A stretch of 64,000 bases of DNA, taken from assembly GCA_030059675.1 (NCBI GenBank), contig JANVYQ010000001.1, positions 216,753 to 280,752 of the forward strand, given 5' to 3'. The DNA comes from Candidatus Pelearchaeum maunauluense. GTDB lineage: Archaea > Thermoproteota > Nitrososphaeria_A > Caldarchaeales > Caldarchaeaceae. A program made the translations under genes and the position numbers. A model generated the notes under the pieces. That model saw only the letters and a list, made by a program, of their open reading frames with translations, did no database searches and was not told where the DNA came from. Shown here piece by piece: positions 1 through 64,000 of this stretch. Positions within the stretch are counted from its first letter, which is position 1. Each line of letters begins with the position of its first letter.

Positions 1-583
1 GTATCCCCCAAGTGTATATCGGCATGCGTAGCAACGTCATTCCAGGCGCTCTTGAACGGAATATCGTTACCAAGAAGTTCACGGTGCTCATGGTTACTGA
101 GGCTATGAGCATCAGTAGCCCAGCGCCTCCCAGCGTTACGCCTAGCTGAGGCGCGTATTTTGTTGTGTTGAGCGGTGCGTAGACGGTCCAGCCCGTGTCT
201 ATGGCTCCTCCAGGTGTGAAGAAGCCTATAGCCGCTAGCAGGCCGCCGAATAGGTAAAACCAGTAGCTCAAAGCATTTAGTCGCGGGAAAGCGAGGTCTC
301 TGGCACCTATTTGGAGTGGGACGAAATAGTTGGCAAAGGCGAAGGCTAGCGGCGATAAGAACCATAGCACCATGACAAGGCCGTGGACTGTTACAGCCTG
401 GTTGAAGGGCGCGCTCTGTAGTATGTTAAGACCTGGAGCCATTAGTTGTAGCCGCATGAGAACCGCTAGTGCCCCACCTACGACTAGGAAGTAGAGCGAG
501 GTAATGAAATATAGTATGCCCACATCCTTGTGGTTTGTGGTGAATAACCATCTTCTAACAGAGTTTAGCGGAACCTCCATCAT
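1..583 (-). CDS. coxA: cytochrome c oxidase subunit I, N-terminal part (gene continues past the window start)
   Basis: Minus-strand translation from the ATG at 581-583 reads MMEVPLNSVRRWLFTTNHKDVGILYF..., the canonical COX1 N-terminus. It continues with hydrophobic TM segments to the window edge. Its start lies 4 nt after the coxII stop, which is operon-like. Confidence 0.85.
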   Translation of the reverse strand, partial: MMEVPLNSVRRWLFTTNHKDVGILYFITSLYFLVVGGALAVLMRLQLMAPGLNILQSAPFNQAVTVHGLVMVLWFLSPLAFAFANYFVPLQIGARDLAFPRLNALSYWFYLFGGLLAAIGFFTPGGAIDTGWTVYAPLNTTKYAPQLGVTLGGAGLLMLIASVTMSTVNFLVTIFRSRAPGMTLLRMPIYTWGI

Positions 584-587
584 CTAC

Positions 588-1223
588 TCACCCCTTATAC
601 CATGCTTCAAACTCGCTAGGCTCCATCACGATTAGCCTACCAGTCATGAAAGCATGACCAACGCCACAGAGCTCAAAGCACTGGATTGTATATTCTCCAG
701 TGTCGGCGGGCTTTATCCAAATCCAGATAACCTTACCTGGTATAGCGTCCACACCTATCTTGAACTCTATTAACTGGAATTTGTGGAAGACATCATCACT
801 TGTTACTGCGAAGATTATCACTTCATCGCGCGGCACGCGCACCTCATTAACCGTCTCTAGCCCATTTGGGTAAATGAACTTCCACCCCCACTGGAATCCA
901 TGAACTTTTATGACCATAGCCCCCTTCTCAGGAGGCTTTTCAATTAAATCAACGGTCTCCATCGTTCCCAGTGTTATTGTGAAGAGTATTCCCGTGACTA
1001 TGAGCGTTAGTATTAGTGCAGCGCCTATTGTTCCCCTCTCTGCTGGTATTTTTCCTGGGGTTGGAGCGTCTGCTGGCTCTGGAGAGCCAGGCTTGTGGCG
1101 GTATCGTATTATATTATAGATAAGCAGGGCTATGACGAATGTTCCGACGATTGTTCCGATTGTTAGGTAGAGGTTGAAAAGCTCTTGCCACTGCGCAGTA
1201 ACGGGGGAAAGAGCGGCAGTCAT
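588..1223 (-). CDS. coxB: cytochrome c oxidase subunit II with CuA centre
   Basis: 211 aa with two N-terminal TM helices and the CuA motif CFELCGVGHAFM (H...C.E.CG..H..M), followed directly by coxI. Confidence 0.9.
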   Translation of the reverse strand: MTAALSPVTAQWQELFNLYLTIGTIVGTFVIALLIYNIIRYRHKPGSPEPADAPTPGKIPAERGTIGAALILTLIVTGILFTITLGTMETVDLIEKPPEKGAMVIKVHGFQWGWKFIYPNGLETVNEVRVPRDEVIIFAVTSDDVFHKFQLIEFKIGVDAIPGKVIWIWIKPADTGEYTIQCFELCGVGHAFMTGRLIVMEPSEFEAWYKG

Positions 1224-1452
1224 ATTCCTTCTCAGATAGGGCTGACCTACAGTATTGTGGATTAAGCTTATCCTTCAAATCTGAAGGCTGAATATAAGCT
1301 TCAGCACATACAATATCTTACGGAAGCTACACGCGAATATGGTTTATGATTGAACCATTATGCTTAAATCATGCTGACAAACTAATTAGTGATTCTCAGA
1401 ACTGCTCCTGACCAGGCGTAGAATACTATTCCTTACGGTTATTGTAATAGTT

Positions 1453-2008
1453 GTGGCCACTTTAGGAGGAGTGATAGCCTATACAGCTCTACAGCCCTCT
1501 TACAAACTAGCAATAGAACTGCCAGGAAACGAGAAACTGAAAAATTTCACACTCACTGACCAGTATGGAAGGAAGTTTCCATATCTTCCGTCGGGGGGAG
1601 GTTGTCCTCCTATATTTTGGCTATACTAACTGTCCAGATATATGCCCACTCGTCATGAGCAGATTCGCATATCTTGAGGAGAAGTTAGGTGATGATATTG
1701 ATGAGGTGGCCATGATTCTTGTGGCTACCGACCCAGAGCGCGACACGCCTGATGCCCTACGGCGTTATGTTGAGCGATATAGTAGTAGGATTATCGCGCT
1801 TACAGGAACACCACAGCAGATTGAGGAAGTCTTGAAGCTATATGGCATATATTCTGAGAAGTCATTAGAGGAGGATAGAGAATATCTCATCCCACATTTC
1901 GCTCTAGTCATAGTTGCTGATAAGAACATGGTTATGCGTTATGCTCTTACGCCTGAGATGGAGCCTGACGAGTATGTGCGGGCTGTTAGATACCTACTTG
2001 AGAGGTGA
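1453..2008 (+). CDS. SCO1/SenC copper chaperone for oxidase assembly, with an apparent +1 frameshift
   Basis: ORF 1565-2008 carries the thioredoxin-like CPDICP motif in VVLLYFGYTNCPDICP. The upstream frame from 1393 encodes a TM helix and ...NFTLTDQYGRKF, which is the start of the same domain. The two frames meet at a G6 run at 1593-1598. The start codon is uncertain, possibly the GTG at 1453. Confidence 0.7.
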
Positions 2009-2565
2009 ATAGTATGCGACGCGTAAGGATTGCGTTGATTGGAGTAGCTATTATTTTTTCTCTATTAGCCATGTTTGTTTTTTCTGCATCTGCCCAGACT
2101 CAGTGGTGCTCAATAAACTGGGTGGGCGACTACATAGTGGAGTTCCGAATTTATCCTAATCCCATAGTTGCGGGCGAAGAATCTCAACTCCTCTTCAGCA
2201 TACTCAATAAAGACCTTGAGGAAGCTAGGAATATAACAGTCTCAATAGCCGTGTTTGAGGGCTATAAGCTTCTCCATAAATTCCCTAAGAGGCTTTACAG
2301 CATGGGAGACCTAAGCTACACCTACACATTCCCCGACACGGGGGAATATATTGTGCTGTTGAACATCTTTGAGGGCAAGGCAATATTAAGCGGCCAATTT
2401 ACCGTTAATGTGGAGAGGCGCGGGATACACTTCTGGCAGATAGCTGCAGCTCTCCCCATGGTGGTTGCCGCCGCGCTCACAGCAGTATATTACGTGCATA
2501 GATTTAGACAAGCACAACACAGCACGCCGAAAGAATTTATAAACAAGACATCAAATAATGAATAA
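2005..2565 (+). CDS. hypothetical secreted/membrane-anchored protein in the cox-SCO1 cluster
   Basis: N-terminal signal/TM helix, a central beta-rich domain and a C-terminal TM helix. Its start overlaps the SCO1 stop (ATGA-type overlap). No motif recognised. Confidence 0.45.
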   Translation: MNSMRRVRIALIGVAIIFSLLAMFVFSASAQTQWCSINWVGDYIVEFRIYPNPIVAGEESQLLFSILNKDLEEARNITVSIAVFEGYKLLHKFPKRLYSMGDLSYTYTFPDTGEYIVLLNIFEGKAILSGQFTVNVERRGIHFWQIAAALPMVVAAALTAVYYVHRFRQAQHSTPKEFINKTSNNE

Positions 2566-2576
2566 GCAGTAAGGCC

Positions 2577-3230
2577 ATGCTTCGAGTAACACTGAACGTA
2601 CGGATGAACTGCCCCTGGGTTTCCTACATATCTAGAAAATATAATGCGCGCATAACAATTCTTCAATGCGTTCCCCACGTAATGTCTGGCGGCGTCTCTG
2701 CGTTGGTTAAGGTTAAAAGCCCCAACTGCGGCTCTGAGCAGATATCCCGCGCGGTACGTAAAGTTCCCACGGTTCAGGACGCTACTTTCACGGAGATTAG
2801 GCCAAATGTCCATTTTGGGATAGTCAAGACCAGCTTATGCCCCTGTTCCTCAACAATTCTGCCGCATTTTAACCTGATTAACGCTGTAGATAACGGTGAT
2901 GGAGGCCTCCGCTGGACGTTTTTGGTGGATAATGAGAAGAGCTTGAAACAGCTTTCGGAGTATTTGGATAATAATGGTATAGACTATCAGATTGAGGAGG
3001 CGATTAAAATAGAGGATAGCTGGTGCTTGACTGAGAAGCAGGAGCAGGTTATTAGAGCTGCCCTTGAGCTAGGGTTCTACGACATACCCCGTAGAGTAGG
3101 TCTTAAAGAGCTGGCTAAGCTCTTTAACATATCACCCCGCGCGGTATCAGAGATCCTAAGAAGAGCCCACAGGAGGATAATAATCCACGCGCTAGAGACC
3201 CATCAAGTATCTAAATATAACGAGGCATAA
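2577..3230 (+). CDS. HTH_10 (Bat-type) DNA-binding transcriptional regulator
   Basis: The C-terminus LTEKQEQVIRAALELGFYDIPRRVGLKELAKLFNISPRAVSEILRRAHRRI matches the bacterio-opsin-activator type HTH. The N-terminal start is uncertain. Confidence 0.55.
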   Translation: MLRVTLNVRMNCPWVSYISRKYNARITILQCVPHVMSGGVSALVKVKSPNCGSEQISRAVRKVPTVQDATFTEIRPNVHFGIVKTSLCPCSSTILPHFNLINAVDNGDGGLRWTFLVDNEKSLKQLSEYLDNNGIDYQIEEAIKIEDSWCLTEKQEQVIRAALELGFYDIPRRVGLKELAKLFNISPRAVSEILRRAHRRIIIHALETHQVSKYNEA

Positions 3231-3266
3231 AACCTATAAACAGACCAGAAACAACCAATAAGCAGG

Positions 3267-3341
3267 GCGGCCGTGGTCTAGCCTGGGTATGACACGGGCC
3301 TGCCACGCCCGGAATCGCGGGTTCAAATCCCGCCGGCCGCA
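3267..3341 (+). tRNA. tRNA-Gly (anticodon GCC)
   Basis: Acceptor stem GCGGCCG/CGGCCGC with discriminator A. Anticodon stem CGGGC/GCCCG with loop CTGCCAC. T-arm GCGGGTTCAAATCCCGC. No intron. Confidence 0.85.
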
Positions 3342-3357
3342 TACATTACTTAGTTGT

Positions 3358-3933
3358 TTATTGTTTGTCTTGTTTCAGCTTCATGTGTATTATTCCTCTT
3401 GCTATGTTATGTTCTATTATCGTTATATTGTATTCGTCAAGCAATCCCTTTAGGAATTCCATTATGCATTTTGTTGATTCTATCTTATTTCCTATTCCTA
3501 TGAGCCCCACTTCATATGTTATGTTTCCCAGGTATTTTATCTCTAGGTTTTTGATTGGGAGATACTTGGCGTATGTGTCTGCGAGGTGTATTAGCTGGTC
3601 TAGGTCTTTGGCGTATATTTTTATTAGCGCTGATACTTCCTGGCCTAGTTTATAGAAGCGTTTTAGGAGCTTCTCAGGGTCGTGCCTATAGAGCTTCTCT
3701 ATTAGGTCGTCCATGAAGTCAGATGGTAGGATTACGGCGTCAACCTCGCTTAATAGTCTATGGACTAACCAAAGGTTTAATATGACGCGCATATCGGCGC
3801 CTTCGTTAAGCAGTGCTACTGCGTTCTCCATTATTTCATTAACGAGAGCGTAGAGTGTCATCTTGCGCTCTCTAGCTATCGTAGCTAGTTGTTTGGCAAT
3901 CTTTTCATCAACCGCTAAAGAAGTTCTAGACAC
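3358..3933 (-). CDS. hypothetical protein with an N-terminal ribbon-helix-helix-like segment; visibly AT-rich gene
   Basis: 191 aa. The N-terminus MSRTSLAVDEKIAKQLATIARERKMTLYALVNEIME resembles CopG/Arc RHH. The gene and its flanks (3342-4080) are clearly more AT-rich than surrounding genes and lie at the 3' side of tRNA-Gly. Confidence 0.45.
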   Translation of the reverse strand: MSRTSLAVDEKIAKQLATIARERKMTLYALVNEIMENAVALLNEGADMRVILNLWLVHRLLSEVDAVILPSDFMDDLIEKLYRHDPEKLLKRFYKLGQEVSALIKIYAKDLDQLIHLADTYAKYLPIKNLEIKYLGNITYEVGLIGIGNKIESTKCIMEFLKGLLDEYNITIIEHNIARGIIHMKLKQDKQ

Positions 3934-4089
3934 TTCGCCGATGTTTGTGGTATGCTTGTATATGAATTGGCTTCAAATAGGAATAAAGGCTCCATGGGGG
4001 CTAAAAGGTGTGTGTAGGTTTGAAAACGTTAAGGTTTGGCATGACAGCGTTATACTGTTGTAATAGGTTTTGAGAAAGCGGGGGCTGAG

Positions 4090-5304
4090 ATGGTGCAGAC
4101 CAGTCCAAAGGTTCTTAGCCTAACGCCATTAGATAAGGCGCTCTCTCTAATCAAAGAAAGCCTATCAAGCTATGTGGCGCGCACTAAGACTATTCAAGTG
4201 GAGGATAGTATAGGATATGTTGCAGCTGAAGATGTTTTCTCAAGCGTTGATATTCCTCCTTATCCTAAGGCTGCTGTTGATGGTGTAGCTGCGAGGAGTG
4301 GTCGTTTGGGTGGTGCGTCGCTCAGTAATCCTGTTAGGCTTAGGTTGGTGCGTAATCCTATTCATGAATTGCAGGAGGGGGAGGCTGTTTTTGTTTCTAC
4401 CGGCGATGGAATACCCAGCGGCGCTAATGTAGTGGTCAAGATTGAGAATGTTAGGCTTGTTGATGACGATTATGCGGAGGTTGTGGTGGCCGTTCCAGAG
4501 GGTAAGAATATAATTCCAGAGGGTTATGAGATTAAGGTTGGAGATAAGCTCGTAGAGAAGGGCAGGCGCATAAAGCCTGAAGACACAGCCCTCCTCATGG
4601 AGGCCGAGGTTGATGAGGTGCTCGTCTATGAGCGGCCCAAGATAGGGCTAATACCCGTAGGTGATGACATATACTTGGAGTTTATGAAGAGCGGGATAAA
4701 AGGTGCCAACTACTCGTTTTTAGCCGCAAAGAAGATTAATGAGTTCGGTGGGGATGTGGTGTTGATTGACCCCTCGCCTGATGATGTTGATACCCTATCT
4801 GAGAAAATCTTCAAAGCGTCAAAGACATGCGACGCGATATTCACTGTGGGCGGCTGTTCTATTGGGAGGAATGATATTGTCCATAGGACGGTAGCGGGAA
4901 TGTCTGGTGCGCGTATTCTGTTTCATGGACTCAAGTATAATCCTGCTAAGCCCTCTGGATACGCGCTCATAGGTAGCACGCCTCTCCTCATGCTCCCAGG
5001 CCACGTGGTATCTATGGTCGGCGCTCTCCACCTGCTCGGTAAACCACTGATTAACCATCTCCAAGGCCTAGCGTATGATGACGAGAAACCGATAATAGCT
5101 AAGGTAGCGGCTGACCAGAAGCTTAAGCCCGGTATGGGAAACATGGTGCTGGTTAGACTGGAGAGAAGAGATAAGGACTATCTTGCATGGCCTTTATCAT
5201 GGGGCACTAACTCCATAAAGAACCTAGTCATAGCTGATGGCTTTGTCTTGGTTGATGAGGGGGATTTAAAGGCAGGCCAGCAGGTAGATGTATTCCCACT
5301 ATGA
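4090..5304 (+). CDS. moeA: molybdopterin molybdenumtransferase MoeA
   Basis: 404 aa with MoeA N/linker/C architecture, including AAVDGVAARSG, VSTGDGIPSGANVVV and the GGCSIGRNDIV (GGVSVG-like) motif. Confidence 0.8.
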   Translation: MVQTSPKVLSLTPLDKALSLIKESLSSYVARTKTIQVEDSIGYVAAEDVFSSVDIPPYPKAAVDGVAARSGRLGGASLSNPVRLRLVRNPIHELQEGEAVFVSTGDGIPSGANVVVKIENVRLVDDDYAEVVVAVPEGKNIIPEGYEIKVGDKLVEKGRRIKPEDTALLMEAEVDEVLVYERPKIGLIPVGDDIYLEFMKSGIKGANYSFLAAKKINEFGGDVVLIDPSPDDVDTLSEKIFKASKTCDAIFTVGGCSIGRNDIVHRTVAGMSGARILFHGLKYNPAKPSGYALIGSTPLLMLPGHVVSMVGALHLLGKPLINHLQGLAYDDEKPIIAKVAADQKLKPGMGNMVLVRLERRDKDYLAWPLSWGTNSIKNLVIADGFVLVDEGDLKAGQQVDVFPL

Positions 5305-5857
5305 GCGTGGAGCCACATTGACTGTTATTATAGCGGTGTTTGGTAAGAAGAAGAGTGGGAAGACAGCGGTTATAGAAGCATTAATCCGCGCGCTAAACAA
5401 CGATAATCTAACAATAACAGCCGCAAAGCATGTGCATCACGCTGACTTCTCCATAGATAATCCAAGCAAGGATAGCTGGCGATTCGGCAAAGCAGGGGCT
5501 AGGAGAGTCTTCATATTCTCTCCCAACGAGCTCGTTTCCATTGAGAAGACTTCTGGAAATGAGGTTGATGAGGAGAGGCTACTCAATATAATATCAGATT
5601 CGGCTACTGATATAGTGTTCTTGGAGGGGTTTTATCAGACTCTTGCGCGCAATAGCCGTGTCTATAAGCTTGTGGTAGGCCGCGACTCCGGGGATGTTGC
5701 CGATATAGTGAGGGGGTGCCACGAACCATTACTAGGGTGTGCTTTATTGGGTAATGATGACAAATCTAATGAGGTGCTAAAGGCTGGGAAAACATACAAA
5801 CTCTGGGACGATTTTAACGAGCTTGTTAGAGATATTAGAGCGTTGGCGAGGCGTTAA
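5288..5857 (+). CDS. mobB: molybdopterin-guanine dinucleotide biosynthesis protein MobB-like P-loop protein
   Basis: P-loop VIIAVFGKKKSGKT near the N-terminus. Its size and its position after moeA fit MobB. Confidence 0.6.
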   Translation: MYSHYERGATLTVIIAVFGKKKSGKTAVIEALIRALNNDNLTITAAKHVHHADFSIDNPSKDSWRFGKAGARRVFIFSPNELVSIEKTSGNEVDEERLLNIISDSATDIVFLEGFYQTLARNSRVYKLVVGRDSGDVADIVRGCHEPLLGCALLGNDDKSNEVLKAGKTYKLWDDFNELVRDIRALARR

Positions 5858-6108
5858 TACTGGTAGTAATATGATGCTGGTCTTTTTGTGAGCCATCGCG
5901 CTCCTGCAACTAGGTAGATTAATGCGAATATCGCAGCTAGGGCTAGAACAACTAATGATTCTTCTATCGGCCCTCCTCCTATCCGCGAGAGGAATGCAGA
6001 TGGGGTGAGTATGTGTAGTATGCCTGCGAGTATTCCCAAGACGCCGACGGCTTTGGAGCCTGTTCTGCGCGTGGTGAGAAAAGCGGCCAGATATAGTATG
6101 TTGCTCAC
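5854..6108 (-). CDS. small membrane protein; the frame continues upstream across an in-frame TAG to an ATG at 6288
   Basis: 84 aa with 2-3 TM helices and a GTG start. The same frame is open upstream, giving MGWRAG...IFM-TAG-VVSNILY... with the TAG at 6112-6114. This is either two tandem small membrane genes or one 145-codon gene with a nonsense codon. Confidence 0.4.
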   Translation of the reverse strand: MSNILYLAAFLTTRRTGSKAVGVLGILAGILHILTPSAFLSRIGGGPIEESLVVLALAAIFALIYLVAGARWLTKRPASYYYQY

Positions 6109-6323
6109 TACCTACATGAAAATTGGAACTAGAAATGCAACGGCGTATAACACGACAAATGCTAGTCCGCCTAAGCCAGCTCCGCTTAGCTGTGGTGGTG
6201 AGAGGAGTAAGTATAGTAGTATTATTGTGGCGAGGAGCATCAACAGAAATCCTACTGCCGAGGGGGTGATTCCAGCCCTCCACCCCATACGCGGCGCAGC
6301 TTTATTTCTATCTTAAAAATCTT

Positions 6324-6539
6324 CTAACGCGACGCAGAGACTCTACTAGCCATTTTACGTATCTCATCGCGAAGCTGCTTAGCAACATCTAGGATATCGC
6401 GGAAATAGGTTGGCTCAAGCTTTTCAGCCCCATCCCTGATAAGGAGTTGCTCTTCCTCTATTTTCTTCTCCTGAGCATCCAGCTCTATTCCACCCTCTTT
6501 GCGCTGTTCCCCGCTTTTAGTAGCGGTTTTAGCGTTCAT
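6324..6539 (-). CDS. hypothetical small coiled-coil protein
   Basis: 71 aa, charged and coiled-coil-like. It overlaps the next ORF by 11 nt in another frame. It could be the second half of a frameshifted TM plus coiled-coil protein. Confidence 0.25.
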   Translation of the reverse strand: MNAKTATKSGEQRKEGGIELDAQEKKIEEEQLLIRDGAEKLEPTYFRDILDVAKQLRDEIRKMASRVSASR

Positions 6540-6744
6540 TAGGTTCTGCTTTTATCTCGTCTAACGTTTTCTCAAGCTGTTCTAGTTTTTGTTCAAATGG
6601 TGAGAGCATTAGCGTTGGTGGGCGGGATTCTCTCTGCATCATGTTTTCTCTTCTTGTTATGGTGGTTTGTTGCTGGCTTCTCTGATGCGTAGAAGCGGGT
6701 CTGTTTGATGCTATTATTATAACGGCTATGAGCAGGGCTATCAC
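6529..6744 (-). CDS. hypothetical small protein with an N-terminal TM helix and coiled-coil
   Basis: MIALLIAVIIIASN... followed by a ...QKLEQLEKTLDEIK coiled-coil. It lies downstream of the flaJ halves. Confidence 0.25.
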   Translation of the reverse strand: MIALLIAVIIIASNRPASTHQRSQQQTTITRRENMMQRESRPPTLMLSPFEQKLEQLEKTLDEIKAEPNER

Positions 6745-6822
6745 CGCTGCGGTGGCCAGAATCCATGCTAGGGTGTCATTAGCCTGTGGTGGTATTATTG
6801 CGGTTTTCGCCCCCTACGTGGG

Positions 6823-7446
6823 TCATGTGCTCACCAGGCTTGAGAGCTGCCGCCCTATTGAGGCGAATGCATCAAGCACAAAGCCGCTGAGGGCTGCTAC
6901 GCCGAGATACGTTATGCCGCTGACCATCAGCAAGACCTCCGCGTGGAACGTGAAGGTGAATATGGCGTCTCCGTCTGAGAGGTAGATGTTTAGTGCGCTT
7001 ATGACCGCTACGGCCACCGCTATCCAGTAGAAGTATAGGGTTGTTAATGTTGGTGGGATTGGTGTTATGAGTTGAAGGAACTGCGAGACTAGGGAGGATA
7101 TTTCGTTGAATATGCCCATGAGCGAGTTCATTAGGCCGAATATTGCTACCAGCGTCATCTGGAGGGGTATTACCATCCCCTTGAGAACCCCGCTCACTTG
7201 CTTACGCTTCTTATCACGAAGTAGCTGCGTTGTGAGGTACTCGTTCACGACCTCAGCAGCGGTTGTTGGCTTACCGCCTGCGCGTAGCGTCTCGCCATAG
7301 GCGGCCATGCATTTATAGGCGATGTCGCTGAGCGTCTCCACACCGAAGAGCCTCAGCGCATGCGCCTGAGGTATGCCAATCCTTATACGCGCATATAGGT
7401 TTCTAATCAGCGCGTTAAGCGGGCCATAGTCGCTGAGCATCATCAT
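6823..7446 (-). CDS. flaJ: archaellum/type IV pilus membrane protein FlaJ/TadC-like, C-terminal T2SSF-domain half
   Basis: 207 aa polytopic membrane protein with a T2SSF-like helix pattern. Its reading frame stays open 30 codons upstream of MMM and overlaps the end of the preceding T2SSF ORF, which suggests a single flaJ split by a frameshift. Confidence 0.55.
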   Translation of the reverse strand: MMMLSDYGPLNALIRNLYARIRIGIPQAHALRLFGVETLSDIAYKCMAAYGETLRAGGKPTTAAEVVNEYLTTQLLRDKKRKQVSGVLKGMVIPLQMTLVAIFGLMNSLMGIFNEISSLVSQFLQLITPIPPTLTTLYFYWIAVAVAVISALNIYLSDGDAIFTFTFHAEVLLMVSGITYLGVAALSGFVLDAFASIGRQLSSLVST

Positions 7447-7490
7447 CTTGGCCGCGCCAGCGGCCGAGCCTGTGACAGCTATGTAGTCGC

Positions 7491-8402
7491 CTAGGCTCTT
7501 GAAAACATCGGCATATACGCTTCTCTCTCCATAACCAGCCTAACCCATCGCCTGCCAGCTATTCCATGCATCAATAGGGGGGCTGAGGCTATGAGCATGG
7601 AGAGCGGGCCAGGTATCAACGACCTCATCAACAACCCAGCGTCGCTGGGGGCTGGTAGCGTTAGTGGGAGTATGATAAGCACGGCCATGGAAGAGACTAT
7701 GATGATGCGGGAGAGCTGCTCAAGTCTATGTAGTTTCTCAGGCCTATGTGGCTCTTTGTGCATGAGCCTTCTGCGTATGTTGTTCCTTAGAAAGAGAAGC
7801 GTCATGCTGGCTAACGTTGCTATGACTGCCAGGATGGAGATGTTCAGGACGGTAGAAGAGTATTGTGAGCCGTAGATTATCGCCATGAGTAGGAACGCTA
7901 CCGAGAGGAAGCCCATGGAGCTTAGGAGAGCTGAATACGACTCGGCAAGCCTCTTAAGCTTCTCAACCATCTTCTCAAACTCGGCCTCAGGAGACGCCAG
8001 AAACTTCTGGAACTCTATCAGCGTAAAATCGCCAAGACCTACGCCAGCCTGCGCGGCGTGGCTAAGCCTATTGAGAAGCTCGCGGTGGTTTTGGTCTATA
8101 TTATCCGAGGCAGCAGCCCTAAGAGCGGCTGTCTGCAAGTACCCCCACTTCTCAACCATCACCTGTATTTTGGCGAATAGATACGAGACTGGTGTTAGGA
8201 GCTTTTCGCGGCCTAGAATCCGTAGAGCGGTTTTGAGCGGTATCCCTGAAGCTCCTAGGCTTGTTAGGTAGAGTAGTGTTATTGGGTAGAGTTCTGACAG
8301 CCTTCTGTTTAGGGAGAATCGCTTGAGGAGCCTTGTTTTGTGGTTTGTTCTCTTATTTCTGTCTGAGCCATACGCTCTCTCCCCGCTCAACGCGCTCGGC
8401 AA
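7491..8402 (-). CDS. flaJ: archaellum/type IV pilus membrane protein FlaJ/TadC-like, N-terminal T2SSF-domain half
   Basis: 303 aa with cytoplasmic helical domain plus TM pairs typical of the GspF/FlaJ family. It lies directly downstream of the flaI remnants. Together with 6823-7446 it totals about 510 aa, the usual FlaJ size. Confidence 0.6.
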   Translation of the reverse strand: MPSALSGERAYGSDRNKRTNHKTRLLKRFSLNRRLSELYPITLLYLTSLGASGIPLKTALRILGREKLLTPVSYLFAKIQVMVEKWGYLQTAALRAAASDNIDQNHRELLNRLSHAAQAGVGLGDFTLIEFQKFLASPEAEFEKMVEKLKRLAESYSALLSSMGFLSVAFLLMAIIYGSQYSSTVLNISILAVIATLASMTLLFLRNNIRRRLMHKEPHRPEKLHRLEQLSRIIIVSSMAVLIILPLTLPAPSDAGLLMRSLIPGPLSMLIASAPLLMHGIAGRRWVRLVMEREAYMPMFSRA

Positions 8403-10065
8403 CCTTTGCCACGCCCTCGTCGTAGCAGAGCTTCACAACGTTCCAAACCTGCTCGTAGTCGGTTATCCCCAGCTCCACTAGGCGCTGGAGAATCCACGCC
8501 CTCCTCTCCAGCTCGTCATAAACCCGCCGCGCATCGCGGCGCGAGAAACCCATAAGAGTAAGTATCTTGGTCTCAAGAAGAAAGCTGTTTCCCTCACCCC
8601 TAAAACATGCACACCATCAACAGCATCCCAGCTGAAGAGCTCTATGAAGTCAAAACTATCCATGCTTGGGTCGTAGCCCGCCATCTCATTTACGCTCAGT
8701 ATGCGGCGCTCAACCTTCCCTGTCCGCGGTATCCTTACCGCGCTCTGGATTACTACGCAGTTGAGTATATCTATGTAGGTCTTGGGTATGTTTATCGGGT
8801 CTCCCGTGAGGCGTTGTATAACCTTCTCCACAGAGCCTGCGTGGAACGTTGCCAGCACTGGATGCCCTGTCTGCATGGCTTGGAATGCCACCGTGGCCTC
8901 GGCTCCGCGTATCTCGCCGACTATGATGAAGTTCGGCCTCTGCCTAAGCGCCGCCTTGAGCAGGTCAAAGAGCTCCACACTGGGTCCTCCCTGCTCGCCC
9001 TGCCTAGTAACCTCCCTAACCCAGTTGCCGTGGGGGACGATTATCTCAGGCGTGTCCTCTATGCTTATTATCTTGGCCTTTGGGTTGATGAAGACGCAGG
9101 CCGCTCTCAGGGCTGTTGTCTTCCCAGAGGCGGTCTCCCACAGAACCATACACTAAAGCCATACTCAAGCAGTAGCCAGAGGTAGGCAGCCTCAAGGGCG
9201 CTGAGCGTGCCCCACTGTATCAGGCTGGTTATGCTCACAGGCTTCTCGGAGAACTTTCTTATCGTGAAGTTTGAGCCACACCTGCTAATATCGCTGCCGA
9301 ACACTATGTTTATGCGCAAGCCGTCTGGGAGGGGGCGTCGACTATGGGCCGTCTATACGTTACAGGCCTCCCAGCCCTCTCCGAGAGCCTTAAGACAAAG
9401 CCATCAAGCTCCTCCGCGCCATTAAACCTAACGTTAGTCTCACAGCTTCCGAAGATTTTATGCTCAACAAACACGGGCCCGACGCCGTCGCATGGTATAT
9501 CCTCTATGTATTGGTCGCGGATGAACGGCTCAAGCGGGCCTAGATAGACCTTCTCCATGACCATCTCAAAGCGGAGCGCGTCAAACGTTTCCTGATTCAC
9601 GTATATTGCGAGCAGCTTACCCTTACGTCTCGCTTCATTATATTCCCAGAGCTCTAGGCTGTCGTCAACTACTAGAATTTGGTCCAGCAGCTCCATGAGG
9701 AGCTGTTCATGCTCCTCTTTTGTCGCGAATGTTTTGGTAGCGTCTATGAGCGCCGCCATTCCTTCTTCAACCAGCATAAGCAGGTCCCGCGCCTCTGGAG
9801 GAGCTTGCGGCGTTACCGCGTTGTAATACGCGCGCTCACCCTCGCGCGAGTAGACGTGTATGAAGATTGGGACTCCCACTGGGTAGATTATGCTGAAGCT
9901 CTTCTGGTATCGTAGGTCTCTGGAGAGCTGTTCGCGGTACTCTATTGGCCTGCCTGTCCTGCGGCTCCATTCTATGATATACCTCTGTAGATGCGGGAAA
10001 CGCGCGGCTATTCTTCTTATTTCTGCGCCGCCAGCGAGTTTTTGCTGGGAGACCTGAACCGACAT
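8353..10065 (-). pseudogene. flaI: archaellum ATPase FlaI (VirB11/PilB-family secretion ATPase), broken into four frame segments
   Basis: Segments 9310-10065, 9107-9319, 8478-9149 and 8353-8553 read as follows. N-domain ...YIEDIPCDGVGPVFVEHKIFGSCETNVRFNGAEELDGFVLRLSERAGRPVTYRRPIVDA. Then INIVFGSDISRCGSNFTIRKF...LWLLLEY. Then Walker A WETASGKTTAL ...IEDTPEI...RPNFIIVGEIRGAEA...FQAMQTGH. Then C-terminal DARRVYDELERRAWILQRLVELGITDYEQVW. The junctions fall at a C5 run (about 9322), at about 9149/9107, and at a T-run (about 8553). Confidence 0.8.
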
Positions 10066-10078
10066 GTATGGCGCCTCC

Positions 10079-10819
10079 TCATGCTTTGGCCTGTGAGAAT
10101 GGGAGAACCTTTATCCCGAATGCTTGGTCAACCTCAAACGAGAGCGTAAGGCCTCCCTTGAGCTTCATGACTTGGAGAACGCGGACAAGCTTTTCGCCAA
10201 CCTCCTTAACTGAGAGAACAAGATGTGCGTCAGATATTGAGCGGAGACGCAGAAACATATCCTGGTCTACTGCGTATTGGTGGATTGTTATTATGACAGT
10301 TTTTCCATCCTCATCAACTACGTTTCTTATCCGCGTTAGGAAGTTTAGAATTTCCCTAGTATCGGCGTGTGTTAAGAGATATGTGAGCGAGTCCAGTATG
10401 AAGACGTCATGTTTCTTTTCCTGCTTCATGAATGAGGTTATAACGTTTAGCAGTATTGATGATATGTTATCAGCCCACTCAAGCGTCTTGACATGCAGCT
10501 CGCTTATCTTCAAGCTACCGTTAATGAAGTATGGCTTTACGTCCCAAGATAGATTACTCATTCCATAGATTATTCCTTTGAGGCTTGTCTTGGTGGTTAT
10601 GTAATATACTGTAAAGCCGCTTCTTAGAGCACCATAGCAATACTGCATCGCGATTACTGATTTCCCGCTATCGTTGGCTCCTTCTATTAGGCAGAGGGGC
10701 GGGGTTGGTATTCCACCAACCTTCCTGTCCAGCTCGGGGTTGAAGCTCCGTATGACTGCGTCACCCGCCAACCCACTCAGCCCCCACAAAACGAACCAAG
10801 ACTGGATACTGCCCGTCAA
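10079..10819 (-). CDS. flaH: archaellum protein FlaH (KaiC/RecA-like ATPase)
   Basis: 246 aa with Walker A LIEGANDSGKSVIAM in a KaiC-like fold. Positioned between flaF and flaI as in crenarchaeal fla operons. Confidence 0.7.
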   Translation of the reverse strand: MTGSIQSWFVLWGLSGLAGDAVIRSFNPELDRKVGGIPTPPLCLIEGANDSGKSVIAMQYCYGALRSGFTVYYITTKTSLKGIIYGMSNLSWDVKPYFINGSLKISELHVKTLEWADNISSILLNVITSFMKQEKKHDVFILDSLTYLLTHADTREILNFLTRIRNVVDEDGKTVIITIHQYAVDQDMFLRLRSISDAHLVLSVKEVGEKLVRVLQVMKLKGGLTLSFEVDQAFGIKVLPFSQAKA

Positions 10820-11306
10820 TCAAATCATCGAGCCATGCCTCAACCTCTATCGTTTCACGCACATTCCAGATACCAGAATAACCATCAACAAGGTCTATGT
10901 GGTCTAGTAGCTCGCCAGCAAAACCGTTGGTATATACAGCTATTATACGCCATCCCTCTGGTTTCGCCCTACCTGGGTCGTAAGACAGCCATACACTACG
11001 TAAAGCGCCATCAGTCTTTCTTACGTATGTGATTATTACATCAACGTATCTAAAGTTGGCCGCCCTATGCGCGTATGGCCCTTCGTTCTCCACGTAGAAT
11101 TGGATAAGATGGGGCTGGACGACCGTTATGTTTAGTATTTTGTAGTGGTTTTGTCTTAATGCTATTTCTGCTGATTCTATCGTTGATTTCTGTAATTCTA
11201 CCAGCAGGCTACCTGCTGCCGTGAATAGTAATAGGGCTGGGATAAGTGTCATGGCCGCAAGCCACGCAGCAGCTATCGTGGCGAAGCCCGACATGTCGGA
11301 ACACAC
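10761..11306 (-). CDS. flaF: archaellum protein FlaF-like
   Basis: 181 aa with one N-terminal TM helix followed by a beta-rich soluble domain. Gene order G-F-H-I-J. Confidence 0.5.
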   Translation of the reverse strand: MCSDMSGFATIAAAWLAAMTLIPALLLFTAAGSLLVELQKSTIESAEIALRQNHYKILNITVVQPHLIQFYVENEGPYAHRAANFRYVDVIITYVRKTDGALRSVWLSYDPGRAKPEGWRIIAVYTNGFAGELLDHIDLVDGYSGIWNVRETIEVEAWLDDLIDGQYPVLVRFVGAEWVGG

Positions 11307-12481
11307 TATACTGAGAAGTAGTAATCAGACTTCTGGCCCAGATAGGCCACGAACCTAACGAAGTACTCGCCAGCGCTCAACGTGAAGTTAAGCGTAATCG
11401 TTATGAGTAGTGTCTCGCCTGGGTCCCATCTTCCGTCGTTATCAACGTCGTTCATGGCTGTGTATGTCCAGCCCAGTGATGTTCCTTGGTATGGTATACT
11501 TACCAACATGCTTCGGTTCCCTAGGAAGATGTCGGATAGCTTAACCAGCTCTGGGTGTATGTCTGCGCTTCCCGTATTCTTTACCCATGCTCTTACCTCG
11601 CTGCTCCCAGAGGTTGATGTGGCGAATATTATCTCCGTATCTATTGAGAGCTCCTTTTTGAGCCGTTCTATTTTTTCGCGGTGCGCTTGGCCGAGGTCTC
11701 CCAGTGTGGTGAATACCGATGCAGAGAACGCCGACGCAGCCACTATAGCGGCTATCAGGATTATTGCCTCAGCTATCACGTAGCCCGTCGGCATACCCTT
11801 AGAACCCCCAGACTTTCCGTGAATATTGGACTGGCCTGAGAGGCCATGAAGCCTGTCAAACGCCGTGAGGAGAAGCAATAGTAGTGGGCCGTCTTCCTCA
11901 TGCGCTACTTTTGATAGTAGATAGAGAACAACCAACACATTACCCAGACCATAGTTCTTAGGAGCCAGCGACTCGTATTGAAGGCCAAAATCACTTCTGG
12001 CAGAGAGTTCCAGCGCTTCTTTAACGTCATCGGCTATATCCTTAGGCAACAATCCTTTCCAGGCCATCATATTTACTATGTTTAAGACCTGCTCGCGGCC
12101 AACGAGACCTATCATAAGATACGTGGCAGCCATTATGTTTAGGAACCTACCGAGACTTCTCCCCTCTGTTCTACGCGGTATTATTGATAACTGTTCATAA
12201 TGCTGTTTTAAGGGCTCTATCTGCTGATGAGGCTCTTCTTTATGCTGTTCCATGTCGGACTTTTTACTCTGCTGGGTTTTTAGCTCAGGGATGTTTGAGC
12301 CTAGAAGCGCGCTAACATAGGTGAATGGGTTTTCAAGTGTTCCGAGAATTTCACGCACATCTAGGAGTGTCTTCTCTAATGGCTCCTTGAGGCTCTTCAC
12401 CTCTTCCTCAAGTTGCCGCAGTTTCTTTTCTAAAGGGTCGCGGGATGGAATCTCTTCGCCTGCCAATACCTCCACCTCCAA
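11306..12481 (-). CDS. FlaX/FlaCDE-like coiled-coil domain fused to a FlaG-like domain
   Basis: 391 aa. N-terminal coiled-coil KKLRQLEEEVKSLKEPLEKTLLDVREILGTLEN. A FlaD/E-like segment ATYLMIGLVGREQVLNIVNMMAWKGLLPKDIADDVKEAL. C-terminal archaellin-like hydrophobic helix GMPTGYVIAEAIILIAAIVAASAFSASVF plus a beta domain, as in FlaG. Confidence 0.5.
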   Translation of the reverse strand: MEVEVLAGEEIPSRDPLEKKLRQLEEEVKSLKEPLEKTLLDVREILGTLENPFTYVSALLGSNIPELKTQQSKKSDMEQHKEEPHQQIEPLKQHYEQLSIIPRRTEGRSLGRFLNIMAATYLMIGLVGREQVLNIVNMMAWKGLLPKDIADDVKEALELSARSDFGLQYESLAPKNYGLGNVLVVLYLLSKVAHEEDGPLLLLLLTAFDRLHGLSGQSNIHGKSGGSKGMPTGYVIAEAIILIAAIVAASAFSASVFTTLGDLGQAHREKIERLKKELSIDTEIIFATSTSGSSEVRAWVKNTGSADIHPELVKLSDIFLGNRSMLVSIPYQGTSLGWTYTAMNDVDNDGRWDPGETLLITITLNFTLSAGEYFVRFVAYLGQKSDYYFSV

Positions 12482-12490
12482 ACACCCCTA

Positions 12491-13024
12491 TCATTTTGGA
12501 ATCACGACAAACTCGCAATATTCACCACCGTTGAGAATGCATGTACTCTCCCAAACCTCCGCACTGCTCTCCATGTATTTGTTGAAGAGCGCGCGAAGCA
12601 GCCCTTTTATGAAGCAGCAGCCAACACTTGTTCTCTTATGGCTATGCGGCAGATCATTTAGGAGGAATGAAATAGGTATCCAGCCGCTGAGGCGGACAAG
12701 TACTCCTGAGCGTTCTCCGACAAGGCTTCTGAAAACCGCCAGCTCACTTCCAAACTGGCCTTTAATCAGCATGTATTCCCGTAGTAATCTCTCTGAGACC
12801 GTTAGTATATCTCCCTCGGTTTCCTCAACCTCCTCCGAGCACTCATACAGTCTCTCTGCCTCGTATTCGCCTAGTTGCTCCAGCAGGTTGGCCGCCGCGC
12901 GCACACCTATGGAGCGCGCGAGCGAGATTCCGATGAACTGAACAAACGACCTATCAAACAGTATCCTCTCCCTACGCACAGCGGCTCCCTCTGTTTTGAA
13001 GGATTTAAAATGAATCGTATTCAT
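12491..13024 (-). CDS. V4R (4-vinyl reductase) domain protein
   Basis: C-terminal Cys pattern TSVGCCFIKGLLRALFNKYM...TCILNGGEYCEFVV typical of the V4R domain. It sits at the head of the fla accessory operon. Confidence 0.55.
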   Translation of the reverse strand: MNTIHFKSFKTEGAAVRRERILFDRSFVQFIGISLARSIGVRAAANLLEQLGEYEAERLYECSEEVEETEGDILTVSERLLREYMLIKGQFGSELAVFRSLVGERSGVLVRLSGWIPISFLLNDLPHSHKRTSVGCCFIKGLLRALFNKYMESSAEVWESTCILNGGEYCEFVVIPK

Positions 13025-13133
13025 ATCTTATTAAAATAAGATTTGAGATGTATAAAAATTCATAAACAAACTTATTTAGAATACTACTGAAATAATGATA
13101 AAAATACAACAGGATAATTGGAAAAGCAAAAAG

Positions 13134-13902
13134 ATGGAGACGGGGATTAACTGGGCTTGAGACAGCGATTATACTGATAGCCTTCGTCATCGTCGCCAGC
13201 GCCTTCGCCGTAGTCAGCAGTTTCAAGATAGATAGACTTCAGATGGAGGGGTTTTCCCCAGGCCTAAGGCTCTTCCAAGAGCTTATGGGGGCTTGGGGTG
13301 GGTTCACCCTGACAGGGGATGAGGCTGACGAGGGCTCCGATGAACTCATGAGGAGCCCGAGGCTGATGAATCCCAAGACTTACGTATGTCTATGAAAGAC
13401 TACGTAGGTCAGAACCCGTCCTAAATCTGGACATGTTCACGACGCAGAAGAGCTCAGAAGCCATGCAGGCTGGCTTGCAGGGGTCGCTCAGCTCTATAGA
13501 GATTGCGGGCGCGGTCATAGCCCAGGCCGACACAACTGTAACGCCAGCTAAGGTGAAGAATATCACCATACACATCAAGACGGCTGTCGGGAAGGCAGCC
13601 CCATAGACATGTCAAAGGATAAGCTCGTAATAGCCTACCGAGACCCCAACACGTTCCTAGAGAACATCTACACAGATACGTACATTCTTAACAATAACAT
13701 AACCGTAGCAGAAGTAACAGGCGATGGCGACTCTGTGCTGGAGTATGGTGAGGTCTGGAAAATCGTCATAGCCATACCAGAGCTGGCCAACCTAAACCCC
13801 AACGACATATTCGCGGTGGAGATAAAGCCACCTGTAGGCTCGCTACTGAAGGTTGAGCGAAGGCTACCACCCGCCTTCGACGCTGTTATGGACCTGACCT
13901 AA
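13134..13902 (+). pseudogene. flaB: archaellin (FlaB) with class III signal peptide, disrupted by an internal insertion of about 196 nt and by frameshifts
   Basis: Frame 1 (13102-13395) reads KRWRRGLTGLETAIILIAFVIVASAFAVVSS, which matches archaellin N-termini. Frame 2 (13418-13606) reads VLNLDMFTTQKSSEAMQAGLQGSLSSIEIAG...NITIHIKTAVGKAAP. Frame 1 again (13609-13902) gives the C-terminal domain ...VTGDGDSVLEYGEVWKIVIAIP... The ATG at 13134 is out of frame by one base. The mid/C junction is at a C4 run (13599-13602). Confidence 0.75.
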
Positions 13903-13969
13903 CCCCAAAATCCCACACCATTTTTATGGCTAATACTAATATAGTGAGCCACGTCGCTGCACTACGTTT

Positions 13970-14950
13970 ATGACGCTGCTCACAGAACTGGCATACGCGG
14001 GGCTCATCATAATAGCCTCATTTGGCATTGCTTCATTATCTTGGGTTATTCTAAAGAGATACGCGACCTCATGGGTTACGAAGACCAAAACACCGCTTGA
14101 CGATATCATCATACAAGTAGTGAGGCTACCGCTCTACCTATCCATACTACTGGTGGGCATTAACCTAGCTCTTAAGAGGATTGGCATTTTTGAGCCGTAT
14201 CTACGCTACCTGGACATGGGATTCTATGCCATGTGGGCAGTCATCATCGGCCGCATATTTTACCGATTCACCGACTCGGCTGTTCCAGTACTGGCTAGGA
14301 AGGCCGATATACCGCTAACCCCCGCTGAAGTGATTAGAAAGACGATAAAGTGGATAATCATAATCGCCATCATAGTATCGCTCTTCGCTATAGTAGGAAT
14401 AGAGATGAGCGGCGTCATCTCTGTGATAATGCTAGTCCTGGGCACCCTGATAATCCTAGCATTCGCAACGTGGAGCATAATGGGCAACATAACCGCTGGC
14501 GTAGTTCTAATGATATGGAGACCCATAGAGGTCGGAGACTATATAGAGATAAGCCCAGACAACATACAAGGCCGCGTGGAAAACATCAACCTAATGTTCA
14601 CACGCCTCCGTATGAAGACTGGTGAGACGATGAACATACCAAACACCATGGTTCTCCAGAAGTATGTGCGAAACCTCAGCAAGTCAGGAACCTACCTGAT
14701 ACAGCTCTCCTACAAGTTCAACGTCTCGCAAGACCCTGAGACCGTGTCAGCTCTGCTTATAGACGCTGCCGAGAAGACCGAGGGAATCCTCAAGAACCCC
14801 AGGCCATTCGTCAAGGTTAAGAATATTGAAGACGACTCTGTGGTTTACGAGCTGAATGCGTATATAAACAGGCCTGCCGACCACGAGGAGATAACCTCTA
14901 CACTCAGGTTAAATGTGCTTAAAACACTCAAGTCATCTCAAGGACATTAG
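13970..14950 (+). CDS. mscS: small-conductance mechanosensitive channel MscS family
   Basis: 326 aa with three N-terminal TM helices, then an MscS beta-domain with ITAGVVLMIWRPIEVGDYIEI...QGRVENINLMFTRLR. Confidence 0.8.
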   Translation: MTLLTELAYAGLIIIASFGIASLSWVILKRYATSWVTKTKTPLDDIIIQVVRLPLYLSILLVGINLALKRIGIFEPYLRYLDMGFYAMWAVIIGRIFYRFTDSAVPVLARKADIPLTPAEVIRKTIKWIIIIAIIVSLFAIVGIEMSGVISVIMLVLGTLIILAFATWSIMGNITAGVVLMIWRPIEVGDYIEISPDNIQGRVENINLMFTRLRMKTGETMNIPNTMVLQKYVRNLSKSGTYLIQLSYKFNVSQDPETVSALLIDAAEKTEGILKNPRPFVKVKNIEDDSVVYELNAYINRPADHEEITSTLRLNVLKTLKSSQGH

Positions 14951-14952
14951 CC

Positions 14953-15934
14953 ATGCAGGGTATGGAGACTAGGGAGCACGCGTTAATAGGGCTTGTGATA
15001 ATCTCGATAATAATAGCTACTGGCTCTATCTTATTCTCATTCATGAAGGGCATAAACATCTTTGACGCGTTCTACTGGACGATAACTGTATTGACAACGA
15101 TTGGCTTTGGGAATATTGTACCAACGACTCCACAGGCTAAGATTCTGTATATAGCGCTGGTAGTGTCGGGTATAGCGTTTTATGGCTATTTCGTAACCAG
15201 CATAAGCGAGTCAAAGCCGAAAACATCTTAGCAGCGTATTTGCCTGGGATATACATGTCGCGTAGGTTGCAGAACCATACGATAATAATTGGCTGGAATA
15301 GGTTCTCTGAGGCTGCCTATGAATAGCTGGAGATAAACGGCAGAAATCCAGTCGTTGTTGTTGAGGATGAAGAGAGGGCGCGTATGCTCTCTAGGAGCGG
15401 TGTTAGGGTTATGTATGGCGACCCCGCAGATGAGAATATTCTAAAAGAAGCGGGGATAGGTGGATGTAGTTCTCTATAATCATAACTGATGTAAATACTG
15501 AGAAGAAGCTTATCTATATGCTCAAGACACGAAAGCTACGCGGGGGTGTTCCTATCATAGTTCTGAGCAGGAAGCGGGGGATGCGCGACATCTATAAACA
15601 AGCGGGAGCAACGCGCATAGTTGACGCATACGATATTGTTGGAAGGCTTCTGGCGGGAAGTGTCTTTGAGCCGCTAGCGAGTGAGGTTTTATATGATATG
15701 GCTGAATCCTCCAAGGATCTAGACATAACCGAGGCGGGGGTAGGAGTAGAAGCAACGATAGAAGAGCTGGAGCAGCAAGGATTCAAAGCACACATAATAC
15801 TCGTAGAACGGAACAATGAGAGAATATACACGCCACCATATAATTTCAGGCTAAAACCTGGCGATAAGGTTGTTTTGGTTGGAAATGCCAGCGATATAGC
15901 TAGGGACTTGAGAATGCTCGGCGGTGGGTCATAG
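14953..15934 (+). pseudogene. MthK-like K+ channel (pore + RCK/TrkA-N + TrkA-C), with two frameshifts and an in-frame TAG
   Basis: Pore ORF 14953-15231 carries the selectivity filter TVLTTIGFGN. The RCK continues in shifted frames: HTIIIGWNRFSEAAYE-TAG(15324-15326)-LEINGRNPVVVVEDEERARMLSRSGVRVMYGDPADENILKEAGIGG, then 15479-15934 ...IYMLKTRKLRGGVPIIVLS... plus a TrkA-C domain. The junctions are at an A4 run (15220-15223) and near 15471-15478. Confidence 0.75.
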
Positions 15935-15936
15935 GT

Positions 15937-16218
15937 TTAGGCCTGTGAGGAACGTATGGTTTCTAATATGCTTATGGCCATCCAGAGCTGTGTGCGTGTG
16001 AATGTCGGCATATTCGGGTCTGAGATTATCTCTTCAATCATTTCTATAGAGTTCGCAGCCCTTACTGCGGGTGAATATTTTTCGTTGAAAAGCTCTTCGG
16101 CGGCCTGTTTGGCTACTCTACGTATATTGCGCGGCGTACCCATATCGTTGGCGATTGTCTCAAGTATTTGGACAACATTCTGCCTCTTAGTTTCCCATTC
16201 CTGTTTAGCCTCAGCCAT
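15937..16218 (-). CDS. UPF0147-family small conserved archaeal protein
   Basis: 93 aa helical protein. The family assignment is made from memory of archaeal UPF0147 sequences. Confidence 0.4.
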   Translation of the reverse strand: MAEAKQEWETKRQNVVQILETIANDMGTPRNIRRVAKQAAEELFNEKYSPAVRAANSIEMIEEIISDPNMPTFTRTQLWMAISILETIRSSQA

Positions 16219-16377
16219 ATCTCAGCCGCCTCGGTCATCCTAACGCTATATGAGCAACCATGCCTCCTACTTAAAAACATAACCCCAACACGATGGGTAT
16301 AAAGAATCTTAGCAGAAAACAGTAGTTATACTCACGACATACCGACAGTAATAACGACAAGTGAAGAAATAATGAAG

Positions 16378-18057
16378 TTATTGTATCGTTGGCTTCGTTA
16401 TAGCTCCTAGTGATGCAGAGGCTACTAGTGATGCATATTTTGCGAGGAGTCCGCTGGTATAGCGTGGTGGGCGCGGACGCCAACTCTCAAGTCGTTTCTT
16501 CAACTCGTTCTCAGAGACGAGCACGTCAAGCCTACCCTTCTCAGCGTCTATGACTATCTTATCACCTTCTTCCACCACCGCTATAGGGCCCCCCACAGCA
16601 GCCTCAGGCGATGTGTGCCCCACCATCATACCGCGTGTGGCGCCGCTAAACCTGCCATCAGTAACCATAGCGACATGCTCGCCCAGCCCAGCACCCACGA
16701 TAGCCGCTGTTACGCGGAGCATCTCAGGCATGCCAGGACCGCCGCGCGGCCCTTCATACCTAATGACTACCACATCGCCTTCTTGTATCTCGTTACGTCT
16801 AAGGGCTTCAAAAACGCCCTCCTCGCCGTCAAAGGGTTTAGCCCTGCCCTCAAAGCGCGTAATTCCCGTTGCAGCGACCTTCAGTACGGCGCCTTCAGGC
16901 GCAAGTGTGCCGCGTAGTATCTTAATGCCGCCAGTCGGCTTGATGGGTTGGGAAACCTCCTTAACTATATGCGAGTGCTGAACTTCTGGGAATTTGTAGC
17001 TCTCCAAGCTCTCCTTGAGGGACTTCCCGCTTATGGTGAGGACATCGCCATTTAGAAGGCCTGCCTTCATGAGCTTCCGCAGGATTATGGGGACACCACC
17101 AACCTGGTCTAGGTCGGACATCACGTAGAGGCCGCCAGGCCTCAGGCTGGCTATGTAGGGGGTCTTGCTGGATATTCTCTCAAAGTCTTCCAGCGAGAGC
17201 TTTACACCAGCCTCGTAAGCTATGGCGAGCAGGTGAAGGATAGCGTTGGTAGAGCCGCCCATAGCCATCAACACCGCTATGGCATTTTCAAACGCTTCAA
17301 AGGTCATGATGTCGCGTGGCTTGAGGCCAGTTTCTATAGCCTTGGCAAGCGCCATACCAGTCTCATACGCGTACGCTGCTCTCCGCGCTGATGTCGCAGG
17401 CGGGGATGCGCTGCCTAGTAGAGCTATGCCCAGGGCCTCGGAGAGGGAGGCCATAGTATTGGCCGTGAAGAGGCCAGCACATGTTCCATACGTTGGATGG
17501 GCGAAACGCTCAACCATCAAGAGCTCTTCCTCGCTAACAATCCCCTTGACATAGCCGCCCAGCGACTCATACACATCCTCAATAGTCAGCTTCCTATCGC
17601 CGCAGAAGCCAGGCTCCGCAGTTCCACCGTATAGATATGCGGCAGGCCTGTTGATGCGCGCCATGGCCATCATAAGCCCAGGCTCAGTCTTATCACAGCC
17701 TCCTATACCTACGAAACCATCAAACGCGTGAGCCATCACCTGCGCTTCAGCCGTGTCTGCGATTAGCTCGCGGCTCACCAAACTATAACGCATACCCTCA
17801 GTTCCCATGCTTATGTTATCATTCACCACTATCGTAGGCATGGCGAGGGCTGAGGCACCCATACTTCTAATCCCCTCCTTAACGTATCTGACGAGGTTGA
17901 GAGTGTGGAAGTTGCATGGCCCAGCCTCGCTCCAGGCAACCACGACGGCGGCGAGAGGCTTGCCCACATCCTCGTCCGTCAGCCCTACAGAGCGCAGAAA
18001 AGCACGATGGGGAGCATTAACAATACCAACATAACGCTCAACGCTAGGCCTATCCAT
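16378..18057 (-). CDS. ilvD: dihydroxy-acid dehydratase
   Basis: 559 aa with IlvD/EDD signatures, including CDKTEPG (CDKxxPG) and the C-terminal SGATRG... region. Confidence 0.9.
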
Positions 18058-18188
18058 AACGCCATCAACAGCCCAGACAGTTAATAAGCATTACTTACAT
18101 GATGCTTCTTGCTCTGAGCCTTTCTGCTGGTTTCATTTGAGTTATATATGGCTTTGGCGCGCAGCTATTAAGCGGGGCTGCTGCGGGT

Positions 18189-19151
18189 TTGGCTGCCAAA
18201 CTAATGGCACGCGGAATCTACTCAACCGCCCTAGTCAACCTAGCTTTAAAAGACGGGAAGTTTGAGCTCGTCCAACCCACAGAGTCTCAGAAAAGACGCT
18301 TCAACATCCAGGCAGTCGAAGACGAGCCAGACATAACAATCAACGACGCAAACGATAGGCACGCCGTCAAGATAGCAGGCCGTGAGGATGAGGTTAGAGA
18401 GTTCATAAGTCTTCTAAGAGCTTATGACGATAGCTCGGCAATATGGTGGAAGACCACAGGCAGCACAGCGTTATGCGTGGTTTCGTTCTCTCTAGATTCT
18501 AAGGTGAAGCTTGACAAGCTAAGGAGTGAGGTTACATATACTGTTCCCTGGCACCATTACTGTAGGTCTGGTAGTGAGGGGCTGTCTCTTATGGTTTCTA
18601 TGGCTGAGAGGTTGGTTGAGGAGGGGCTGGCTGGACCAGAGCAGGTAAATCAAGTTTTCCAGGAGGAAATTAACCGCCTCACGCCCCGCGTAGGCACGCG
18701 CATACACATAACACACACCAAACTAAATGGCAGGCTAATATCCCTCTCCCCAGGCAAGGTGATATGGCGACGCAGCGGCGACCTAAAGATAACCCGCACA
18801 ATAATGAGCAGTGGACTATACGATGGCCTCAGAGTACCTAGAACGCTGGGAGACACAGCCGTCATGTACATCAAGAGAGGCCAGCCATACACGACAACAA
18901 AATACTACAGCCAAGACGGAACGCTCAAAGGAGAATACTACAACATATGCACACCCGTTGAAGTATTTGATAGCTACATACGTTATATAGACCTTGGGGT
19001 TGATGTTGTACGCCGCCCAAATAGCGAGCCTGAGATTATAGATGCGGAGGAGCTGGAGGAGGCGTTGGCTAGGGGCGTAATCTCTGAGAGGATTTACCGC
19101 GAGGCCATGGATATTGCCAAGAAGCTCTATGATTCGCTCTGCGGCTCATAG
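18189..19151 (+). CDS. probable ribonuclease FAU-1 (RNase E/G-like RNA-binding protein)
   Basis: The N-terminus MAAKLMARGIYSTALVNLALKDGKFELVQPTESQKRRF matches the conserved FAU-1 start (RGIYATALTKLL..G..IVQPS). The ORF is shorter than typical FAU-1 and its 3' end overlaps tmk. Confidence 0.5.
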   Translation: MAAKLMARGIYSTALVNLALKDGKFELVQPTESQKRRFNIQAVEDEPDITINDANDRHAVKIAGREDEVREFISLLRAYDDSSAIWWKTTGSTALCVVSFSLDSKVKLDKLRSEVTYTVPWHHYCRSGSEGLSLMVSMAERLVEEGLAGPEQVNQVFQEEINRLTPRVGTRIHITHTKLNGRLISLSPGKVIWRRSGDLKITRTIMSSGLYDGLRVPRTLGDTAVMYIKRGQPYTTTKYYSQDGTLKGEYYNICTPVEVFDSYIRYIDLGVDVVRRPNSEPEIIDAEELEEALARGVISERIYREAMDIAKKLYDSLCGS

Positions 19152-19770
19152 CGTGTTGGTGGTGTTTTTGGCTGGTGTCTTAATAGCTGTTGAGGGAATT
19201 GATGGGGCAGGCAAAACCACGCAAGCAAAGCGTCTAGTTCGTCTTCTTAATAGGATGGGAGTTAGGGCGGTCTATACGCGCGAGCCTACAGGCGGCAGCA
19301 TAGGCAAGCTAGTGAGACGCCATCTATCTGGTAGGAAAACATACTCAGAAGAGACCGTAACGCTGCTCTTTGCAGCAGATAGGCTAGACCACATACAGCG
19401 CTTCATAGAGCCACAGCTAAAACGTGGAATAACAATAGTGGCAGACCGCTACGTTCATTCATCAATAGCATATCAAGCAGCAGCCACAGGTATGCGCGAG
19501 TGGGTGATTTCCGTAAATAGCCTCGCGCGGCGGCCTGACATTTCTATATTTGTTGACGTGAATCCTAGGGAGGCGCTGGAGAGATTGAGTAGTAGAAGGA
19601 AGTATGTTTATGAGCGTTTGGAGTTTCTGGAAAGGGTGAGGAGCGAATATATTCGTCTCGTAGAGAGTGGTGAGATGATAGTGGTTGATGGTTCGGGAAC
19701 ACGCGGAGAGGTGGCTCAACGTATATCAACGGTTGTTGAGCCTCTTCTAAGAGAGCGGGGCTTGATATGA
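19114..19770 (+). CDS. tmk: thymidylate kinase
   Basis: P-loop IAVEGIDGAGKTTQ plus a DRY-like motif region. The true start is probably downstream of 19114. Confidence 0.8.
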   Translation: MPRSSMIRSAAHSVLVVFLAGVLIAVEGIDGAGKTTQAKRLVRLLNRMGVRAVYTREPTGGSIGKLVRRHLSGRKTYSEETVTLLFAADRLDHIQRFIEPQLKRGITIVADRYVHSSIAYQAAATGMREWVISVNSLARRPDISIFVDVNPREALERLSSRRKYVYERLEFLERVRSEYIRLVESGEMIVVDGSGTRGEVAQRISTVVEPLLRERGLI

Positions 19771-20960
19771 AGGTCAAGCTCATCAAAGACCCCATACACG
19801 GCTACATAGAGCTTAATGAGCATGAGGTAAGGATTATAGACACAGCCGCGTTTCAGCGTCTTAGGAGGATAATACAGCTACCCCTGGCGTATCTAGTCTA
19901 TCCTGGGGCTAGACACTCAAGATTTGACCACTCGCTAGGTAGTTTTCACCTAGCCAAAGAGTTTGCCACACATCTGGGGCTCGAAGAGTATAGACGCCGC
20001 GTCCTAACAGTTGCGGCTCTCTTACACGACATAGGCCACACACCGTACTCACATCTCTTGGAGGCAATTCTGTTAGAGAATAGCATGACCCACGAGGATA
20101 TGAGCATACGGTTAATTAAAGAAGAGACAGAGTTGGCCTCCGCTATTGAGAGCTACGACATAAGAATACGTGATGTTGTTGATGTTTTGGAGAAACGGCT
20201 CCCAGAGAGCGCTGTAATAATAGGCCCCATGGATGTGGATAAGATGGATTTTCTGGTTCGCGATTCTTACTTTACTGGAGCCATGTACGGGATGATTGAT
20301 ACTCGCAGGATTATTCGCCTGAGCGCTTTTGTTGAGGGTAGGCTTGCGGTCAATATAAGGGGGCTTGGGGCTATTGAGGAGATGGCCATAGCGCGTCTTC
20401 AGTCATTTCTCAACATCTATTTCCACCACGCAACACGCGGAGCGCAGCAGCTACTACTTAACGCAGCACGCCAACTATCTGAAGAGCTAGACTTCCCAAG
20501 AATGACGGTAGAGGAGTATCTGGAACACGACGATATATCGGTGTGGTCTCTTCTCAAAAGAAACGAAAAGACACGCGGAGTTATAAAACGGCTTGAGCGC
20601 CGTATCTTACCCAAACGGGTTTATGAGACCCGCCTCATAGGTGGTAAAACTCCCGCCAGGCTATTGAGCGATAAGGAGCTTCAACATAGCATCGCTACTT
20701 CCATAGCGTCGCGCGCTGGCCTACGACGCGAGCTTGTATGGATAGACACTCCCTACGTCCCGCCTCTGCCGATGGAGGAACCTTCAGCAGTCATCTTCTT
20801 CTCTGAAGATGATGGAGAACGCCGTATAGTTAATGTATCATCACCATTCCTCCAGCAGGTATCAGAGATTTACAATATAGTCCGCGTATATACGGATTCT
20901 CATGAGAGGGAGAAAGTAGCGCGAGCTGCTGCGGAGATTTTCGGCCAGCCCCAGCTCTAG
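19767..20960 (+). CDS. HD-domain phosphohydrolase (dNTP triphosphohydrolase-like)
   Basis: RFDHSLGSFHLA ... LLHDIGHTPYSH are HD motifs. 397 aa. Confidence 0.7.
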   Translation: MKVKLIKDPIHGYIELNEHEVRIIDTAAFQRLRRIIQLPLAYLVYPGARHSRFDHSLGSFHLAKEFATHLGLEEYRRRVLTVAALLHDIGHTPYSHLLEAILLENSMTHEDMSIRLIKEETELASAIESYDIRIRDVVDVLEKRLPESAVIIGPMDVDKMDFLVRDSYFTGAMYGMIDTRRIIRLSAFVEGRLAVNIRGLGAIEEMAIARLQSFLNIYFHHATRGAQQLLLNAARQLSEELDFPRMTVEEYLEHDDISVWSLLKRNEKTRGVIKRLERRILPKRVYETRLIGGKTPARLLSDKELQHSIATSIASRAGLRRELVWIDTPYVPPLPMEEPSAVIFFSEDDGERRIVNVSSPFLQQVSEIYNIVRVYTDSHEREKVARAAAEIFGQPQL

Positions 20961-21373
20961 TCATGAGACTCTCCAAACCCCTCTTCCACATCAAGCTTCT
21001 TCCCAAGATAACCATATATCGCAGCCTTGAGGGCTTTTAACGAGAGGAGAGCACACTTAACACGCGCAGGCCCCACCTCAACCCCCAGCATGTTAAAAAT
21101 ATCCTGCTTACCCAGCCGCGTTATCTCATCAACATGCTTATTCTGAATACTCTCTATAAGCATGGATGCGGAAGCCTGGCTTATAGCGCAGCCCTGGCCT
21201 CGGAAAGTAGCCTTCTCAATCCTACCATCCTCACCAATCTTCAGATAAACCTCAATCATATCACCGCATAGTGGGTTGGAGTCCTTAACCTTCACAGTAG
21301 CGTTTTCAAGAACGCCGAAATTACGCGGATTCCGATAATGGTCCAAGATTATCTCAAACTGAATATCAGACAA
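20957..21373 (-). CDS. Fe-S cluster scaffold, NifU/IscU N-terminal-domain family
   Basis: Conserved cysteines in CGDMIEV...GQGCAISQASASML. 138 aa. Confidence 0.7.
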   Translation of the reverse strand: MSDIQFEIILDHYRNPRNFGVLENATVKVKDSNPLCGDMIEVYLKIGEDGRIEKATFRGQGCAISQASASMLIESIQNKHVDEITRLGKQDIFNMLGVEVGPARVKCALLSLKALKAAIYGYLGKKLDVEEGFGESHD

Positions 21374-21464
21374 AATCTCCCCTCTACCTAGAGCGTTTCA
21401 TCCTAGGATATAACCATGTCTCGGATTAAAACTAGAATTGTAAAACAATTAATTATGTCAAGAA

Positions 21465-22124
21465 TCAGAGTTGCTGTAGTTCGGCCTTAACCTCCTCACC
21501 CTCTATTATTATTGACGCACAGTAGTTATTCCTTGCCGGGCCGGCGTTTATTACTGTTGTTTTCTCCAGCTTGGAGATTGAACGAGCCTCGTGTATGTGT
21601 CCGCATGATACTAGGATTGGCGCGGTTTTCTCCACATATTCGCGTATTGCCATGCTTCCTACGTGTCTTCCTCCTACGTGGTCTGCTTCCGCTCCATGTG
21701 GCGGTGTGTGGCTGAGGAGTATAAATCTACCGCTGGGCGGCTTTAATTCACTAAGCATAGAGCTGAACTGCTCCTCGTTAAACTCAATTATGGTACCTAC
21801 AGATTTAGGCCCTCCTCCGCCTAGGCCTACGATTCCCAGCTCGCCGAGCATGGCCGATTTGAGATGCAGGTTGGTTATCTTCTCCGTCGCGGGCTGCCAG
21901 TTGAGCAGCGCCTCTGGGTCGCAGTTACCCGCCACAAAGAAGACACGCGGACAGTGCTCGGCAATCTTTGATAATATCATCTCGGCCTGAGCTATCGTTC
22001 CGAAATTCGTTACATCACCCGCCACAAAAACTACATCATAACCCTCATCCGCCTTAGCTGCTATCTTCTCAACCGCCACCATGCTTCCATGTATGTCTGA
22101 GACTTGGAGAATTTTCACCGCCAT
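21465..22124 (-). CDS. calcineurin-like metallophosphoesterase
   Basis: N-terminus KILQVSDIHGS...VFVAGDVTNFG, with GNCD later (the GDxxD/GNHD/GNHE series). Confidence 0.7.
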   Translation of the reverse strand: MAVKILQVSDIHGSMVAVEKIAAKADEGYDVVFVAGDVTNFGTIAQAEMILSKIAEHCPRVFFVAGNCDPEALLNWQPATEKITNLHLKSAMLGELGIVGLGGGGPKSVGTIIEFNEEQFSSMLSELKPPSGRFILLSHTPPHGAEADHVGGRHVGSMAIREYVEKTAPILVSCGHIHEARSISKLEKTTVINAGPARNNYCASIIIEGEEVKAELQQL

Positions 22125-22181
22125 ACGACTATCTCAAAAAAGGAGGTAAAAATAAATCTTGACCCCCTCAACAGGGCCAGC

Positions 22182-22598
22182 TCAGGTTTTTTGTTGCCCA
22201 GACTCGTAGCCGACTAGCTTTAGTATCCAGTAAAGGAGGTCTCGCTCCGTTACCATGCCGACCAGCTTCCCCTCATCAACTACGGGTAGGCGTCTAATCC
22301 TATTCTCATGCATTATGATAAATGCTCTTAGTATGGGTGTGTCTGGAGGGCATGTTATGAGCTTCTTGGACATTATTCGGGAGACCGGCTGGTCTGGGAG
22401 GTTTTCGTATAAGACAATACCACTTAGTATGTCGCGTTCCGTGATTATTCCTACTGGCTCATCACCACTGACAACGACTACCGCTCCGATATTCTTTTTA
22501 TGCATTGTGAGTAAAGCGTCGCGCACAGTTGTATCAGAGTTTACAGTAATCACTGGAGAAGACATTATTTCGCCAATATTCTTAGGTATTTCTTTCAT
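22182..22598 (-). CDS. CBS-domain pair protein
   Basis: Two CBS repeats (IMSSPVITV..., IRRLPVVDEGKLVGMVTERDLL). Confidence 0.65.
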   Translation of the reverse strand: MKEIPKNIGEIMSSPVITVNSDTTVRDALLTMHKKNIGAVVVVSGDEPVGIITERDILSGIVLYENLPDQPVSRIMSKKLITCPPDTPILRAFIIMHENRIRRLPVVDEGKLVGMVTERDLLYWILKLVGYESGQQKT

Positions 22599-22665
22599 TA
22601 TATCATGATTCTGGGATTATGCTGGATATATAATTATTACCCTACAATCTTTACAAGCAGGAGTA

Positions 22666-23637
22666 TTATCTTAGCAGGCGTAGAAATACTTTAAGCCTGC
22701 TTAGTGTTTTGTCTATACGTATCTCGTCTGCTATTTTTGTGATGCGCTCAATATCCTCTCCAGCTAGTTTGAACTCTCCTGCTCCCGCGTTATCACGTGC
22801 TTGTTGGGGGTTTTTTACACCAGCTATTGCCACTACTTCAGGCTTTTTGATGAGCCAGTTAAGTGCCACTTGTGCTGGGGTTCTCTCATACTTATCAGCT
22901 ATTTCTCGGAGCATCGTAATCAGAGATTGGAGCTTTGTAATGTTATTTTTGTCAAACAAGATGTTGATTTTTCTTACCGCGTCGCGCGGTAGATTGTTAG
23001 GGTCGTATTTTCCCGTGAGAAGCCCCTGAGCCAGTGGGCTGTATGCTATTATCGTTATCTTCTCACGCTCAGCATAAGGCAGCAACTCCCGCTCAACATC
23101 ACGCTCAACTATATTGTATTTAACTTGGTTTGAAACTACCTGCTCGCTCTTCAGAGCCTCCTGCGCTTTTATCAACTGTTTTAGCGAGAAATTACTAACA
23201 CCTATGTAGCTTATCTTCCCCTCCCTGACCAGCCTCTCCATAGCACGCATAGTCTGGCCTATCGGCACTATTGGGTTAGGCCAGTGAACCTGGTATAGGT
23301 CTATCATCTTTATTCTAAGTCTCTTGAGACTCCTTTCACATGCTTTGATTACGCCATTATAGGTTGCGTGTGTTGGCCAGACTTTTGTAGCTATAACTAC
23401 TTGTTCGCGTATATTTCGGATTGCTTTCCCCACTACTTGTTCTGATATTCCCTTCCCATAGATTTCTGCCGTGTCTATGAAATTTACACCATGCGCTACT
23501 GCTTCTTTAATCGCCGTTATAGCTTCCTCCTCTCCGTAGCCTCGTCCCCATCCCCACCACTTATCGCCGAACTGCCATGTTCCTACACCAATCTGGGAGA
23601 TGCGTAATCCTGTGGTGCCGAGCTGTGAGTATAGCAT
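22666..23637 (-). CDS. aldo/keto reductase
   Basis: LGTTGLRISQIGVGTW...FIDTAEIYG... is a typical AKR N-terminus. 323 aa. Confidence 0.8.
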   Translation of the reverse strand: MLYSQLGTTGLRISQIGVGTWQFGDKWWGWGRGYGEEEAITAIKEAVAHGVNFIDTAEIYGKGISEQVVGKAIRNIREQVVIATKVWPTHATYNGVIKACERSLKRLRIKMIDLYQVHWPNPIVPIGQTMRAMERLVREGKISYIGVSNFSLKQLIKAQEALKSEQVVSNQVKYNIVERDVERELLPYAEREKITIIAYSPLAQGLLTGKYDPNNLPRDAVRKINILFDKNNITKLQSLITMLREIADKYERTPAQVALNWLIKKPEVVAIAGVKNPQQARDNAGAGEFKLAGEDIERITKIADEIRIDKTLSRLKVFLRLLR

Positions 23638-23712
23638 AGCTTGTTCTTCAGCATAGTAGACGCATATTAATTCTATGCGGTTTGAGTTTCAGAAAAATAA
23701 TATAGGGGTTTA

Positions 23713-24096
23713 TTATGCTTTCCATGTTATTGCCAATATTCCTCCTATGATTCCGAGTATTGCTCCGATTATGAATCCTCCGCCTGCGGTGATTAGGCTT
23801 AGTGCTGAGAGGACTAGTATTAGGGTGCCCCAGGTCTGGGCTTGGTCTGGCTTACTATTGAGCATCACCGCTCCCACTAGTATGAGTATTCCGAAGACCA
23901 GTCCAAGTATCGGGAGGAATATGGGGAACCACATCCATCCTCCACCTATCATACCCATCATGCCGCCGCCCATCATACCTATAGGCTGTCCAAACATGCC
24001 CCACATAGCGAAGGTGAATGAACTGCCTATGAGTATGAGGAGTCCTCCCGTTAGGGAGAGAGCAAATGCTGCCGTTGGTTTATTCTCACTACTCAA
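23713..24096 (-). CDS. Met/Gly-rich polytopic membrane protein
   Basis: 127 aa with 3-4 TM helices and a GQPIGMMGGGMMGMIGGGWMW stretch. Confidence 0.45.
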   Translation of the reverse strand: MSSENKPTAAFALSLTGGLLILIGSSFTFAMWGMFGQPIGMMGGGMMGMIGGGWMWFPIFLPILGLVFGILILVGAVMLNSKPDQAQTWGTLILVLSALSLITAGGGFIIGAILGIIGGILAITWKA

Positions 24097-24134
24097 TCAC
24101 GATCGCCTCACTAAAATAATGAAAGTGTTGTTAA

Positions 24135-24881
24135 TTAATACTCTTCTTCTGGCTCAACTTCTTGTATGAATTGACCATGCCATGTGTGCGGCCATACAGC
24201 GCCGTTATAGCCGTTGACGCTTAACATCCCATACATCTCGCCATCTAGCATGTAGTCTATCGTGTAGTAGCCGTAGAACATTATCGGCTCCTCCACCTCA
24301 ACTTCCTGGCCGAGGCGCTGCTCTAAGTAGGTGAGAGCTATCTGGACGGCTTCCTCTGGAGAAACACTCATCTCACCAGACGGAGCGGATGACGGCCACA
24401 TACTTTGGTGATGACCATACTTAGTATTCCACATCATGTTAGGGCCTGGTTCTGGTGTTATGTATCCCGTGTATGGGTTTACTAGAACCTCAAACGCTCC
24501 TATGCCAGTGTCGCGCTCGTAGATTACTGCATAGAAGTTGTTGGTGAACTCCATTACTTCCAAGATTCCATAGTTATCGCCAAGCTCATCTATGTAGGCT
24601 TCAAGCCTTTGTATTACCTCGTCTATTGTGAGGCGTTGTCTTGTCTGTGTCTCGGAGCTCCACATGCCCCAGCCTCCCATCATTCCGCCCATGCCAGCCC
24701 CCGCATAGGGGCAGGCGCCGCCCATGCCGCCCATCCACCAGCTACGCTGGTCAGGGGAGACGCTTGAAGACCATCCATAAACACCCCAAGGTGAGGAAGC
24801 CCAAGCATAAGCAGCTAAAACACCCACTAGAACCGCAGCCAAGGCCGCTGCAAAGACAACAACAATAATCTTACCATCCAA
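24135..24881 (-). CDS. secreted Met-rich protein with a PepSY-like domain
   Basis: Signal/TM helix, then WWMGGMGGACPYAGAGMGGMMGGWGMW, then a PepSY-like region (...SPEEAVQIALTYLEQ...). Confidence 0.4.
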   Translation of the reverse strand: MDGKIIVVVFAAALAAVLVGVLAAYAWASSPWGVYGWSSSVSPDQRSWWMGGMGGACPYAGAGMGGMMGGWGMWSSETQTRQRLTIDEVIQRLEAYIDELGDNYGILEVMEFTNNFYAVIYERDTGIGAFEVLVNPYTGYITPEPGPNMMWNTKYGHHQSMWPSSAPSGEMSVSPEEAVQIALTYLEQRLGQEVEVEEPIMFYGYYTIDYMLDGEMYGMLSVNGYNGAVWPHTWHGQFIQEVEPEEEY

Positions 24882-25061
24882 CGACCTATCACCTCGTAGA
24901 TATATGATAATTAGGCAACTCTTAGAATTATTGTGAAACAGCTTTGAAACGACCTGATGAAACTGGTTTCATGCATCACCTATGAGTAGGTGCGTTTATA
25001 TGAGTAAGTTTTAGGAAGCATTTATTACGGTGATACTTGAGAAATCTATTGGAGCAGGGCT

Positions 25062-25511
25062 TTGGATTCTGGGCGGCTGCTAGGCTGGATTCTAGTAATC
25101 CTCTCAGCATTCCTGGCCGTGCTTACCGTAGCGGCTTGGAATCTAGCCTGGCAGCACAGAGACATGATGATGAGGATGATGCCAGGCGTACCTGTGCAGT
25201 GGTGGATAGGCCCCACAATCGTTCTTACAATAACCATAATGACCACAACATTAGCGCTCTATCTAACAGTATTCAGAGAACGGCAACCACGCCATTATGC
25301 CATAGGCCTTACCGCCGAGGAGCAGCAGATAGTTAATTTCCTAGAGCAACAGGGCGGTAAAGCTCTACAGAAGGAAATCGCGCGGGAGCTTAATCTCTCT
25401 AGGCTTAAAACCCATAGGCTAGTATCCTCTCTTAGAAGGCGTGGAGTGGTTGAGGTTGAGAGGTGGGGTAATACAAACCTGGTTAAGCTGGTCTCTAGGA
25501 CGGAGCAATAG
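25062..25511 (+). CDS. membrane-anchored winged-helix transcriptional regulator
   Basis: Two N-terminal TM helices separated by a Met-rich loop HRDMMMRMMPG. C-terminal wHTH LTAEEQQIVNFLEQQGGKALQKEIARELNLSRLKTHRLVSSLRRRGVVE. Confidence 0.5.
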   Translation: MDSGRLLGWILVILSAFLAVLTVAAWNLAWQHRDMMMRMMPGVPVQWWIGPTIVLTITIMTTTLALYLTVFRERQPRHYAIGLTAEEQQIVNFLEQQGGKALQKEIARELNLSRLKTHRLVSSLRRRGVVEVERWGNTNLVKLVSRTEQ

Positions 25512-26544
25512 CTAAAGAACGGAGAGACTCAGGCTTTTCAGACGGCTTATCATAACTAGGCGGCCATCGTGGTGGGTTTTTCCTATCCAGCTCAGCAAGC
25601 CTAGCCTCTATAGCCTCGCGCGACCGCTCAAGCCACGGTGGTAGAATAAGCCGCGAACCCAGTTCCTCAAGAGACTCATCACGCGTATATCCAGGCCCAC
25701 GTGTGGCAACCTCCAGCAAGTTTCCATCAGGGTCGCGGAAATATAATGACTTGAACCAGAAGCGGTCTATTATTCCCGAATTAGGTATGCGCGCCATGTT
25801 AAGCCTGCGCATTATCATACGCTGTTCCTCCTCACCATCAACGCAGAACGCTATATGGTGTATGTTTCCCACCCCTACCCAGCCATCGGTAGCCGAGCTG
25901 GAAACCAGATATATTAGATAATCTTCTTCATCACCTAAGCCTAAGAGAAGACTCTCACTATCGTCGGGATTTTGCATCTTGTATAGAGGTTTAACATTTA
26001 GAAACTTCTCAAAGAAACGCGCGGTAAGCTCGTGGTCGGAGCTTATAGGCGTTGCATGGTTAAGAAACGACAGCCTCATATCACTATTTACGCCATCAAC
26101 CTCCATCTGTGTAGAAATCAGCTCATCAAGATAATCCTCTGCAACACCTTCTTTCTCTGCTGTTATCTCAATTAAAGCTCCATCCGGGTCGCGGAAATAT
26201 ATTGAGACCCTATCGCCGCGTGCATATGGACCTATTACGTGGATACCGTTCTTCCTGAGCCAAGACACCCATAGTGGTATGGCCTCAGGCCTCTTTACCG
26301 AGTATGCGAGGTGGTGGGGAGAGCCTAAGCCCACTAAGCCTCGTGGAAGATGCGGCCACTCAAAGAACGTAATAACACTACCAGTAGAGCCTCGCTCATC
26401 ACCATAAAAGAGATGCCTATGAAAAACATCGTCCTGATTAACTGTGAGCTTAACAAGTCTAAGCCCAAGAACCTCTGAGTAGAACTTGCGATTAACAACA
26501 CTATTGCTAGTAACCAGTGTTATATGATGAAGCCCTCTCAGCAT
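25495..26544 (-). CDS. two-domain VOC-family protein (glyoxalase/extradiol dioxygenase-like)
   Basis: 349 aa with two glyoxalase-like modules (HHITLVTSN..., HHIAFCVDGEEE...). Confidence 0.6.
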   Translation of the reverse strand: MLRGLHHITLVTSNSVVNRKFYSEVLGLRLVKLTVNQDDVFHRHLFYGDERGSTGSVITFFEWPHLPRGLVGLGSPHHLAYSVKRPEAIPLWVSWLRKNGIHVIGPYARGDRVSIYFRDPDGALIEITAEKEGVAEDYLDELISTQMEVDGVNSDMRLSFLNHATPISSDHELTARFFEKFLNVKPLYKMQNPDDSESLLLGLGDEEDYLIYLVSSSATDGWVGVGNIHHIAFCVDGEEEQRMIMRRLNMARIPNSGIIDRFWFKSLYFRDPDGNLLEVATRGPGYTRDESLEELGSRLILPPWLERSREAIEARLAELDRKNPPRWPPSYDKPSEKPESLRSLAIAPS

Positions 26545-26698
26545 AGCTGGTTATCACGATACTGTCAATTGACTAAAATAGATAGGTCATTTACGCACTC
26601 GTTTGTTCCTTCATCTTAAATCTTCATTTATAGATGGTTGGTTGCTTAAGATTCATTACAGGAGGCTTAATATGCCGTAATTTCACCATAACTGTTGT

Positions 26699-27601
26699 AT
26701 GGTTGTTGTTGGGTTTATCGGTCTAGGTCTGATGGGTAAGCCGATGGCGAAGCGCATATTATCCGCAGGCTATAGGATGGTCGTCCATAGCAGAAGCAGC
26801 CCACCCGTTGAGGAACTGGCAAACCTAGGCGCGGAGAAAGCCTCATCACCAAAGGAAGTGGCAGAGAAGGCCGAGATAATAATTATGATGCTCCCAGACT
26901 CCCCTGATGTCAGGAAAGTCGTGTTAGGCGAGAACGGTATAGCTGAGGGAGCGAGCCCTGGAAGCATAGTAATTGATATGTCCACCGTCTCGCCCATCGT
27001 TGAGGTGGAGATAGCGGAAGAGCTGCGGAAGAAGGGGGTGGAATACCTTGACGCTCCAGTAACAGGGAGCACCATGGGAGCCGAGTCAGGAACTCTCACA
27101 ATAATGGTCGGAGGCAGTAAAGAAGCGTTTGAACGCGCTCTACCAGTACTAAAGACCATGGGGAAGAACATAGTCCATATGGGAGGGAACGGCATGGGCC
27201 AGATGACGAAAATGTGCAATCAGGTAGCCGTGTCGCTTAACCTTCTGGGAACCTGCGAAGCCATACTTCTAGCTTCCAAAGCAGGACTAGACCCCAAGAA
27301 AGTTATTGAGGTCATAGGCTCAGGTGCTGCTGGCTCATGGCAGCTCAACAATCTTGGCCCACGCATGGTAGACCGCGACTTCAGGCCAGGTTTCAAGGTA
27401 GAGCATCTAGTAAAGGACCTCCGCATAGTGAGAGAGGTAACATCGCGGCTTAACCTGCCCCTTCTAGGCGTTAACATGGTGGCAGAGCTCGTGAAGGCAT
27501 TAGAGCAGCACGGCTACGGCTCTGAGGGGACACAAGCACTCATAACAGTCTTAGAAAAACTAGCAACACACCAAGTAGGCTCAAGTAGCCGTACAAAATA
27601 A
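26699..27601 (+). CDS. NAD(P)-dependent 3-hydroxyisobutyrate/6-phosphogluconate dehydrogenase-family oxidoreductase
   Basis: Rossmann motif VGFIGLGLMGKPMAK and an HIBADH-like C-terminal helical domain. Confidence 0.75.
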   Translation: MVVVGFIGLGLMGKPMAKRILSAGYRMVVHSRSSPPVEELANLGAEKASSPKEVAEKAEIIIMMLPDSPDVRKVVLGENGIAEGASPGSIVIDMSTVSPIVEVEIAEELRKKGVEYLDAPVTGSTMGAESGTLTIMVGGSKEAFERALPVLKTMGKNIVHMGGNGMGQMTKMCNQVAVSLNLLGTCEAILLASKAGLDPKKVIEVIGSGAAGSWQLNNLGPRMVDRDFRPGFKVEHLVKDLRIVREVTSRLNLPLLGVNMVAELVKALEQHGYGSEGTQALITVLEKLATHQVGSSSRTK

Positions 27602-27780
27602 AAATCTCGTCAAGAAGATACTCAACTGAGTAATTTCTACATCACTATAAGTGAGGGTATATGAAAAGGGAATGTCAAAACGCTTAAACATCACGTAGGT
27701 GTCTTAGCATGTTGAAACGCGGTAGGCGAGGTTCTACTTCCAAAAATTTTTATAGGATTTAAAAATGAGGCTACCCCGCT

Positions 27781-28924
27781 ATGCAAGCGCAGTACTCTAA
27801 AGTTGATGACAAGGTCATCAACGAGCTTGCTGGTGTCGTTGGTGAGACAAACGTAAGGACAGAGCTGCATCAACGCGCTATCAGGGCGGCGATTCCCGTT
27901 CCGTTCCCGGGCATTCCTAGCAACGACAGTGGGCGCATACCTAGCGTTCCACGGGCCGAATGCCCTGAAGTGGGCGATGAGAATCGGAGCAGCCTTCCTG
28001 ATAATAGTTCTACTCTACTTCATAGCGGTCGTCTTCCTAGTCCATGGTGTAGAGAAGACCTTTGCGGCGCCTCCTCCAGAGCCGTTTGAAGACCCGCGAT
28101 GGAGCATAGCCTCAGCTATTGAGTGGAACGTTGGTCTAGGATTCTCATGGGCGTTCTGGTATGGCCAGTGGACGAGACTCGCTAAAACGGAGAGGACAGC
28201 CTACCACGGTACGCTGTGGGGCTGGGGCATACTTTCATGCACCGCGGGAATCTTTGCAGCGCTCACAGCAATAATAGTAGGCTCCTTCGACCCGACAGAC
28301 TGGCTAGTCGCATCTCAGATAGCTGCTGTGCCAGTTATAGATCTGGCGATGATAATCGTCGCTAACGTCAGCTCAATTGCGCTACTCATATACCCGATGT
28401 CAATAACGTTTAGGAGCAGGTTCCCCAATATCAAGTGGGGGTATGTCGTTGGCATAATGACACTCGGCGGTGTCTTGCTGGAGTTAATACCAGGTGTCTT
28501 TGACAGCTATGGCGTATACCTAGCGTACATAGCTCTGTTGACAGGAATATACGGCGGCGTAATGATAGGCGACTACCTACTCACACGCGGAACATACAAG
28601 CTTAGGGCACTGTACAATAGGTCTATAGGCTACAGATACGTTGGCGGCTTTAACCTCAACGCATTAATAGCTACAGTCGTAGCGGTTGCATTCTACCTAT
28701 GGACTCTTGACCCACTGTCTTGGACGAGCGCGAACGGGCTATTCCCACTCATAACAGCGGGAATACCGAGCTATTTCCTCGCTATGGTCCTCTATATCCT
28801 GCTGACTAAATCTGGAATCTTTGGCAAAGCAGGCGCATACATGCCAGGCAAGACGATTCCAACACCAGCCGCCGTAGCTGCGGTCAAAACACCAGACGCA
28901 TCAATAGATGTAAAACGCTCCTAA
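27781..28924 (+). CDS. NCS1-like permease, N-terminal region in a different frame (apparent +1 indel near 27906)
   Basis: ORF 27929-28924 is a polytopic permease core. The frame-1 ORF from 27781 encodes a cytosolic N-terminus ending ...AIPVPFP. The downstream frame is open from 27857. Removing one base from CCCGGG at 27906-27911 joins them into ...PFPAFLATTVGAYLAF.... Confidence 0.45.
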
Positions 28925-28982
28925 AACCCTTTCTAAACCCCCTCCATAAATTTCCATATTTTTAGAAGACTATCCTATCATG

Positions 28983-29816
28983 TTAATAGAGTTCGGTTTT
29001 CGCCTTTGGATAAGAACCGAGAACCTTTAGAAATATTGCTTTCTTAGCAAGGGCCGATAATGCATCTTTGTAGGGCTCATCATCTTTATGGCCTTCAAAG
29101 TCTAGGAAGAAGTAGTACTCCCATGGTCTTTGGCGTGTTGGTCTTGACTCTATCTTTGTTAGGTTTATTCCCCGTTTGGCGAACTCTTCTAGGGCGTGGT
29201 ATAGTGAGCCTGGCGTATGGGGTAGTGAGAAGATTATCGACGTTTTACAGTCGTTTTTAGTATCCGCATCACGCCTAGATATTACGAAGAAGCGTGTATA
29301 GTTTCTCCCATAGTCCTCTATCCCCTTAGCCAGTATCTTCATACCATACATTTGTGCGGCTTTCTCACTGGCGATAGCGGCGGCATCTTTGAGTTGTTTT
29401 TCTTTAATTAGCTTCACGCTCCCAGCGGTGTCGTATGTTATCATTGTCTCCACTCCTAGTGATGCTAGAAAGCCTTTACACTGCGCTAGGGCCTGCGGAT
29501 GCGAATATACTATTTTCACATCTCTCAGCTCTGTTGAGGGTAGGGCTATGAGGCAGTGAATTATCCTTAGAGACACCTCGCCCACTACCTTTACGCTTGA
29601 CGTTAGGAGCAGGTCATAGGTCTCGTATATGCTGCCCTCTATGGAGTTTTCAACTGGCACTACGCCATATTCTACTTCTTCCACCTCTGCCAGGTTAAAG
29701 ACCTCGCGTATAGTTTTGCATGGTATCGTCTCTACTTCGGCTCCGAGGTATTGATGAACCGCCTCCTCGCTATAAGCGCCATGCTCCCCCTGGAAGGCTA
29801 CGCGAGTTCTTTTCAA
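28983..29816 (-). CDS. pheA: prephenate dehydratase with ACT domain
   Basis: PDT domain plus ACT domain, with the ESRP motif in LTKIESRPTRQRPWEYYFFLDFEGH. Confidence 0.85.
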   Translation of the reverse strand: MKRTRVAFQGEHGAYSEEAVHQYLGAEVETIPCKTIREVFNLAEVEEVEYGVVPVENSIEGSIYETYDLLLTSSVKVVGEVSLRIIHCLIALPSTELRDVKIVYSHPQALAQCKGFLASLGVETMITYDTAGSVKLIKEKQLKDAAAIASEKAAQMYGMKILAKGIEDYGRNYTRFFVISRRDADTKNDCKTSIIFSLPHTPGSLYHALEEFAKRGINLTKIESRPTRQRPWEYYFFLDFEGHKDDEPYKDALSALAKKAIFLKVLGSYPKAKTELY

Positions 29817-29922
29817 CGCCTTTTCCCACCTAGTTGGGTTACGTCCTGTTTAATAATATGAAGAAGGCTGGAAAGCTATATAACTTGACTTACGCGGCGT
29901 ATGAGAATACGTTTCGCTGGTC

Positions 29923-30174
29923 TTGGGGTGCTACGTGATGGTGAAGAATGATCAACAGGAATATTCATGCGACCCTGAAACTGCTCTTGATTTGCTAATA
30001 GCTGAGCGTGGTAGGGTGTTGGAGGAGTATGGCGGCTTTATAATAGAGGTGATAGACCAGCGTGGCTTTCCCTGGCCTGATGTCATACGGATACTCCTGA
30101 GGATTAACCATGAGGTTTGGATTGAGGAGCGTGAGGGGAAGCTCTACATAATCTCTAAGCCGAAGGCAGATTAG
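29923..30174 (+). CDS. hypothetical small protein
   Basis: 83 aa ORF with a plausible context. No motif recognised. Confidence 0.3.
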   Translation: MGCYVMVKNDQQEYSCDPETALDLLIAERGRVLEEYGGFIIEVIDQRGFPWPDVIRILLRINHEVWIEEREGKLYIISKPKAD

Positions 30175-31568
30175 CCAGCCATTAGGGGGACCTGTAGATA
30201 TAGTAGGATGAGGGCTACCGAGAATGTTGGTATTGCTACAATAGAGCCGACTTTAACCCATTCCAGTAGTGATATATGCCCCATACGCTGTCTCTCTATA
30301 AGCCCTACAGCAACGATGCCAGCCGTGCTCCCTATGTACGTGAGCGTTCCTGTGAATGTCCCCCCGAAGAGGAGAACCCACCATAGGGGATGGATGTTCA
30401 TCCCAGCGTCACCCATCCCCTCAACTATGGGGATCCAGAGCGTTACTGCGAGGACGTTATCCATGAAGGCTGACATGAATCCCATAGTCCAGCCTGTGAA
30501 GAGGAAGGTTGTCAGGAAGTCTCCCCCGCCTATCGCTACTAATGTGTTGGAGAATACATCGGTTACTCCCGTGAATTGGAGAGCGCCGACAGACGCGAAG
30601 AGGAGTAGGAAGAAGCTTAGGGTCCACCAATCCACGCGGCGCTCAAGTAGTTCGCGCGCCTTTCCACGCTCCATCAACAGAGCTATGCCAGCCGCTATTA
30701 CGGCGACACCTATGAGCATGGTGTTCTTCTCAAGCCCCAGTATAGCTTCTATCTGGGTGTGAAATATAAGCCCGGCCAGAGTTCCTAGGAAGAGGAGCGT
30801 GGGGCCAAGCCCAAGCTTTGATCTCTGCGCCGAGCCGCTCTCAACACCCGCGATAGCTACCTGCGCTTTCATCTTGGCGTCCATCTCAGCAAGGTAGCGG
30901 CGGAAATAGAGCTGGGTGATTGCCATGCACATCAAAAGACCAATTATTGATATTGGGGTTGCCCAGCGGAGAAAGTCAAAGAAGCTGAGCTTGGCCTTAA
31001 GCGCTATGATTACTCCTATCGGATTGCCCACTACTGTGGCGCTACTTCCTATTATCGTGGCGAATACACTCATCATAATTAGGGGTATTATTGATATGCC
31101 CAGTCTAGTAGCTAGGTGTATTGCGGCTGAGCTTATGAAGAGGATTGAAGTAACCTCATCCACCAACGCCGCCGAGAGTGCTGCCATAGCCATGAGCAGC
31201 ACGACAGTCTTTCTAGCACTACCGCCAGCTAGACGCAGTATCTTGTCCAGTATAGCTTCAAAGAAACGCCGCTCCTCAAGAAAACCAACCACCGTCATCA
31301 TGCTTATTAGGAATATGATTATGTCAAGCCCCGCGGATTTTATGAACTGCTCAATATCCATAACCCCTGCCGCAAAGAGCGCTCCAAGCCCTAGCAATGT
31401 GAAGACTACCCTAAATCTCCAGTAGAGTAGCGCTCCTAGTATGATCGCTGTGAATATGGTGATGGAGAAGATTTGCTCCCGCGCGAAGCCTGCTACAAAT
31501 GACGCTGTAGCCGTGAATGCCAGAATAGCTACGTATGCAACTGCGCGCGGAGCTTGAGCCATTCCCAA
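30171..31568 (-). CDS. ArsB/NhaD-superfamily permease (tandem paralog 1)
   Basis: 465 aa with 10-12 TM helices and two internally repeated halves, as in ArsB/NhaD/CitMHS-type transporters. It shares long identical nucleotide patches with the neighbouring paralog. Confidence 0.6.
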   Translation of the reverse strand: MGMAQAPRAVAYVAILAFTATASFVAGFAREQIFSITIFTAIILGALLYWRFRVVFTLLGLGALFAAGVMDIEQFIKSAGLDIIIFLISMMTVVGFLEERRFFEAILDKILRLAGGSARKTVVLLMAMAALSAALVDEVTSILFISSAAIHLATRLGISIIPLIMMSVFATIIGSSATVVGNPIGVIIALKAKLSFFDFLRWATPISIIGLLMCMAITQLYFRRYLAEMDAKMKAQVAIAGVESGSAQRSKLGLGPTLLFLGTLAGLIFHTQIEAILGLEKNTMLIGVAVIAAGIALLMERGKARELLERRVDWWTLSFFLLLFASVGALQFTGVTDVFSNTLVAIGGGDFLTTFLFTGWTMGFMSAFMDNVLAVTLWIPIVEGMGDAGMNIHPLWWVLLFGGTFTGTLTYIGSTAGIVAVGLIERQRMGHISLLEWVKVGSIVAIPTFSVALILLYLQVPLMAG

Positions 31569-31677
31569 TACACCTCATATATTCCATAGCCATCAGGAGG
31601 AACGCTTCCCCTCCAAAGGAGGAGGAAGAGAGGACGTAGTACTCCGCTATTCCACTAGGATATGAGTCTTACTACGC

Positions 31678-33072
31678 TTAGGGCATGAGCGGTATCTGGA
31701 TGTAGAGTAGGATTAGCGAGAGTAGGAAGGTCGTGAAGGAGACCAAAGCGCCGACGACAATCCAGTCGCGCATGGTTACGTGGGCTACTCTCTCGCGCTC
31801 CACCATGCCTACAGCCACGATGTTGGCCGTGCTGCCTATTATCGTGAGATTCCCCATCAGCGTTCTAGCGAAGAGCATAGCCCACCATAACGGGAAGACA
31901 TTGAAGCCAAACTCTCCAATTGACTTGACTATCGGAATCCATAGAGCCACAGCGAGCACGTTATCCATGAACGCCGTCATGAATCCAACAGTCCATCCGA
32001 CAAGCATGTAAGTGCTGAAGAACTCTCCCCCGCTGAGGCTGAAGATTGACTCTGACATTAGCTGCGCTACTCCCGTGAATTCCAGTGTCCCTACGGTGGC
32101 GAAGAAGAGGAAGAAGAAGCTTAGGGTCCACCAATCCACGCGGCGCTCAGTAAATTCGCGCGCCCTATCCTTGAGTAGGAAGAGCACTATCCCAGCGAAT
32201 ATTACTGGAACGCCTACGAGCATAGTGTCCCGCTCCAGTCCTAGAGCATCTTCCAACGGGCTGTGCATCACAAGCCCAGCAACCATACCGCCAAAGATTA
32301 GGAGGGAGAGCCAGTCAATCTTGTTTGGATTCTCGCTGGAGGCCGTCTTTTTCACAATCTTCTCAGCATGATACTGTTTAAGCCTCTCATCCATCTCGCG
32401 GATATAGCCGCGGTAGTATAGTAGGCAGAGTAATATCGTAAGCGCTAGCGTCGCGGCTGATATTGGTGCTGCCCAACGTATGAAGTCTAGGAACGTTAGG
32501 CCTGCTCTCAGCGCTATTAAGACTCCTATCGGGTTGCCGATTACTGTGGCGTTGCTCCCTACGTTGGTTGCGAAGACGGACATAATGAGGAGCGGGACTA
32601 CAGGAAGCCTAAGCCTCCCCGTTAAGTGTATAACTGTTGCCATGACGAATAATATGGACGTTACCTCGCCCACCAAGGCTGACGCGACAGCCGCCATGAC
32701 CATGAGTAAGGCGATAAGCTTCCTCGCGTTTGCGCCAGCAACAACTATAAGCTTCTCCAAGAGGGCTTCAAAGAAACGCCGCTCCTCCAGGAAGCCTATG
32801 ACCATCATCATGGCTATCAGGAAGAGTATTATGTCAAAGCCCGCGGATTCTATGAAGTGTTCTATGTCAAGTAGGCCTGCTCCGAATAGTATTCCTATCC
32901 CCACCAAAGCGAATGCTACGCGGAATCTCCAGTAGAGTAGGGCGCCCATTATTATTGCCACGAATGCTGTTAGTGCGATTGACTGACGCGGGATTACTCC
33001 AAGACCTGTTGAAACTAGGCCGACCAGCGCTACGACAGCCATGTATGCTGCTACCTTCCTGACATCAGCCAA
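31678..33072 (-). CDS. ArsB/NhaD-superfamily permease (tandem paralog 2)
   Basis: 464 aa, colinear with the 30171-31568 product. Examples of shared patches are ...KKKLRVHQSTRRS... and FKETPLLQEAYDHHHGYQEEYYV-like segments. Confidence 0.6.
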   Translation of the reverse strand: MADVRKVAAYMAVVALVGLVSTGLGVIPRQSIALTAFVAIIMGALLYWRFRVAFALVGIGILFGAGLLDIEHFIESAGFDIILFLIAMMMVIGFLEERRFFEALLEKLIVVAGANARKLIALLMVMAAVASALVGEVTSILFVMATVIHLTGRLRLPVVPLLIMSVFATNVGSNATVIGNPIGVLIALRAGLTFLDFIRWAAPISAATLALTILLCLLYYRGYIREMDERLKQYHAEKIVKKTASSENPNKIDWLSLLIFGGMVAGLVMHSPLEDALGLERDTMLVGVPVIFAGIVLFLLKDRAREFTERRVDWWTLSFFFLFFATVGTLEFTGVAQLMSESIFSLSGGEFFSTYMLVGWTVGFMTAFMDNVLAVALWIPIVKSIGEFGFNVFPLWWAMLFARTLMGNLTIIGSTANIVAVGMVERERVAHVTMRDWIVVGALVSFTTFLLSLILLYIQIPLMP

Positions 33073-33148
33073 GGCGTATGTACACCACTAGTTTTTGGAT
33101 ACCTGCAAATCGCGTTTATACGATAAGATAAGTTTACCTAATAGCATG

Positions 33149-35245
33149 TCAGCGTATCTGTATTCTGGCGAAGTCCGTCTCCTCAAGTATCTTCCTGAAT
33201 GGCCTTCCAGCTCCGTCATAGAACTTTGTAAAGAACTCGTAGAGGTGAAGCCTGAGAGCCTGGATGAAGGCTAGGAGCCCTTCTAGGAGCATTATCCCGA
33301 TATTGCCCAGTATTAGCGCAGGTATTGAGGCTGGCCCCAGAGCTTCCCACGCGTTGTTGAGGAGCAGGAGCAACGCTATATGGACTATCAGCAGTATCGT
33401 AAGTCGTGCATAGGAGATTGTATTGGAGAGGAACTGTATGACGTTCTCCATAAGCTCCAGCATTCCCTGGCCCATCGCAGCGCTGAATGAGATTTTATGA
33501 GCCTTGTCGGCGAGGCCATATAGATACCTGCCAAACATTATTACGAACATGCAGGCAGCTGCGCCTACAACTCCCATCGTGCCTACTATGTATGTTGGTA
33601 CTCCTATGAACGGGGCTGGCTCTGTGCTGCTCATTATTCCTTCAATCCTACCACCAGCGCCGAAGAATGCCAGGGCGAAGAATATCCCGAAGACATACAT
33701 TATTAGTGTTGGAAGCCTTGAGGTGAGAGCCTCAACCTTCTCCCCAGCTTTGAGGAACTTCACCACGCTAAGGGCGTAGCCTACCATTAGATGGACTACG
33801 CCTAGCACTATTGTGAAGAGCAGTAGGCGTTGGACTTCGGTTATGCTGAACTGCTTCGCTCCCTCCGCCTCTTCTACTAGGTGTAGTATCTGGGGGGAGC
33901 CTATGTATTTGCCGAGAGGGAATCCAAATACCTCGCCTATGAGAAAGCCGCCCACAGCCGCAGACGCTCCCAGAAGGGTTAGGAGCTGGCCCCAGAGCCT
34001 TATCCTACCGCGTGTTCTACTAGCCATGAATAGGCCGAAGAGCAGCAAGACAAGCCCCTGTCCAAAATCTGCAAACATAATGCCGTAGAAGATTGAGAAG
34101 AATATCGCCACGAAAGGGGTTGGGTCAACCTCAAAGTATCCTGGCAATCCCTGGATTAATGTGATGTTCTCAAACGGCTTCTGTGGTGCTGGGTATTTTA
34201 CGAGTGAGGGTGGGTCTTCTTCTGTTTCGTGGCTTTTATGTCCGTCGTGATGGTGGTGATGTGCTCCTGGCTCGCGTGAGAATACGGGATAGCGGCTGCT
34301 GAAGGTATTGATGAACTGCTCATATCTGTTTTTGGGTATGTAGCCTTTGATAACAGCGAATCGTTTGAGCGGGCCTCCCCCACCTAGGCTATGCACCGCA
34401 TTCTTAAGAGTGTAGTAGCTATCCCGTAGCGAGATTATCCTAACAGCCTCCTTCTCAGAGACCTCACGAAGACGGGCTTCTATCTTGTTTAACTCCTCCT
34501 CAAGCTTAGCCACTTCATCGGATACGCGCTTATACGCTTCTGCTGGTTTTCGGGGAAAGTCTGGTGGGAGCGTGAATGGACTAATACCAAGCCCGCGTAG
34601 CGTTTTTTCTATCTTCTCACCCAGCTTCTTACTACATACTATGAGGACCGCGCTCTGCGTTGGGGTGAGCGGGAACTCAAGCACGGCAGCCTCCTGCAAG
34701 GCGCGTGAAAGCTCAGCAACATCCTTTGACGGGGCTAGAGCAAAGACCGCATAGAAGCGGCGCATACGAGCCAGAGAATCAAGGTCTACATCAACATTAG
34801 AGAGAAAACTGAGGGCAGCGAGAAGTGTCTTAAGCTCGCCTAACCTCTCATTAATCTGCTTTCTCCTGCTTACAAGCATGTTAAGCTCCTCTATGAGCGG
34901 CTTAGCTTCTGCGTCAAGCTTTTCAAGGAGCTTCCTAATGTCATCTGCCGTGTATTCGCGTTGTTCTATACGCGTCTTGCCCATGAGCTGGTTTATTACC
35001 CCGAGCCCCTCGCGGAGACCCAGCTCTTGGATTAGGACCTCCAGCGGTATGTAGCCCCTCTCGGCTGCCTGCTCAAGCTCGCGGAGAACAGGGTCTCCAG
35101 CGCCCTCTATTCTTATTGGATGGAACTCCTCAAAGCGGTAAAGCTCCCTAAGAGCATCTTCCAGCTCGCGGCGCGGGACGATGAGCGTAACCTCGGTGAC
35201 AGGTATTAGCCCCAAGACCTTCTGCCCCGCAACTGAATTACTCAC
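33149..35245 (-). CDS. atpI: A/V-type ATP synthase subunit I (membrane a-subunit)
   Basis: 698 aa. N-terminal cytoplasmic coiled-coil half. C-terminal about 8-TM half with the conserved Arg-containing helix (...LRLHLYEFF...). Confidence 0.85.
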   Translation of the reverse strand: MSNSVAGQKVLGLIPVTEVTLIVPRRELEDALRELYRFEEFHPIRIEGAGDPVLRELEQAAERGYIPLEVLIQELGLREGLGVINQLMGKTRIEQREYTADDIRKLLEKLDAEAKPLIEELNMLVSRRKQINERLGELKTLLAALSFLSNVDVDLDSLARMRRFYAVFALAPSKDVAELSRALQEAAVLEFPLTPTQSAVLIVCSKKLGEKIEKTLRGLGISPFTLPPDFPRKPAEAYKRVSDEVAKLEEELNKIEARLREVSEKEAVRIISLRDSYYTLKNAVHSLGGGGPLKRFAVIKGYIPKNRYEQFINTFSSRYPVFSREPGAHHHHHDGHKSHETEEDPPSLVKYPAPQKPFENITLIQGLPGYFEVDPTPFVAIFFSIFYGIMFADFGQGLVLLLFGLFMASRTRGRIRLWGQLLTLLGASAAVGGFLIGEVFGFPLGKYIGSPQILHLVEEAEGAKQFSITEVQRLLLFTIVLGVVHLMVGYALSVVKFLKAGEKVEALTSRLPTLIMYVFGIFFALAFFGAGGRIEGIMSSTEPAPFIGVPTYIVGTMGVVGAAACMFVIMFGRYLYGLADKAHKISFSAAMGQGMLELMENVIQFLSNTISYARLTILLIVHIALLLLLNNAWEALGPASIPALILGNIGIMLLEGLLAFIQALRLHLYEFFTKFYDGAGRPFRKILEETDFARIQIR

Positions 35246-35266
35246 GATATAAATCCATCTCAGTTC

Positions 35267-36223
35267 CTATACGTAGTCGGAGCGGCTTACTATGTTGTGT
35301 GGTGTCTCGCCCTTGAGGAAGCGTACAACATTCTCGGCGGCAAGCCTGAGCATGGTAAACCAGACTTCATCATTACCCAAGCCCCCAGCAACCCAGGGCG
35401 TTCCTATGACGTTCTTGAAGCGCGTTATCTCGGCATCCTCGGCGAATCGCTCCTTGTGATGCCACCAAACATCACTCGCAAACCTAAACTCTGGATTGGC
35501 TCTCAAGAATTCTATAAGGTCATCCCGTTTAACCAGGTCTGCGCGCGCTATATTGACAAGTATAGCGTCCTTCTTCATCAGCTCAAGCCTCCGCTTATCT
35601 ATCATCCAGCGTGTATGCTTCGTTAATGGGGCGGCCAGAACTACAATATCACTCTCGCTCAACACCTTGTCTATTGCTTCTGGGCCTCCTACAAAGTCGC
35701 ATTCAAGCGAGGATTTGCCAGAGCGCGTGGTAGCCATTACCCGCATCTTGAACGCTCTAGCCACCTCCGCTATCCGCCTGCCTATAGAGCCCATGCCGAT
35801 TATCCCTATAGTAAGCCCCGCGAGGCTGCGTACTCCAGGGCTTGAGTCGTAAATCCCCTTCCGCATATTAGCGGCGTGTATGTGGAGGTTCTTCATCTCG
35901 GCCAAGATGAGCGCCCAGGCATGCTCTGCAACAGCATCAGAGTTGGAGCCAGCGTTGCTGCATACCATCACGTTCTCAGGAATCTCGCCCCAGGGAAGGG
36001 CATCAACACCAGCAGCTACAGACTGTATCAGCCTAAGCTTCTTCATCTTACGAAGATGCTCGGCATTAAGATAGAAGCAGAGTACGATATCAACCTCTGG
36101 GAGAATCTTCTCAAGCTCTGGTGAGTCTTTTTGATAAACGCTGCCATGCTTGCTGAGTAGCGCCTCAACATCGTCGTGGAGCTTAACATAAGATAGGATT
36201 ACAGGCTTCTCCATAATCCACAT
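35267..36223 (-). CDS. D-isomer-specific 2-hydroxyacid dehydrogenase (glyoxylate reductase/PGDH-like)
   Basis: NAD-binding GIIGMGSIGRRIA and catalytic-domain signatures. 318 aa. Confidence 0.8.
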   Translation of the reverse strand: MWIMEKPVILSYVKLHDDVEALLSKHGSVYQKDSPELEKILPEVDIVLCFYLNAEHLRKMKKLRLIQSVAAGVDALPWGEIPENVMVCSNAGSNSDAVAEHAWALILAEMKNLHIHAANMRKGIYDSSPGVRSLAGLTIGIIGMGSIGRRIAEVARAFKMRVMATTRSGKSSLECDFVGGPEAIDKVLSESDIVVLAAPLTKHTRWMIDKRRLELMKKDAILVNIARADLVKRDDLIEFLRANPEFRFASDVWWHHKERFAEDAEITRFKNVIGTPWVAGGLGNDEVWFTMLRLAAENVVRFLKGETPHNIVSRSDYV

Positions 36224-36262
36224 GAGGGGGAGAATACGCGGATTATTAAATCTCCCCCGCGC

Positions 36263-36910
36263 CTAGCCGCCCATTGTTTCAGAGGGCTCTGGGTAGATTA
36301 CCTCGGTAACAAGCTTAGAGCTGCAGAAGACGCAGTACACGACGACCTTGGCGCAGTCTATATGGTAGCGCGCGCCACAGCTGCATTCCACGTACATATC
36401 AGCCTCTTCCTGCGGTCTTGAGGGGAGGCGCGGCCTTATCGCCTTGCTGCAGTAGCCGCATATCCTATGTAGAGCCAGTATGTCGCGCTGGGTGAATATT
36501 CCGATGACCTTACCAGCTTCGGTAGCTATGAGGCGGCGTATCTTCTTCCTACTCATCAGCTCTGCAGCCTCCTCTAGCGTTGCGTTGGCGTCTATGGTGA
36601 TTAGGGGGCTACTCATTATATCGCGTACCTTCACGCTACCTGGTGAGAGCCCCCTAGCGGTAACTTTCTTGAGCATATCACGTTCAGTAACCACTCCTAC
36701 GGGCTTGCCCTTCTCCGTAACGAGAAGCCCGCCTATGTCATTCTCAACCATAAGCTTGGCAGCCTTCTCAACGGAGGCATCAACATCCACACTAACTACT
36801 TCGCGGACAACCACATCCCTTACGCGAGCATTTATCCACATGATTGTGGAAAACCCCAGCGGAGTTAAGATATAAAACATTTCCGAAGAATAATCAATCA
36901 AAACCATCAA
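36263..36910 (-). CDS. CBS-domain pair protein with C-terminal zinc-ribbon
   Basis: Two CBS repeats, then a CxxC...CxxC cluster (CGYCSK...CSCG...CVFCSS). Confidence 0.6.
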   Translation of the reverse strand: MMVLIDYSSEMFYILTPLGFSTIMWINARVRDVVVREVVSVDVDASVEKAAKLMVENDIGGLLVTEKGKPVGVVTERDMLKKVTARGLSPGSVKVRDIMSSPLITIDANATLEEAAELMSRKKIRRLIATEAGKVIGIFTQRDILALHRICGYCSKAIRPRLPSRPQEEADMYVECSCGARYHIDCAKVVVYCVFCSSKLVTEVIYPEPSETMGG

Positions 36911-36927
36911 TCACCCGAAAATTATGA

Positions 36928-37622
36928 ATGTTTAAGAACGGCCAAGAGATGGATTGGTTGAGAGCCTGTATAATGAGCATAGATATTGAAGACATAATTA
37001 AGAGAGCTGTCACCGCCGCGAGAACCGAAGAGCTCCGCATGATGGCTGAAGCCGTTAAGTCATTAGCCGAGTATATGCGCGACGGCTTCCAAAAGATTAA
37101 CCAACGATTAGAGGAGAACTCAAAGATACTCGCAGAACACTCAAACAGCTAGAGGTTCATTCAAGACAGTTAGAGGCCCATTCAAGGTATCTTGAGAGAC
37201 TCGTCAACGAGGTGGGTGGATTGAAGACCATGTTAGGCTCCTTTACGTCTAGGTCTGGTGTCCATATGGAGAGAATGGTGCTGGAGCTTCTTAGAAAAAC
37301 GCTCCTAGAACGTGTGGCTATTGATGTGGATAGTATTGAAAAGCGGAGCTTCGTAGATGAGCGTGGTGAGCTTGTTCAAGAATGCCACAAGATAGAGATA
37401 GATATCTACATGACGGACAAGCAAGCTTATGCGCTGGAAGTTAAAACGCTTGTCGAGAGCAAGGATGTGGATTGGATTGTAGCTAAAAAGAGGTTCTTGG
37501 AGCGTAGTTATAATATGCGCGCTAGGTGGCTTATTGTGGCTTCGGCGATAACGCAAGAAGCGTATATGAAGGCTATTAAGGGGGGTATTGAGGTTGTCTG
37601 CAGGAGTATAGTGGGCGAGTAG
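36928..37622 (+). CDS. DUF3782-like protein: coiled-coil repeats plus C-terminal PD-(D/E)XK-like domain, with an apparent -1 frameshift
   Basis: ORF 36928-37152 (...QRLEENSKILAEHSNS-stop) continues in the next frame as ...KQLEVHSRQLEAHSRYLERLVNEVGGLKTM... into ORF 37212-37622. The junction is an A3 run near 37145. The C-terminal motif EIDIYMTDKQAYALEVK is nuclease-fold-like. Confidence 0.55.
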
Positions 37623-37667
37623 GGCGCGTCGAATATTAATATATGGAAACGCTTTCTGGTTGTCGCT

Positions 37668-38477
37668 ATGGATTGGAGTAAGATTGTTGATTGGTCTAAT
37701 GTCAGGGTTTACGACCTTTCCCAGCCAACTAGCTGGAGGCAGCCACCCTTTATGTGGTATCCGCCGATGAAGGTTTATTGGATTAAGCATCTGGGCGAGC
37801 ATGGAGTTAACGCACAATTCATAGAGACCTCCCTCCACTTCGGAACACATTTCGACGGCCAAGCACACTTCGTTACAGGCGGTAGGGACATAGCCAGCCT
37901 ACCTCTCGAAGATTACCTAGTCGGCGAGGGTGTTGTTGTGGATATAAGCCCATACGTGGGTGATTACGACATCTATACTGTTGATACGCTCAAGCAGGCT
38001 GCGAAGGATGGAGGTGTGGAGATAAAGAAGGGAGACATCCTCATAATACATACTGGCTATCACCGCTATGCTTGGTGTGGTGAGGAGCCTGATGAGGTGC
38101 GCTACATGGTTAAGCACCCAGGCCCAGATGTGCGCTTCGCCAAGTGGTGTCTGGAGATGAAGTTTAAGTGGCTTGGTGTGGATGCAATCTCACAAGACCA
38201 CCCGCTTAACACCGTGATAAGGAGAGCCCGCCCAGACCTGGTAGCTGAGGCTGAGAAGAAGTGGGGCAAGAAGATAGATGAGCTTATGCCCTGGCCAGAG
38301 AACTACCAAGTAATGCACACTATGCTCTTCCCACACCTCATACTCCACGCCGAGAACCTAGGCGGCGATATAAAGAAGGTTCTCAACAGACGTGCAATAA
38401 TAGGGGCTTTCCCCTTCAAGTTCCAAGACGGGGAATCGGCATTCGCGCGTATCGTCGCATTTGTCAGCGAAAAATAA
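37668..38477 (+). CDS. cyclase-family protein (kynurenine formamidase-like)
   Basis: Cyclase motif HFGTHFDGQAHF (HxGTHxDxPxH). Confidence 0.7.
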   Translation: MDWSKIVDWSNVRVYDLSQPTSWRQPPFMWYPPMKVYWIKHLGEHGVNAQFIETSLHFGTHFDGQAHFVTGGRDIASLPLEDYLVGEGVVVDISPYVGDYDIYTVDTLKQAAKDGGVEIKKGDILIIHTGYHRYAWCGEEPDEVRYMVKHPGPDVRFAKWCLEMKFKWLGVDAISQDHPLNTVIRRARPDLVAEAEKKWGKKIDELMPWPENYQVMHTMLFPHLILHAENLGGDIKKVLNRRAIIGAFPFKFQDGESAFARIVAFVSEK

Positions 38478-38479
38478 CA

Positions 38480-39352
38480 TCAACAATTTATTTGACGTAG
38501 AACTCTCTCTATTAGATTCTCCCGCCTACTCAGCGCCGCCAGGGCTGTCAAAACCCCTAGTGAGATGTCTATCCCAGAGTTGTGTCCGCGCTGCGCCAAA
38601 GCTAGAATACAATCCATAAATCCCTCACCATCTTCATCATGTATTGATATTAGCAGACTGGCCAGCGTCTCATCAACAATCCCGTGTTGGGCATAGTCTA
38701 TGAGTAGGGCGCTGGCCCAGCTGGTATATTTTAGGAGAGTGTTTCTATCTATTGTTATCTTATGTTTTGTTAGTGCGTTTATTGTGGTGAGGAAGCCTGC
38801 TATGAAGTCGTCGCCTGATGGTGTGAATCCCCCTCCAAGCCCAAGTAGAGGTGTGTAGTTGTCCAGTTTGCTGGCTGTTTGGGTATTTCCGCGTGAGAGT
38901 GGAGTGATTACATTCTGTATGAATTGCTTAAACTCGTGTGTTGCTGGTAGCTGTATGGGGTTTTGTGATGTTTCGTAAAGTAGGCTGAGCATAAAGGCTG
39001 CTTCCGTGATATAATCTTCCAACGACGTAAAGCTTGGCTCACCACTAAAAATGGGAATGCTCGGCTCATACACGTAAGCCCCACGCAGCTCAATCTCCAC
39101 ATTACCTAGGAAGAGCTTGTCATCTATCCTCTTTAGAGAATCACCAACATTTACCCACGCTTTGAGAGACGCCTGCAACTCTCGCAGGCCTATGTTTATG
39201 GGTGCTCGCGGACTTTTCCGCGATATTACCAGAAGCTCGCTGTCTTTCTCTATGTAGATTGTGTTTTTGAATACGTGCTTAACTATTCCAGTTTCTCCGT
39301 TTTGTAGGTTTTTGAGGGCTAGTGAGCCTATATAGCTGGCGGCTAGCCTCAT
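38480..39352 (-). CDS. DUF2877-family protein (AllH/YlbF-like)
   Basis: 290 aa. Size and position next to the DUF1116 and FdrA genes match the conserved FdrA-DUF1116-DUF2877 triad. Confidence 0.45.
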   Translation of the reverse strand: MRLAASYIGSLALKNLQNGETGIVKHVFKNTIYIEKDSELLVISRKSPRAPINIGLRELQASLKAWVNVGDSLKRIDDKLFLGNVEIELRGAYVYEPSIPIFSGEPSFTSLEDYITEAAFMLSLLYETSQNPIQLPATHEFKQFIQNVITPLSRGNTQTASKLDNYTPLLGLGGGFTPSGDDFIAGFLTTINALTKHKITIDRNTLLKYTSWASALLIDYAQHGIVDETLASLLISIHDEDGEGFMDCILALAQRGHNSGIDISLGVLTALAALSRRENLIERVLRQINC

Positions 39353-40611
39353 AGTTTGTACTTCTCCGCGTAGCTGCGGAGAGCGTCGCGGAACATCTCT
39401 ATTGGGAGGCTCACTATGCCAGCGCCTATCTGGCCAACTCCAGCCTGCTTATGCGCTATCCCAGTGTTAATCGTGGGCGTAATCCCAGTCTTCAAAACCT
39501 TCCTAATATCAACACCTGTGGGTGTTCCCTGGAAGTTGAGGTAGGGTATCTGGAAATACTTGTGCTTTGTGTATGTTATCTCGTACATTTTTTGAGTTGT
39601 CTCTATTGCTAGCTTCACGCTCCCGCCTACCCACGAGACTATCGCTGGCGCCGCGGCCATCGCGAAGCCTCCGAAGCCTGCTGTCTCGGTTATCGCGCTG
39701 TCGCCCAAATCTGGGTTCGCATCGGCGTCACTGAAGCCTGGGAACAATACGCCGCGCGGTATGGGCGCTGGGGCGGTGAACCACTTATCACCAAGCCCGC
39801 TCACCCAAATACCTGTATCAGTACCATTACGCGACATAACCGTAACTATTGTGCTGTGCTCTATGTTGTGCGCTGCTAGCGTCATGGCTTTCGCCGCTGC
39901 CATGCCTAGATTGAGCGCTGTGAAGTTGTTAGCATTCATGAAGCTGTATGCTTCCCTCACCATGTTTGTATCCACTCCACAGCGCATCATGTAGGGCGTT
40001 ATCTCGCGTAGTAGTAGTGATGTGGCCGCAACATAGCGGTTGTGGCAGTCATCACCCATCTGGAGAGCCTGCGCTATTATAGGCTTGAGAGCAACACCAC
40101 CCCTATCGCTAACCACCTCGCGTATAGTAGCTTCAAGAACTGGATAAAGCACGTCGGACATCCACCTAAGCCTATCCAGAACCTCTTTATCATAAGCGCC
40201 GTACCTGAGGACCTTACCTATTCCTTCGTTGAGGTTTGAGTATGTTTTGTTTCCCCAGCGGCGGTCGTGTATCTCATAAACGGGCATGCTGGGTGAGATT
40301 ATGCCGCACATGGGGCCGACTGCGTTGTGGTGGTGTGTGGGCTCCAGCTTGACCTGGCCGTTCTTCACCAGCTTCTCAGCCTCTTCCTGCGTTGTTGCCC
40401 AGCCCTCGTAGATTATCGCTCCTATAACGGCGCCGCGCATGGGGCCGCTGGCGCGCTCCCACTCAAGCGGAGGCCCAGCATGAAGAAGCAAATACTCGCG
40501 CATCCCAGGAATCTTATCACGCGCAAGTCCAACCCCAACCCACACAGGGTCGGACTCCATCATCCGCTCAACAGCCTCGCCGTTGGCCTTCTCAACCTCC
40601 TCCCTAACCAT
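39349..40611 (-). CDS. DUF1116-family protein (AllG/YlbE-like)
   Basis: 420 aa. Overlaps the DUF2877 gene by 4 nt. Confidence 0.5.
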   Translation of the reverse strand: MVREEVEKANGEAVERMMESDPVWVGVGLARDKIPGMREYLLLHAGPPLEWERASGPMRGAVIGAIIYEGWATTQEEAEKLVKNGQVKLEPTHHHNAVGPMCGIISPSMPVYEIHDRRWGNKTYSNLNEGIGKVLRYGAYDKEVLDRLRWMSDVLYPVLEATIREVVSDRGGVALKPIIAQALQMGDDCHNRYVAATSLLLREITPYMMRCGVDTNMVREAYSFMNANNFTALNLGMAAAKAMTLAAHNIEHSTIVTVMSRNGTDTGIWVSGLGDKWFTAPAPIPRGVLFPGFSDADANPDLGDSAITETAGFGGFAMAAAPAIVSWVGGSVKLAIETTQKMYEITYTKHKYFQIPYLNFQGTPTGVDIRKVLKTGITPTINTGIAHKQAGVGQIGAGIVSLPIEMFRDALRSYAEKYKL

Positions 40612-40684
40612 ATCCCAAAATCCACGAATGTCCTACACTATTAAGTTGATTACCAGCCAGAAAACACTCTATCAGGAGAAGCTT

Positions 40685-41308
40685 ATGGCAGCAAGGCATA
40701 AAGACCCACATTATCTATTTCTGCTTTTCCTAAGCATTCCCATGTTTATCTGGTATGATAAACAGGCTCTAACAGCCCTCCAAAACATGGCCATCGACAA
40801 ATCGGGTAATGCTGTATTTCTGAGTGAAAATCAGGTTATTTATCCATTCACCTATGCTGGCGCTCTCCTAACGATATTAGGCATTACCAGCCTGATGGCG
40901 CGTAGGTATGGTTTCAGCATAAGTAATTTGATTGTAAGTCTACTCTTGGGTAGGGCTGTTGCGGGTGCTCTAATCGTGGTTTATGAGCAAATATTCACTC
41001 TGTTGGGCAGTATCGTGTGGAAGGAGAACGTATGGCTGCTATATTATGGGGATATTGAGACTTTACTATGGAATGCGGCGAAGGTAGGTTTTCTAATAAC
41101 ACTATTACCCCACATAAACCCAAACATGAAATACTACACCACACTCATACTAGCTACATACTTCATACTCATGATTTCATGGATGGCTTTGGGAATGAGG
41201 CCACCACATCAAGACGCCCTGAACTATGCATTAAATGCGACAACACGGCTCTTGCTACATGCTGTGCCTTTAACATTATTACTACGGGGGCGGGGATTCC
41301 AAGCTTAG
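40685..41308 (+). CDS. hypothetical polytopic membrane protein
   Basis: About 6 TM helices. ATG chosen at 40685 (MAARHKDPHYLF...) to avoid overlap with the divergent gene. Confidence 0.4.
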   Translation: MAARHKDPHYLFLLFLSIPMFIWYDKQALTALQNMAIDKSGNAVFLSENQVIYPFTYAGALLTILGITSLMARRYGFSISNLIVSLLLGRAVAGALIVVYEQIFTLLGSIVWKENVWLLYYGDIETLLWNAAKVGFLITLLPHINPNMKYYTTLILATYFILMISWMALGMRPPHQDALNYALNATTRLLLHAVPLTLLLRGRGFQA

Positions 41309-41379
41309 GAGTCTATTCTCATGACGTTTTATGCTCTTATTGGAGACTATATAAGTTGTTGCATACTTCTGACTAGCTG

Positions 41380-43002
41380 ATGTTTACTCGTAACGTTGTG
41401 AAGAGGAATTTCTTTAGGGATTCTCTCCAGCTTATGCGCATCTCTGAGGAGGCTAGGAAGATTCCAGGCGTGTTGGATGCGGCTGTTGTTATGGGGACTT
41501 GGACGAATAAGGAGGTTCTCCGTCGTCTTGGCATGCTCACAGGCGAGGGTGAGGCTGCTTCTGAGAATGATATGATACTCGCTCTGAAGGTGGAGGACGA
41601 GTCTAGGCTTGGCGACGCTATCTCGGCTGTTGAGGAGATGCTGCTTAAGACGGTTGAGGTGTCTGGGGAGCAGGAGCAGCGCTACTTCAGCGTTGAGTCA
41701 GCGCTTGAAGCCATGCCAGACGCCAACCTGGCGGTGGTCTCGGTTCCAGGCGAGTATGCCCGCGAGGTTGCTATGCGCTTCCTAGAGCGCGGGGTTCATG
41801 TGCATCTCTTCAGCGACCACGTGCCTATAGAGCACGAGGTTGAGCTTAAGCGCTACGCCGCTGAGTGCGGTCTTCTCGTCCTAGGGCCTGGTGCTGGGAC
41901 CTCAATAATCAACGGCAGGGCTATAGCGTTTGCTAATGTTGTGAGGCGTGGGGAGGTTGGTATCGTTGCCGCCGCTGGGACTGGCCTGCAGGAGGTTAGC
42001 GTGTTGCTAGATAGAATTGGGCTTGGTGTTTCACAGGGGCTTGGGATAGGTGGGAACGATGTTAAGAGCGCCGTGGGTGGTATAATGGCTGTTGAGTGTA
42101 TAAAGGCGTTGGAGGCTGATGCCGAGACGAGGCTGATTATGCTGGTCTCAAAGCCTCCCGATAGGGATGTTATGGAGAGGATAACGCGCTTCATAGCTGA
42201 GGAGACCCGTAAGCCATTCGTAGTCTGTTTTCTAGGCGAAACTGAGTATAAGCCGCTAAAACGAATAGCGCGGCGCGTAAGCTCTGCTCGCGGCCTGCAT
42301 GCCGCAGTCCTAGACGCGGCGAGGAAGCTAAACCCCAAATCATTCAACGCTGCGCGTAGGAAAATCACAATAAGCCAGACGGAGCTATCAAAGCTAGCTG
42401 CACGTCTGGCCAAGAACCTCAAGCCTGGCCAGCGCCACGTAAGGGCGCTCTACACAGGTGGGACACTCATGTACGAGGCACTGCTAATCTACCGCGAGCT
42501 GATAGGCGACGTTTATAGCAACGCCCCCCTCAACGAGGAGATGAGGCTCCCAGACCCCTACAAGAGCGTGGGCGACGCTGTGATAGATTTGGGCGAGGAG
42601 GAGTTTACGGCTGGCCGTGCCCATCCCATGATTGACCCGACGATTAGGAGGTTGAGGCTTGTTGATGAGGCCCGCGACCCTTCTGTTGCTGTTGTTTTGA
42701 TGGATTTTATGCTTGGCTATGGCGCTCACCGCGACCCTGCTGGGGCTATGCTTGAGGCCATTCGCGAGGCTCGCGGGATAGCTTCCGCGGAGGGTAGGGA
42801 GCTGGTGGTTATGGGGCATGTGTGCGGCACAGAAGCAGACCCGCAGGGGCTGCGTGAGCAAGAGGAGAAGCTACGCAGCGTGGGCGTGGAGATATTCCCA
42901 ACAAACGCCCTCATGGTTATCGCCTCCGCTCTAGTTGCGCGGCGCGGGAAAATCAATAAAACAAAGCTCCGAAAAGTATGCCGGAGCTTCCTACGGATGT
43001 GA
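41380..43002 (+). CDS. fdrA: FdrA-family protein (succinyl-CoA synthetase alpha-like CoA-binding/ligase fold)
   Basis: 540 aa. N-terminus MFTRNVVKRNFFRDSLQLMRISEEARKIPGVLDAAVVMGT and a central Rossmann/CoA-ligase-like region GPGAGTSIINGRAIAFANV. Confidence 0.6.
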   Translation: MFTRNVVKRNFFRDSLQLMRISEEARKIPGVLDAAVVMGTWTNKEVLRRLGMLTGEGEAASENDMILALKVEDESRLGDAISAVEEMLLKTVEVSGEQEQRYFSVESALEAMPDANLAVVSVPGEYAREVAMRFLERGVHVHLFSDHVPIEHEVELKRYAAECGLLVLGPGAGTSIINGRAIAFANVVRRGEVGIVAAAGTGLQEVSVLLDRIGLGVSQGLGIGGNDVKSAVGGIMAVECIKALEADAETRLIMLVSKPPDRDVMERITRFIAEETRKPFVVCFLGETEYKPLKRIARRVSSARGLHAAVLDAARKLNPKSFNAARRKITISQTELSKLAARLAKNLKPGQRHVRALYTGGTLMYEALLIYRELIGDVYSNAPLNEEMRLPDPYKSVGDAVIDLGEEEFTAGRAHPMIDPTIRRLRLVDEARDPSVAVVLMDFMLGYGAHRDPAGAMLEAIREARGIASAEGRELVVMGHVCGTEADPQGLREQEEKLRSVGVEIFPTNALMVIASALVARRGKINKTKLRKVCRSFLRM

Positions 43003-43187
43003 AAAAGGCCATGAAGGAGAGTAAAACTCTGAAGCTGTTCCGCTCAGAGCTTAAGGTAATCAATGTGGGGCTTGAGACGTTTTACGAGGCGTTGAAAGCG
43101 CAGGATGTAGCTGCTATTCATGTGAGCTGGCAACCACCGCCAAAGCTGGAGAAAGAGCTGCGCGATGTGCTGGACAAACTAATCTAA
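42978..43187 (+). CDS. hypothetical small protein
   Basis: 69 aa ORF overlapping the fdrA stop. No recognisable motif. Confidence 0.2.
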   Translation: MPELPTDVKKAMKESKTLKLFRSELKVINVGLETFYEALKAQDVAAIHVSWQPPPKLEKELRDVLDKLI

Positions 43188-44600
43188 AGCTGGCGGCGCC
43201 ATGTCTAGGTTTAGACTCTTCTCCAAACCATAAGCAAGCTGGAGGACCGTCTGCTCATCAAAGGGACGACCTGCCAGCTGCACCGCTACGGGGAGATTAC
43301 CATCCGCGAGCCCTGCGGGCAGGGTGATTGCTGGGACTCCCGTGATGTTGTATAGTATTGTAAGGTTTGTGAGCGCCGTGTATATGTCGATGGTCTCCCC
43401 GTTTAGCTTTACTTCGGTCTCGCCTATCTTCGGCGCTGGTATGGCTGTTGTGGGCGAGATTATGGCATGGTGCCTGTCTAGTATTCTCAGCAGCTCTTCG
43501 CGAATCTCTATGCGGAGGCGCTGCGCCTTGACATAATCCACTAAGCTCATAGACCTGCCCCGCTCCAGCATTCTGCGCACATCCTCGCCATAGTCGGCGG
43601 CTCTCTCACGGAGCCACTCATCATGAAACACGGCTGCCTCGCCAAGCCTAATCGGCGCCCAGCACCACCTCACCCTATCAGCATAGCGGAAATCCAGCTC
43701 CACACACTCCACACCAAGCCCCCCAAGCACATCAATAGCACGTGAAAACGCCCTAGCAACGCTCCTATGCAGGTTGTCTAGGTATAGGTTCCTCAGAACG
43801 CACACCCTATATCCCTTCAAGTCTCTTTCTAGATTTGCTGGGTAGTCTGGCAGGTCTGCAAAGACACTTGCGTCATCCCTCTGGTCATAGCCAGCTATTG
43901 CTTTTAGGACTATGGCGGCGTCTTCCACGCTTCTGGTGATGGGGCCTACGTGGTCTAGGCTCCAGCTCAGCGGTATTACACCATGCTTGCTCACCCTCCC
44001 ATAGCTTGGCTTAAGCCCAACCACGCCGCAGAGAGCTGCGGGTATCCTTATGGAGCCGCTGGTATCAGTTCCAAGCGATGCCCAGACCATAAACGCAGAA
44101 ACCGAAGCGGCAGAACCGCCGCTTGAGCCGCCAGCGATACGCTCCAAATCCCATGGATTACGAACAGCGCCAAAATGCGGATTCACGCTAGTAACACCAG
44201 AGGCAAACTCGTGTAGGTTGTTTGTTCCTATGATTATCGCTCCCGCTTCACGGAGTTTCTCAACAACAGCCGCATCCTGCTCCGCTATGTTGTTGCTCAA
44301 GATTTTTGAGCCAGCAGTACATTTAACGCCCCGTACCTGGATAATATCTTTAACCGATACTGGGACTCCATGAAGACTACCGCGGTAGATGCTATTCTTC
44401 AGCTCCCTCTCCAAAACCTCAGCCTGCTGTATAGCGTCTTCCTCAACGACCGTGATGAACGAGTTTATCCTCTTGTCTATGCGCCTGATTCTCTCAAGAG
44501 ATTTTGCAACCAGCTCGGTTGGTGTTATCTCTTGTGAGCGGATTCTCTCGGATAGCTGCGCTATGGATAGTCTGGTTATGTCTTGTGGCAACCCGACCAA
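43179..44600 (-). CDS. amidase (amidase-signature family, GatA-like)
   Basis: AS signature GGSSGGSAASVSAF with a Ser-cisSer-Lys triad context. 473 aa. Confidence 0.85.
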   Translation of the reverse strand: MVGLPQDITRLSIAQLSERIRSQEITPTELVAKSLERIRRIDKRINSFITVVEEDAIQQAEVLERELKNSIYRGSLHGVPVSVKDIIQVRGVKCTAGSKILSNNIAEQDAAVVEKLREAGAIIIGTNNLHEFASGVTSVNPHFGAVRNPWDLERIAGGSSGGSAASVSAFMVWASLGTDTSGSIRIPAALCGVVGLKPSYGRVSKHGVIPLSWSLDHVGPITRSVEDAAIVLKAIAGYDQRDDASVFADLPDYPANLERDLKGYRVCVLRNLYLDNLHRSVARAFSRAIDVLGGLGVECVELDFRYADRVRWCWAPIRLGEAAVFHDEWLRERAADYGEDVRRMLERGRSMSLVDYVKAQRLRIEIREELLRILDRHHAIISPTTAIPAPKIGETEVKLNGETIDIYTALTNLTILYNITGVPAITLPAGLADGNLPVAVQLAGRPFDEQTVLQLAYGLEKSLNLDMAPPALD

Positions 44601-44620
44601 CCGAAGTCTTATGGGGAATC

Positions 44621-45682
44621 TTAAACATTTGTCCTAACAAGCATAACCTCTTCATCTGGCGCGAGCATCCTGTTGGCAGCTATGTCTGCAATAGCGACGC
44701 AGTGTCCAGCCATCCTACGCATCTCACGCACAATCATCATAAGCGTAACAGCCTTATTCACATCACCGACACTCTGCAAGGTTCTAACATTAATAGACTC
44801 CTCAAGCCCCTTCACCTTCACCATCATATCAGTAACCTGTAAAACTTTGTTGAAGTTCTTCTCAAGAAATGATTCAACCGCTAGCGACTGCATACGGTAT
44901 ACCTGCTCCGAGAGCGTTTCTATTAGGCGCAGCATGTCCTTGTCTTCTATCTTTCTGCCATAGCGGTTGAAGTGTCTCGCTACGTACATGGCGTGGTAGA
45001 TGAGGCGGCTGAGGTCGCGGGCAAATACCGCGTATGTGAGTAGCTCGCGTGTGTTGCTTACGCCGCTGCGGTATGCTGTCTCTGGGTTCATGCTGCACTG
45101 TGCTATATGTCTTATGATGCTTCTGTATATTCGTAATACTTCTGGCTCGCGGCTCACAACCTCTGCGGCGGCCTCAACATTCCCCTCAACAAGAGCCTTC
45201 ACAGCATCGCGGTGAATCGTGAGCGCAACGTTATGTAAGCTGGTTATCATATCATCAAGCTTTTTTTCCTCCTGCTGCTCAGACACTATGAAGACTACAG
45301 TCCTATCATCTTCCCGCGCAATATCTATGCCAGGGAGGTCCATACGTACTTCTCTGAGCTGCCTCTTCCTATCTGCTGCTAGTGGTTCTGAAGACATTAC
45401 AACTATCTCGTCTGCTCCCTGCATGTAGTATGTCCAGATGGCGTATCTTACTGAGCGCATGTTTCCGAGCTTGTCAAGGTCTATCTCCACCTTCCTCCTC
45501 TTCCCTATCACATCGCGCGCAACTATCTTCAACGCTGCGCCGTCCTCTGACATGAAGAGCTTAGAGCCCTTCCGAAGCCTCTGCTTCAAAACCCACCAAC
45601 GCGGCAACGTTATAGTATAGCTCCCACCCTTAATCGCCTGCAAGTTCCTAACGCTCGGCCTAGATGGCACCGACTTACCCAC
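44621..45682 (-). CDS. PhoU-domain protein with N-terminal AbrB/SpoVT-like domain
   Basis: N-terminal swapped-hairpin-like segment (ITLPRWWVLKQRLRKGSKLFMSEDGAALKIV), then two PhoU-like helical repeats. Confidence 0.55.
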   Translation of the reverse strand: MGKSVPSRPSVRNLQAIKGGSYTITLPRWWVLKQRLRKGSKLFMSEDGAALKIVARDVIGKRRKVEIDLDKLGNMRSVRYAIWTYYMQGADEIVVMSSEPLAADRKRQLREVRMDLPGIDIAREDDRTVVFIVSEQQEEKKLDDMITSLHNVALTIHRDAVKALVEGNVEAAAEVVSREPEVLRIYRSIIRHIAQCSMNPETAYRSGVSNTRELLTYAVFARDLSRLIYHAMYVARHFNRYGRKIEDKDMLRLIETLSEQVYRMQSLAVESFLEKNFNKVLQVTDMMVKVKGLEESINVRTLQSVGDVNKAVTLMMIVREMRRMAGHCVAIADIAANRMLAPDEEVMLVRTNV

Positions 45683-45965
45683 AGCGTCCTCCCAAACGAA
45701 TACCCATAAACGAGCTAAATAAGCCTAGAACCATTTAGCCGATTACTAAATTATATTTTTAAATCATTACTTATAAAATACTTCAACAAAAACTATACAT
45801 AAACTCCTGGAAAACACCCGTACAATTGTTAGGAACAGATTAGGTGAAAGTGGTTTCTTTTTGTGTTGGTTTTAATTTATATAATTAGCATATTATATGT
45901 ATAGATTAACTCAAAACAATACATACCGAATAAAATTTATATACGTCCGTGAAGAACGGGAAATC

Positions 45966-46961
45966 ATGCAAATAGACCGAGAGGGTTCGGCTCCTAACAT
46001 ATTCCCTGGCAACTGGGATGTAGTTACTCAGGAGCTACTGAAGACCTATGAGGCTTGGTTTAAGCAGAACTGGGGGCCTGTTGAGCTTCCCTGGGACGAG
46101 CTGGACAGGAAGAACTTTGACGACAACGAGGCTGTGGCGCAGGCTTACTGGATGGCCAAGCTCGCGCTCTTTGAGAAGTCTGGGATAGGTGCTTTTAGCC
46201 TCGCCACGCTACAAGCTGCGCGCTACAACATGGAGGACCCGACCAAGAAGTTCCTCGCAGGAGTAACGTATGACGAGTGTAGGCATGATGAGATATGCCG
46301 CCGCGCATGTAGCAGGCTCTGCCCAGGCTTCCCATACAAGTTCAAGCCCAAGAACACCCTTGAGGAGAAGGCTCTCAGGAACATTCAAATACTATACGAT
46401 AATGCGCGCCGATATTGGAGCGCCTTTGAGCAGGCATGGCAGAAGTACCCGCTTGAGCTGATATTCTCAAGCTTCTTCTTCGCCGAGATAGGTGCTCAGC
46501 TAATCTTCAAGCAGGTTGCGGAGAAGTCTAGGCTCTCAGTCTATAGGCAGGCTTTCTCCAACATAACGAAGGATGAGTCGCGGCATCTGGCTGGAACTTT
46601 GGCGCTTCTTGAGAGGCTGGCTAGTGAAATGCCGAAGGAGCAGAAGCTCATGATAACACGCCAGATGAAGCATGGTTTCATCTACCTCTCGCCGCTCCTA
46701 TACCGCCCCATGCACGAGTTCTGGCGACTTCCAGACGACTTCTATGAATGGGACAGGAAGCTAGAAGAGATAGCCGCTGACGCTGGTCTCGGAGTCCCCA
46801 CACTTGAGGAGAAGAGCGAGAAATGGTATCAGGCTATACAGCTGCATAGAAAGAGGCTCGAAGACCTAGGCATCCCAGTGCCAGCAATCAAAGAAGTAGG
46901 TGTTGACGGCGTTGAGATATCCGTGAAGAAGGACGACAACATCATAGCCACACCACTATAA
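45966..46961 (+). CDS. ferritin-like di-iron carboxylate protein (R2-like oxidase family)
   Basis: Two E...E.RH motifs (YDECRHDE, KDESRHL). Start placed at ATG 45966 (MQIDREG...), which sits 25-30 nt downstream of a TATA-like TTTATATA. Confidence 0.55.
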   Translation: MQIDREGSAPNIFPGNWDVVTQELLKTYEAWFKQNWGPVELPWDELDRKNFDDNEAVAQAYWMAKLALFEKSGIGAFSLATLQAARYNMEDPTKKFLAGVTYDECRHDEICRRACSRLCPGFPYKFKPKNTLEEKALRNIQILYDNARRYWSAFEQAWQKYPLELIFSSFFFAEIGAQLIFKQVAEKSRLSVYRQAFSNITKDESRHLAGTLALLERLASEMPKEQKLMITRQMKHGFIYLSPLLYRPMHEFWRLPDDFYEWDRKLEEIAADAGLGVPTLEEKSEKWYQAIQLHRKRLEDLGIPVPAIKEVGVDGVEISVKKDDNIIATPL

Positions 46962-47074
46962 TCCATTAATTCCAGCGTCTTTCAAATATATTTGGTATGA
47001 TTTTTTACGTCAAAAAATCGTGTAGGAGCGGGTCGTTATTATAACTTATATTGTACAGCTAGGCATTATAGCTT

Positions 47075-47500
47075 TTGGTATTTATGGTATTGCTTAGTCT
47101 TCCCCACTATTTACGCGAGATTATGTCATCACCAGTTATTTGTGTTGATGAAGATTCTGCTGTTGGTGAGGCTCTTCAAGTTATGAATGGGCATAATATT
47201 GGTTCTGTTGTGGTTTTGCGTATTGGTGTGCCTGTTGGGATGCTGACTGAGCGCGATATACTCAGAGGGCTGGTAATCTATAAGGGCTTGCCAGAGCTGA
47301 AAGTGAGTAAGCTTATGTCAAGCCCCTTGATAACATGCTCACCCGAAACACCTATACTCAAAGCATTTGCGCTAATGCATGAACACCATATAAGGCGGCT
47401 TCCCGTAATGGATGGAGATAAGCTGGTGGGCATAGTAACCGAGAGGGACATAATATACTGGATGCTTAAGCTGGTAGGCTATGGTGAGAAGAGACATTAG
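47075..47500 (+). CDS. CBS-domain pair protein
   Basis: Two CBS repeats. Paralogous to 22182-22598; both end ...DIIYWMLKLVGYGE... / ...DLLYWILKLVGYES.... Confidence 0.65.
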   Translation: MVFMVLLSLPHYLREIMSSPVICVDEDSAVGEALQVMNGHNIGSVVVLRIGVPVGMLTERDILRGLVIYKGLPELKVSKLMSSPLITCSPETPILKAFALMHEHHIRRLPVMDGDKLVGIVTERDIIYWMLKLVGYGEKRH

Positions 47501-48732
47501 GGCTCCAGCCCGTATCTATGTTGTGCCAGTATTGTTGGCTTTGTGCCGCTTATCAAGACTACGTCTTCCAGTCTAACGCCTCCTATCTCAGGATAGTAAA
47601 GCCCAGGCTCTACTGTCGTTATCATGTTCTTTTCTAGTTTTTGCCGCTCGTTGAGGGTTAGGTATGGTTCTTCTCCTATTGTGAGGCCTACTCCATGGCC
47701 TAGGCTGTGTATGAAGCCCCTTGTCTCTGCTTCGCGGTTTCCTTGGTAGAGGTCAAGTATTGTGAGCCTCCCACGTGATTTGAAGAGCTTGCATGTTGCT
47801 TGCATGGGCTCCATACATGGAGCCCCTTCGCGTAGCGTGTCCATCGCCTCGCTGTGAGCAGCTAGAACGTCCTCAAACATCGTGATAAGCTCCCTTGATG
47901 GTCTTCCAACCGCGTATGTGCGTGTAAAGTCAAACCAGTAGCCCGTGCTGTCTTGTGGGAAGATGTCAAAGACTATCGGCTCTCCCTCGCGTATTGGTTC
48001 GTGTTCAAGCCCCTTCTCATGTGGATCTGCTGATGATGGGCCAGCAGCTAGGATATGGTCTTCTGGGAGGGATAGTCCCTCCTCAGCGCACCATACGCGG
48101 ATGAGCCGCTTAACCCAGCCTATCCTGACAACCTCACCCCCATACGTCGCAACCCCCTCACGAATCTCCATGCTGCGCAGAAGCTCCTCCAAGCGTCTAA
48201 CCACGTTTAGCGTCTTCTCACCAGCGCGTTTTATGGCGCCAACCTCCCAATCGTCCTTTGTTCTTCGCGCGATGTCAAGTATTGTGGGCCGCTCCTCACC
48301 GACTACTGCTATACGCTTCCTGCGCAGACCGTTGAACACGTTTATTATGCTGCTAGCCTCGTTTCTCCCGTGTAGGGCTACCCTGCCCCTCACGCGGCTC
48401 TCCCTGACAATCCTAGCCAGTAGCTCTACGAAGGCCTTGCGCCTTCCATGGCGTTTAACCAGCTTAGGATAGTCGTAGTCGTTGTATGTCTTCACGTTTT
48501 TTACAATACCCTTCTTGGCGCTTCCCACATCAAGGGCGCTCACAACGAGCAGGGGCTCGTCGCCGCGTTTCTTCAGATAAACACCCCCTCGCGGCAGCTC
48601 GCAGCGGGTTAGATAGGCCAGCTCAGGATTCCCTAGGGTAGAGTCGCCGTAGCAGAGAAGAGCAGCTATACCGCGCTTCCTCATCAAAGAATCAAGCTCG
48701 CCAATCATATCTCCCCATGTAAGGAACGACAA
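47497..48732 (-). CDS. M24-family Xaa-Pro aminopeptidase/prolidase
   Basis: Pita-bread fold metal ligands (HSLGHGVGL, ...EPGLYY...). 411 aa. Confidence 0.8.
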   Translation of the reverse strand: MSFLTWGDMIGELDSLMRKRGIAALLCYGDSTLGNPELAYLTRCELPRGGVYLKKRGDEPLLVVSALDVGSAKKGIVKNVKTYNDYDYPKLVKRHGRRKAFVELLARIVRESRVRGRVALHGRNEASSIINVFNGLRRKRIAVVGEERPTILDIARRTKDDWEVGAIKRAGEKTLNVVRRLEELLRSMEIREGVATYGGEVVRIGWVKRLIRVWCAEEGLSLPEDHILAAGPSSADPHEKGLEHEPIREGEPIVFDIFPQDSTGYWFDFTRTYAVGRPSRELITMFEDVLAAHSEAMDTLREGAPCMEPMQATCKLFKSRGRLTILDLYQGNREAETRGFIHSLGHGVGLTIGEEPYLTLNERQKLEKNMITTVEPGLYYPEIGGVRLEDVVLISGTKPTILAQHRYGLEP

Positions 48733-48905
48733 GCACTATATACCTGCTGGGCTATACTCAGCGCGTCCTCAGCGTCAAGACGTGTATAAGGCTCCTCTGG
48801 CGGTGTTCCTGTCTTCATACATACTAAGCTCTCTTTCGCGTCTGCATGTATTAATCGTTCCTCAACCTGCCTTAGGTATGAGCGCACCATGTAAAGGTTA
48901 TTCAA
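48705..48905 (-). CDS. possible HEPN-like partner of the adjacent nucleotidyltransferase
   Basis: A 66 aa ORF immediately downstream of the MNT gene. It overlaps the MNT stop and the peptidase start. Weak helical HEPN-like N-terminus only. Confidence 0.2.
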   Translation of the reverse strand: MNNLYMVRSYLRQVEERLIHADAKESLVCMKTGTPPEEPYTRLDAEDALSIAQQVYSACRSLHGEI

Positions 48906-49405
48906 TCTCTATCACCTCTCCAAACCTATAGTCTGGCTTCAAATCCCAATACCAGCGCCTACCTACATGCACGCGCCTGGCACCAAGTTCCCGCAGTCTC
49001 TCGTTAAGTCTATCTAGGATTTTTCTGAAGAAGCCTCCCTTAACATAGAGTATTTTCGCGTCTTTAACCATGTCAAGGTAGAGCGGCCTTATTCTATTCG
49101 CTTCTTCTGGAGTTAGTAGCATCGGTGAGAAGTCGGTGTATATTCCCCTACTCCAGAGCTCGTCTAGAAGCTCCTTTACAGACCGCTCTGCCTGCATGAA
49201 TAGTTCCTGCCTCCTTAGCCTACTTGATGGCAGGCCTTCAACAATTACGAGCAAGTCCACGTCGCTGTCATCTCTCGCATCACCCCTAGCCACGCTGCCG
49301 CGTAGACGACGAGAGATACTAGGCGCTCACCGAAGAACTCTTTGAGAGCCCTGAGGAGCGCGTTGAGTAGTTCTTCGTATTCCTGCCGCAACTCTCTAAT
49401 AGCCA
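48898..49405 (-). CDS. minimal nucleotidyltransferase (MNT, pol-beta superfamily), with an apparent +1 frameshift
   Basis: ATG at complement 49403-49405 gives MAIRELRQEYEELLNALLRALKEFFGERLVSLVVY.... After a one-base slip near 49300 this continues as GSVARGDARDDSDVDLLVIVEG..., the GS...DxD NTase motif. Confidence 0.6.
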
Positions 49406-49463
49406 TAGAGTAGCCTGGGTTAAAAGAACTCCCTCTTCAAGCTTTTAAGACTCTTGGTCTTTT

Positions 49464-50288
49464 GTGATTGGTATGGCGAGTGTGGTGGAGCTTAGGGAGA
49501 GGTTGTTGGCGATTGATTATGAGCACACTGCTGGGGCTATAGAGTCGTTTATCGCCGAGAAGGTTGGTGAGAGCGGCGCGCGTGGTGTTGTCGTGGGGCT
49601 TAGCGGTGGTGTTGATTCATCTGTTACAGCTACTCTATGCGTACGCGCACTCGGTAGTGAGCGCGTTTTAGGCCTGGTTATGCCGACCAGCTTTACACCA
49701 AAGCAAGACGTTGAAGACGCTGAGTGGCTAGCTAGCTGGCTTGGAATTAGATGGCGGAAGATTATGATAGACCCGATAGTTGATGCCTTCGCCGCGCAGA
49801 TGGGTAAGCATACCCAGAGCCAGGAGCTTAAGATACCCTTCGCAAACCTCCGCGCCCGTATAAGGATGGCGCTATTATATTTCCACGCCAACGAGGAGAA
49901 TCTAATTGTGGTTGGTACTGGTGATAGGAGCGAGGCGCTCATAGGCTATTATACGAAATACGGCGATGGGGGTGTTGACCTTCTCCCCATAGGTGGTTTG
50001 TATAAGTCTCAGGTTAGGCGGCTGGCGGTTCATCTTGGTATTCCTGATAGGATAGCGTTTAAGCCCAGTAGCCCGCAGCTCTATCCTGGTCATAGGGCTG
50101 TTGATGAGATTCCGCTGGACTATGATTTGTTGGATGTTGTTCTTGCGTTGTTGTTTGATGAGCGCCGTGATGTGGGTGAGGTGAGCCGCGAGGCTGGGGT
50201 GCCCCGCGAGGTGGTTGAGCGTGTCTTGGTGATGCATAACAGGTCCCAGCATAAGCGGAGCATGCCTCCTATAGCGCCTATCTCCTAA
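49464..50288 (+). CDS. nadE: NH3-dependent NAD+ synthetase
   Basis: PP-loop VVGLSGGVDSSVTATL. 274 aa. Confidence 0.85.
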   Translation: MIGMASVVELRERLLAIDYEHTAGAIESFIAEKVGESGARGVVVGLSGGVDSSVTATLCVRALGSERVLGLVMPTSFTPKQDVEDAEWLASWLGIRWRKIMIDPIVDAFAAQMGKHTQSQELKIPFANLRARIRMALLYFHANEENLIVVGTGDRSEALIGYYTKYGDGGVDLLPIGGLYKSQVRRLAVHLGIPDRIAFKPSSPQLYPGHRAVDEIPLDYDLLDVVLALLFDERRDVGEVSREAGVPREVVERVLVMHNRSQHKRSMPPIAPIS

Positions 50289-50328
50289 GCATCTCCCTAT
50301 ATATCAGGCCGACATCAGCTTCTAAGGC

Positions 50329-50703
50329 ATGTCCAAAGGCGCGGAGGACTATATCAAGCGGATGTCTGACGCCCTCCGCTCAGGGGCTAGGATGCTCTCT
50401 GAGACCTGCCCCGTATGCAGTAGCCCGCTCTTCAGCCTAAGCGGGGAGCTATGGTGCCTAAAATGCAACCGCCGCGTAGTGAGGGTTCGGGAGGAGACAG
50501 AAGCAACAGCAGCGACAGTCCCCTACATACTCTCAAGCCTCAACAACACCCTAACAGCCAAGATAGAGGAGCTCAACATCCTACTACAGCGCGAGGTAGA
50601 CCCTGAGAAGATTCACAAGCTAACACAAACGCTTGACAGCCTCCTCAGGGTTCTCCGTGAGAGCCGCCGACTAGAGGCTGAGAGCAGGAAACAGGAGCAG
50701 TAG
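50329..50703 (+). CDS. UPF0148-family zinc-ribbon protein (Sjogren/scleroderma autoantigen-1-like)
   Basis: CPVCSSPLF...CLKCN zinc ribbon, then a coiled-coil. Confidence 0.45.
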   Translation: MSKGAEDYIKRMSDALRSGARMLSETCPVCSSPLFSLSGELWCLKCNRRVVRVREETEATAATVPYILSSLNNTLTAKIEELNILLQREVDPEKIHKLTQTLDSLLRVLRESRRLEAESRKQEQ

Positions 50704-50739
50704 CTTCACAGCCGTTTTGTGAATATCCTTTACAGTGAA

Positions 50740-51300
50740 TAGACAATTATGTAGTGATGGGATACGCTAATGATATAGAATAATATCTATTGATATTCTA
50801 GAGTTAATACTCTTGTATCATGTGAAGCCCTTATAATTATTCTCCATCCGTTTCGGCTGGAACCCTAGTAGCCAATAATTGAGTATTATGGTAAAAATTT
50901 TCTCATCTAAGCTCATTTCTTGAACAAGAATAAGCTGTACGGTATCTCTCCATAACTAGCTCCTGCTTCTCGTGAAGATTCACAGAGCATCTACAGCCTG
51001 TGGAGCACTTTCTCCACATTTCTACCCTTTTGCTGGTTCCATAGGAAATGAAGGGGTCGTTATGGCTGTCTCAACAGGTGAAGAAGTCATATAGCCCAGC
51101 CTCAACTCACGCTGGGCTGAATAGCTTACTTTCCTGTCTGGCTGGCCGTTTGCTGGTCTTATATTGCTGGCCTTCATCTCCCATGGCCAAAACACCAAAC
51201 AAGCCACCGCCACCCCAACATTTCCTATGGAACGCCAATCAACAAACAACAGCCAAAAACCAGAATAAATGAAAATACATTTGACAACTTGATACAATTT
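50740..51300. other. putative replication origin (oriC) upstream of cdc6/orc1
   Basis: AT-rich stretch 50740-50840. ORB-like element on the minus strand at 50842-50865 (revcomp GGGTTCCAGCCGAAACGGATGGAG). ORB-like element on the plus strand at 51037-51057 (TTCCATAGGAAATGAAGGGGT with the terminal G-string). Palindrome TGTGGAG-N6-CTCCACA at 50999-51018. Confidence 0.5.
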
Positions 51301-51352
51301 TCTATTCTTTTAGTCTTAAGTCTTCTATGGATTACGAAGCTATGGAGCATAC

Positions 51353-52654
51353 TTGTCGTCAAGAGATAAGATAAGAAACGTTGCTCATCAGGAGCTGTCT
51401 CAATTACAGTGGAAAGCTGGGGGTGGGGATCCTCTTGGTGATATTTTGGCTAGGCTGGAGTCTGGTCGGCGGATTATTTTGAGCCGTGATGTTCTGAGGG
51501 CTGATTATCTTCCAGAATCTTTGCCGCACCGCTGGGAGCATATACGTAGGATGGGTGAGGTTTTGGCGCCCTGCCTCATCGGCGGAAGGCCGTCAAACCT
51601 GTTCATCTATGGGAAGACGGGGACTGGCAAGACTGCGGTGGCCAAGCATGTTTTGAAGCGGTTCTCTGCAGAAGCTTCCCACCGCGATGCGAGGGCGAGG
51701 TTTGTCTATGTGAATTGCCGTATTGCTGGGACGGAGTATCGTGTTTTGGCCGAGATATGCGCCAGCCTAGATGTTAGGATTCCCTTTACGGGGCTCTCTA
51801 AGGCTGAGGTCTGCAGCAGGATGAGGAACGGACTCAACAGGCTGGGCGGCATGCTGGTAATATGCTTGGACGAGGTTGATGTGCTGGTGAAGAGCTTTGG
51901 CGACGGGCTTCTCTACGAGCTGACGCGAAGCAATGACCAGGGCTCTTCGGGGCATGTGGCCATTATCGGGATTTCAAACGACCTGATGTTTAAGGAGCAG
52001 CTTGACCCGCGTGTGTTGAGTAGCCTTAGTGAGGAGGAGCTGGTCTTTCACCCCTATACCGCTAATGAGCTCGCTGATATACTGAGGGAGCGCGCTGGTA
52101 TGTCGCTTAGTGAGGGCTCTTATGATGAGAGCGTGATTAGGCTCTGTGCTGCTCTAGCTGCTGCCGAGCATGGTGATGCGCGTAGAGCTCTTGACCTTCT
52201 CCGCGTGGCTGCCGAGGTTGCTGAGCGCGAGGGGGCTGAGCGGATAGAAGAGAGACACGTCAGGGCTGCCCAAGGCCTTATTGAGCGCGGCCGCGTCTAT
52301 GAAGCATTATCATCGCTCCCGCTGCATAGCAGGATAGTCCTCCTAGCCGTGTTGGTGGCGAGTAGGGAGGTGGGTAATGGGATTGCAACCTCCGGAGCGA
52401 TATACTCAACTTATAAGGCTCTCTGCGTTGAGGCTGGTGTTGAGCCGCTCACAGACAGGAGAGTGAGCACGCTCATCTCGGAGCTTGATATGCTGGGTGT
52501 TGTGAGCTGCGACCTCGTGAGCTTCGGTAGGCATGGGCGGACTAGGAGGATAAAGCTGGCTATAAACAGCGACGAGGTTATGAGCGTGTTTGAGCGCGAT
52601 GAGCTCCTATCCCCACTAGCCTCTAAAATACTGAGGAACGCTCCCCAGAACTAG
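51353..52654 (+). CDS. cdc6: origin recognition protein Cdc6/Orc1
   Basis: AAA+ Walker A LFIYGKTGTGKTAVAKHV, Walker B LVICLDEVD, and a C-terminal winged helix. 433 aa. Confidence 0.85.
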   Translation: MSSRDKIRNVAHQELSQLQWKAGGGDPLGDILARLESGRRIILSRDVLRADYLPESLPHRWEHIRRMGEVLAPCLIGGRPSNLFIYGKTGTGKTAVAKHVLKRFSAEASHRDARARFVYVNCRIAGTEYRVLAEICASLDVRIPFTGLSKAEVCSRMRNGLNRLGGMLVICLDEVDVLVKSFGDGLLYELTRSNDQGSSGHVAIIGISNDLMFKEQLDPRVLSSLSEEELVFHPYTANELADILRERAGMSLSEGSYDESVIRLCAALAAAEHGDARRALDLLRVAAEVAEREGAERIEERHVRAAQGLIERGRVYEALSSLPLHSRIVLLAVLVASREVGNGIATSGAIYSTYKALCVEAGVEPLTDRRVSTLISELDMLGVVSCDLVSFGRHGRTRRIKLAINSDEVMSVFERDELLSPLASKILRNAPQN

Positions 52655-53307
52655 GTGAGCGTCGAGCGCGCTAGCTTATCAGCCTCGCGGAGAGGCTCTG
52701 GATACTCATAGTTAAAAACAGCAACCAACGCTGGTACGTCTTCAAGCCTAACACCATAGCCAGGGCTTATGTAGTAGCTCTTTCCAGAGCGGGGCTTGAC
52801 GGCATAGCCCACAGTCTTGTTGTTTAGTATTATGGGCGCCATACTGTCAGTGAATTCACCCGCAACGCCAGCCAGTAGTTTCTTCGCTATCCCTACTGTT
52901 GGTTTTCTGAGAGCCGCGCCTAGGAAGGTGGCCATACCAGCCTCGCGGGGATGCGCTCTCCCGTGAGCATCCACTAGCAAGACATCCCAGGAGGAGCTAA
53001 GTAGCTCAACCGCCGCGAAGAGCGCTGGGGCTTCGCGGAGAAAGAGTAGGCCTGGAACATAGGGGAAGGGAGGCTCACAGAGGTAGGTTCTACCCTCCAA
53101 CACGCGGCGCTCTCCAACGCTCCACACAACCGCAGCGCCAGCCATGACGTCATCGCCATAAGCAGCATCAACCGCGCATACACGCCTCACATGGCCTAGA
53201 GGCGCGTCATAGCCGCGCACAGCATCACTAACCCAGCTCTGAAGCTCCTCAAAAAACCTCAAAACCTCACGCGCGCACATGTAGCAATAAGAAGAGAACA
53301 TAGTCAT
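52651..53307 (-). CDS. nfi: endonuclease V
   Basis: AVDAAY...YVPGLLFLREAPAL...LLVDAHGRAHPREAGMATFLGA...TVGIAK matches EndoV catalytic motifs. Confidence 0.75.
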   Translation of the reverse strand: MTMFSSYCYMCAREVLRFFEELQSWVSDAVRGYDAPLGHVRRVCAVDAAYGDDVMAGAAVVWSVGERRVLEGRTYLCEPPFPYVPGLLFLREAPALFAAVELLSSSWDVLLVDAHGRAHPREAGMATFLGAALRKPTVGIAKKLLAGVAGEFTDSMAPIILNNKTVGYAVKPRSGKSYYISPGYGVRLEDVPALVAVFNYEYPEPLREADKLARSTLT

Positions 53308-53330
53308 AGAATAAACTATCTACCAACGCC

Positions 53331-53873
53331 TCATAGCAGGTGGAGGTCGTCGCTGGATAACATGCCGACAAGCTTGGAGACGCGAGGAAGCCTGCACCCG
53401 AGCCTCCTGTGCCGCGATACTACTATAGGCCCGCGCACAGCGCGCACAAGCTCACCTAACGCTCTCTCAGCTTCCAAGTGGTGTATAACGGTGAACATGA
53501 ATGCCTGGTCTAGGGTTTTGTCTCTTATGGGTAGGTGGTGTATGTCGGCTTGGATTAGGTGCGCCTCCCCGCGTAGTTTTGGGAGTGCTTGCCGTAGCAT
53601 CCCAGCGGACTTGTCTATCCCTATGTACGCCTCGTATGGTATGTTGTTGGAGTGTAGGTATTCTAGGAGTAGTGCTGTTCCACACCCAGCGTCTAGAACC
53701 TTTCCGAGGCATGTGATTCGGAGAAGCCTGAAACACTCGCGGTATTTCTCCATCTGCTCCTGCCCGTATAGCTCGTCATAGCCAGGGCTGAGGGCGTCGT
53801 AGTCCAGCGAGGCCATGACAGCCCGCAGACCCCAGGCATGAGAGAGGCCTGGTAGATAATTAAATTCACCCAA
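53331..53873 (-). CDS. SAM-dependent methyltransferase
   Basis: Motif I VLDAGCGTALLLEYL. Confidence 0.65.
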   Translation of the reverse strand: MGEFNYLPGLSHAWGLRAVMASLDYDALSPGYDELYGQEQMEKYRECFRLLRITCLGKVLDAGCGTALLLEYLHSNNIPYEAYIGIDKSAGMLRQALPKLRGEAHLIQADIHHLPIRDKTLDQAFMFTVIHHLEAERALGELVRAVRGPIVVSRHRRLGCRLPRVSKLVGMLSSDDLHLL

Positions 53874-53909
53874 TCACGCGGCTTATGTTAAGGGAGGCTT
53901 CCCAGCCCC

Positions 53910-54512
53910 TTGCCCCGCGTTGTTGGAATAGACCTGGCAGGCTCCCCCAGGAGACCAACAGGCTACTGCGCCGTTTGGGGCGAGCCTATACGCTGCGAGG
54001 CTGGCGTGGTCTATCAAGACAGGGAAATCATAGACCTCATTACACGCTTCTCCCCTGATGTAGTAGCGATAGACGCGCCTCTCACACTACCGCGCGGTAG
54101 GAAGAGCCTAGACCGCCGCGAGCGCGCTCACTTTAGGGAATGCGACCTAGAGCTGCGTAGGCGTGGGATAAGGTTCTTCCCGATAACCCTAGGCCCCATG
54201 CGCAGCCTGACGCGGCGCGGAATCACGCTGCGCGGCCTGCTGGTGGAGAGGGGCCTCAACGTGATAGAGGTCTATCCAGGTGGCGCGCAGGACGTTCTCG
54301 GCCTTCCGAGAAAGCATCGCGACATTCGCGGCCTGCTCGCTGGTCTGAGGAGGATGGGGTTTAGATGCCTCAAGAGAGACGCCTCAGGAGACGAGGCCGA
54401 CGCCGCTACATGCGCGCTAGTCGGACTACTATACCTCCGCAACAGCTACGAAGCGCTAGGAGACGTGGAAGAGGGAGTGATAATAATGCCTAGGAGAGAG
54501 TCTGGGCTATAG
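53910..54512 (+). CDS. RNase H-fold protein of the DUF429-like type
   Basis: The N-terminus VVGIDLAGSPRRPTGYCAV resembles DUF429/YqgF-like nucleases. Confidence 0.3.
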   Translation: MPRVVGIDLAGSPRRPTGYCAVWGEPIRCEAGVVYQDREIIDLITRFSPDVVAIDAPLTLPRGRKSLDRRERAHFRECDLELRRRGIRFFPITLGPMRSLTRRGITLRGLLVERGLNVIEVYPGGAQDVLGLPRKHRDIRGLLAGLRRMGFRCLKRDASGDEADAATCALVGLLYLRNSYEALGDVEEGVIIMPRRESGL

Positions 54513-55001
54513 ATACCTGCTCGCTACTATGCTCCCCACAGCTATACACGCCAGCGTGTATAGTATCATGTAGCCCGCGTGTATCTGGAGGGGACTTGGG
54601 CTGCTTATCCCAAGGAGGAAGTAGCGCGAGAGCGATGTTGAGTGCGTGAGGGGGTTTAGAGATGCCGCCAGCTTCAGCCAATCTGGCATCTGCCGCAGGG
54701 GGAAGATAGCATTACTGGTGAAGAGCAGCGGTAGATTAACCAAGTTGGCTACTGAGATAACTAGGTCGTGGCTGGTTATCCTGATCGCTATAGCCGTGAA
54801 TATAGCCGCGAGCGCCAGTATGAGCGAGGCCATCACAACATAAACTGCCAGTATATCCAGTATTGTTATCCCCTGCCTGGGTGTGAAGCCCACGACAAAG
54901 ACGAAGAGGAGCATGAAGCTGAACTGGAGCAATCCTTTCGCGAGTGTTGAGAGGGCTTTAGCCAGGCAGATGCTCACACGCGGTATAGGCGCTGCGCGCA
55001 T
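54507..55001 (-). CDS. ABC-2-type transporter permease, apparently only the C-terminal half
   Basis: 164 aa with 4 TM helices and a ...FPLRQMPDWLKLAASLNPLTH... motif typical of ABC-2 permease C-termini. There is no N-terminal half and no ATPase gene nearby. Confidence 0.4.
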   Translation of the reverse strand: MRAAPIPRVSICLAKALSTLAKGLLQFSFMLLFVFVVGFTPRQGITILDILAVYVVMASLILALAAIFTAIAIRITSHDLVISVANLVNLPLLFTSNAIFPLRQMPDWLKLAASLNPLTHSTSLSRYFLLGISSPSPLQIHAGYMILYTLACIAVGSIVASRYL

Positions 55002-55067
55002 ACGCTCAAGATAGCCTAGACGCTATCCACCCACTTAAAGCTCCTACCGGCAAATATGTATGTGTGT

Positions 55068-56381
55068 TTAGGAGGCGGCTATCTCCAGCTCCTCAACAGA
55101 CCTGCCCGCGCTCTCAACTCCCCTCACACGCCACGCTAGGGCTGCGAGGAGGCCAGCGAGCCATATAACAGAGGCTAACAGCAGGAATGTATGAGCTGCT
55201 ATCTGTGCCTCGTACAACGCCACCAGAGCTCCCGAAACGCCTGTGAGGCTTGTTAGGAAGCCCACGAGGGATGCTCTGACGCCTGTGGGGAACAGCTCGC
55301 TCTGCATGGTGCTGAGCGACGCCCACGCCCATTCGGAGAAGATGAGAGTTATGAAGAGCGCCGTGTAGAATGCTGCCGCTATCGCCGCTGTGTGAGCCAG
55401 CATAACCGCGAGTGAGCCTGCAAAGCCTCCCGCAAACGCCAGGAGAACTGCGAGCCGCCTAGCGCGGTCTATCAACGGTATGAGCAGAAAAGCACCAATC
55501 GAAGCGCCTAGATTGGCCGTGAATATAACCAGCGGCGCCGACTCAACACCAAAAGCAAAGCCAGAAGCATAGGGAGCATAATAGGCCATCATACCATAGG
55601 TAACGTACTGCGCTACCGTTATCACGGCTAGGATGATGAGTCTAAACCAATACCTAGCTATCGCCTCGCCTAGGCTTACTTCGCGCGCTGCAGCTGTGGG
55701 GAGCCTCGCCTCGCCTATGGCTCCAGCGACACGCTCAACTATCCTCACCGCCTCACTCTCCCTGCCCTTGAGGAGAAGCCACCTGGGAGACTCTGGAAAC
55801 CCCACCCTAGTCAAGCCCACAACCACCAGCGTCCCAAGAGCAGAGGCAAGCAGATACTCAACCTGTATGAACGCATCCTCGTATATCGCCGCAAAGACAA
55901 GAGCCAAGCCAGCAATCATAGCGGCACCAACATTCCAGAAGTTGGTAGCCAGCATCAACGCCTTACCGCGATGGTGCTTCGGAGAAAACTCCGCAATAGC
56001 AGAATACGCGGCGCCAAACTCACCCCCAATACCGAACGTCATAAGCGAGGTGAGCACAGCGAGGGCTATGGTGTTGGTGTATAGGAAGAAGAGGAGAGTG
56101 AGAGCCGCAACCTCTATCACCAACGCGGCGGTGAACATAGGCCTCCTACCAACCCTATCAGCGAGCATACCAAGAACTATAGCGCCGAGAGTCTCCGCGA
56201 GCAGGTTAGCCGCGAATATGACTGGATAGTATTCTGGTGATATTATGAACACTACAAGCGGCGCTATTGAGAACATCACGCCATCAAGCAGGTAGGTTAG
56301 CGAGACTATGGAGAAGAGCCTCCAGTGGCCGCCGCGCCATGCCGCGTGGTCTAGAGCCTCCACGATGCTCTGGCTACTCAT
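55068..56381 (-). CDS. MFS transporter
   Basis: 12-TM topology with MFS motif GMLADRVGRRPM after TM2. Confidence 0.8.
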   Translation of the reverse strand: MSSQSIVEALDHAAWRGGHWRLFSIVSLTYLLDGVMFSIAPLVVFIISPEYYPVIFAANLLAETLGAIVLGMLADRVGRRPMFTAALVIEVAALTLLFFLYTNTIALAVLTSLMTFGIGGEFGAAYSAIAEFSPKHHRGKALMLATNFWNVGAAMIAGLALVFAAIYEDAFIQVEYLLASALGTLVVVGLTRVGFPESPRWLLLKGRESEAVRIVERVAGAIGEARLPTAAAREVSLGEAIARYWFRLIILAVITVAQYVTYGMMAYYAPYASGFAFGVESAPLVIFTANLGASIGAFLLIPLIDRARRLAVLLAFAGGFAGSLAVMLAHTAAIAAAFYTALFITLIFSEWAWASLSTMQSELFPTGVRASLVGFLTSLTGVSGALVALYEAQIAAHTFLLLASVIWLAGLLAALAWRVRGVESAGRSVEELEIAAS

Positions 56382-56447
56382 AACCCTTGGAAGTCTGCGC
56401 CACTAGGATTACCTTATAAACCATGTTATAACCAGCTTATAGAAGTC

Positions 56448-57236
56448 CTAAGCTAAAAGAGAAGGAGGCTGAGTAATGTCCTCAGTAGCCCTAACAACCC
56501 AAACACTCTCACGCCTAGCCCTCTCCACAAGCTCAGGCATAGCCAGAGAGCAGTAAACCAGCAACAGGCGCCTAGGTCTGAGATAAGCTGGATACCTCTC
56601 CTCTAGTATGTGGAGCTTGGAATAGAGCTCGTCAAGGACGCCTACGCCAGCCCTTACAGAGGTCTCACCCACAACACAGAGGTCGTCGGAAACCCCGTAA
56701 ATATCCACCTCAAGGTCAGGAAGCTGAAGCCGCCCCAGCTCAACATTAACACCCATCTCACGAAGCCTATGCCTCACAACAGACCTACCCTCATCCTCAA
56801 TATCAAGAGTAAGCTTCTCAAGAGTTCTCTCAACCCTACCAAGCCTAACATCCATACGGCTAAAATCAAGCCGCAACAGCCTCATCTCCTCCAAAATCTT
56901 AATTTGCTCACCACGCAAACTTCTCATCTCCTCCAAAATCTTAATTTGCTCACCACGCAAACTTCTCATCTCCTCCCATACCTTAGCCTGCTCTTCGCGA
57001 AGTCTCTCAATCTCCTTCCATATTTTGGTCTGCTCTTCTCTGAATTTCCTTATCTCCTCCCATGTTTTTTCAATTTCCTTCCATATTCTTCCCTGTTCTT
57101 TGCGTAGCTCTTTCTGCTCTTCTGCTATGCTGTCAAGTCTCTTTAGAACATCGGCTATCCCTAGGTAGCCTAGGACTGTGTATCTGAATTCTTCGTCTTC
57201 CTTGAGTAGTTTTAGGAATTCTCCGCGTATCCCCAA
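56448..57236 (-). CDS. DUF3782-like protein: long coiled-coil with 14-aa repeats plus C-terminal PD-(D/E)XK-like domain (paralog of 36928-37622)
   Basis: N-terminal ...IWKEIEKTWEEIRKFREEQTKIWKEIERLREEQAKVWEEMRSLRGEQIKILEEMRSLRGEQIKILEEM.... C-terminal LEVDIYGVSDDLCVVGETS (D..E.S in place of E.K). Confidence 0.5.
   Translation of the reverse strand: MGIRGEFLKLLKEDEEFRYTVLGYLGIADVLKRLDSIAEEQKELRKEQGRIWKEIEKTWEEIRKFREEQTKIWKEIERLREEQAKVWEEMRSLRGEQIKILEEMRSLRGEQIKILEEMRLLRLDFSRMDVRLGRVERTLEKLTLDIEDEGRSVVRHRLREMGVNVELGRLQLPDLEVDIYGVSDDLCVVGETSVRAGVGVLDELYSKLHILEERYPAYLRPRRLLLVYCSLAMPELVERARRESVWVVRATEDITQPPSLLA
56881..56976. repeat. 42-nt perfect tandem direct repeat (two full copies plus a partial third) inside the DUF3782-like gene
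   Basis: The unit CTCATCTCCTCCAAAATCTTAATTTGCTCACCACGCAAACTT starts at 56881 and 56923 with a partial third copy from 56965. It encodes a duplicated EQIKILEEMRSLRG. Confidence 0.85.
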
Positions 57237-57289
57237 AGCCTGTATATAGCTTGCTTTGTGTTGGATTTAAGATGCGCGGCTCCTCTTTC

Positions 57290-57964
57290 TTATGGTTTAA
57301 ATGGCCATTCCTCGTGCTTGTATGCGGCGTCCCAGAACAGGTATTCGTATATTGTGGATGTTCTGAAGTGCCGCTTCATGGCTTTCTTCTCTTCTTCGCC
57401 AACCTTGGTGTATGTCTCCTCGGTTAGCCTTATGACGCGCTCAACTGCGCGTGCGTACTCTTTTGAGGAGTATGTGTCTATCCACCTCCTATACGCCTCG
57501 TTGGGTGAGCCATGTTCTAGGAGATGCTTACCAACCTCCCAGTAAACCCAGAAGCAGGGTAGTATCGCCGCAATCCCCTCGTGGAATGGTCTGGAATATG
57601 CTACTGCTGTAAGGTAGTTTGTGTATGCTGTGTCGGTCATGTTCATGGGTGTGTCGTATATCTTCTCTAGGTTCATGCCCCACTCTGATAGTAGGAACTC
57701 GTGGAGTGATGCGCGCTCTACTGTGAGAGCATCGAGGGCGCTTGTGAGGAGTATGGTGGCCGAGTCGTCGTCGGGAGCCTTAACCCCTACTAGAGCAACA
57801 GCCCGCGCAAACTGGCTCAGATACAACGCGTCTTGGATTACGTAGTCCTTGAAGGTTTCCATGGGTAGTGCGCCTGAGACGAGTCCCTGTATGAATGGAT
57901 GCTCCAGTATGCCTTCATAAACATCGCTTATTAGCCTCCAAAGCTCCTCGCGTGGTTTGACCAT
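57290..57964 (-). CDS. tenA: TenA/thiaminase II family protein
   Basis: 224 aa helical heme-oxygenase-like fold, with FIQGLVSGALPMETFKDYVIQDALYL and a C-terminal ...YEYLFWDAAY.... Confidence 0.7.
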   Translation of the reverse strand: MVKPREELWRLISDVYEGILEHPFIQGLVSGALPMETFKDYVIQDALYLSQFARAVALVGVKAPDDDSATILLTSALDALTVERASLHEFLLSEWGMNLEKIYDTPMNMTDTAYTNYLTAVAYSRPFHEGIAAILPCFWVYWEVGKHLLEHGSPNEAYRRWIDTYSSKEYARAVERVIRLTEETYTKVGEEEKKAMKRHFRTSTIYEYLFWDAAYKHEEWPFKP

Positions 57965-58039
57965 GCTATAGTAGGTTGGAGTATCTCTAGATAAAACCTG
58001 CTGAGCGACGCGCAGACTGGAATATGTTGCTTGGCTGCT

Positions 58040-58357
58040 TTAGGGAGATATTCTCCTGATGGCGAATGCCAGGTCCATCGGTATATCCTCGCTAAGCAGC
58101 CTGCTCAACTCAACAAGTATATCATGTACAAGAATGCGCGAGCCTGCGCCAAACAGATTCTCCAAAGCCTCTATGAACGCTTCAGGCTTCTTCACTATAT
58201 CCTCCCGTTGTATCTGGTAGCTGTTCTCCAGGTGCCAGTAGATTATTCTCTTCGCATTCTCGCCTAGCCTGCCGAAGGCGCTGTCTACGGCGTTTAGCAT
58301 CACAGCCTGCCCTGCTGAGGCTTCCATCATGTCCTCCCAATGATATCCCCGATTCAA
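58040..58357 (-). CDS. hypothetical conserved small protein
   Basis: 105 aa helical protein. No motif recognised. Confidence 0.3.
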   Translation of the reverse strand: MNRGYHWEDMMEASAGQAVMLNAVDSAFGRLGENAKRIIYWHLENSYQIQREDIVKKPEAFIEALENLFGAGSRILVHDILVELSRLLSEDIPMDLAFAIRRISP

Positions 58358-58432
58358 GCCTATTCTAATTGATATTTCACAATAATATATATGTATAAGG
58401 CAGGTAAACCATATTAAAGATGGAAAACGGCG

Positions 58433-59476
58433 GTGAATGAGGTGAAGCTAGGCTCTACACCAACGGAAGAGGCGGTAGCTAGGGTAGTTGCGGCCGCCAT
58501 GAAGTGGGGACCAACAAAGGTAGCTAGGATAGCTACCGAGTGCGGAATCCCAACAGAGACTTGCCGCCACTACATTAAGACGCTCTTCAAGAAAGGCTAC
58601 ACTTTCACAGCCGTCGTTGACTATCATGCTCTTGGGCTACAGCAGTGTATGGCGTTGCTGAGGCTAAGCCGCGAGTGGCGGCGTGGCTTGCGTGAGAATA
58701 ATCTAGTCAGGTGGCTGGAGAGGATATATGCGGTATACCGCGCTGGCTTGGCTCAGGGTGGGGAGTATTTGTTCCACGTAGCGGTGCCGCAGGGTGAGGA
58801 GAGGGAGTATGTCAAGCTCCTTGAAGACCTTGTGGAGAAGGAGGTCATAGAGCGGTATGAGTTCTACATGGTTAAGGACGGCTACTACGCGCCGCGCTGG
58901 ATAAAGATGTACAGCCTCCTCCGCGACGCGTGGAGAAGCACGCCACTGGAGACCGAGATACAGAAAACCCCAATAACCTACAACAACGGAACAACAGACG
59001 TAGATAAGCTAGACCTCGCGATAATCCTCAGGCTGGAGATAGACCCAAGAAAACACAACCGCGAGATAGCCAAAGAAACAGGATACTCGGCGCAGCTCAT
59101 AAGCTACCATAGACAGAAACATGTAGAAGGACAACGGCTCATAACGGGATTTGTAGCAGAGCTAACTAGGGAGTCTCACGAGAGAAAGCTGCTGATTATA
59201 GCAACAAAGAGAGAAGAGCTCATAGACGAGGCTCTGTTGAATTATATGCATTTGAGGATTGAAACACCAGATAGTTATGTTATCTATCGTCTGCATCTTC
59301 CATTTCAACTACATACCAAGCTAACCCCAGATATTCAATCGCTCTTGTTGCATCATGATAAAATCATACGTTTCGGAATACCTCTGGAGCATTATAATGC
59401 TGATGGAGAGTGGACTAGCATTAGGCTATTCTTACAGAATGTTGATGAGGTTGTCGCTACAATTCGGCGAGAATAA
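58433..59476 (+). CDS. transcriptional regulator with tandem Lrp/AsnC-type HTH domains
   Basis: Second HTH DKLDLAIILRLEIDPRKHNREIAKETGYSAQLISYH. First HTH VARVVAAAMKWGPTKVARIATECGIPTETCRHYIKTL. Confidence 0.5.
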   Translation: MNEVKLGSTPTEEAVARVVAAAMKWGPTKVARIATECGIPTETCRHYIKTLFKKGYTFTAVVDYHALGLQQCMALLRLSREWRRGLRENNLVRWLERIYAVYRAGLAQGGEYLFHVAVPQGEEREYVKLLEDLVEKEVIERYEFYMVKDGYYAPRWIKMYSLLRDAWRSTPLETEIQKTPITYNNGTTDVDKLDLAIILRLEIDPRKHNREIAKETGYSAQLISYHRQKHVEGQRLITGFVAELTRESHERKLLIIATKREELIDEALLNYMHLRIETPDSYVIYRLHLPFQLHTKLTPDIQSLLLHHDKIIRFGIPLEHYNADGEWTSIRLFLQNVDEVVATIRRE

Positions 59477-59834
59477 CAAAAGAGGTAGAAGGTTGAGAAA
59501 ATAGAGGAGGGTGGAGATAGCTTTAGCTAGCTTAAATCCCATCCTGGTAGTGGTGGTCCTGCGTTAGCTGATATTATGAGCTGTAGCGCTAGTAGGGCTG
59601 TTAGGGTTGCTAGGCCTAGGACTGTCCATTTTGACGGCTTTGTTGCGAAAAGGCTTCGTATCGCGAATATGCGTATCATACTCCTTATACACCGCTATTT
59701 TCTAGACTTAGGTTGGAGATAACTTTTTCGTTTTGATTTCTCATGATAGTATATAAAGCTTTAGCAGATTATAAACCATAAAACAAAACAACCAAAGTAA
59801 GGATGTTTGAAAAAGGAAAGAGAGTTTTCGGGGT

Positions 59835-60527
59835 TTAACGCCTCTTCCTCTGGTATTCGTAGGACTCTCCTGGGTTTAGGACTACCACTTTAACGCCCTT
59901 GGCTTTTCTCTTGACTAGGCGGGCAAACTCGTTGGGGTCTTGTTTTATCGCGTCAAAGGTGTTGTAGTGCATGGGTATCGCTACTTTTGGTTTTATGAGC
60001 GCCGCTGCTACCGCTGCTTCTGTCGGGCTCATGGTGAATAGGCTTCCTATCGGTAGTAGTGCTATGTCTGGCTTGTAGAGCTGTCCTATCAGCTTCATGT
60101 CGCCGAAGAGTCCTGTGTCGCCTGCGTGGTAAATTGTTGCTTCTTCGCCTCGTATGATTATGCCGCATGGGTTTCCTGAGTGGTGTGCTGGTGTGAGCGC
60201 CGCTCTTATCCCCTCAACATCAAAGAAGCCGCCTATGTTAGCGCCTAGGGTTTTCTCCACACCCGCGTCGCTGGCCTTGACGGTCAGCTCATACATGCCA
60301 ACAACGGTGGCGCCCAGCCTCTTAGCAAGCTCAAAAGCATCACCCACATGGTCAAAATGCTCGTGGGAGACGAAGACGATGTCAGCCCTGTCTATCTCCT
60401 CAGGCTTCACAGAGGCAACAGGGTTCTGCGACAGGAATGGGTCTATGAGAATCACCTTACCGTCCAGCTCAATACGCCACGCGGCATGACCGAGCCACTC
60501 AAGACGCGCCATACAAAACACCAGCAA
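59835..60527 (-). CDS. metallo-beta-lactamase-fold hydrolase (UPF0173-like)
   Basis: HEHFDHVGD motif, as HxHxDH. 230 aa. Confidence 0.75.
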   Translation of the reverse strand: MLVFCMARLEWLGHAAWRIELDGKVILIDPFLSQNPVASVKPEEIDRADIVFVSHEHFDHVGDAFELAKRLGATVVGMYELTVKASDAGVEKTLGANIGGFFDVEGIRAALTPAHHSGNPCGIIIRGEEATIYHAGDTGLFGDMKLIGQLYKPDIALLPIGSLFTMSPTEAAVAAALIKPKVAIPMHYNTFDAIKQDPNEFARLVKRKAKGVKVVVLNPGESYEYQRKRR

Positions 60528-60597
60528 TAACGGGGTGTGCTGACACTATTTAAACAGAAGGAGCATTATTGTAGAGATTTAAGAGAGAGACGAATGC

Positions 60598-60984
60598 TTG
60601 GATAATGTTGGGATGGGTCTCGTCTATGTGAATGGCTCAGTAGCCTATGGCGGGAAGAGGGTTAGGGTCAGCTTCTTAGTGGATTCATGCGCCACCTATA
60701 CTGTCTTGAAGAAAGCTGTCTGGGCTGAGCTGGGCTTAAAGCCTATGAGGGAGTCCGAGTTCATACTGGCTGACGGCACGGTGATAAAGAGAGCGTTATC
60801 AGAGGCCTTGATAGAGCTTCCAGGCTATGGAGAGTATCACAGCCCAGTAGTCTTAGGCGAGGAGGAAGACGAAAACATGCTGGGAGCGGTAACTCTTGAG
60901 ATATTCGGGCTGGTTTTAGACCCGTTTAAACGCGAGCTAAGGCCTATAAGGTCTTTGATGAAGCTTCTAGCCGCTAAGCTCTAG
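60598..60984 (+). CDS. retropepsin-like aspartic protease
   Basis: 128 aa with the DSCAT motif in VRVSFLVDSCATYTVL (clan AA D-S/T-G-A-like) and a flap-like ...ADGTVIKRA... segment. Confidence 0.45.
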   Translation: MDNVGMGLVYVNGSVAYGGKRVRVSFLVDSCATYTVLKKAVWAELGLKPMRESEFILADGTVIKRALSEALIELPGYGEYHSPVVLGEEEDENMLGAVTLEIFGLVLDPFKRELRPIRSLMKLLAAKL

Positions 60985-61329
60985 GTAGAGCTTCACGGCA
61001 AGCTCGGCGAATCTTGGGTCGTTAATGTCGGTGCCCAACTCCTCTATGGCTACGTTTCTGCCTAGCTGTTGTTTTAGGCGTTCTACGAAGAGCTTATTGC
61101 TCCCAGGCTCGTATAGCTCTCCGCCCTCTACGTCTAGGACTGACCAGCCCCTCGTGGGTATTACGAATGCTATCCCCCTTTTGAATTGGTTTAGCTTCTG
61201 GGCTAGCGTGTCGCATACCTGCATGAGCTCCTCGCGGATTAGCCTGACGTTGAGGTTGTATGGGTTGTGGGTGGATTTTACATCCCTCCCTGAAGCGTTG
61301 GGGTATGCTCTCAAGGGGGCCGAAGACAA
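60967..61329 (-). CDS. hypothetical protein, possible gene fragment
   Basis: 120 aa ORF. It overlaps the 3' part of the aldolase remnant in another frame. No motif recognised. Confidence 0.2.
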   Translation of the reverse strand: MSSAPLRAYPNASGRDVKSTHNPYNLNVRLIREELMQVCDTLAQKLNQFKRGIAFVIPTRGWSVLDVEGGELYEPGSNKLFVERLKQQLGRNVAIEELGTDINDPRFAELAVKLYLELSG

Positions 61330-61728
61330 GGTAGTTGATGCTCCCTGGAGCAGCGACTAGCGGCGGTACGCGCTCAGCAAGCGCGAACGCAGTAGAGTAG
61401 GACGGATGACCATGAATAACAGCGTTCAACTCAGGCCTAGCCTTGTAAATCCCTAGGTGGAAGCGATACTCCTTAGAGGGCTGCCCCTCCCCCAAAGCTT
61501 ACGCCCCTCAAGGTCTATAACGCTCATCATGACGAGCATCCTATCGCTGTGGTAGTTACCCCCCTCTTGGGCAGCCCCACTCCTAGGCCTCCTCCCCAAC
61601 CTCCTTATCAAATCCCTATACCTCTTGCCTTTGAGGCCTGCCGTTATGAAGTCTCCGTCCGCCTCGATCACGCCTGACAGCCTAGCCACGTCCGTCTGAC
61701 TAGATAGGATGGGTAGAATCTTATACAC
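61094..61728 (-). pseudogene. class II aldolase/adducin-family protein (FucA/MtnB-like), frameshifted
   Basis: 61453-61728 encodes ...SGVIEADGDFITAGLKGKRYRDL...VIDLEGRKLW. Then a -1 slip at a G5 run near 61478. Then 61094-61495 encodes GEGQPSKEYRFHLGIYKARPELNAVIHGHPSYSTAFA, which are the PSsE...H..iY...AVvH.H motifs. Confidence 0.55.
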
Positions 61729-61989
61729 GGTGCCACATCCTATCTTGAGGGGTAGGCCGTGATGGAGGTGTTCACGAAGAGAAGGACGAACTCTACTAGG
61801 CTTAGCCTAGAGTAGTGCAGCAATGTTCCAGTCTTGTCGTTAAAGCTCCCACCACATCCCCTGCAGAGATACCTACCCCACCTCTTAAACAACCCCTTAT
61901 CCAGACACTATTGTTAAAGTTTAAAAATAACTTAATCGAATAGTATGAATGGATAAGACAAGCCGCAGGGCCCTCGAATGGGGGCTCTG

Positions 61990-62490
61990 CTATAATCGTG
62001 TCTCTTCTATTATGTCGTATATATAGGTTACTTTATCTGCTAGTAGTTTCAAGTCTCTTCCTAGAGCGTCTTTAAACGAGGCTATCTCCACTCGTTTTCC
62101 TTGGTCTTTTACAGTCTTCACGGCTTCTATGTAATCCGAGTCCCCACTAACCAGTATAGCCGTATCGTATGCATTCCTAAATGCAAGCGTTATCAGTTTA
62201 GTTACTAACGCAACATCGACGCCCTTTTCTATTCTTATCGATTGTCCTTGAAACTGTCTCTCCCTTAGAGGCCTTGCGAACACCTCTATCCCGTTGAGGC
62301 TTAGGTTATCGTAGAACTTCTGAGGCTTCTTATCAGGATGGTATGAGCCGAAGAATTAACTCCTAACAAGATACCTATCCCCGCAGAGTGATTTAACAAG
62401 CTTAAGATAGTCAATCCTTAGTTGTTTCTTGTTTCTAGCACTCCACCGATTAGCCGAGTGCAAAACATTAGAACCATCTATGAAAATCAT
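61990..62490 (-). pseudogene. NYN (LabA-like PIN) domain protein with in-frame TAA stop at codon 45
   Basis: ATG at complement 62488-62490 gives MIFIDGSNVLHSANRW...YLVRS-TAA(62356-62358)-FFGSYHPDKKP.... This continues in frame into ORF 61990-62283, ending ...DTAILVSGDSDYIEAVKTVKDQGKRVEIASF. The gene is visibly AT-rich. Confidence 0.6.
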
Positions 62491-62503
62491 TACCCGCTCC
62501 AAA

Positions 62504-63598
62504 TCAATCACTCAACCCAAGCTCCTTAAGCAGTCGTGGGTTTTTCTTCGCTATTAACTCTGTTAACCGTTCGTAAAATTCGACAGCTTCTTCTAATGCT
62601 TTAACCTTCTCTGATTCTAGCGGAGTATATAATGCGCCGAATATCCTCATCGCCTTATCGGCCTTCTCCATCTCGGCTTTTATCATCTCAGGCTGCGGCA
62701 AATAATACACCTTCTCAACCATACCAGTGTTATGCTCCATCCAAAGGTCTATCAACTGCTTATTCACCCCTGCGCCTTCTAGCTGTGTCCGAAACCAATT
62801 CCGAAAAACATGTGGATGCAAAACATAGGCCGAGCCGTCAGGCGTCTTCATATCTAAACCTAATCGCTTGAGCAAAGCACCATACTCCTCGTAGAAACGG
62901 TTCTTCGGTATTGGTTTCTCAGGATCGCCATTAACGTGAAACACATATCCCCTGTTTAGTTTCGCTTCATGAATGTAGCGCTCAAGCTCGGCTTTCAGCT
63001 CAGAGAATATAGGAACATCACGGGGGTATCCGCTCTTTGTAATCTCCCCAGGTAGGTGAATCGTGTTATTTTCAAGGTCAATATATTCAACTCGCAGTTT
63101 CAAAGCCTCGCCTAAACGTAATCCTGTCAGAGGCAGGAGATGAAGCAACAACCTCATACGTCTAGACCGTGTAGCCATTATTAGCCGCTGCAGCTCGCTT
63201 AATGAAGGGATGCGGTCTATCCTGCGCGGTGATTTCTTAGGTAGCTTAACCTTCCGCTCAGGTATGCTGATCTCATAATAGTCAAGGAAGGATCGTAGTA
63301 GGTAGAGGCGAAACCTTATGCTCTTCGGAGATAACCCCTTCTCAACCAGCTGGTTTACGAATAGTTGCAGGCCATCCAGTAGTTTACGCCTATTTCCCCT
63401 GCCTAACTCGATAAGTTCAGAAATACTAAATACGCCAAGAATATCTCTAAGCTCCTCCAAGCTCTTAACAAGGGTAGAGTCCTGTCGACGCTTAACCAAC
63501 TGCGGATTCAGCCTTAAATACGGTTCAATACATTCCTCAACTGATGACTCCCCACCACCACGCCCATACCACGACATCAACAGAAATAGGGAGAGCAA
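62504..63598 (-). mobile_element. int: tyrosine recombinase/integrase (intact, pNOB8/XerC-like), adjacent to tRNA-Lys
   Basis: 364 aa. The C-terminal catalytic region has ...R..L... HPHVFRNWFRTQLEGAGVNKQLIDLWMEHNTGMVEKVYY (the H.LR...Y box). The start codon is 33 nt from the 5' end of tRNA-Lys on the opposite strand. Confidence 0.75.
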
Positions 63599-63630
63599 AA
63601 TATTTAAAAATAGTGTTTAGCACCGAACAT

Positions 63631-63705
63631 GGGCCCGTAGCTCAGCCAGGATAGAGCACCGGGCTTTTAACCCGGGGGTCGCGGGTTCAAAGCCCGCCGG
63701 GCCCG
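63631..63705 (+). tRNA. tRNA-Lys (anticodon UUU)
   Basis: Acceptor GGGCCCG/CGGGCCC with discriminator G. Anticodon stem CCGGG/CCCGG with loop CTTTTAA. T-arm GCGGGTTCAAAGCCCGC. Confidence 0.85.
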
Positions 63706-64000
63706 GTTGTTATCTTGTTTTTAGTATGAGGAGGAGTAGTGCCATGCCTATTATGAAGAGGATTAGGCCTGTGAGTTCTATTATTAGTCTCCAGCTTAGT
63801 GCTGCTCCTATTATTATGAGGAGTAGGGCTAGTATGAGGAGGAGTGGTTTTGCTGTTTTTAGTTGTGGCACTTCTGGTCGTTTTCTTTGTTTGTTTTGTT
63901 GATATAATGTTTTTGGTTGTTACATGGAGAGGGCTCCTGCTGCCTTTACTCTTATTCTTATGGCGTTTCCTGGTAGGTATGCTAGTGGTATCTCGTCAAC

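Follow-up and report, generated by a model that had tools for sequence, protein, structure and literature searches.

Several genes in a stretch of DNA from Candidatus Pelearchaeum maunauluense are interrupted by frameshifts or in-frame stop codons, which raises the question of whether the lesions are real and, if so, what they reflect. An earlier note on the sequence had described about fifteen single-base homopolymer indels and three stops, and had proposed that the mononucleotide tracts act as on/off switches in a mutator-type lineage, with homopolymer-biased sequencing error as the alternative. The lesions are indeed present; however, they are more numerous than described, about half of them are not homopolymeric, and some had been assigned a wrong site or type. 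The proposal that they are real mutations is supported; small ±1 indels are prominent. The broken genes are most likely genuine pseudogenes, and the decay of an ordinary kind.

Origin of the sequence and sister genomes

The window, that is, the whole 64,000-nt stretch analysed, corresponds to positions 216,753-280,752 of contig NODE_10_length_371327_cov_6.04 of the metagenome-assembled genome (MAG) Pelearchaeum maunauluense 146_bin21, with identical coordinates and proteins; the organism name is backed by NCBI names. P. maunauluense is an uncultured hot-vent archaeon that comes from fumarole rock in Hawai'i, while its relatives come from a submarine vent. According to the published MAG paper, metaSPAdes was used to assemble paired reads; Illumina libraries are made explicit for the Chile samples only. 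Paired reads and metaSPAdes together point to a short-read platform for the Hawai'i sample. Because metaSPAdes was run on paired reads, homopolymer error of the 454, Ion Torrent or Nanopore type does not apply. The contig name gives a k-mer coverage of ~6x. The consensus is metagenomic and may mix strains, and the evidence comes from one low-coverage MAG rather than from isolates.

Sister genomes from Brothers volcano, ~90% identical, cover 54.8 kb of the window. In a comparison that the earlier note had proposed, the lesions proved absent from the sister orthologs: every broken gene with an ortholog in the sisters is uninterrupted there. At least 23 small lesions (±1, +2 or nonsense) are spread over 13 of the 69 genes of the window. 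Larger changes are present as well: the archaellin gene carries an insertion of 208 nt, three deletions measure ~6.6, 1.33 and 0.22 kb, and one gene is an aldolase/UPF0261 fusion remnant.

The broken genes

The archaellum cluster holds four of the affected loci:

6823..8402, minus strand: FlaJ/ArlJ pseudogene; 1-nt deletions at 7504 and 8338, with alignment indels relative to sister contig L001
8353..10065, minus strand: FlaI/ArlI pseudogene in four pieces; 1-nt deletions at 8602-8606, 9137-9140 and 9331-9335
11306..12481, minus strand: FlaX-like and FlaG-like genes, now a single fused ORF of 391 aa; a -1/+1 pair at 11800 and 11808 puts the stop codon out of frame
13095..13902, plus strand: archaellin FlaB/ArlB pseudogene; 208-nt insertion at 13210-13417, +1 G at 13595 and +1 C at 13602

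Both flaJ (516 aa) and flaI (571 aa) are intact in L001. Restoring two bases in the window gives a full-length FlaJ ORF, and the repaired flaI encodes 571 aa; its fragments are also seen in the published annotation, as Prodigal calls _266 to _269. Nucleotide comparison with L001 resolves the fused ORF into two ORFs of 229 and 162 aa with a TAG between them, and ArlG/ArlF profile matches are restricted to residues 236-375 of the 391. The archaellin lesions were read by three-frame translation against the archaellin of contig L002, and the Pfam domain Arch_flagellin is split across two ORFs. The 208-nt insertion takes the place of TTCGCC; the sister contig L016 reads IILIAFVIVASAFAFAVLNLGMFTTQK and lacks it. 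FlaH, FlaG/F and a 177-aa gene within the cluster carry no lesion, a result that would be marginally expected at best if the whole operon were evolving neutrally. In a second sister genome, the equivalent of window positions 6999-13454 is replaced by 12 nt; that lineage has lost the whole cluster independently, by deletion. The archaellum of P. maunauluense is probably non-functional, and its swimming apparatus lost.

Ten further loci are affected outside the cluster:

1393..2008, plus strand: SCO1/SenC paralog, pseudogene; 1-nt deletions at 1577-1579 (T4 to T3) and within 1593-1601
5854..6288, minus strand: gene for a 143-aa membrane protein; nonsense change TGG to TAG at 6112-6114
6324..6816, minus strand: hypothetical gene of 163 aa, split by a +1 in a T-run at ~6550
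14953..15934, plus strand: MthK-like K+ channel pseudogene; -1 in the A-run 15220-15225, GAG to TAG at 15324-15326, +2 TC at 15471-15474
27781..28924, plus strand: permease at a deletion junction, ~6.6 kb lost at 27906-27911 and an upstream 43-codon ORF fused to it
36928..37622, plus strand: DUF3782/PD-(D/E)XK gene, frameshifted; net -1 near 37141-37148
48705..49400, minus strand: MNT-HEPN pair; +2 CG at 49301 in MNT, and HEPN cut to 66 aa by a ~219-nt internal deletion (48811-48843)
54507..55028, minus strand: remnant of an ABC-2 (DrrB-like) permease; ~1.33-kb deletion with its junction at 55016-55028
60967..61728, minus strand: class II aldolase/UPF0261 fusion remnant with at least two frame changes
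61990..62508, minus strand: NYN/LabA-like gene with an in-frame TAA at 62356-62358 and otherwise one open frame

Aligning the SCO1 gene with two 202-aa orthologs of the sisters revealed its deletions; in tblastn, residues 1-57 map to frame 1 and 63-199 to frame 2, and the Pfam domain SCO1-SenC is found on the C-terminal ORF only. A second SCO1 paralog on the same contig (gene 391) is unbroken. P0121, the sister counterpart of the membrane protein (143 aa, 83% identical over full coverage), has a W where the window has the stop. For the hypothetical gene, tblastn places residues 2-88 of the 163-aa sister ORF in frame -2 and 88-164 in frame -3. The MthK orthologs of the sisters are uninterrupted (330 aa), while tblastn finds the window gene in three frames, with the Pfam domains Ion_trans_2 and TrkA_C on different ORFs. 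Sister versions of the MNT-HEPN pair are an NTP_transf_2 protein of 163 aa and a HEPN protein of 139 aa.

Two transporters have been truncated by deletion. The larger deletion took permease codons 1-148 and about six adjacent genes: homology with the 485-aa sister permease begins at residue 149, which is window position 27911, and the window gene covers positions 127-385 only of the 386-position CytX profile. In the sister scaffold the permease neighbours luciferase-like, ETF alpha and beta, Fer4/CCG and FAD-oxidase genes. Synteny suggests that the 43-codon ORF may be the start of the FAD-oxidase gene; neither Pfam nor NCBIfam gives such a match for it. The ~1.33-kb deletion took an ABC ATPase gene and the first ~110 codons of the ABC-2 permease, which are present in the sisters as proteins of 327 and 281 aa, respectively. 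Pfam and NCBIfam match the remnant from profile position 84/85 on, and tblastn aligns residues 111-282 only.

In the DUF3782 gene, the Pfam domains PDDEXK_10 and DUF3782 are found on the downstream ORF only. The gene has no counterpart in sister scaffold L025, where the gap between the cyclase and CBS genes is just ~60 nt. The aldolase/UPF0261 remnant lies outside sister coverage. By NCBIfam and Pfam together, it joins an aldolase profile up to position ~112 to positions ~266-399 of the 410 of UPF0261; Pfam gives Aldolase_II 64-110/183 and UPF0261_C 117-217/218 in different frames. The NYN domain (Pfam, 71-143/145) lies on the downstream ORF of the NYN gene, which Prodigal calls as two genes (_335 and _336).

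The three in-frame stops reported by the earlier note are all confirmed: they fall in the 143-aa membrane protein (where P0121 is open), in the MthK channel and in the NYN gene. Other calls needed correction. The SCO1 frame is broken, by two 1-nt deletions rather than by a +1 in a G6 run. A slip in FlaI at 9107-9149 is borne out (deletion at 9137-9140), while the T-run lies at 8602-8606 and not near 8553, and the C5 run at 9331-9335 and not near 9322. The extra C in the archaellin C4 run at 13599-13602 is present; the start, placed at 13134 by the note, is more plausibly the ATG at 13095, which a +1 in the A5 run 13100-13104 would put out of frame. The A-run at 15220-15223 of MthK is one base short, as described, and the second shift, near 15471, is the TC duplication. 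A lesion does exist near 49300 in MNT, its type being the CG insertion. The class II aldolase has broken frames, but it is part of a fusion remnant with a piece of UPF0261. In the permease, the supposed slip at CCCGGG (27906-27911) is instead the deletion junction. Missing from the note were the FlaJ deletions, the +1 at ~6550, the FlaX-FlaG fusion pair, the +1 at 13595 and the 208-nt insertion in archaellin, the HEPN deletion and the ABC deletion.

Distribution and possible causes of the lesions

The lesions are not spread at random. In a length-weighted simulation over the 69 genes, 23 lesions would hit 19.1 genes, compared with the 13 actually hit (P = 3.7e-4), and on an earlier count 12 of 17 lesions fell within the first 16 kb (P = 1.4e-4). 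Seven genes carry two or three small lesions apiece, often of mixed types. About half of the 1-nt indels lie in runs of at least 3 nt. The runs affected are short (3-6 nt); the whole window has one run of at least 7 nt, and 21 of the 23 runs of at least 6 nt are free of catalogued lesions. Homopolymers are not compressed: the run-length spectrum of the window resembles that of L001, a sister contig assembled independently from short reads. Intergenic DNA has 26.9 indel events per kb, compared with 2.35 for broken and 0.69 for intact genes. Across 40 kb of intact genes, all reading frames stay open despite indels that are not multiples of three; these seem either to compensate each other in pairs or to be located at the ends of genes. 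Core genes of the window such as IlvD, Cdc6, V-ATPase subunit I and NadE, among others, are unbroken.

Substitutions follow a similar trend. Broken genes have 112 mismatches above the intact-gene rate, the number obtained when their 22 indels are divided by 0.197, the indel:substitution ratio of intergenic DNA, and their median divergence per gene is higher (10.3% vs 9.3%, P = 0.007), two comparisons that possible faster evolution of accessory genes confounds. FlaJ has 5 window-specific and 8 sister-specific amino-acid changes, no excess in the window, and therefore the extra-substitution signal is weak at the level of the single gene. Relative to the sister, dN/dS is ~0.10 for FlaI and FlaJ; hence, most of the divergence built up under purifying selection and inactivation is recent.

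We consider it highly probable that the broken genes carry lineage-specific inactivating mutations of the population behind the MAG, accumulated through relaxed selection on dispensable genes. Selection would have relaxed on the whole archaellum cluster, a redundant SCO1 paralog, an MthK-type channel, the MNT-HEPN pair, two transporters, small membrane and hypothetical genes and genes adjoining an integrase. Ordinary spontaneous mutations would no longer be purged from them and would build up, often several per gene. These comprise 1-nt indels, of which short runs hold about half, along with 2-nt duplications, nonsense substitutions, one insertion of 208 nt and deletions of 0.2-6.6 kb. We infer relaxed selection, and not random consensus error, because the lesions are clustered, multiple and mixed per gene, and substitutions are slightly raised. 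The consensus is presumably backed by the reads.

Homopolymer sequencing error is disfavoured by the type of assembly, by clustering in genes and by slightly raised substitutions, and also because the 208-nt insertion, the nonsense codons and the deletion junctions, none of which such error can create, share the same genes or region. A broader possibility is that low-coverage assembly, or paths chimeric between strain variants, produced part or all of the 1-2-nt lesions; the insertion and the large deletions would remain genuine even then. The ~6x coverage fits this explanation, as do the fraction of 1-nt indels of broken genes found in runs and the five frameshifts of FlaI and FlaJ, which have no nonsense codons and a low dN/dS. 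Indels at runs of 3-6 nt are, however, rare in short-read de Bruijn assemblies. Moreover, the longer runs are mostly spared, the run-length spectrum is that of the sister contig, the intact genes keep their frames, and hard lesions coincide with small ones in archaellin, MthK and the aldolase remnant. Together with the clustering, this makes assembly error unlikely.

Reversible switching at mononucleotide tracts, in a mutator lineage without mismatch repair, is less probable still, to the point of being very doubtful. Points in its favour are the prominence of ±1 changes at short runs, an intergenic indel:substitution ratio of 0.20 (a stand-alone figure), the absence of MutS/MutL from hyperthermophilic archaea and the prominence of such frameshifts in Sulfolobus acidocaldarius (PMC4471258). 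Against switching, the tracts are short, seven genes carry two or three independent small lesions, about half of the 1-nt indels lie outside runs, and lesions are dispersed along the genes instead of occupying one tract near the 5' end. Many of the lesions are also irreversible, namely the nonsense codons, the duplications of 2 nt, the insertion of 208 nt and the kilobase deletions. Nothing specific speaks for programmed recoding, that is, ribosomal frameshifting or stop-codon readthrough yielding full-length proteins, except that one or two bases suffice for each repair; the sister orthologs have ordinary open ORFs at the same positions, and the window genes have several shifts each, in both directions and in unrelated contexts. 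We regard it as extremely improbable.

Comparison with known systems

Homopolymer artefacts of 454, Ion Torrent or Nanopore reads also split genes by ±1 changes at short runs. Here, however, paired short reads were assembled with metaSPAdes, the lesions cluster by gene, long runs are mostly spared, and an independent sister assembly has the same run-length spectrum. Hyperthermophilic archaea without MutS/MutL (S. acidocaldarius and Pyrobaculum genomes) show a frameshift-rich spontaneous mutation spectrum (PMC4471258). The resemblance lies in the single-nucleotide indels, many in short runs, which make up a large share of inactivating mutations; in contrast, about half of the 1-nt indels of the window lie outside runs of at least 3 nt, and 2-nt duplications, nonsense codons and large deletions occur as well.

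A further parallel is the build-up of pseudogenes and the decay of operons in prokaryotes once selection is relaxed, for instance the loss of motility after a habitat shift; one might guess that habitat, fumarole rock versus submarine vent, is the ecological cause in our case. Unlike in described examples, the evidence comes from a single MAG of low coverage and not from isolates, and the decay is recent, with dN/dS still ~0.1 in FlaI and FlaJ. As in those examples, the orthologs of close relatives are intact, several mixed lesions occur per gene, only accessory genes have decayed while core genes are kept, and a sister has lost the same operon by deletion.

Lesions in the window and their counterparts in sister genomes

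The window covers positions 216,753-280,752 of NODE_10_length_371327_cov_6.04 (k-mer coverage about 6x), a contig of MAG 146_bin21. This Hawaiian fumarole MAG has been named Pelearchaeum maunauluense, and the genus was described by Balbay et al. 2023 (PMC10547907). Look-ups by exact protein sequence returned no entry; the published Prodigal file has the two genes listed below at matching coordinates and with identical protein sequences, and the NCBI names carried by identical proteins give the same organism. When the FlaH protein was compared with species-representative genomes, the best match came from a submarine-volcano MAG of Candidatus Pelearchaeum (contig L001, 95% amino-acid identity), and the scan placed the window in the Caldarchaeales (Aigarchaeota). 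A scan of metagenome contigs detected distant relatives only (58-60% identity). Sister contigs were obtained by protein-cluster look-ups, and come from two Brothers volcano MAGs (GCA_015520425.1 and GCA_015522085.1), a 53-kb ENA scaffold and Logan contigs. Jointly they span 54.8 kb of the window with about 90% nucleotide identity; the sister loci in the comparison end at approximately window position 59.7 kb. Two segments have no aligned counterpart among the fetched sister loci: 40652-41390, encoding a 241-aa membrane protein, and 24940-27909, with genes for a HIBADH-type oxidoreductase and a VOC protein, although the latter gap may simply be sister sequence that was not fetched.

Lesions were checked by reading the claimed coordinates, translating all frames and aligning the sister sequences. 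The earlier note had described homopolymer indels and stop codons across the window. Lesions are indeed present, in larger number than it stated, but several had been misplaced or belong to another type; for instance, a presumed slip in a CCCGGG run of the permease gene is actually the junction of a deletion of about 6.6 kb.

Lesions detected, and two reference genes from the published Prodigal file (window positions)
588-1223 (contig 217340-217975): CoxII, gene _254 of the Prodigal file
SCO1: two 1-nt deletions
143-aa membrane protein: TGG to TAG
163-aa gene: +1 at ~6550
FlaJ: 1-nt deletions at 7504 and 8338
8478-9149 (contig 225230-225901): gene _267 of the Prodigal file
FlaI: 1-nt deletions at 8602-8606, 9137-9140 and 9331-9335
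FlaX/FlaG: -1/+1 pair, with loss of the stop that separates them
13210-13417: 208-nt insertion in the archaellin gene, replacing TTCGCC
Archaellin: +1 each at 13595 and 13602
MthK: one base lost from an A-run (-1); nonsense change GAG to TAG; TC duplicated (+2)
Permease: ~6.6-kb deletion with its junction at the CCCGGG site; first 148 codons lost
DUF3782 gene: frameshift near 37145
MNT: +2 CG
ABC ATPase and ABC-2 permease: ~1.33-kb deletion that took out the ATPase together with the 5' portion of the permease
HEPN: internal deletion of ~219 nt
Aldolase/UPF0261: fusion remnant, recognized by partial Pfam and NCBIfam profiles
NYN gene: in-frame TAA

Partial-profile matches to Pfam and NCBIfam confirm the split and truncated genes. 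The comparison with a relative that the earlier note had proposed gave a uniform answer: every broken gene with a sister ortholog has an intact one. Intact copies in the sister loci include FlaI, FlaJ, MthK, SCO1, MNT, HEPN, the ABC-2 permease and its ATPase, the permease, and the 143-aa and 163-aa genes. Programmed frameshifting is rejected on account of the uninterrupted sister ORFs, and restoration of the five bases missing from FlaI and FlaJ yields ORFs of 571 aa and 516 aa. Several genes carry more than one disabling lesion, and lesion types are mixed: FlaI has three, FlaJ and SCO1 two each, MthK three (a nonsense codon in addition to two indels), and archaellin three small lesions plus the insertion.

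The DUF3782 gene (36928-37622) is related to a second gene of the DUF3782/DUF8196 type at 56448-57236, both combining a coiled coil with a PD-(D/E)XK domain. Their presence varies among sisters, as the former is missing from scaffold_372 and the latter is found in sister 1 only. This pattern suggests a mobile or fast-turnover family.

The archaellin insertion and larger rearrangements

The 208-nt insertion breaks the conserved N-terminal hydrophobic helix of archaellin. A 4-nt CCGT repeat flanks it, its folding is more stable than that of shuffled sequence (z = -4.3), and over 61 codons it is open in frame with the upstream exon. Neither the window nor the related loci L001-L009 contain a further copy, and neither the open frames of the insertion nor a 43-codon ORF that precedes the permease has a Pfam match. 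A conserved intron at 13210-13417 was considered because sister archaellin gene calls start at 'MFTTQK', just past the insertion site. This reading was dropped on three grounds: the canonical hBHBh' motif is missing at the frame-restoring junctions (BHB scan), Rfam returned noise only (C/D-box matches at E = 5-8), and in sister contig L016 the insertion is absent and the DNA reads straight through. The truncation of those sister calls is accounted for by contig ends, and in the case of sister 2 (GCA_015522085.1) by deletion of the archaellum (fla) cluster. A MITE was also rejected, as no second copy occurs in the window or the related loci and clear terminal inverted repeats are absent, the flanks showing only the CCGT repeat. 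The structured insertion may be a small mobile element that has not been described before.

Besides truncating the permease, the ~6.6-kb deletion took out neighbouring genes that are present in the sister: luciferase-like, ETF alpha, ETF beta, Fer4/CCG and FAD-oxidase. At the far end of the window, a tyrosine recombinase gene (62504-63598) adjoins tRNA-Lys (63630-63706), and the region 59700-63706 holds both the aldolase/UPF0261 remnant and the stop-bearing NYN gene. The region is probably a decaying integrated element; an attachment-site repeat was not found within the window.

A likely replication origin was also detected at 50700-51350, upstream of cdc6/orc1 (51353-52654). The features that point to it are an AT-rich stretch at 50700-50900 (GC 0.32-0.35) and a 32-nt inverted repeat at 51036-51067 / 51202-51233 (GTTCCATAGGAAATGAAGGGGT...) that resembles origin recognition boxes.

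Loss of the archaellum

Judging from its sequence, the archaellum cluster in the window is defunct. FlaH, FlaG/F and a 177-aa gene inside it carry no lesion, a caveat to the reading of the lesions as real mutations. The dN/dS of FlaI and FlaJ is about 0.10, which places their inactivation late relative to the species split. In sister 2, the counterpart of 6999-13454 is replaced by 12 nt, a deletion of ~6.3-6.5 kb in the sister. Hence, the archaellum has been lost independently within the genus: sister 2 lost the whole cluster, separately from the point decay seen in the window. A direct joint between the FlaJ 3' end and the archaellin gene is seen in L013:1-330 and L012:1-180 (sister contigs from GCA_015522085.1 and the ENA scaffold). 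The window offers a small, clean case of recurrent archaellum loss inside one genus.

These observations have consequences for published annotation. The KO table for this MAG lists flaI five times, flaJ twice and flaB once (PMC10547907 supplement). Three of the five flaI entries are pieces of the single broken gene in the window, and another FlaI/FlaJ-like pair, which is intact, lies on contig NODE_280. The MAG 146_bin21 serves as nomenclatural type for Pelearchaeum maunauluense, and its motility genes are tabulated as present although the cluster appears to be defunct. As the published tables count fragments as genes, metabolic predictions made from KO counts need revisiting for split genes. 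Three of the four AOR genes in the MAG have been described as 'fragmented' (PMC10547907), and going by that remark gene splitting may be genome-wide.

Distribution and origin of the lesions

The 23 small lesions fall in 13 of 69 genes, while 19.1 genes would be expected to be hit (P = 3.7e-4); an earlier count placed 12 of 17 lesions within the first 16 kb (P = 1.4e-4). No uncompensated frameshift was found in 40 kb of intact genes. Aligned intergenic DNA has 26.9 indel events per kb, as against 2.35 for broken genes and 0.69 for intact ones. Because every intact ORF is open, the indels of intact genes must be compensated or located at gene ends, and the indel listing suggests the same. The intergenic indel:substitution ratio is 0.197 over 3.9 kb aligned. 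Broken genes have 112 mismatches above the intact-gene rate, which equals the expectation for 22 indels at that ratio. Median divergence per gene is also higher in broken than in intact genes (10.3% vs 9.3%, P = 0.007), with the caveat that accessory genes may evolve faster anyway. Over the fla genes, amino-acid changes on the window branch number 36 vs 18, and FlaJ alone shows no excess.

The term 'homopolymer' used in the earlier note describes part of the data: broken genes have 13 indels of 1 nt, seven of them in runs of at least 3 nt and six in runs of 1-2, so that the label over-generalises. Lesion-bearing runs are short (3-6 nt), and 21 of the 23 runs of at least 6 nt do not overlap any catalogued lesion. 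The run-length spectrum is the same in the window and in L001, an independent sister contig, and homopolymer compression as a signature of error is thereby rejected. Long runs are scarce in the window and in L001 alike: the two Pelearchaeum sequences have 3.4 and 3.2 runs of 6 nt per 10 kb, compared with 8.7 for pooled Caldarchaeum loci, and the 64-kb window contains only one run of at least 7 nt.

The k-mer coverage, only about 6x, might raise the suspicion that the lesions are consensus or sequencing errors, an alternative already contemplated in the earlier note. We consider this unlikely. Indels at runs of 3-6 nt are rarely introduced when short reads are assembled by de Bruijn graph. Both the contig name and the published methods point to metaSPAdes (k = 21-77) on paired reads rather than to an indel-prone platform, with Illumina library preparation explicit for the Chile samples only and the platform of the Hawai'i sample not explicit (PMC10547907). 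Errors would be spread according to run content, whereas the lesions are clustered and long runs are mostly spared. Many changes go beyond run length (+2 duplications, nonsense codons, the insertion, large deletions), and frameshifts share genes with lesions that error cannot produce: the archaellin insertion, the MthK nonsense codon and the deletion fusion of the aldolase remnant. In addition, indel density follows constraint, decreasing from intergenic DNA to broken and then intact genes, and sister 2 lost its archaellum independently. Altogether, the assembly method, clustering, mixed lesions, indel density and sister loss indicate that the lesions are likely to be real mutations.

If the lesions are real, one may ask whether they switch genes on and off reversibly, as the earlier note had proposed for a mutator lineage. 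Phase-variable contingency loci would be expected to have one long simple-sequence tract per gene and a single frameshift that can revert. The window shows instead runs of 3-6 nt and several lesions per gene, some of them irreversible; reversible switching is unsupported, and the repeated hits and irreversible changes contradict it. Regarding mutator status, neither MutS/MutL nor NucS/EndoMS genes are found within the window; NucS appears, among the supplement entries listed, in Caldarchaeum relatives only.

The best explanation of the sequence data is that selection has been relaxed on dispensable genes, and that ordinary spontaneous mutations have then built up in them. A broader reading, tentative and to our minds somewhat improbable, is early lineage-specific genome erosion in an uncultured Caldarchaeales species that left a marine-vent clade for a terrestrial fumarole, with unusually indel-rich mutational input and recurrent archaellum loss; the indel-rich input refers here to the intergenic ratio of ~0.2 and the ~2.4 indel events/kb of broken genes. 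On this broader reading, and provided that reads bear out the lesions, the genome would serve as a natural mutation-accumulation record of an archaeon. In any case, the window provides a spectrum of inactivating mutations for an uncultured thermophilic archaeon.

Lineage-specific pseudogenisation is a known kind of event, and its occurrence here does not reveal a new mechanism. The usual marks of pseudogenes are found: orthologs are intact in relatives, several lesions of mixed type accumulate per gene, and lesions are concentrated while core genes are spared. Hyperthermophilic archaea lack MutS/MutL, and the mutation spectrum of Sulfolobus acidocaldarius is rich in small indels (PMC4471258); the prominence of small indels in the window agrees with both.

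Follow-up and report, generated by a model that had tools for sequence, protein, structure and literature searches.

An Arl2-type archaellum operon with interrupted filament, motor ATPase and platform genes in a Caldarchaeales archaeon

Gene content and order of the archaellum locus

The window analyzed here, a single stretch of 64,000 nucleotides, comes from an uncultured hot-environment archaeon of the Caldarchaeales (Aigarchaeota) and harbors an archaellum operon of the Arl2 (crenarchaeal) type; the anatomy of this locus, the orthology of its genes and the positions of its lesions were established as listed in Table 1. Gene families and gene order were assessed with Pfam and NCBIfam profiles and by tblastn with the proteins of relatives. 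Profiles and synteny agreed on the content and order proposed in a first-pass annotation of the same DNA, i.e., a divergent archaellin gene followed by genes for a V4R protein, a FlaX/G-like protein, FlaF, FlaH, FlaI and FlaJ. In relatives, ArlB, with its class III signal peptide, would form the filament, and ArlJ would serve as the membrane platform. The hexameric ATPase ArlI, modulated by ArlH, would power both assembly and rotation, with ArlX, ArlG and ArlF making up the ring and the stator.

Table 1. Positions and state of the genes and features of the archaellum locus and of other damaged genes in the window
Feature	Position	Strand	State and evidence
SCO1	about 1.58 kb		frameshifted
Small conserved gene after arlJ	6324-6744	-	split; ORFs 6529-6744 and 6324-6539, frames overlapping at 6532-6551
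arlJ/flaJ, membrane platform protein	6823-8402	-	ORFs 7491-8402 and 6823-7446; one frameshift, T4 run 7502-7505
arlI/flaI, motor and assembly ATPase	8353-10065	-	four frame segments: 9310-10065, 9107-9319, 8478-9149 and 8353-8553
arlH/flaH, KaiC-like ATP-binding protein	10079-10819	-	intact; probably TTG start near 10786
arlF/flaF-like stator protein	10761-11306	-	intact; single-frame match to 173/176-aa gene at the same position in L082/L081
arlX-arlG single ORF, 391 aa	11306-12481	-	intact; Pfam PF01917, weak ArlG/ArlF matches
V4R-domain protein, operon head	12491-13024	-	intact; Pfam V4R; position conserved in L082/L083 and L084
arlB/flaB, archaellin	13095-13902	+	divergent, disrupted; tblastn frames and TIGR02537
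Insert inside arlB	13212-13419	+	208 nt, after residue 37; contains a stop codon
K+ channel gene (Ion_trans_2, TrkA_N and TrkA_C), not motility	14962-15931	+	Pfam; tblastn with 328-aa L081 ortholog matches in three frames
DUF3782/PD-(D/E)XK gene	about 37.1 kb		frameshifted
Nucleotidyltransferase	about 49.3 kb		frameshifted

As in known Arl2 clusters, seven components occur in identical order, arlX replaces arlCDE, arlG precedes arlF, there is one archaellin gene with a class III signal peptide, and no peptidase gene lies inside the cluster. The order of an arlX domain, a PF01917 domain (ArlG) and a gene at the ArlF position was read from synteny and similarity, as there is no curated model of ArlX. 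In contrast to known Arl2 clusters, arlB is transcribed divergently and separated from arlX by a V4R-domain gene, arlX and arlG form one ORF, and arlB, arlI and arlJ are interrupted and nonfunctional as written. The lineage-specific V4R protein may be a regulator.

Intact syntenic arl clusters were present in the Caldarchaeales contigs L081 and L082/L083 and in Caldarchaeum metagenome-assembled genomes (MAGs). Gene order was identical in L081, L082/L083 and L001/L002 (65 to 78% identity for ArlI, 69 to 74% for ArlH and 65 to 77% for archaellin), and L081 also has the neighboring MscS and K+ channel genes in common with the window. In all of these contigs, however, the genes are single uninterrupted ORFs and the 208-nt insert is lacking. 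The comparison with relatives, which the first-pass annotation had set as a test, thus yielded intact orthologs and no identical split ORFs. A split organization was found in none of 97 ArlI and none of 119 archaellin homologs. Searching a metagenome collection with a wobble-degenerate 50-nt arlI pattern yielded no contig of the same population, and exact look-ups of three proteins of the window gave no match.

Four stretches of the operon are intact. ArlH scored 254.7 bits against the NCBIfam FlaH model NF004723 (cut-off, 194), matched Pfam KaiC (E = 1.3e-22) and was 74% identical to FlaH of L081 in a single frame; its start was considered as a further lesion and dismissed, as a plausible TTG start lies where the N termini of L081 and L082 begin. 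No curated family in Pfam or NCBIfam matched ArlF. In the arlX-arlG ORF, the N-terminal 226 residues match the gene at the arlX position of L081, L082 and L084, and residues 235 to 374 form an archaellin-like domain. Relative to L084, the arlX stop codon has been removed by two 1-nt indels 10 nt apart. Since arlX and arlG are likewise one ORF in L002 and L008 (two genes in L081, L082 and L084), we regard the fusion as a natural variant and not as a lesion.

Interrupted genes in and around the operon

The split of FlaI into four frame segments reported in the first-pass annotation was confirmed, and its breaks were mapped against orthologs to three 1-nt indels, in a C5 run (9331-9335), a G3 run (9137-9139) and a T4 run (8602-8605). 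These three shifts add up to a multiple of three, and the first and last segments are in a common frame. Upon repair, ArlI was 571 aa long, aligned end to end with intact homologs of 553 to 572 aa (97 to 99% coverage), and was 78% identical to the intact homolog P0001 (likewise 78% for the ArlI of L081). Repaired ArlI scored 637.5 bits against the FlaI equivalog model NF058587 of NCBIfam (cut-off, 550), covering positions 2 to 525 of 527. The Walker motifs are intact, and the frame breaks separate Walker A from the N-terminal domain.

FlaJ had appeared to be split in two, and we indeed found a single frameshift. By tblastn with the 521-aa FlaJ of L082, residues 8 to 298 matched in frame -3 and residues 295 to 519 in frame -2, with 50 to 61% identity. 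Repaired ArlJ covered positions 10 to 463 of 465 of NCBIfam model NF004705 at 230 bits, which is below the cut-off of 400, and its match to Pfam T2SSF was also below the cut-off; judged by synteny, the predicted orthology to ArlJ is clear. We do not count the arlJ start as a lesion, because a plausible TTG start is found at the position matching the N termini of L081 and L082. An ATG ("MAQ") near this start, in another frame, resembles the start of L081; L082 aligns with the TTG-start frame.

The archaellin gene is broken into three parts and carries an insertion, in agreement with the first-pass annotation, and, in addition, the frame of its signal peptide is without a start codon. This frame (frame 1), open from 13102, has no ATG, GTG or TTG to start from, and the ATGs nearby, 13095 and 13134, belong to frame 3. 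The middle part (13418-13594) is in frame 2 and the C-terminal part (13597-13899) is again in frame 1, with the change of frame at about 13594 to 13602. The archaellin has a signal peptide of class III (type IV pilin-like), whose motif RRG|LTGLETAIILIAFVIVASAF aligns with 119 archaellins. Upon repair it scored 30.8 bits against the N-terminal domain model TIGR02537 (cut-off, 20) and was 65 to 77% identical to the archaellins of relatives; in a protein search with the repaired archaellin, the closest matches were 76 to 77% identical and no high-identity fragments were found.

The 208-nt insert is GC rich, folds strongly (z = -4.3) and is flanked by a 4-nt direct repeat (CCGT). It replaces one TTCGCC repeat, and at this site arlB has lost invariant A-F residues (a 6-nt loss). 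The insert is absent from all 119 homologous archaellins, has no second copy in the window or in 84 fetched loci, shares no exact 24- to 31-mers with viral or metagenome collections, and shows no terminal inverted repeat. Rfam contains no family for it, the sole match being a C/D box at chance level (E = 3.8). Excision of exactly 208 nt rejoins the frame of the arlB N terminus with that of the middle part. We considered an archaeal bulge-helix-bulge (BHB) intron and rejected it, since the motif (helix, 3-nt bulge, 4-bp helix and 3-nt bulge) is missing at the boundaries: scanning 13150-13260 against 13330-13470 gave no motif with 208-nt spacing, and the best candidates lay off the insert boundaries, with helices of 2 to 5 bp.

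Damage is not limited to the operon. SCO1, the DUF3782/PD-(D/E)XK gene and the nucleotidyltransferase gene are frameshifted at 1576-1580, 37143-37145 and 49297-49303, respectively. Both halves of the small gene after arlJ match one single-frame 161-aa ORF of L082. The K+ channel gene has frameshifts at approximately 15213 to 15215 and approximately 15471 to 15475 and a nonsense codon at 15324 to 15326 (GAG to TAG; L081 has E). MscS near the locus is intact and is interleaved with broken genes. Truncated relics in the window comprise a 5'-truncated ABC-2 permease and UPF0261, IS1595-like and NYN fragments. The first-pass annotation had missed the lesions of the K+ channel gene, the split small gene, the three distant frameshifted genes and the natural arlX-arlG ORF.

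Distribution of the lesions and traces of selection

Nine of the 12 frame-breaking indels lie within 15% of the window (6.3 to 15.9 kb), a density 17-fold higher than elsewhere (binomial P = 5.5e-6). The stretch shows no compositional discontinuity, and no repeat or mobile element bounding it was found. The lesions are mostly 1- to 2-nt indels at short mononucleotide or dinucleotide runs, with apparent +2 dinucleotide events among them; at least seven of the nine local indels lie in mononucleotide runs, and most shifts are at runs of 3 to 4 bases. Indels at short runs are the signature of spontaneous mutation described for hyperthermophilic archaea without MutS and MutL. Of 156 homopolymer runs of at least 5 bases in the window, nearly all are in frame within intact genes, and the assembly is not generally error prone at homopolymers. 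Zero hits in the lesion-free arlH, arlF, arlXG and V4R genes had a probability of about 0.02 to 0.03, and the intact genes interleaved with the broken ones span 3.9 kb.

As the first-pass annotation had stated, the neighboring ilvD, atpI, moeA and cdc6 genes are intact, with their Pfam profiles fully covered. Its claim that lesions are concentrated in the motility locus held for the clustering, which is significant, but not for motility, as the K+ channel gene is equally damaged and other genes are frameshifted. The K+ channel gene and distant genes are also frameshifted and relics are present; therefore, the pattern is one of locally clustered lesions amid decay scattered over other genes, and not motility-specific erosion.

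Synonymous divergence (dS) of the broken genes from L081 was saturated, and relative-rate and conserved-column tests were used instead. ArlI had 37 lineage-unique residues, versus 37 in the sister lineage, with two substitutions (S250L and D485G) at positions that do not vary among 97 homologs, and the arlJ N terminus showed no acceleration. In arlB, lineage-unique residues numbered 17, versus 7 in the sister lineage; of 64 conserved columns, five carried private changes, which places arlB third of 120, and G43D and E60G affect sites invariant in 119 of 119 homologs. Compared with L084 (sample ERZ23495177; 88% DNA identity, dS of about 0.5), which spans only V4R to the start of arlF, i.e., intact genes, dN/dS was 0.064 for V4R and ranged from 0.06 to 0.08 for V4R, arlX and arlG. 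Relaxed selection on motility, as proposed in the first-pass annotation, is thus in line with the changes in arlB at invariant sites, but ArlI shows no excess of substitutions and dN/dS is low in V4R, arlX and arlG. The description of the cluster as heavily decayed proved too strong: apart from small indels its genes are well preserved, as seen from the ArlI residue counts, the intact Walker motifs and the lesion-free accessory genes.

Origin of the lesions

Deletion of any arl gene abolishes archaellation (PMC10117864). ArlB, ArlI and ArlJ, which are indispensable for forming an archaellum, are each interrupted; therefore, the organelle could not be built as encoded. The locus has probably been pseudogenized recently by frameshifts in homopolymers, with a recent loss of motility, and we infer from the genome sequence that the lesions are present in the organism, which would then be nonmotile. 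In this course of events, arlB apparently died first, as suggested by its substitutions at invariant sites, the 6-nt loss and the 208-nt insertion, and the frameshifts that are the only damage of arlI and arlJ, next to accessory genes still intact, would point to recent inactivation. One local burst of lesions would also have inactivated two neighbors, the gene for the K+ channel and the small one after arlJ, which would make this a case of regional decay over a genome-wide background of scattered pseudogenes rather than of erosion restricted to motility. Several observations speak against pseudogenization: ArlI has no more amino-acid changes than its sister lineage, the lesion-free accessory genes, with low dN/dS in V4R, arlX and arlG, are uneven for an operon expected to be uniformly neutral once dead, and single-base lesions in homopolymers, which some sequencing chemistries also yield, make up most of the damage.

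In a rather unlikely rival explanation, the frameshifts are consensus errors in a stretch of locally low assembly quality, and the archaellum works. Such a stretch could stem from poor coverage, from strains that differ at a surface-structure island or from long reads left unpolished. The share of local indels in mononucleotide runs would fit such errors, as would the confinement of the lesions to 9.6 kb, with an unrelated gene among those hit, the otherwise functional appearance of the broken genes (repaired ArlI passes the equivalog cut-off without excess substitutions) and the strong purifying selection on the neighboring arl genes. The longest runs should then err most, yet practically none of the 156 runs of at least 5 bases is out of frame. 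Homopolymer miscalls also leave unexplained the GAG-to-TAG substitution, the structured insert with its 6-nt A-F loss, the apparent +2 events, the changes at positions constant across 119 and 97 homologs and the absence of errors over the interleaved intact genes, and the truncated relics elsewhere represent real decay in this genome. That the interrupted genes are still functional by recoding (programmed frameshifting, transcriptional slippage, BHB splicing of the insert or split polypeptides) is hardly credible: exact removal of the strongly structured insert restores the arlB frame from the N terminus to the middle, and the net shift over arlI is a multiple of three, but no BHB motif puts splice sites at the insert boundaries, Rfam gave no match, arlI, whose breaks cut Walker A off the N-terminal domain, would require three separate recoding events at runs of only 3 to 5 bases, and no homolog of either protein is so organized.

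A regionally elevated mutation rate, e.g., transcription- or replication-associated frameshift mutagenesis over approximately 10 kb, could account for the lesions instead of relaxed selection on motility. The density excess does reach the small gene after arlJ and a functionally unrelated gene, that of the K+ channel, and the two 1-nt indels that compensate each other where arlX meets arlG suggest that further indels were tolerated by selection. We consider such a local rate very unlikely, as intact genes (MscS, arlH, arlF, arlXG and V4R) are interleaved with the broken ones and the stretch has neither a compositional discontinuity nor a bounding repeat or mobile element; the sample is also too small to tell mutation rate from selection. 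Also improbable is a reading in which either the insert is a small Caldarchaeales element, mobile or of structured RNA, of a type not described before, and its arrival was the primary event inactivating the archaellum, or the 10-kb cluster is a regional hotspot of frameshift mutagenesis and not a product of relaxed selection.

Recent pseudogenization, the reading we prefer, is an event of a known kind and leaves the current view of archaella and of gene decay unchanged. A laboratory strain of Pyrococcus furiosus lost its archaella via several arl frameshifts (Lewis et al. 2015, as cited in PMC10117864). As far as that citation goes, both loci accumulated arl frameshifts in a cluster that is still recognizable; the P. 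furiosus lesions arose in laboratory culture and their phenotype was confirmed, whereas the present genome is environmental and known from assembled sequence. Nonmotile bacteria such as Salmonella Gallinarum/Pullorum and Aeromonas salmonicida likewise keep a complete motility locus inactivated by frameshifts or nonsense mutations, with other pseudogenes alongside, but there the machinery is unrelated (the bacterial flagellum) and the driver is host restriction.

If the lesions are real, this Caldarchaeales lineage would have become nonmotile very recently, with close relatives that have intact archaella. The locus would then be a small but clean record of how the death of an archaeal motility operon proceeds, from the filament gene to the motor ATPase and platform genes, with accessory genes intact, and frameshifts at short runs would be the mutational signature of this death. 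Metabolic or ecological reconstructions that take the arl genes of this genome as a sign of motility would in that case be wrong. Automated gene calls at the arl locus will list fragments.

Gene content of the archaellum cluster

Genes of the cluster were identified by ORF listing and family searches, which placed the minus-strand genes in window 6823-13024 and found the archaellum components in the order proposed in the first-pass annotation. When conceptually joined across its frame changes (repaired), ArlI scored 637 bits against a cut-off of 550 for the NCBIfam FlaI equivalog; ArlH and the N-terminal domain of repaired archaellin also exceeded the cut-offs of their models (TIGR02537 for the latter), and repaired ArlJ covered its full model with a score below the cut-off. 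For arlH and arlJ, TTG start codons agree with the N-termini of the relatives' proteins and were rejected as lesions.

Identical gene order, with each gene a single ORF, was found in three contigs of relatives (L081 and the JGI contigs L082 and L083): archaellin (194 to 197 aa, divergent), V4R protein where present, arlX, arlG, arlF, arlH (234 to 237 aa), arlI (569 to 571 aa), and arlJ (521 aa). L081 also has genes for MscS and the K+ channel next to its archaellin gene. Among genomes sampled at one per species, the best matches of repaired ArlI were from Candidatus Caldarchaeum MAGs (65 to 67% identity). In a large protein collection the best was P0001, encoded on L081 (78%), and many intact homologs of 553 to 572 aa spanned 95 to 99% of the query; ArlI of L082/L083 was 67% identical. 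On these matches the window was assigned to an uncultured archaeon of the Caldarchaeales (Aigarchaeota). The cluster is an ordinary member of the Arl2 (crenarchaeal) family as present in other Caldarchaeales, whose loci share their arrangement with S. acidocaldarius, in which deletion of any arl gene leads to loss of archaellation (PMC10117864). The V4R-domain protein, weakly similar to the redox regulator MsvR at the latter's V4R end, is also encoded in L082 (7072-7593) and in L084, a locus of 88%-identical DNA (1-519), and is absent from L081; a role as a lineage-specific regulator of the archaellum is possible.

Features of the archaellum locus and of damaged or mobile genes elsewhere in the window
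Feature	Position	Strand	Remarks
SCO1/SenC	1393-2008	+	Frameshift about 1576-1580; beside intact cox genes
Small gene after arlJ	6324-6744		Split; one 161-aa ORF in L082
arlJ	within 6823-13024	-	Two ORFs, T2SSF matches
arlJ, sole frame change	7502-7505	-	T4 run; tblastn and frame inspection
arlI	within 6823-13024	-	Four ORFs, T2SSE and PilB3_C matches
arlI, frame change 3	8602-8605	-	T4 run; tblastn and frame inspection
arlI, frame change 2	9137-9139	-	G3 run; directly before Walker A, GETASGKTT
arlI, frame change 1	9331-9335	-	C5 run; tblastn and frame inspection
arlH	within 6823-13024	-	KaiC-like
arlF-position gene	within 6823-13024	-	
391-aa ORF	within 6823-13024	-	C-terminal half an archaellin-like (PF01917) ArlG domain
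V4R-domain gene	12491-13024	-	Between arlB and arlX
arlB pieces (archaellin)	13095-13902	+	Divergent from minus-strand genes
arlB, insert	13212-13419		208 nt, GC-rich; CCGT direct repeat at both flanks
arlB, further frame change	about 13594-13602	+	
K+ channel gene	14962-15931	+	Ion_trans_2/TrkA_N/TrkA_C; adjoins archaellum locus
DUF3782/PD-(D/E)XK gene	36928-37622	+	Frameshift 37143-37145; four xHSxQLE heptads regained on repair
Nucleotidyltransferase	48898-49436	-	Frameshift about 49297-49303, inside GSxARG motif
ABC-2 permease ORF	54507-55001	-	Only profile positions 77-208 of 211 matched
Tyrosine integrase	62504-63598		Abuts tRNA-Lys (63630-63706)

Lesions in the locus and its neighbors

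To catalogue lesions, the window was searched by tblastn with proteins of the relatives, and all three frames were inspected. The splits of ArlI (FlaI) into four and of ArlJ into two segments, and the broken, insert-bearing archaellin, were all recovered as first described. The arlB frame KRWRRG|LTGLETAIIL opens at 13102 without a start codon, and neither of the ATGs at 13095 and 13134 is in frame with the signal peptide. Of 64 columns with conservation of 97% or more across 119 homologs, the archaellin departs at 5 (rank third of 120; median, 0); these departures include loss of an invariant A-F, and the substitutions G43D and E60G, both at sites invariant in 119 of 119.

The insert contains a stop codon and takes the place of one TTCGCC repeat. 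It has several near-perfect hairpins, with an RNA minimum free energy of -86.8 kcal/mol (z = -4.3 in sense and -2.9 in antisense relative to shuffled controls). No homologs were found in the window, the fetched loci, archaellin homologs, or viral and metagenome collections (the latter two by exact 24- to 31-mers), and the sole Rfam match, sR30, was at chance level (E = 3.8). An intron was rejected, since no bulge-helix-bulge that splices at the insert boundaries is possible; the insert could be a small mobile or structured element.

The K+ channel gene changes frame twice, near 15213-15215 and again near 15471-15475, where the change resembles gain of a CT dinucleotide. It also has a TAG at 15324-15326, at a position occupied by glutamate (GAG) in L081. 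MscS, which lies between this gene and arlB, is intact. Relative to L084 (1195-1225), two 1-nt indels 10 nt apart in window 11795-11830 (minus strand) remove the arlX stop and keep the arlG frame; this single arlX-arlG ORF was rejected as a lesion because two further relatives' loci (L002 and L008) share it, the genes being separate in L081, L082, and L084.

Decay or consensus artefact

Nine of the 12 frame-breaking indels fell within 6327-15931, or 15% of the window (P = 5.5e-6), a density of 0.94 per kb compared to 0.055 per kb elsewhere. Most frameshifts lie at runs of three or four bases, whereas the longer homopolymer runs of the window (133 of 5 nt, 22 of 6 nt, and one of 7 nt) are almost all in frame, which argues against a chemistry-driven homopolymer error process. 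Moreover, homopolymer miscalls cannot explain the nonsense substitution, the insert and accompanying 6-nt loss, or the apparent +2 events. As read from the assembled sequence, the lesions probably reflect real and recent pseudogenization. A dead gene in a hyperthermophilic archaeon without MutS and MutL would be expected to gain exactly such lesions and few substitutions.

A local consensus artefact seems unlikely. Some observations nevertheless count against real decay or are left unexplained by it. ArlI has no overall excess of change (37 lineage-unique residues versus 37 in the sister), dN/dS relative to L084 is 0.064 to 0.076 for V4R, arlX, and arlG (dS, 0.37 to 0.60), and arlH, arlF, arlXG, and V4R (2.9 kb) carry zero lesions (P about 0.02 to 0.03), even though they should be neutral once filament and motor were lost. 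In favor of real decay, arlB changed at conserved columns and has 17 unique residues versus 7 in the sister, and ArlI carries S250L and D485G at sites invariant across 97 homologs.

The interpretation first proposed, that motility was lost recently as selection relaxed, is the best-supported one, with three amendments: the damage to the locus is light and recent, not the heavy decay first described; it reaches non-motility neighbors (the K+ channel gene and the small gene after arlJ); and it occurs amid other pseudogenes. Events of this kind are well known: they occur in many non-motile bacteria, and a laboratory strain of P. furiosus likewise has arl frameshifts (PMC10117864).

The rest of the window

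Genes were mapped by simple codon usage, and essentially all remaining ORFs were scanned against Pfam. Full profile coverage was obtained for ilvD, atpI, moeA, and cdc6, in agreement with their initial description as intact, and for mobB, tmk, an HD-domain gene, a nifU-like gene, an aldo-keto reductase, prephenate dehydratase, two CitMHS transporters, allG/allH/fdrA-like genes, an amidase, an M24 peptidase, nadE, and endonuclease V. Frameshifts in SCO1, the DUF3782 gene, and the nucleotidyltransferase, together with relics, make confinement of the damage to the motility locus too strong a claim, although the enrichment within 6327-15931 holds. The ABC-2 permease ORF, with no upstream space for the missing ~76 profile positions and no ATPase partner nearby, is probably a truncated relic. 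Fragments of UPF0261_C and of an IS1595-like transposase occur upstream of the integrase, along with an NYN gene truncated at its 5' end; the region as a whole (60967-63706) probably represents a degraded integrated element.

At 5854-6288 (minus strand), two small ORFs for membrane proteins (58 and 84 aa) share a frame, with only a TAG (6112-6114) and one codon between them. They represent either a single gene broken by a nonsense codon or two separate genes, and had no homologs among the fetched loci. At 38480-43002, cyclase, AllH, AllG, and FdrA-like (CoA-ligase fold) genes of the oxamate carbamoyltransferase type all appear intact.

Follow-up and report, generated by a model that had tools for sequence, protein, structure and literature searches.

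An archaellin pseudogene of a Caldarchaeales-like archaeon very probably carries a relic of an IS607-family TnpA/TnpB element

Introduction

Why is the archaellin gene of a Caldarchaeales-like archaeon interrupted, among the codons of its N-terminal helix, by DNA that resembles no archaellin? The question was raised by a sequence-only reading, made by a model, of a 64-kb stretch of DNA (the window, by which we mean the whole stretch that was analysed). That reading placed an insert of about 196 nt at 13222-13417 and offered as explanations a small insertion element of the MITE-like kind, a splicing-type intron in a protein gene, with the crenarchaeal cbf5 intron as precedent, or a decay insertion. 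The crenarchaeal setting has to be corrected at the outset, the host being an aigarchaeon (a Caldarchaeales-like MAG) and not a crenarchaeote. Our answer is that the insert is very probably a relic of an IS607-family TnpA/TnpB element that has undergone internal deletion and is no longer autonomous.

Autonomous members of the IS607 family encode a serine-recombinase TnpA with an N-terminal MerR-type HTH together with TnpB, an RNA-guided nuclease with RuvC and Zn-ribbon. IS607 has no terminal inverted repeats (TIR) and makes no target duplication (TSD); an identical dinucleotide, GG, is found at its termini and in the target, and short directly repeated motifs lie near its ends (PMC6188088). 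In an IS607-type IStron, TnpA works via a circular intermediate with the core dinucleotide at both junctions, the target motif of TnpA is also the TAM of TnpB, the TAM ends in the same bases as the omega-RNA scaffold, and 40 bp of left end plus 60 bp of right end are enough for excision (bioRxiv 10.1101/2023.11.20.567912). In TnpB systems the omega-RNA scaffold has its 3' end at the right end, and the flank outside the right end supplies the guide (PMC10278001). The bulge-helix-bulge (BHB) motif, for its part, consists of two 3-nt bulges with a 4-bp helix between them, and is cut after the second bulge base (PMC2738675).

Results

The archaellin gene and its lineage-specific insertion

When repaired, the translation of the archaellin gene matches PF01917 (E=1.6e-25) and is 75-77% identical to the 197-aa archaellins P0001-P0003 of Caldarchaeales/Aigarchaeota-type MAGs, and in a DNA alignment ATG 13095 falls at the start region of the orthologs. 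The coordinates of this and the other features discussed here are collected in Table 1. The distance from ATG 13095 to GAG 13161 is 67 nt (1 mod 3); ATG 13095 and ATG 13134 are both in frame 0, which ends at TGA 13158, and RRGLTGLE is read in frame 1. The N-terminal helix (...RRGLTGLETAIILIAFVIVASAFA) is read in frame 1 as well, and the next archaellin-homologous stretch (VLNLDMFTTQKS...) begins at 13418 in frame 2, a frame difference that the sequence-only reading had recognised. The switch back from frame 2 to frame 1 is located by tblastn between 13594 and 13597, tblastn recovering the gene as three frame segments. Although the PF01917 domain remains recognisable, the ORF is broken at three places, and no one ORF combines the class III signal peptide, the hydrophobic helix and the variable beta-rich domain; judged by its reading frames, the gene is a pseudogene.

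In other archaellins the helix and the downstream segment had been said to be contiguous, and this is what we find, both in 12 aligned orthologous proteins (...ASAFAFAVLNLG...) and in 79 related loci scanned in species-representative genomes (source genome not included), where close relatives give unbroken archaellin matches of 534-579 nt. DNA alignment with three syntenic loci opens a single 202-column gap in the orthologs opposite the insert. Because orthologs and related loci are contiguous at this site, the comparison indicates that the insertion is real and lineage-specific; none of these relatives carries an insert in its archaellin. The intervening DNA shows no archaellin similarity, as had been claimed, and gave no Pfam match. 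Removal of an insert of length 1 mod 3 does restore the frame across the junction; it does not yield the complete ORF that had been predicted, because the +1 shift in the leader and the +2 shift further downstream remain.

Table 1. Features of the archaellin locus, its insert and neighbouring genes (positions in the window), with the left ends (LE) of related elements
Feature	Position	Strand	Remarks
flaJ, two ORFs	6823..8402	-	T2SSF match in each piece; ortholog N-terminal part by tblastn
flaI (archaellum ATPase), pseudogene	8362..10023	-	four frame segments and a 5-aa deletion
archaellin (FlaB-type), pseudogene	13095..13902	+	frames 0 -> 1 -> 2 -> 1
probable +1 frameshift site in signal-peptide leader	13128..13132	+	A5 run; exact base deduced
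left CC core (crossover) dinucleotide	13208..13209	+	last bases of target motif CCTTCGCC
left end (LE) remnant	13210..13239	+	GTAGTCAGCAGTTTCAAGATAGATAGACTT; 28/30 bases as in L176 LE
tnpB remnant, last ~56 codons	13237..13406	+	LQMEGFSPGLRLFQELM...NPKTYVCL-stop-KTT-stop; by phmmer, tblastn, protein alignment
conserved structured RNA module (putative omega-RNA/reRNA-type scaffold)	13238..13417	+	ends at right-end boundary
right-end subterminal repeats	13377..13410	+	~13-bp palindromes GACTTACGTATGTC and GACTACGTAGGTC, 20-21 bp apart
right CC core dinucleotide	13416..13417	+	last bases of right end and RNA scaffold
prospective guide flank (conditional on expression of the RNA module)	13418..13437	+	GTCCTAAATCTGGACATGTT; assigned by position
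net +2 frameshift in archaellin	13596..13604	+	GGCAGCCCC vs CAGCCG in orthologs (DNA alignment)
LE of L176			GTAGACAGCAGTTTCAAGATAGATAGATTT
LE of L175			GTAGTTAACAGTTCCAAAATAGATTT
LE of L164			GTAGCCAACAGTTTTAAAATAAATAGACTT
LE of L163			TTAATCAACTGTTTCAAATTAGATGATCTT; upstream of tnpA
LE of L174			TATATCAGCAGTTTCAGGACAGGTAGATTT; degenerate version

Homology of the insert to TnpB and to IS607-family elements

As the frame of the N-terminal part remains open across the insert, the 59-aa translation of the insert was searched by phmmer against 1.84 billion representative proteins, with 52 matches at E<=1e-3. One of these, P0121, is the source's own ORF (NXY59_01385) and matches in full (100%); many others are ORFs of 40-130 aa with 50-76% identity. 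The peptide also matches the C-terminal ~50 residues of three larger proteins, P0136 (433 aa), P0127 (253 aa) and P0147 (194 aa), and the tails of the larger proteins read ...CSRCG...CGLRIDRQLNAxxNLYLQMEGLSPSPKLFEELMKxWSGFTLTGEEADEGSxELxRSPRLMNPKSY..KTT. P0136 and P0127 match PF07282 (E 5e-13 and 5e-11) and NF040570 guided_TnpB (E 8e-20 and 1e-23, with scores under the curated cut-off), and on these profile matches the two are TnpB. A profile search with the TnpB tails retrieved 262 proteins, mostly ORFs of 50-128 aa, some of them named 'transposase' or 'RNA-guided endonuclease TnpB family protein, partial'; the named ones come from Korarchaeota, Bathyarchaeia, Methanodesulfokora and Thermoproteota. 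An FKIDR at the 5' end of the insert, considered as the RuvC-III motif of TnpB, was set aside as a coincidence on the strength of the left-end comparisons described below.

The locus of P0136, L163, carries at 1190-1786 a 198-aa gene with MerR-HTH (MerR/HTH_17) and Resolvase domains, which precedes and overlaps the 433-aa tnpB. By its domains and gene order this arrangement is the IS607 architecture, the same pairing of a serine-recombinase TnpA with TnpB that is known from IS607 (Helicobacter pylori) and IS1535 (Mycobacterium tuberculosis). In the chimeric ORF P0161 and in the short element, or mini, L176, N-terminal codons of TnpA are fused to the TnpB tail. Window positions 13238-13417 share 72-84% DNA identity with the 3' end of the L163 tnpB plus its right end and with the minis L164, L174, L175 and L176, the nearest relatives diverging from the window copy by 16-18%, and residues 377-424 of the L163 TnpB match the window by tblastn at E=3e-14. 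The elements measure 1969 nt in the autonomous L163, then 417, 305 and 273 nt, and 206 nt in the window.

Within the 64-kb window, which is part of a contig of 371,327 nt, a search for tnpA, for tnpB and for a second copy of the insert found none. The additional genomic copies that would mark a MITE likewise failed to appear in the window or the related loci, as judged by repeat search, blastn with word size 7, nhmmer and pattern searches. No other ORF on record reaches 90% identity with the insert peptide, and therefore there is no sign of recent mobility. Exact-pattern scans of viral contigs gave 0, 1 (chance) and 0 matches, and those of metagenome contigs 75 matches, none extending past the pattern; blastn with the insert found nothing in collections of phages and plasmids. 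Four window ORFs had no exact protein match on record, their called start codons probably being different.

Limits of the insert and the empty site

All six family copies terminate in ...CAGAACCC (also written ...CTACGTAnnTCAGAACCC) and the flanks beyond are unrelated. Since the copies share this terminus and then diverge, we set the right end at 13417, so that the right boundary of the sequence-only reading, 13417/13418, holds. Its left boundary at 13222 does not. The pattern CC/GTAG[TAC][CT]A[GA]CAGTT... is common to the window, L176, L175 and L164, and because these relatives carry the same left-end sequence, the residues VVSS belong to the element and not to the archaellin. Comparison within the family puts the inserted DNA at 13210-13417, or 208 nt (1 mod 3), which is a 206-nt element plus one copy of CC. 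The dinucleotide CC is present at both junctions in the window, L176, L175, L164 and L163; the flanks are otherwise unrelated, the left flanks reading CCTTCGCC in the window and CCTTTGCC, CCTCCGCC, TAATCACC and TCACCGCC, respectively, in L176, L175, L164 and L163.

Under this CC model the empty site (GCCTTCGCC/GTCCTAAAT) would be GCC TTC GCC / GTC CTA, encoding ASAFA/VLNL in frame. Such a site is one GCCTTC unit (Ala-Phe, 2 aa) shorter than that of all orthologs, in a helix that is very conserved, whereas a reading at ortholog length gives an insert of 202 nt (13216-13417), leaving a 6-nt uncertainty at the left edge. The missing 2 aa therefore call for either an extra 6-nt loss, by slippage in the (GCCTTC)2 repeat, or a left edge 6 nt further in, at 13216. 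From the family comparison we favour 13210, because CC then flanks both junctions in every well-preserved copy. We rejected a classical TSD model with GTAG(G)TCAG as the duplication, since the empty site would then be 7 nt longer than it should be and the end motifs of the element account for the repeat.

Anatomy of the 206-nt element

The left end of the window copy aligns clearly with the left ends of L164, L175, L174 and the autonomous L163, and its pattern occurs once in the window where 0.01 occurrences are expected. In the window copy, left-end position ~30 is joined to the tnpB tail at a CTT microhomology, 13237-13239. The tnpB remnant contains an internal stop (TGA 13393-13395) before the family stop (TAG 13404-13406); at the position of this TGA, ahead of KTT-stop, relatives read S, Q or P. 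The two palindromes near the right end are centred on TACGTA and keep their position in the family alignments. In addition, GTAGGTCAG in the right end repeats the left terminus GTAGTCAG, and GTAG(G)TCAG is found at both termini. By analogy with known family members, the terminal repeats and the palindromes are plausibly candidate TnpA sites. The sole 7-bp inverted match (13209-13215 with 13398-13404) is not terminal on its right side.

A conserved RNA structure in the right part of the insert

Folding of the insert gives an MFE z-score of -4.0 for the + strand versus -2.25 for the - strand. From the six copies RNAalifold derives a consensus structure of 55 pairs, of which the window copy retains 54. 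In this structure 96.8% of the cells are paired, as against 33-51% when the partners are slid, and compensatory double changes are seen at 15 of the 55 pairs, as against 1-7 pairs in the slid controls; the former figure is biased upward because the structure was derived from the very six sequences scored, the latter less so. Not one of 500 shuffles attains the observed values. Variability at the three codon positions across five copies is 0.20, 0.15 and 0.23, a weak periodicity in which peptide and RNA constraint are inseparable, and in autonomous copies the tail is probably under both.

From its structure and position, we consider the module to be a TnpB omega-RNA-type scaffold. Like the omega-RNAs of IS200/IS605 and IS607 elements, it is predicted to be a structured RNA of ~180 nt, on the tnpB strand, overlapping the 3' end of tnpB; it stops exactly at the right end, and its last bases are those that end the target motif. 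It differs from them in matching no Rfam family and in having no TnpB gene nearby. Against Rfam, at the gathering score as at E<=10, the window yielded two tRNAs and nothing more, apart from chance-level matches of the insert to C/D-box and miRNA families (10-15 bits vs cut-offs of 38-80). Inspection by eye for a C/D-box sRNA, a hammerhead, an H/ACA RNA or a group II domain V met with spacing or core bases that do not fit, and on these Rfam is silent as well.

Decay of the surrounding archaellum cluster

Around the archaellin the gene order is syntenic with that of Caldarchaeales/Aigarchaeota-type relatives: the minus strand carries flaJ, flaI, flaH, a gene with no Pfam match and a FlaG/F-like gene, and the plus strand the archaellin, an MscS channel and a K+ channel. 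By tblastn the 569-aa FlaI of L080 is spread over frames -2, -1, -3 and -2, and the K+ channel gene falls into three segments, with an in-frame stop that arose by substitution and not by an indel. MscS, FlaH and V-ATPase subunit I are intact, the first two sitting among broken genes. Outside the region of ~6-16 kb, long ORFs cover 93% of the window, and for this reason we do not regard the breaks as general assembly noise. Since the archaellin has extra frameshifts and flaI and flaJ are also broken, the archaellum cluster, to judge from its sequence, is being lost by this lineage. The suggestion of a decay insertion was therefore apt as a description of the context, in which two extra frameshifts of the archaellin accompany broken flaI, flaJ and K+ channel genes.

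Discussion

We propose the following history of the locus. An IS607-family element would have integrated in sense orientation at the CC in the target motif, among the codons of the archaellin N-terminal helix, and exchange by the serine recombinase over a 2-bp core would have left CC at both junctions with no target duplication. An internal deletion via the CTT microhomology, joining the left end at position ~30 to the last ~56 tnpB codons, might have preceded the move of the element or, with slightly greater likelihood, followed its arrival at the site; deletion in place is given slight preference because the deletion varies from mini to mini, the left end is down to ~30 bp and no near-identical ORF is on record. 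The residue of 206 nt would then consist of the 30-nt left end, the tnpB tail and the right end, that is, the segment encoding the putative omega-RNA scaffold. The insertion would have shifted the frame and given the archaellin a stop and codons of foreign origin, and the two further frameshifts may have arisen after or before it, alongside the decay of flaI and flaJ. We infer the recombination mechanism, the order of these events, the expression of the RNA and the present immobility of the element; the last is suggested by a left end of only ~30 bp and by the lack of tnpA and tnpB in the 64 kb.

The likeness of the window element to IS607 lies in the lack of TIR and TSD, the same dinucleotide at both junctions and short repeats near the ends that are candidate TnpA sites. 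It is unlike IS607 in that tnpA and nearly all of tnpB are gone, in that the core is CC (in the orientation of the element) in place of the GG of characterised IS607 and IStrons, and in its occurrence in thermophilic archaea; the left flank also points to a target motif of greater length (..YGCC). The MITE-like insertion element of the sequence-only reading is thus essentially right: the homology to TnpB and the shared ends speak for an insertion element, though not for a classical MITE. Short and non-coding, the element shares with MITEs and PATEs the possession of both ends of its parent IS and membership of a family with many short derivatives. However, it shows no TIR and, the CC core apart, no TSD, and is single-copy in the available sequence, so it is not a classical MITE; it has none of the IS200/IS605-type end hairpins recognised by a Y1 transposase; and, unlike in either group, the minis of its family vary in their deletion end points.

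It is conceivable, if on balance doubtful, that the element is a still-active, non-autonomous MITE-like mini-IS607, which arrived at its present 206 nt and can be moved by a TnpA encoded elsewhere. Both ends and the CC core are kept, the RNA module is structurally intact, and a large family of short derivatives extends across many archaea; mini-IStrons devoid of both genes are moreover mobilised in trans (bioRxiv 10.1101/2023.11.20.567912). Set against this, the left end of ~30 bp falls short of the roughly 40 bp needed in that related system (bioRxiv 10.1101/2023.11.20.567912), the internal deletion is different in every mini examined, which makes the minis look like independent decay products, and a near-identical copy is found neither on record nor in the window.

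An assembly artefact, in which a chimeric join or a collapsed repeat in the MAG produced the insert and the frameshifts are sequencing errors, seems to us very improbable. The source is indeed a MAG, and several indels do fall within 10 kb. Yet the junctions fit the biology of the family exactly, with CC on both sides and complete left and right termini, and neither the long ORFs outside 6-16 kb nor the intact MscS and FlaH amid broken genes, nor a K+ channel stop of the substitution type, is what such an artefact would be expected to leave.

We give almost no credence to an archaeal BHB intron that the splicing endonuclease would cut from the archaellin mRNA. As with the crenarchaeal cbf5 intron, a BHB intron cut by EndA, an archaeal protein gene is interrupted and regains its frame once the extra DNA is taken out, here between the flanking segments by excision of 208 (or 202 or 196) nt; a broad-specificity (alpha-beta)2 endonuclease is, moreover, present in Aigarchaeota (PMC5829648). 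The fold that should mark the exon-intron junctions is nevertheless missing, only 1-2 of the 4 central-helix pairs forming at the true junctions. In our scan of 6400 junction pairs and then of 230 frame-restoring combinations, with cleavage placed between bulge bases 2 and 3, the sole hBH-like arrangement (13215/13405) is what chance provides (0.23 expected) and has no inner helix, and splicing there would give AVVRSEPVLNL, with Arg, Glu and Pro entering the conserved hydrophobic helix. Unlike the cbf5 intron, the archaellin insert has no BHB above chance at its junctions and no conservation among orthologs, being absent from the 12 aligned orthologs and the 79 related loci, so that no relative has it; it shares homology with a transposon, and the gene around it has two further frameshifts and lies beside dead flaI and flaJ.

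Hardly worth entertaining is a self-splicing element of the IStron type (group I intron plus IS605/IS607, as in CboIStron and CdISt1) that leaves the host mRNA: relatives in the same transposon superfamily that splice out of interrupted genes do exist (bioRxiv 10.1101/2023.11.20.567912), a genuine precedent for the spliced-out insert of the sequence-only reading, and the window element is, like them, inserted in sense orientation into a gene and highly structured, but the left end, which in IStrons houses the intron, measures a mere 30 nt, Rfam returns neither a group I nor a group II match even at E<=10, and the structured part is the putative right-end RNA scaffold and not a group I intron core.

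Returning to the relic of an IS607-family element, we note one speculative extension. The relic may still be a working guide-RNA gene, an idea we regard as improbable, if read-through from the archaellin promoter gives an omega-RNA with the guide GTCCTAAATCTGGACA... taken from the right flank, which is made of the native archaellin codons VLNLDMF. Such a guide would match the uninterrupted archaellin allele beside the target motif ..TTCGCC, and on the same idea the TnpB of a full-length copy elsewhere in the genome could then cut intact alleles. If this were true, the cutting of intact alleles would favour the disrupted one, and a selfish element would drive the loss of motility in the population. 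The stand-alone minis, which number in the hundreds among thermophilic archaea, would then form a wider reservoir of guides acting in trans.

The window element adds one case to the known derivatives of IS607/TnpB elements. On the reading that we consider very probable, an apparent intron in an archaeal protein gene is the scar of a transposon, and to recognise it as such avoids a false entry on the very short list of mRNA introns. The comparison also defines an archaeal IS607/TnpB lineage with a CC core, a ..YGCC-type target motif and many minis with a covarying scaffold, which would be useful for annotating ORF fragments now called 'hypothetical protein' and for mining pairs of TnpB and omega-RNA from thermophiles. 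For the organism itself, the locus points to an aigarchaeal lineage caught in the process of losing its archaellum.

Genes in and outside the motility cluster

The archaellum genes beside the archaellin pseudogene are partly broken: flaI is divided among several frames and carries, in addition, a 5-aa deletion compared with a 569-aa ortholog, and flaJ is split, with more short ORFs without clear homology at 6324-6813. A single 391-aa ORF is a fusion of what relatives encode as two proteins, one of 232 aa and the other, of 158 aa, FlaG/F-like with an archaellin domain. A TrkA-type K+ channel gene is also broken, and the MscS gene immediately upstream of it is intact. Four short ORFs in succession at 61094-62355 (-), with partial Aldolase_II and NYN-domain matches, may be additional pseudogenes outside the motility cluster.

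Two further observations concern repeated sequence. Within a minus-strand ORF, three tandem copies of a 42-nt repeat (56872-56997) are accompanied by related 31-nt units as far as 57100, and two neighbouring paralogous genes at 30171-33087 (-), each of ~468 aa, share 84% identity over 97 nt (30564-30660 and 32068-32164).

Features of the window, and left-flank sequences at five independent insertions
Feature	Position	Strand	Remarks
flaJ	6823-8402	-	two ORFs, 303 and 207 aa; T2SSF match in each
flaI (archaellum ATPase) pseudogene	8362-10023	-	four frame segments (-2, -1, -3, -2)
391-aa ORF	11306-12481	-	two separate genes in relatives, one frame here
TrkA-type K+ channel gene, broken	15022-15919	+	two frameshifts, one in-frame stop (AAYE*LEING)
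Left flank, window	13202-13209		CCTTCGCC
Left flank, L176	2435-2442		CCTTTGCC
Left flank, L175	1398-1405		CCTCCGCC
Left flank, L163	1113-1120		TCACCGCC
Left flank, L164	1393-1400		TAATCACC

The element, miniature copies in other archaea and a possible target motif

The central hairpin of the IS607-family relic is flanked by two exact copies of GAGGCTGAYGA (13321-13331 and 13359-13369). With one mismatch allowed, this 11-mer occurs 11 times in the window against 2.4 expected, and the remaining occurrences probably reflect codon usage (Glu-Ala-Asp).

Many miniature copies in other archaea (loci L164-L173, L174, L175 and L176; proteins P0174, P0240 etc.) keep an intact 54-aa ORF (MEGLSPS...KTT). 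In ten samples one copy lies at an identical position between genes (Sec61-beta / Auto_anti-p27). The peptide, the RNA or both may be maintained; variability by codon position shows only weak periodicity.

Because the sequences to the left of five independently inserted elements, namely the relic, three miniature copies and the autonomous relative on contig L163, resemble one another, we suggest from these sequences that the target motif of this IS607-type lineage, which would also be the TAM of its TnpB, ends in (G/A)CC.

Follow-up and report, generated by a model that had tools for sequence, protein, structure and literature searches.

A probable remnant of a small element integrated at the 5′ end of a tRNA-Lys gene in Candidatus Pelearchaeum maunauluense

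An integrase gene (int) and a tRNA-Lys(UUU) gene meet head-to-head near one end of the 64,000-nucleotide stretch of archaeal DNA analysed here (the window). This junction is very probably the int-proximal end of a small cryptic element that integrates at the 5′ side of tRNA genes, preserved in this genome as a truncated and immobilised remnant. The two genes probably lie head-to-head because int is part of a family of small archaeal elements whose insertion site is the first ~20 bases of a tRNA gene and which supply that gene with a new promoter. The features of the locus are collected in Table 1.

The elements of this family appear to be plasmid-like units of 7-9 kb carried by thermophilic Thermoproteota (Aigarchaeota/Caldarchaeales and Bathyarchaeota). 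In the proposed mechanism, attP would be located directly upstream of the int start codon and consist of the first ~20-23 nt of tRNA-Lys(UUU) or tRNA-Arg(UCU), following a spacer with a TATA box. Recombination by the integrase between attP and the chromosomal tRNA gene's 5′ end would leave the integrated element upstream of a rebuilt tRNA gene whose 5′ end and promoter come from the element. The original host promoter and a 20-23-nt tRNA 5′ fragment would be pushed to the far end of the element. Beyond int and an adjacent NYN-domain pseudogene, nothing of the window copy would remain, as its replication genes and distal att, along with host genes nearby, would have been removed by deletion that was possibly IS-associated. 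Such a remnant would no longer be able to excise, and tRNA-Lys would presumably be transcribed from the retained element promoter, back-to-back with int.

Table 1. Features at the int/tRNA-Lys junction and its flanks (window coordinates)
Feature	Position	Strand	Evidence
UPF0261 gene, C-terminal third	60967-61378	-	Pfam UPF0261_C, 5.1e-21
Class II aldolase fragment, ~45 of ~185 residues	61358-61489	-	Pfam PF00596, 8.5e-12, covering just profile positions 64-110
Pair of short ORFs weakly matching IS1/IS1595 in collinear order (Zn-ribbon, then transposase core)	61453-61892	-	NCBIfam
Non-coding gap, AT-rich (GC 0.42), marking the change in composition between GC-rich fragments and element remnant	61893-61989	.	
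NYN-domain pseudogene, one TAA	61990-62511	-	Pfam NYN, translation
Tyrosine integrase (int), 357 aa, intact, classical (non-suicidal), XerA-like	62504-63577	-	Pfam, PDB, homologues
Spacer, element-derived, from int ATG to tRNA +1	63578-63630	.	Alignment of 16 junctions
tRNA-Lys(UUU), intact target (attB-derived) gene, 5′ end toward int start	63631-63705	+	ARAGORN, Rfam
att core (putative), tRNA nt 1 to ~22, GGGCCCGTAGCTCAGCCAGGAT	63631-63652	+	Direct repeats in relatives
T-rich trailer, 53-aa hydrophobic ORF and last ~25 codons of another gene	63707-64000	-	
Small hydrophobic ORF, 53 aa	63710-63871	-	No family match

The integrase gene

The longest reading of int is a 364-aa minus-strand ORF (62504-63598) that begins with TTG and matches the Pfam family Phage_integrase (PF00589, 1.3e-17). 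Homologues place the start at the ATG at 63577, yielding the shorter protein listed in Table 1. This product is 100% identical to one Aigarchaeota MAG protein at NCBI, and the 39 homologues collected span 46-100% identity. Alignment with XerA of P. abyssi (PDB 4a8e, 6.8e-16) reveals a complete catalytic hexad (R154, K181, H256, R259, H282 and Y291), and the six residues are unchanged across 22 homologues. The gene therefore has the catalytic domain with R-K-H-R-H/W-Y residues that defines the tyrosine recombinase superfamily, in agreement with the first-pass annotation of an intact integrase, and its product is predicted to be active. Box II reads H256-V-F-R259, an HxxR motif that is invariant in the integrase family.

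An SSV-type assignment is not supported, as the corresponding profile (Pfam PF16795) scores 18.6 bits, below its cut-off of 27. Moreover, SSV/pTN3 suicidal integrases carry attP within the int ORF and are split upon integration, whereas int is intact beside the tRNA gene both in the window and in att-flanked relatives. Searches with int of the PLSDB plasmids (tblastn) and of a phage collection yielded only distant bacterial recombinases, and a scan of viral contigs gave just distant matches with 24-37% identity.

The tRNA-Lys gene is recognized by ARAGORN as tRNA-Lys(ttt) at 63630-63706 and by the Rfam model RF00005 at 63631-63705 (67.5 bits, E 8.6e-14). It was described in the first-pass annotation as lying 33 nt from the point where the integrase ends. 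The orientation is in fact the reverse, as the start of int, encoding the N terminus, faces the 5′ end of the tRNA gene and the two are transcribed divergently. The gap amounts to 53 nt when measured from the homologue-supported ATG and to 32 nt from the TTG of the longest ORF.

A conserved junction and the att repeats of related elements

In Aigarchaeota/Caldarchaeales, Bathyarchaeota and hot-spring metagenomes, 17 distinct family loci extend far enough upstream, and all of them carry a complete tRNA-Lys(UUU) or tRNA-Arg(UCU) gene on the opposite strand directly upstream of int. The same divergent layout is present in the nearest relatives, L099 and L100, and five further contigs begin inside the tRNA next to int. 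A tRNA-Lys gene at the end of locus L006 was considered as a second int remnant and dropped, since no significant int similarity is present there.

In four independent relatives, the tRNA 5′ end is present a second time, as a 20-23-bp copy 7.4-9 kb beyond int. Integration by this family is therefore on the 5′ side of tRNA genes, and int remains intact. The direct repeats measure 23 bp in L002/L003 (9928-9950 and 17331-17353), 21 bp in L016 (~14-34 and 8085-8105), 23 bp in L036 (copies 7.6 kb apart) and 20 bp in L044 (copies 8.9 kb apart), and in each case the element is situated upstream of an intact tRNA gene. In the family, 45-70 nt separate the int start codon from the att core upstream of it. 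Because int is full-length in the att-flanked loci L002, L016 and L036, the gene is not split by integration, and with att outside the ORF these loci have the arrangement of class II integrases. The bracketed DNA is element-like in L002 (Prim-Pol and RHH genes) and in L016 (a DNA methylase and ORFans). Operons of cellular appearance lie between the att repeats of L044.

The equivalent of the segment repeated at the far end of complete relatives is the putative att core in Table 1. Integration by the tRNA 5′ half, as had been suggested earlier, is thus well supported by the relatives as to side, although the site comprises the first ~20-23 nt and not half of the gene. A partial repeat of tRNA-Lys on the int side, which had also been proposed as a sign of integration, is absent, with no second copy of the core in the 63.6 kb of the window on that side (21-mer with ≤3 mismatches; 16-mer with ≤2 mismatches). 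The distal-arm motif of the family is likewise missing from the window. A complete element has both attL and attR, and the window copy carries the proximal site only. Integration at this exact locus is therefore deduced solely by homology with the relatives.

The spacer between int and tRNA-Lys

The spacer contains a TATA-like box, ATATTTAAAAATA (63600-63612), followed by a conserved block, GTGTTTAGCACC (63613-63624). In an alignment of 16 junctions, AA.ATTTAAA is invariant and the downstream block is near-invariant, with Lys and Arg targets alike. This conservation across both targets is found although the integrases share just 50-60% identity. The spacer sequence is absent from the host DNA upstream of the displaced tRNA 5′ fragments in relatives, which is unrelated. 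From these patterns we infer that the spacer serves as a common bidirectional promoter for int, whose transcript would be leaderless, and for the rebuilt tRNA-Lys. A point against the proposed explanation is that a TATA box is present at a similar distance in native tRNA genes of these organisms as well. A scan for sigma-70 promoters and terminators returned nothing useful, its models not being applicable to archaea.

Decay of the remaining element

The NYN gene carries exactly one in-frame stop codon, the TAA at 62356-62358, as reported in the first-pass annotation. Pfam NYN matches both halves of the gene (7.7e-15 and 0.0044), and its true start is likely the ATG at 62490. NYN was ruled out as a conserved gene of these elements, because tblastn finds no NYN match in the 93 loci searched and an unrelated gene follows int in L099, the closest relative. 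We regard NYN as probable cargo of this one element, and since no related element has it, it is linked to the remnant by position and composition alone. The AT-richness of the two genes noted previously is real and modest in extent. Their combined GC content is 0.445 (NYN, 0.414) compared to a window mean of 0.498, which corresponds to the 1.3th percentile of windows of the same size.

A deletion scar is located beyond NYN. The 2.7-kb contig L098, which like L099 comes from the REYS20-1 metagenomes, encodes a full 404-aa UPF0261 protein, of which only the C-terminal third is encoded in the window. By blastn, L098 positions 884-2733 align with window positions 61378-59535 at 90.0% identity, and L098 1-883 is without a match. 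Relative to this 90%-identical sequence, the comparison shows a deletion breakpoint at ~61378, and the window from 61379 to 61990 is filled by gene fragments. Among these are the two short ORFs at 61453-61892, whose weak NCBIfam matches (NF050000, E 0.043; NF033547, E 0.048) fall far below the cut-offs and which have no Pfam match at 0.01. They possibly represent a decayed IS, and the window contains no further copy of it. The scar itself is shown by the comparison, and we infer in which sequence and why the deletions took place.

No empty site was recovered by a search based on synteny, and L098 alone was informative. Loci L094-L097 encode an MBL-fold hydrolase 69-71% identical to that at window positions 59835-60527, are not syntenic here and have no tRNA-Lys nearby. 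The non-coding gap between the fragments and NYN contains no att site. A GGGCCC at 61970 preceded by TTTAAAAATA was considered as a decayed distal att and rejected, because only 6 nt match and the similarity was judged to be due to chance.

Alternative explanations

The missing distal att could also mean that the element has lost nothing and is complete and mobile, and that its distal att (the tRNA 5′ fragment, GGGCCCGTAGCTCAGCCAGGA) was carried away by inversion or translocation between att sites. There are precedents for such relocation. A tRNA-Thr 5′ fragment and the rebuilt tRNA of Caldiarchaeum lie >500 kb apart in a composite genome (PMC3293823), and integrases of the pTN3 type drive chromosomal inversions (PMC8371274). 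The cellular-looking operons of L044 could be read in the same way. Against this stand the truncated host genes directly beyond NYN with the breakpoint relative to L098, the lack of the replication and cargo genes typical of 7-9-kb relatives, and the fact that the adjacent cargo gene is itself a pseudogene. We therefore regard relocation as unlikely. It is very improbable that int is instead a domesticated or host XerA-like recombinase beside a tRNA gene with no history of mobility at this locus. The top PDB and NCBIfam matches are indeed XerA, and int has stayed intact despite decay of the remaining element. However, the protein scores 81.9 bits against a cut-off of 220 for the XerA equivalog (NF040815), its homologues reside within att-flanked 7-9-kb elements, and the junction recurs in unrelated hosts with differing flanks. 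With the atypical composition of int and the frequent breakage of contigs at the tRNA, the idea of a host recombinase is largely refuted already.

Two successive integrations at tRNA-Lys were proposed in the first-pass annotation. On such a reading, the int remnant on the 5′ side would be joined by a second element in the tRNA 3′ end, extending rightwards past position 64000. The right flank (294 nt) does have a GC content of 0.408 and opens with the small hydrophobic minus-strand ORF noted in that annotation, an ORFan-like gene. Nevertheless, this GC content is only at the 3.9th percentile of 294-nt windows and is nothing unusual for intergenic DNA behind a tRNA gene combined with a short membrane ORF, where a T-rich tRNA trailer is to be expected. 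The AT-richness described earlier is thus correct as a measurement and is weak evidence for foreign origin, and nothing else marks the flank as foreign. The 294 nt contain no tRNA fragment, including the 3′ fragment expected of a second element, and match none of the related loci, and the tRNA 3′ flanks of relatives are similarly AT-rich host DNA. A second integration is also superfluous for explaining int, whose position is the family norm, and we consider it quite unlikely.

Relationship to known integrative elements

Integration at the 5′ side of tRNA genes is rare but published, and the locus thus belongs to an already described kind of insertion. In Ca. Caldiarchaeum subterraneum, the 5′-distal region of tRNA-Ser is occupied by CalSub-E1, among whose genes is a primpol (Krupovic et al. 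2019, PMC6563490); the relative L002 has one too. Compared by description rather than by integrase sequence, it is similar to this family in being a small cryptic integrative element of an Aigarchaeota host with a tyrosine recombinase. The targets differ (tRNA-Ser versus tRNA-Lys(UUU) and tRNA-Arg(UCU)), and the window copy, unlike CalSub-E1, is a truncated remnant that lacks both replication genes and a distal att.

The pTN3-like integrases of Thermococcales, which are suicidal members of the SSV superfamily, use the tRNA 5′ half, after which the tRNA is expressed from the integrase promoter (Cossu et al. 2017, reviewed in PMC8371274). They share with this family an attB in the 5′ part of the tRNA and a rebuilt tRNA on an integrase-side promoter. 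However, pTN3 carries attP inside the int ORF and splits the gene, whereas att lies upstream of the intact ORF here. The att is also longer in pTN3 (40-50 bp versus 20-23 bp), and the catalytic motif of this family is HxxR as in XerA, unlike that of pTN3. The pNOB8-type integrases (She et al. 2002, 2004) share the lambda-like logic of this family, with an unpartitioned int, att beside the gene and a tRNA target. These integrases recombine at a 40-50-bp att within the tRNA's 3′ part and not at its 5′ end. The published class II signature is R...YxxR...Y (She et al. 2004, quoted in PMC8371274), compared to R..HxxR..Y in this integrase. Because the motif is HxxR (HVFR) and not YxxR, the earlier label 'pNOB8-type' is apt only operationally, insofar as integration leaves the gene unsplit.

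Targeting of the 5′ half had been held 'unique in archaea' to the suicidal pTN3-like integrases in a 2021 review (PMC8371274), and CalSub-E1 had been noted as a single Aigarchaeota case. Now, about 20 loci are seen to have the same conserved architecture at the junction, with an att defined at 20-23 bp, and thus site choice at the tRNA 5′ end and promoter replacement become directly testable. We tentatively suggest, at somewhat less than even chances, that these loci represent an uncharacterised, coherent family of non-suicidal integrases whose obligate target is the first ~20 nt common to tRNA-Lys(UUU) and tRNA-Arg(UCU). In place of the host's tRNA promoter, such elements would install a quasi-palindromic TATA box of their own, from which int and the tRNA are driven in opposite directions. 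After loss of the distal end, with the host promoter and 5′ fragment, the host would depend on the element promoter for an essential tRNA, and the int-proximal end might become fixed as a remnant through this 'promoter addiction'.

For annotation of this genome, the locus would be corrected to a dead mobile-element remnant beside a tRNA-Lys gene whose 5′ end and promoter come from the element, with parts of neighbouring genes lost by deletion. The findings are also relevant to the suggestion that tRNA fragments, and tRNAs that are split or contain introns, arise in this lineage through mobile elements (PMC3293823). In the case described there, a 1.8-kb insertion with a recombinase occurs at Caldiarchaeum's gene for tRNA-Thr(GGU) (Sugahara et al. 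2012). Judged by description, it shares with our family the host lineage and the upstream displacement of a tRNA 5′ fragment (nt 1-27 there) by a recombinase-bearing insertion, and it differs in the tRNA involved, in its smaller ORF (813 bp) and in the intron gained by the rebuilt tRNA.

Gene arrangement at the junction

The tyrosine integrase gene int and the tRNA-Lys gene are arranged head to head, with the int start codon facing the 5ˊ end of the tRNA and the two genes diverging over 53 nt (32 nt if an upstream TTG is used). The start is assigned to the ATG at 63577, which is backed by homologues and by an identical NCBI protein of 357 aa (P0001, ‘MAG: Aigarchaeota archaeon’). Alignment to Pyrococcus abyssi XerA (PDB 4a8e, E 6.8e-16) reveals that all six catalytic residues are present (R154, K181, H256, R259, H282 and Y291), and thus the gene is intact. 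A first-pass annotation made from the sequence alone had described an intact integrase gene that ends beside tRNA-Lys. Both genes are there, and every feature on its list was recovered with ARAGORN, Rfam, Pfam and ORF analysis, but it is the start of int rather than its end that lies at the tRNA. Once orientation is corrected, the observation is essentially correct.

Features of the window junction and tRNA 5ˊ-end repeats in related loci
Feature	Position	Strand	Details
tRNA-Lys(ttt)	63630-63706 (ARAGORN); 63631-63705 (Rfam)		67.5 bits (Rfam)
int, longest ORF	62504-63598	minus	364 aa from TTG; Pfam Phage_integrase 1.3e-17
NYN-domain gene	61990-62511	minus	just downstream of int; one TAA at 62356-62358
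Hydrophobic ORF	63710-63871	minus	53 aa
Repeat, L002/L003	9928-9950 and 17331-17353		23 bp
Repeat, L016	~14-34 and 8085-8105		21 bp
Repeat, L036			23 bp; spacing 7.6 kb
Repeat, L044			20 bp; spacing 8.9 kb

The head-to-head arrangement in related loci

Homologues of int and their DNA context were gathered from NCBI MAGs, ENA and JGI metagenomes. At 17 of 17 distinct loci with upstream sequence long enough for a complete tRNA, a tRNA-Lys(UUU) or tRNA-Arg(UCU) gene, in some cases carrying an intron, is encoded on the strand opposite int, its 5ˊ end falling just upstream of where int starts. Five more contigs start inside this tRNA, and the closest two relatives, L099 (78% aa identity) and L100 (67%), share the arrangement, which is the rule for the family. 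The hosts vary, including Ca. Calditenuaceae, one Bathyarchaeota MAG and several metagenomes from hot springs. Past the tRNA 3ˊ end, the DNA is unrelated from locus to locus. These loci therefore represent independent insertions rather than one inherited locus.

Many metagenome contigs of the family (among L014-L038) have their start in the tRNA or right next to it, 100-300 nt upstream of int, suggesting that polymorphism of populations for the insertion causes assemblies to break at this point. An integrase subclade with ~48-50% identity (L026, L028, L031, L032 and L037) lacks any tRNA, whole or fragmentary, upstream of int, and carries a related TTTAAAT-containing spacer at this position; these elements may use a different target. 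In the host of another relative, a Caldiarchaeum-type ubiquitin/E2/E1/RING/JAB gene cluster adjoins the integration site (L006:2564-6843).

Integration at the tRNA 5ˊ end

Four independent relatives carry the tRNA 5ˊ end twice, the additional copy being downstream of int and directly oriented. What is repeated is tRNA nucleotides 1 to ~20-23, of which the Lys and Arg tRNAs have the first 16 nt (GGGCCCGTAGCTCAGC) in common. The repeats enclose a full-length int together with genes typical of cryptic plasmids, namely those for a Prim-Pol and an RHH protein in L002, and a DNA methylase with ORFans in L016. The DNA past the distal repeat is different in each case and lacks the conserved spacer; it is the host sequence that was once upstream of the tRNA, in the orientation of that gene. 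In L018 (1-135), int and its spacer are joined to just 18 nt of a tRNA 5ˊ end with an Arg-type D-loop, followed by non-tRNA DNA. This junction looks like an attP-type or distal-type site, and the 10.7-kb contig has no terminal overlap that would indicate circularity.

The repeats, the intact int, the distal flanks and the L018 junction together show that integration in this family takes place on the 5ˊ side of tRNA genes, via a 20-23-bp core at the gene start, and leaves int unsplit. In the relatives, attP is located upstream of int and holds the tRNA 5ˊ core. After integration, element DNA lies directly upstream of an intact tRNA, and the former upstream region of the host, with a 5ˊ tRNA fragment, has been moved to the other end of the element.

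The element DNA adjoining the distal att is conserved between elements, reading AAAAG[CT]TTAAAAA[CT]CCTGTAGAGC[AT]ACG... (L002:17270-17330, L016:8030-8084 and L044:11580-11640), and a T-run occurs within ~45 nt after the displaced 5ˊ fragment in tRNA orientation. This DNA may serve as an arm site for the integrase, or it may terminate transcripts reading through from the displaced promoter of the host. L002 also carries a third, shorter tRNA 5ˊ fragment at 17662-17677 (AGCTACGGGCCCA, 13 nt exact), 310 bp past the distal att, which resembles a scar left by an earlier integration at this tRNA-Lys. In L044 (2695-11659), the integrase is truncated to residues 6-253. The two tRNA-Arg 5ˊ repeats of this locus enclose ~9 kb with genes of cellular appearance: an ABC transporter operon for branched-chain amino acids, PIG-L, a solute-binding protein and an M20 peptidase. 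Capture of these genes, or a rearrangement of the att x att type, could explain them.

The window copy as a truncated remnant

The partial tRNA-Lys repeat (attL/attR) envisaged in the first-pass annotation is absent from the 63.6 kb on the int side, and so is any second copy of the core. The 21-mer core has no other match in the window at up to 3 mismatches, nor does the 16-mer core at up to 2. No 12-mer or longer from the tRNA and its 40-nt flanks recurs in the window, except for T-arm similarity to tRNA-Gly. Rfam detects no tRNA fragments in 60500-64000 at E <= 1, and the conserved distal-arm motif of the relatives was not found in the window.

DNA homology to L099, the closest relative (74% nt), stops at the int end (62516). 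The NYN-domain gene beyond it occurs in no related element and carries a single nonsense codon, as had been noted. Left of this gene is GC-rich sequence made of gene fragments: two short ORFs with weak, collinear IS1/IS1595 matches (E ~0.04), then ~45 residues from the middle part of a class II aldolase and the C-terminal third of a UPF0261 gene (both by Pfam). A close relative's 2.7-kb contig, L098, carries the full 404-aa UPF0261 gene. Its identity to the window is 90% over 59535-61378, and nothing in the window corresponds to its first 883 nt; the end of this alignment places a deletion breakpoint at ~61378. The missing distal core, the gene fragments and the breakpoint thus identify a truncated remnant that consists of the spacer, int and one decayed cargo gene. 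Host DNA was lost too, by the same or later deletions, which may have been caused by an IS. In all, this 1-kb graveyard (60967-61990) separates intact host genes from the remnant of the element and contains three or four gene fragments.

Two readings had been offered for this junction: integration using the tRNA's 5ˊ half, leaving a remnant, or two successive integrations. The family junctions and the att repeats of the relatives support the former. The first-pass annotation had also pointed to AT-rich DNA on both sides of the tRNA, a contrast that exists but is modest. The GC content of int plus the NYN gene is 0.445 versus a window mean of 0.498 (1.3th percentile among equal-sized windows), and that of the 294-nt right flank is 0.408, only the 3.9th percentile and unremarkable for so short a stretch. 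This flank comprises a T-rich trailer, the short membrane ORF that had been predicted on the minus strand, and a gene end. Profile searches give no family match for the ORF, and the 294 nt contain no tRNA repeat and no similarity to any related element. The position of int is explicable without a second integration, for which these 294 nt give no support.

Elsewhere in the window, a 191-aa AT-rich ORF (3358-3933, minus strand) without a Pfam match lies directly 3ˊ of tRNA-Gly (3267-3341). Its G+C content of 0.405 is the lowest among ten listed long reading frames with the lowest GC3.

A conserved spacer with a putative promoter

When 16 junctions are aligned (A2), the tRNA-int spacer shows an invariant TATA-like box, AA.ATTTAAA, and, towards the tRNA, a near-invariant GTGTTTAGCA(C/A)CG block. 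This conservation spans Lys and Arg targets, though the integrases are just 50-60% identical. The box is quasi-palindromic, and its distance to the int start codon, as to the tRNA +1 position, is ~20-24 nt. Judged from this geometry, the box may act as one bidirectional promoter for both genes, from which int is transcribed as a leaderless mRNA and, in the other direction, the tRNA. Native tRNA genes here likewise have TATA boxes at similar distances, which calls for caution in this interpretation. Loss of the distal end in the window would have left tRNA-Lys dependent on the putative promoter of the spacer, a dependence that would account for the persistence of the int-proximal end.

Relationship to known systems

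Integration at the 5ˊ side of a tRNA is rare yet already published. CalSub-E1 of Ca. Caldiarchaeum subterraneum, a primpol-encoding cryptic element at the 5ˊ-distal region of tRNA-Ser, is the one such exception noted among 39 tRNA-targeting elements (Krupovic et al. 2019, PMC6563490), and in the same lineage a displaced 5ˊ fragment of tRNA-Thr was described together with an insertion that bears a recombinase (Sugahara et al. 2012, PMC3293823). The window's element works like these, and its locus is a degraded example of a kind that is rare but already known. What the family adds is modest: ~20 loci with a defined att core and a conserved putative-promoter spacer, which open the mechanism to testing.

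The window integrase does not belong to the pTN3/SSV class, because its att is external to the ORF and the gene remains whole. The label ‘pNOB8-type’ given in the first-pass annotation holds only in the operational sense of class II integrases; the motif HVFR departs from their published R..YxxR..Y signature, and the element differs from that class in att length and position. A chromosomal XerA was considered and rejected (NCBIfam equivalog 81.9 bits versus a cut-off of 220). The window integrase is best described as classical and XerA-like, borne by a cryptic element that resembles CalSub-E1 in how it integrates.
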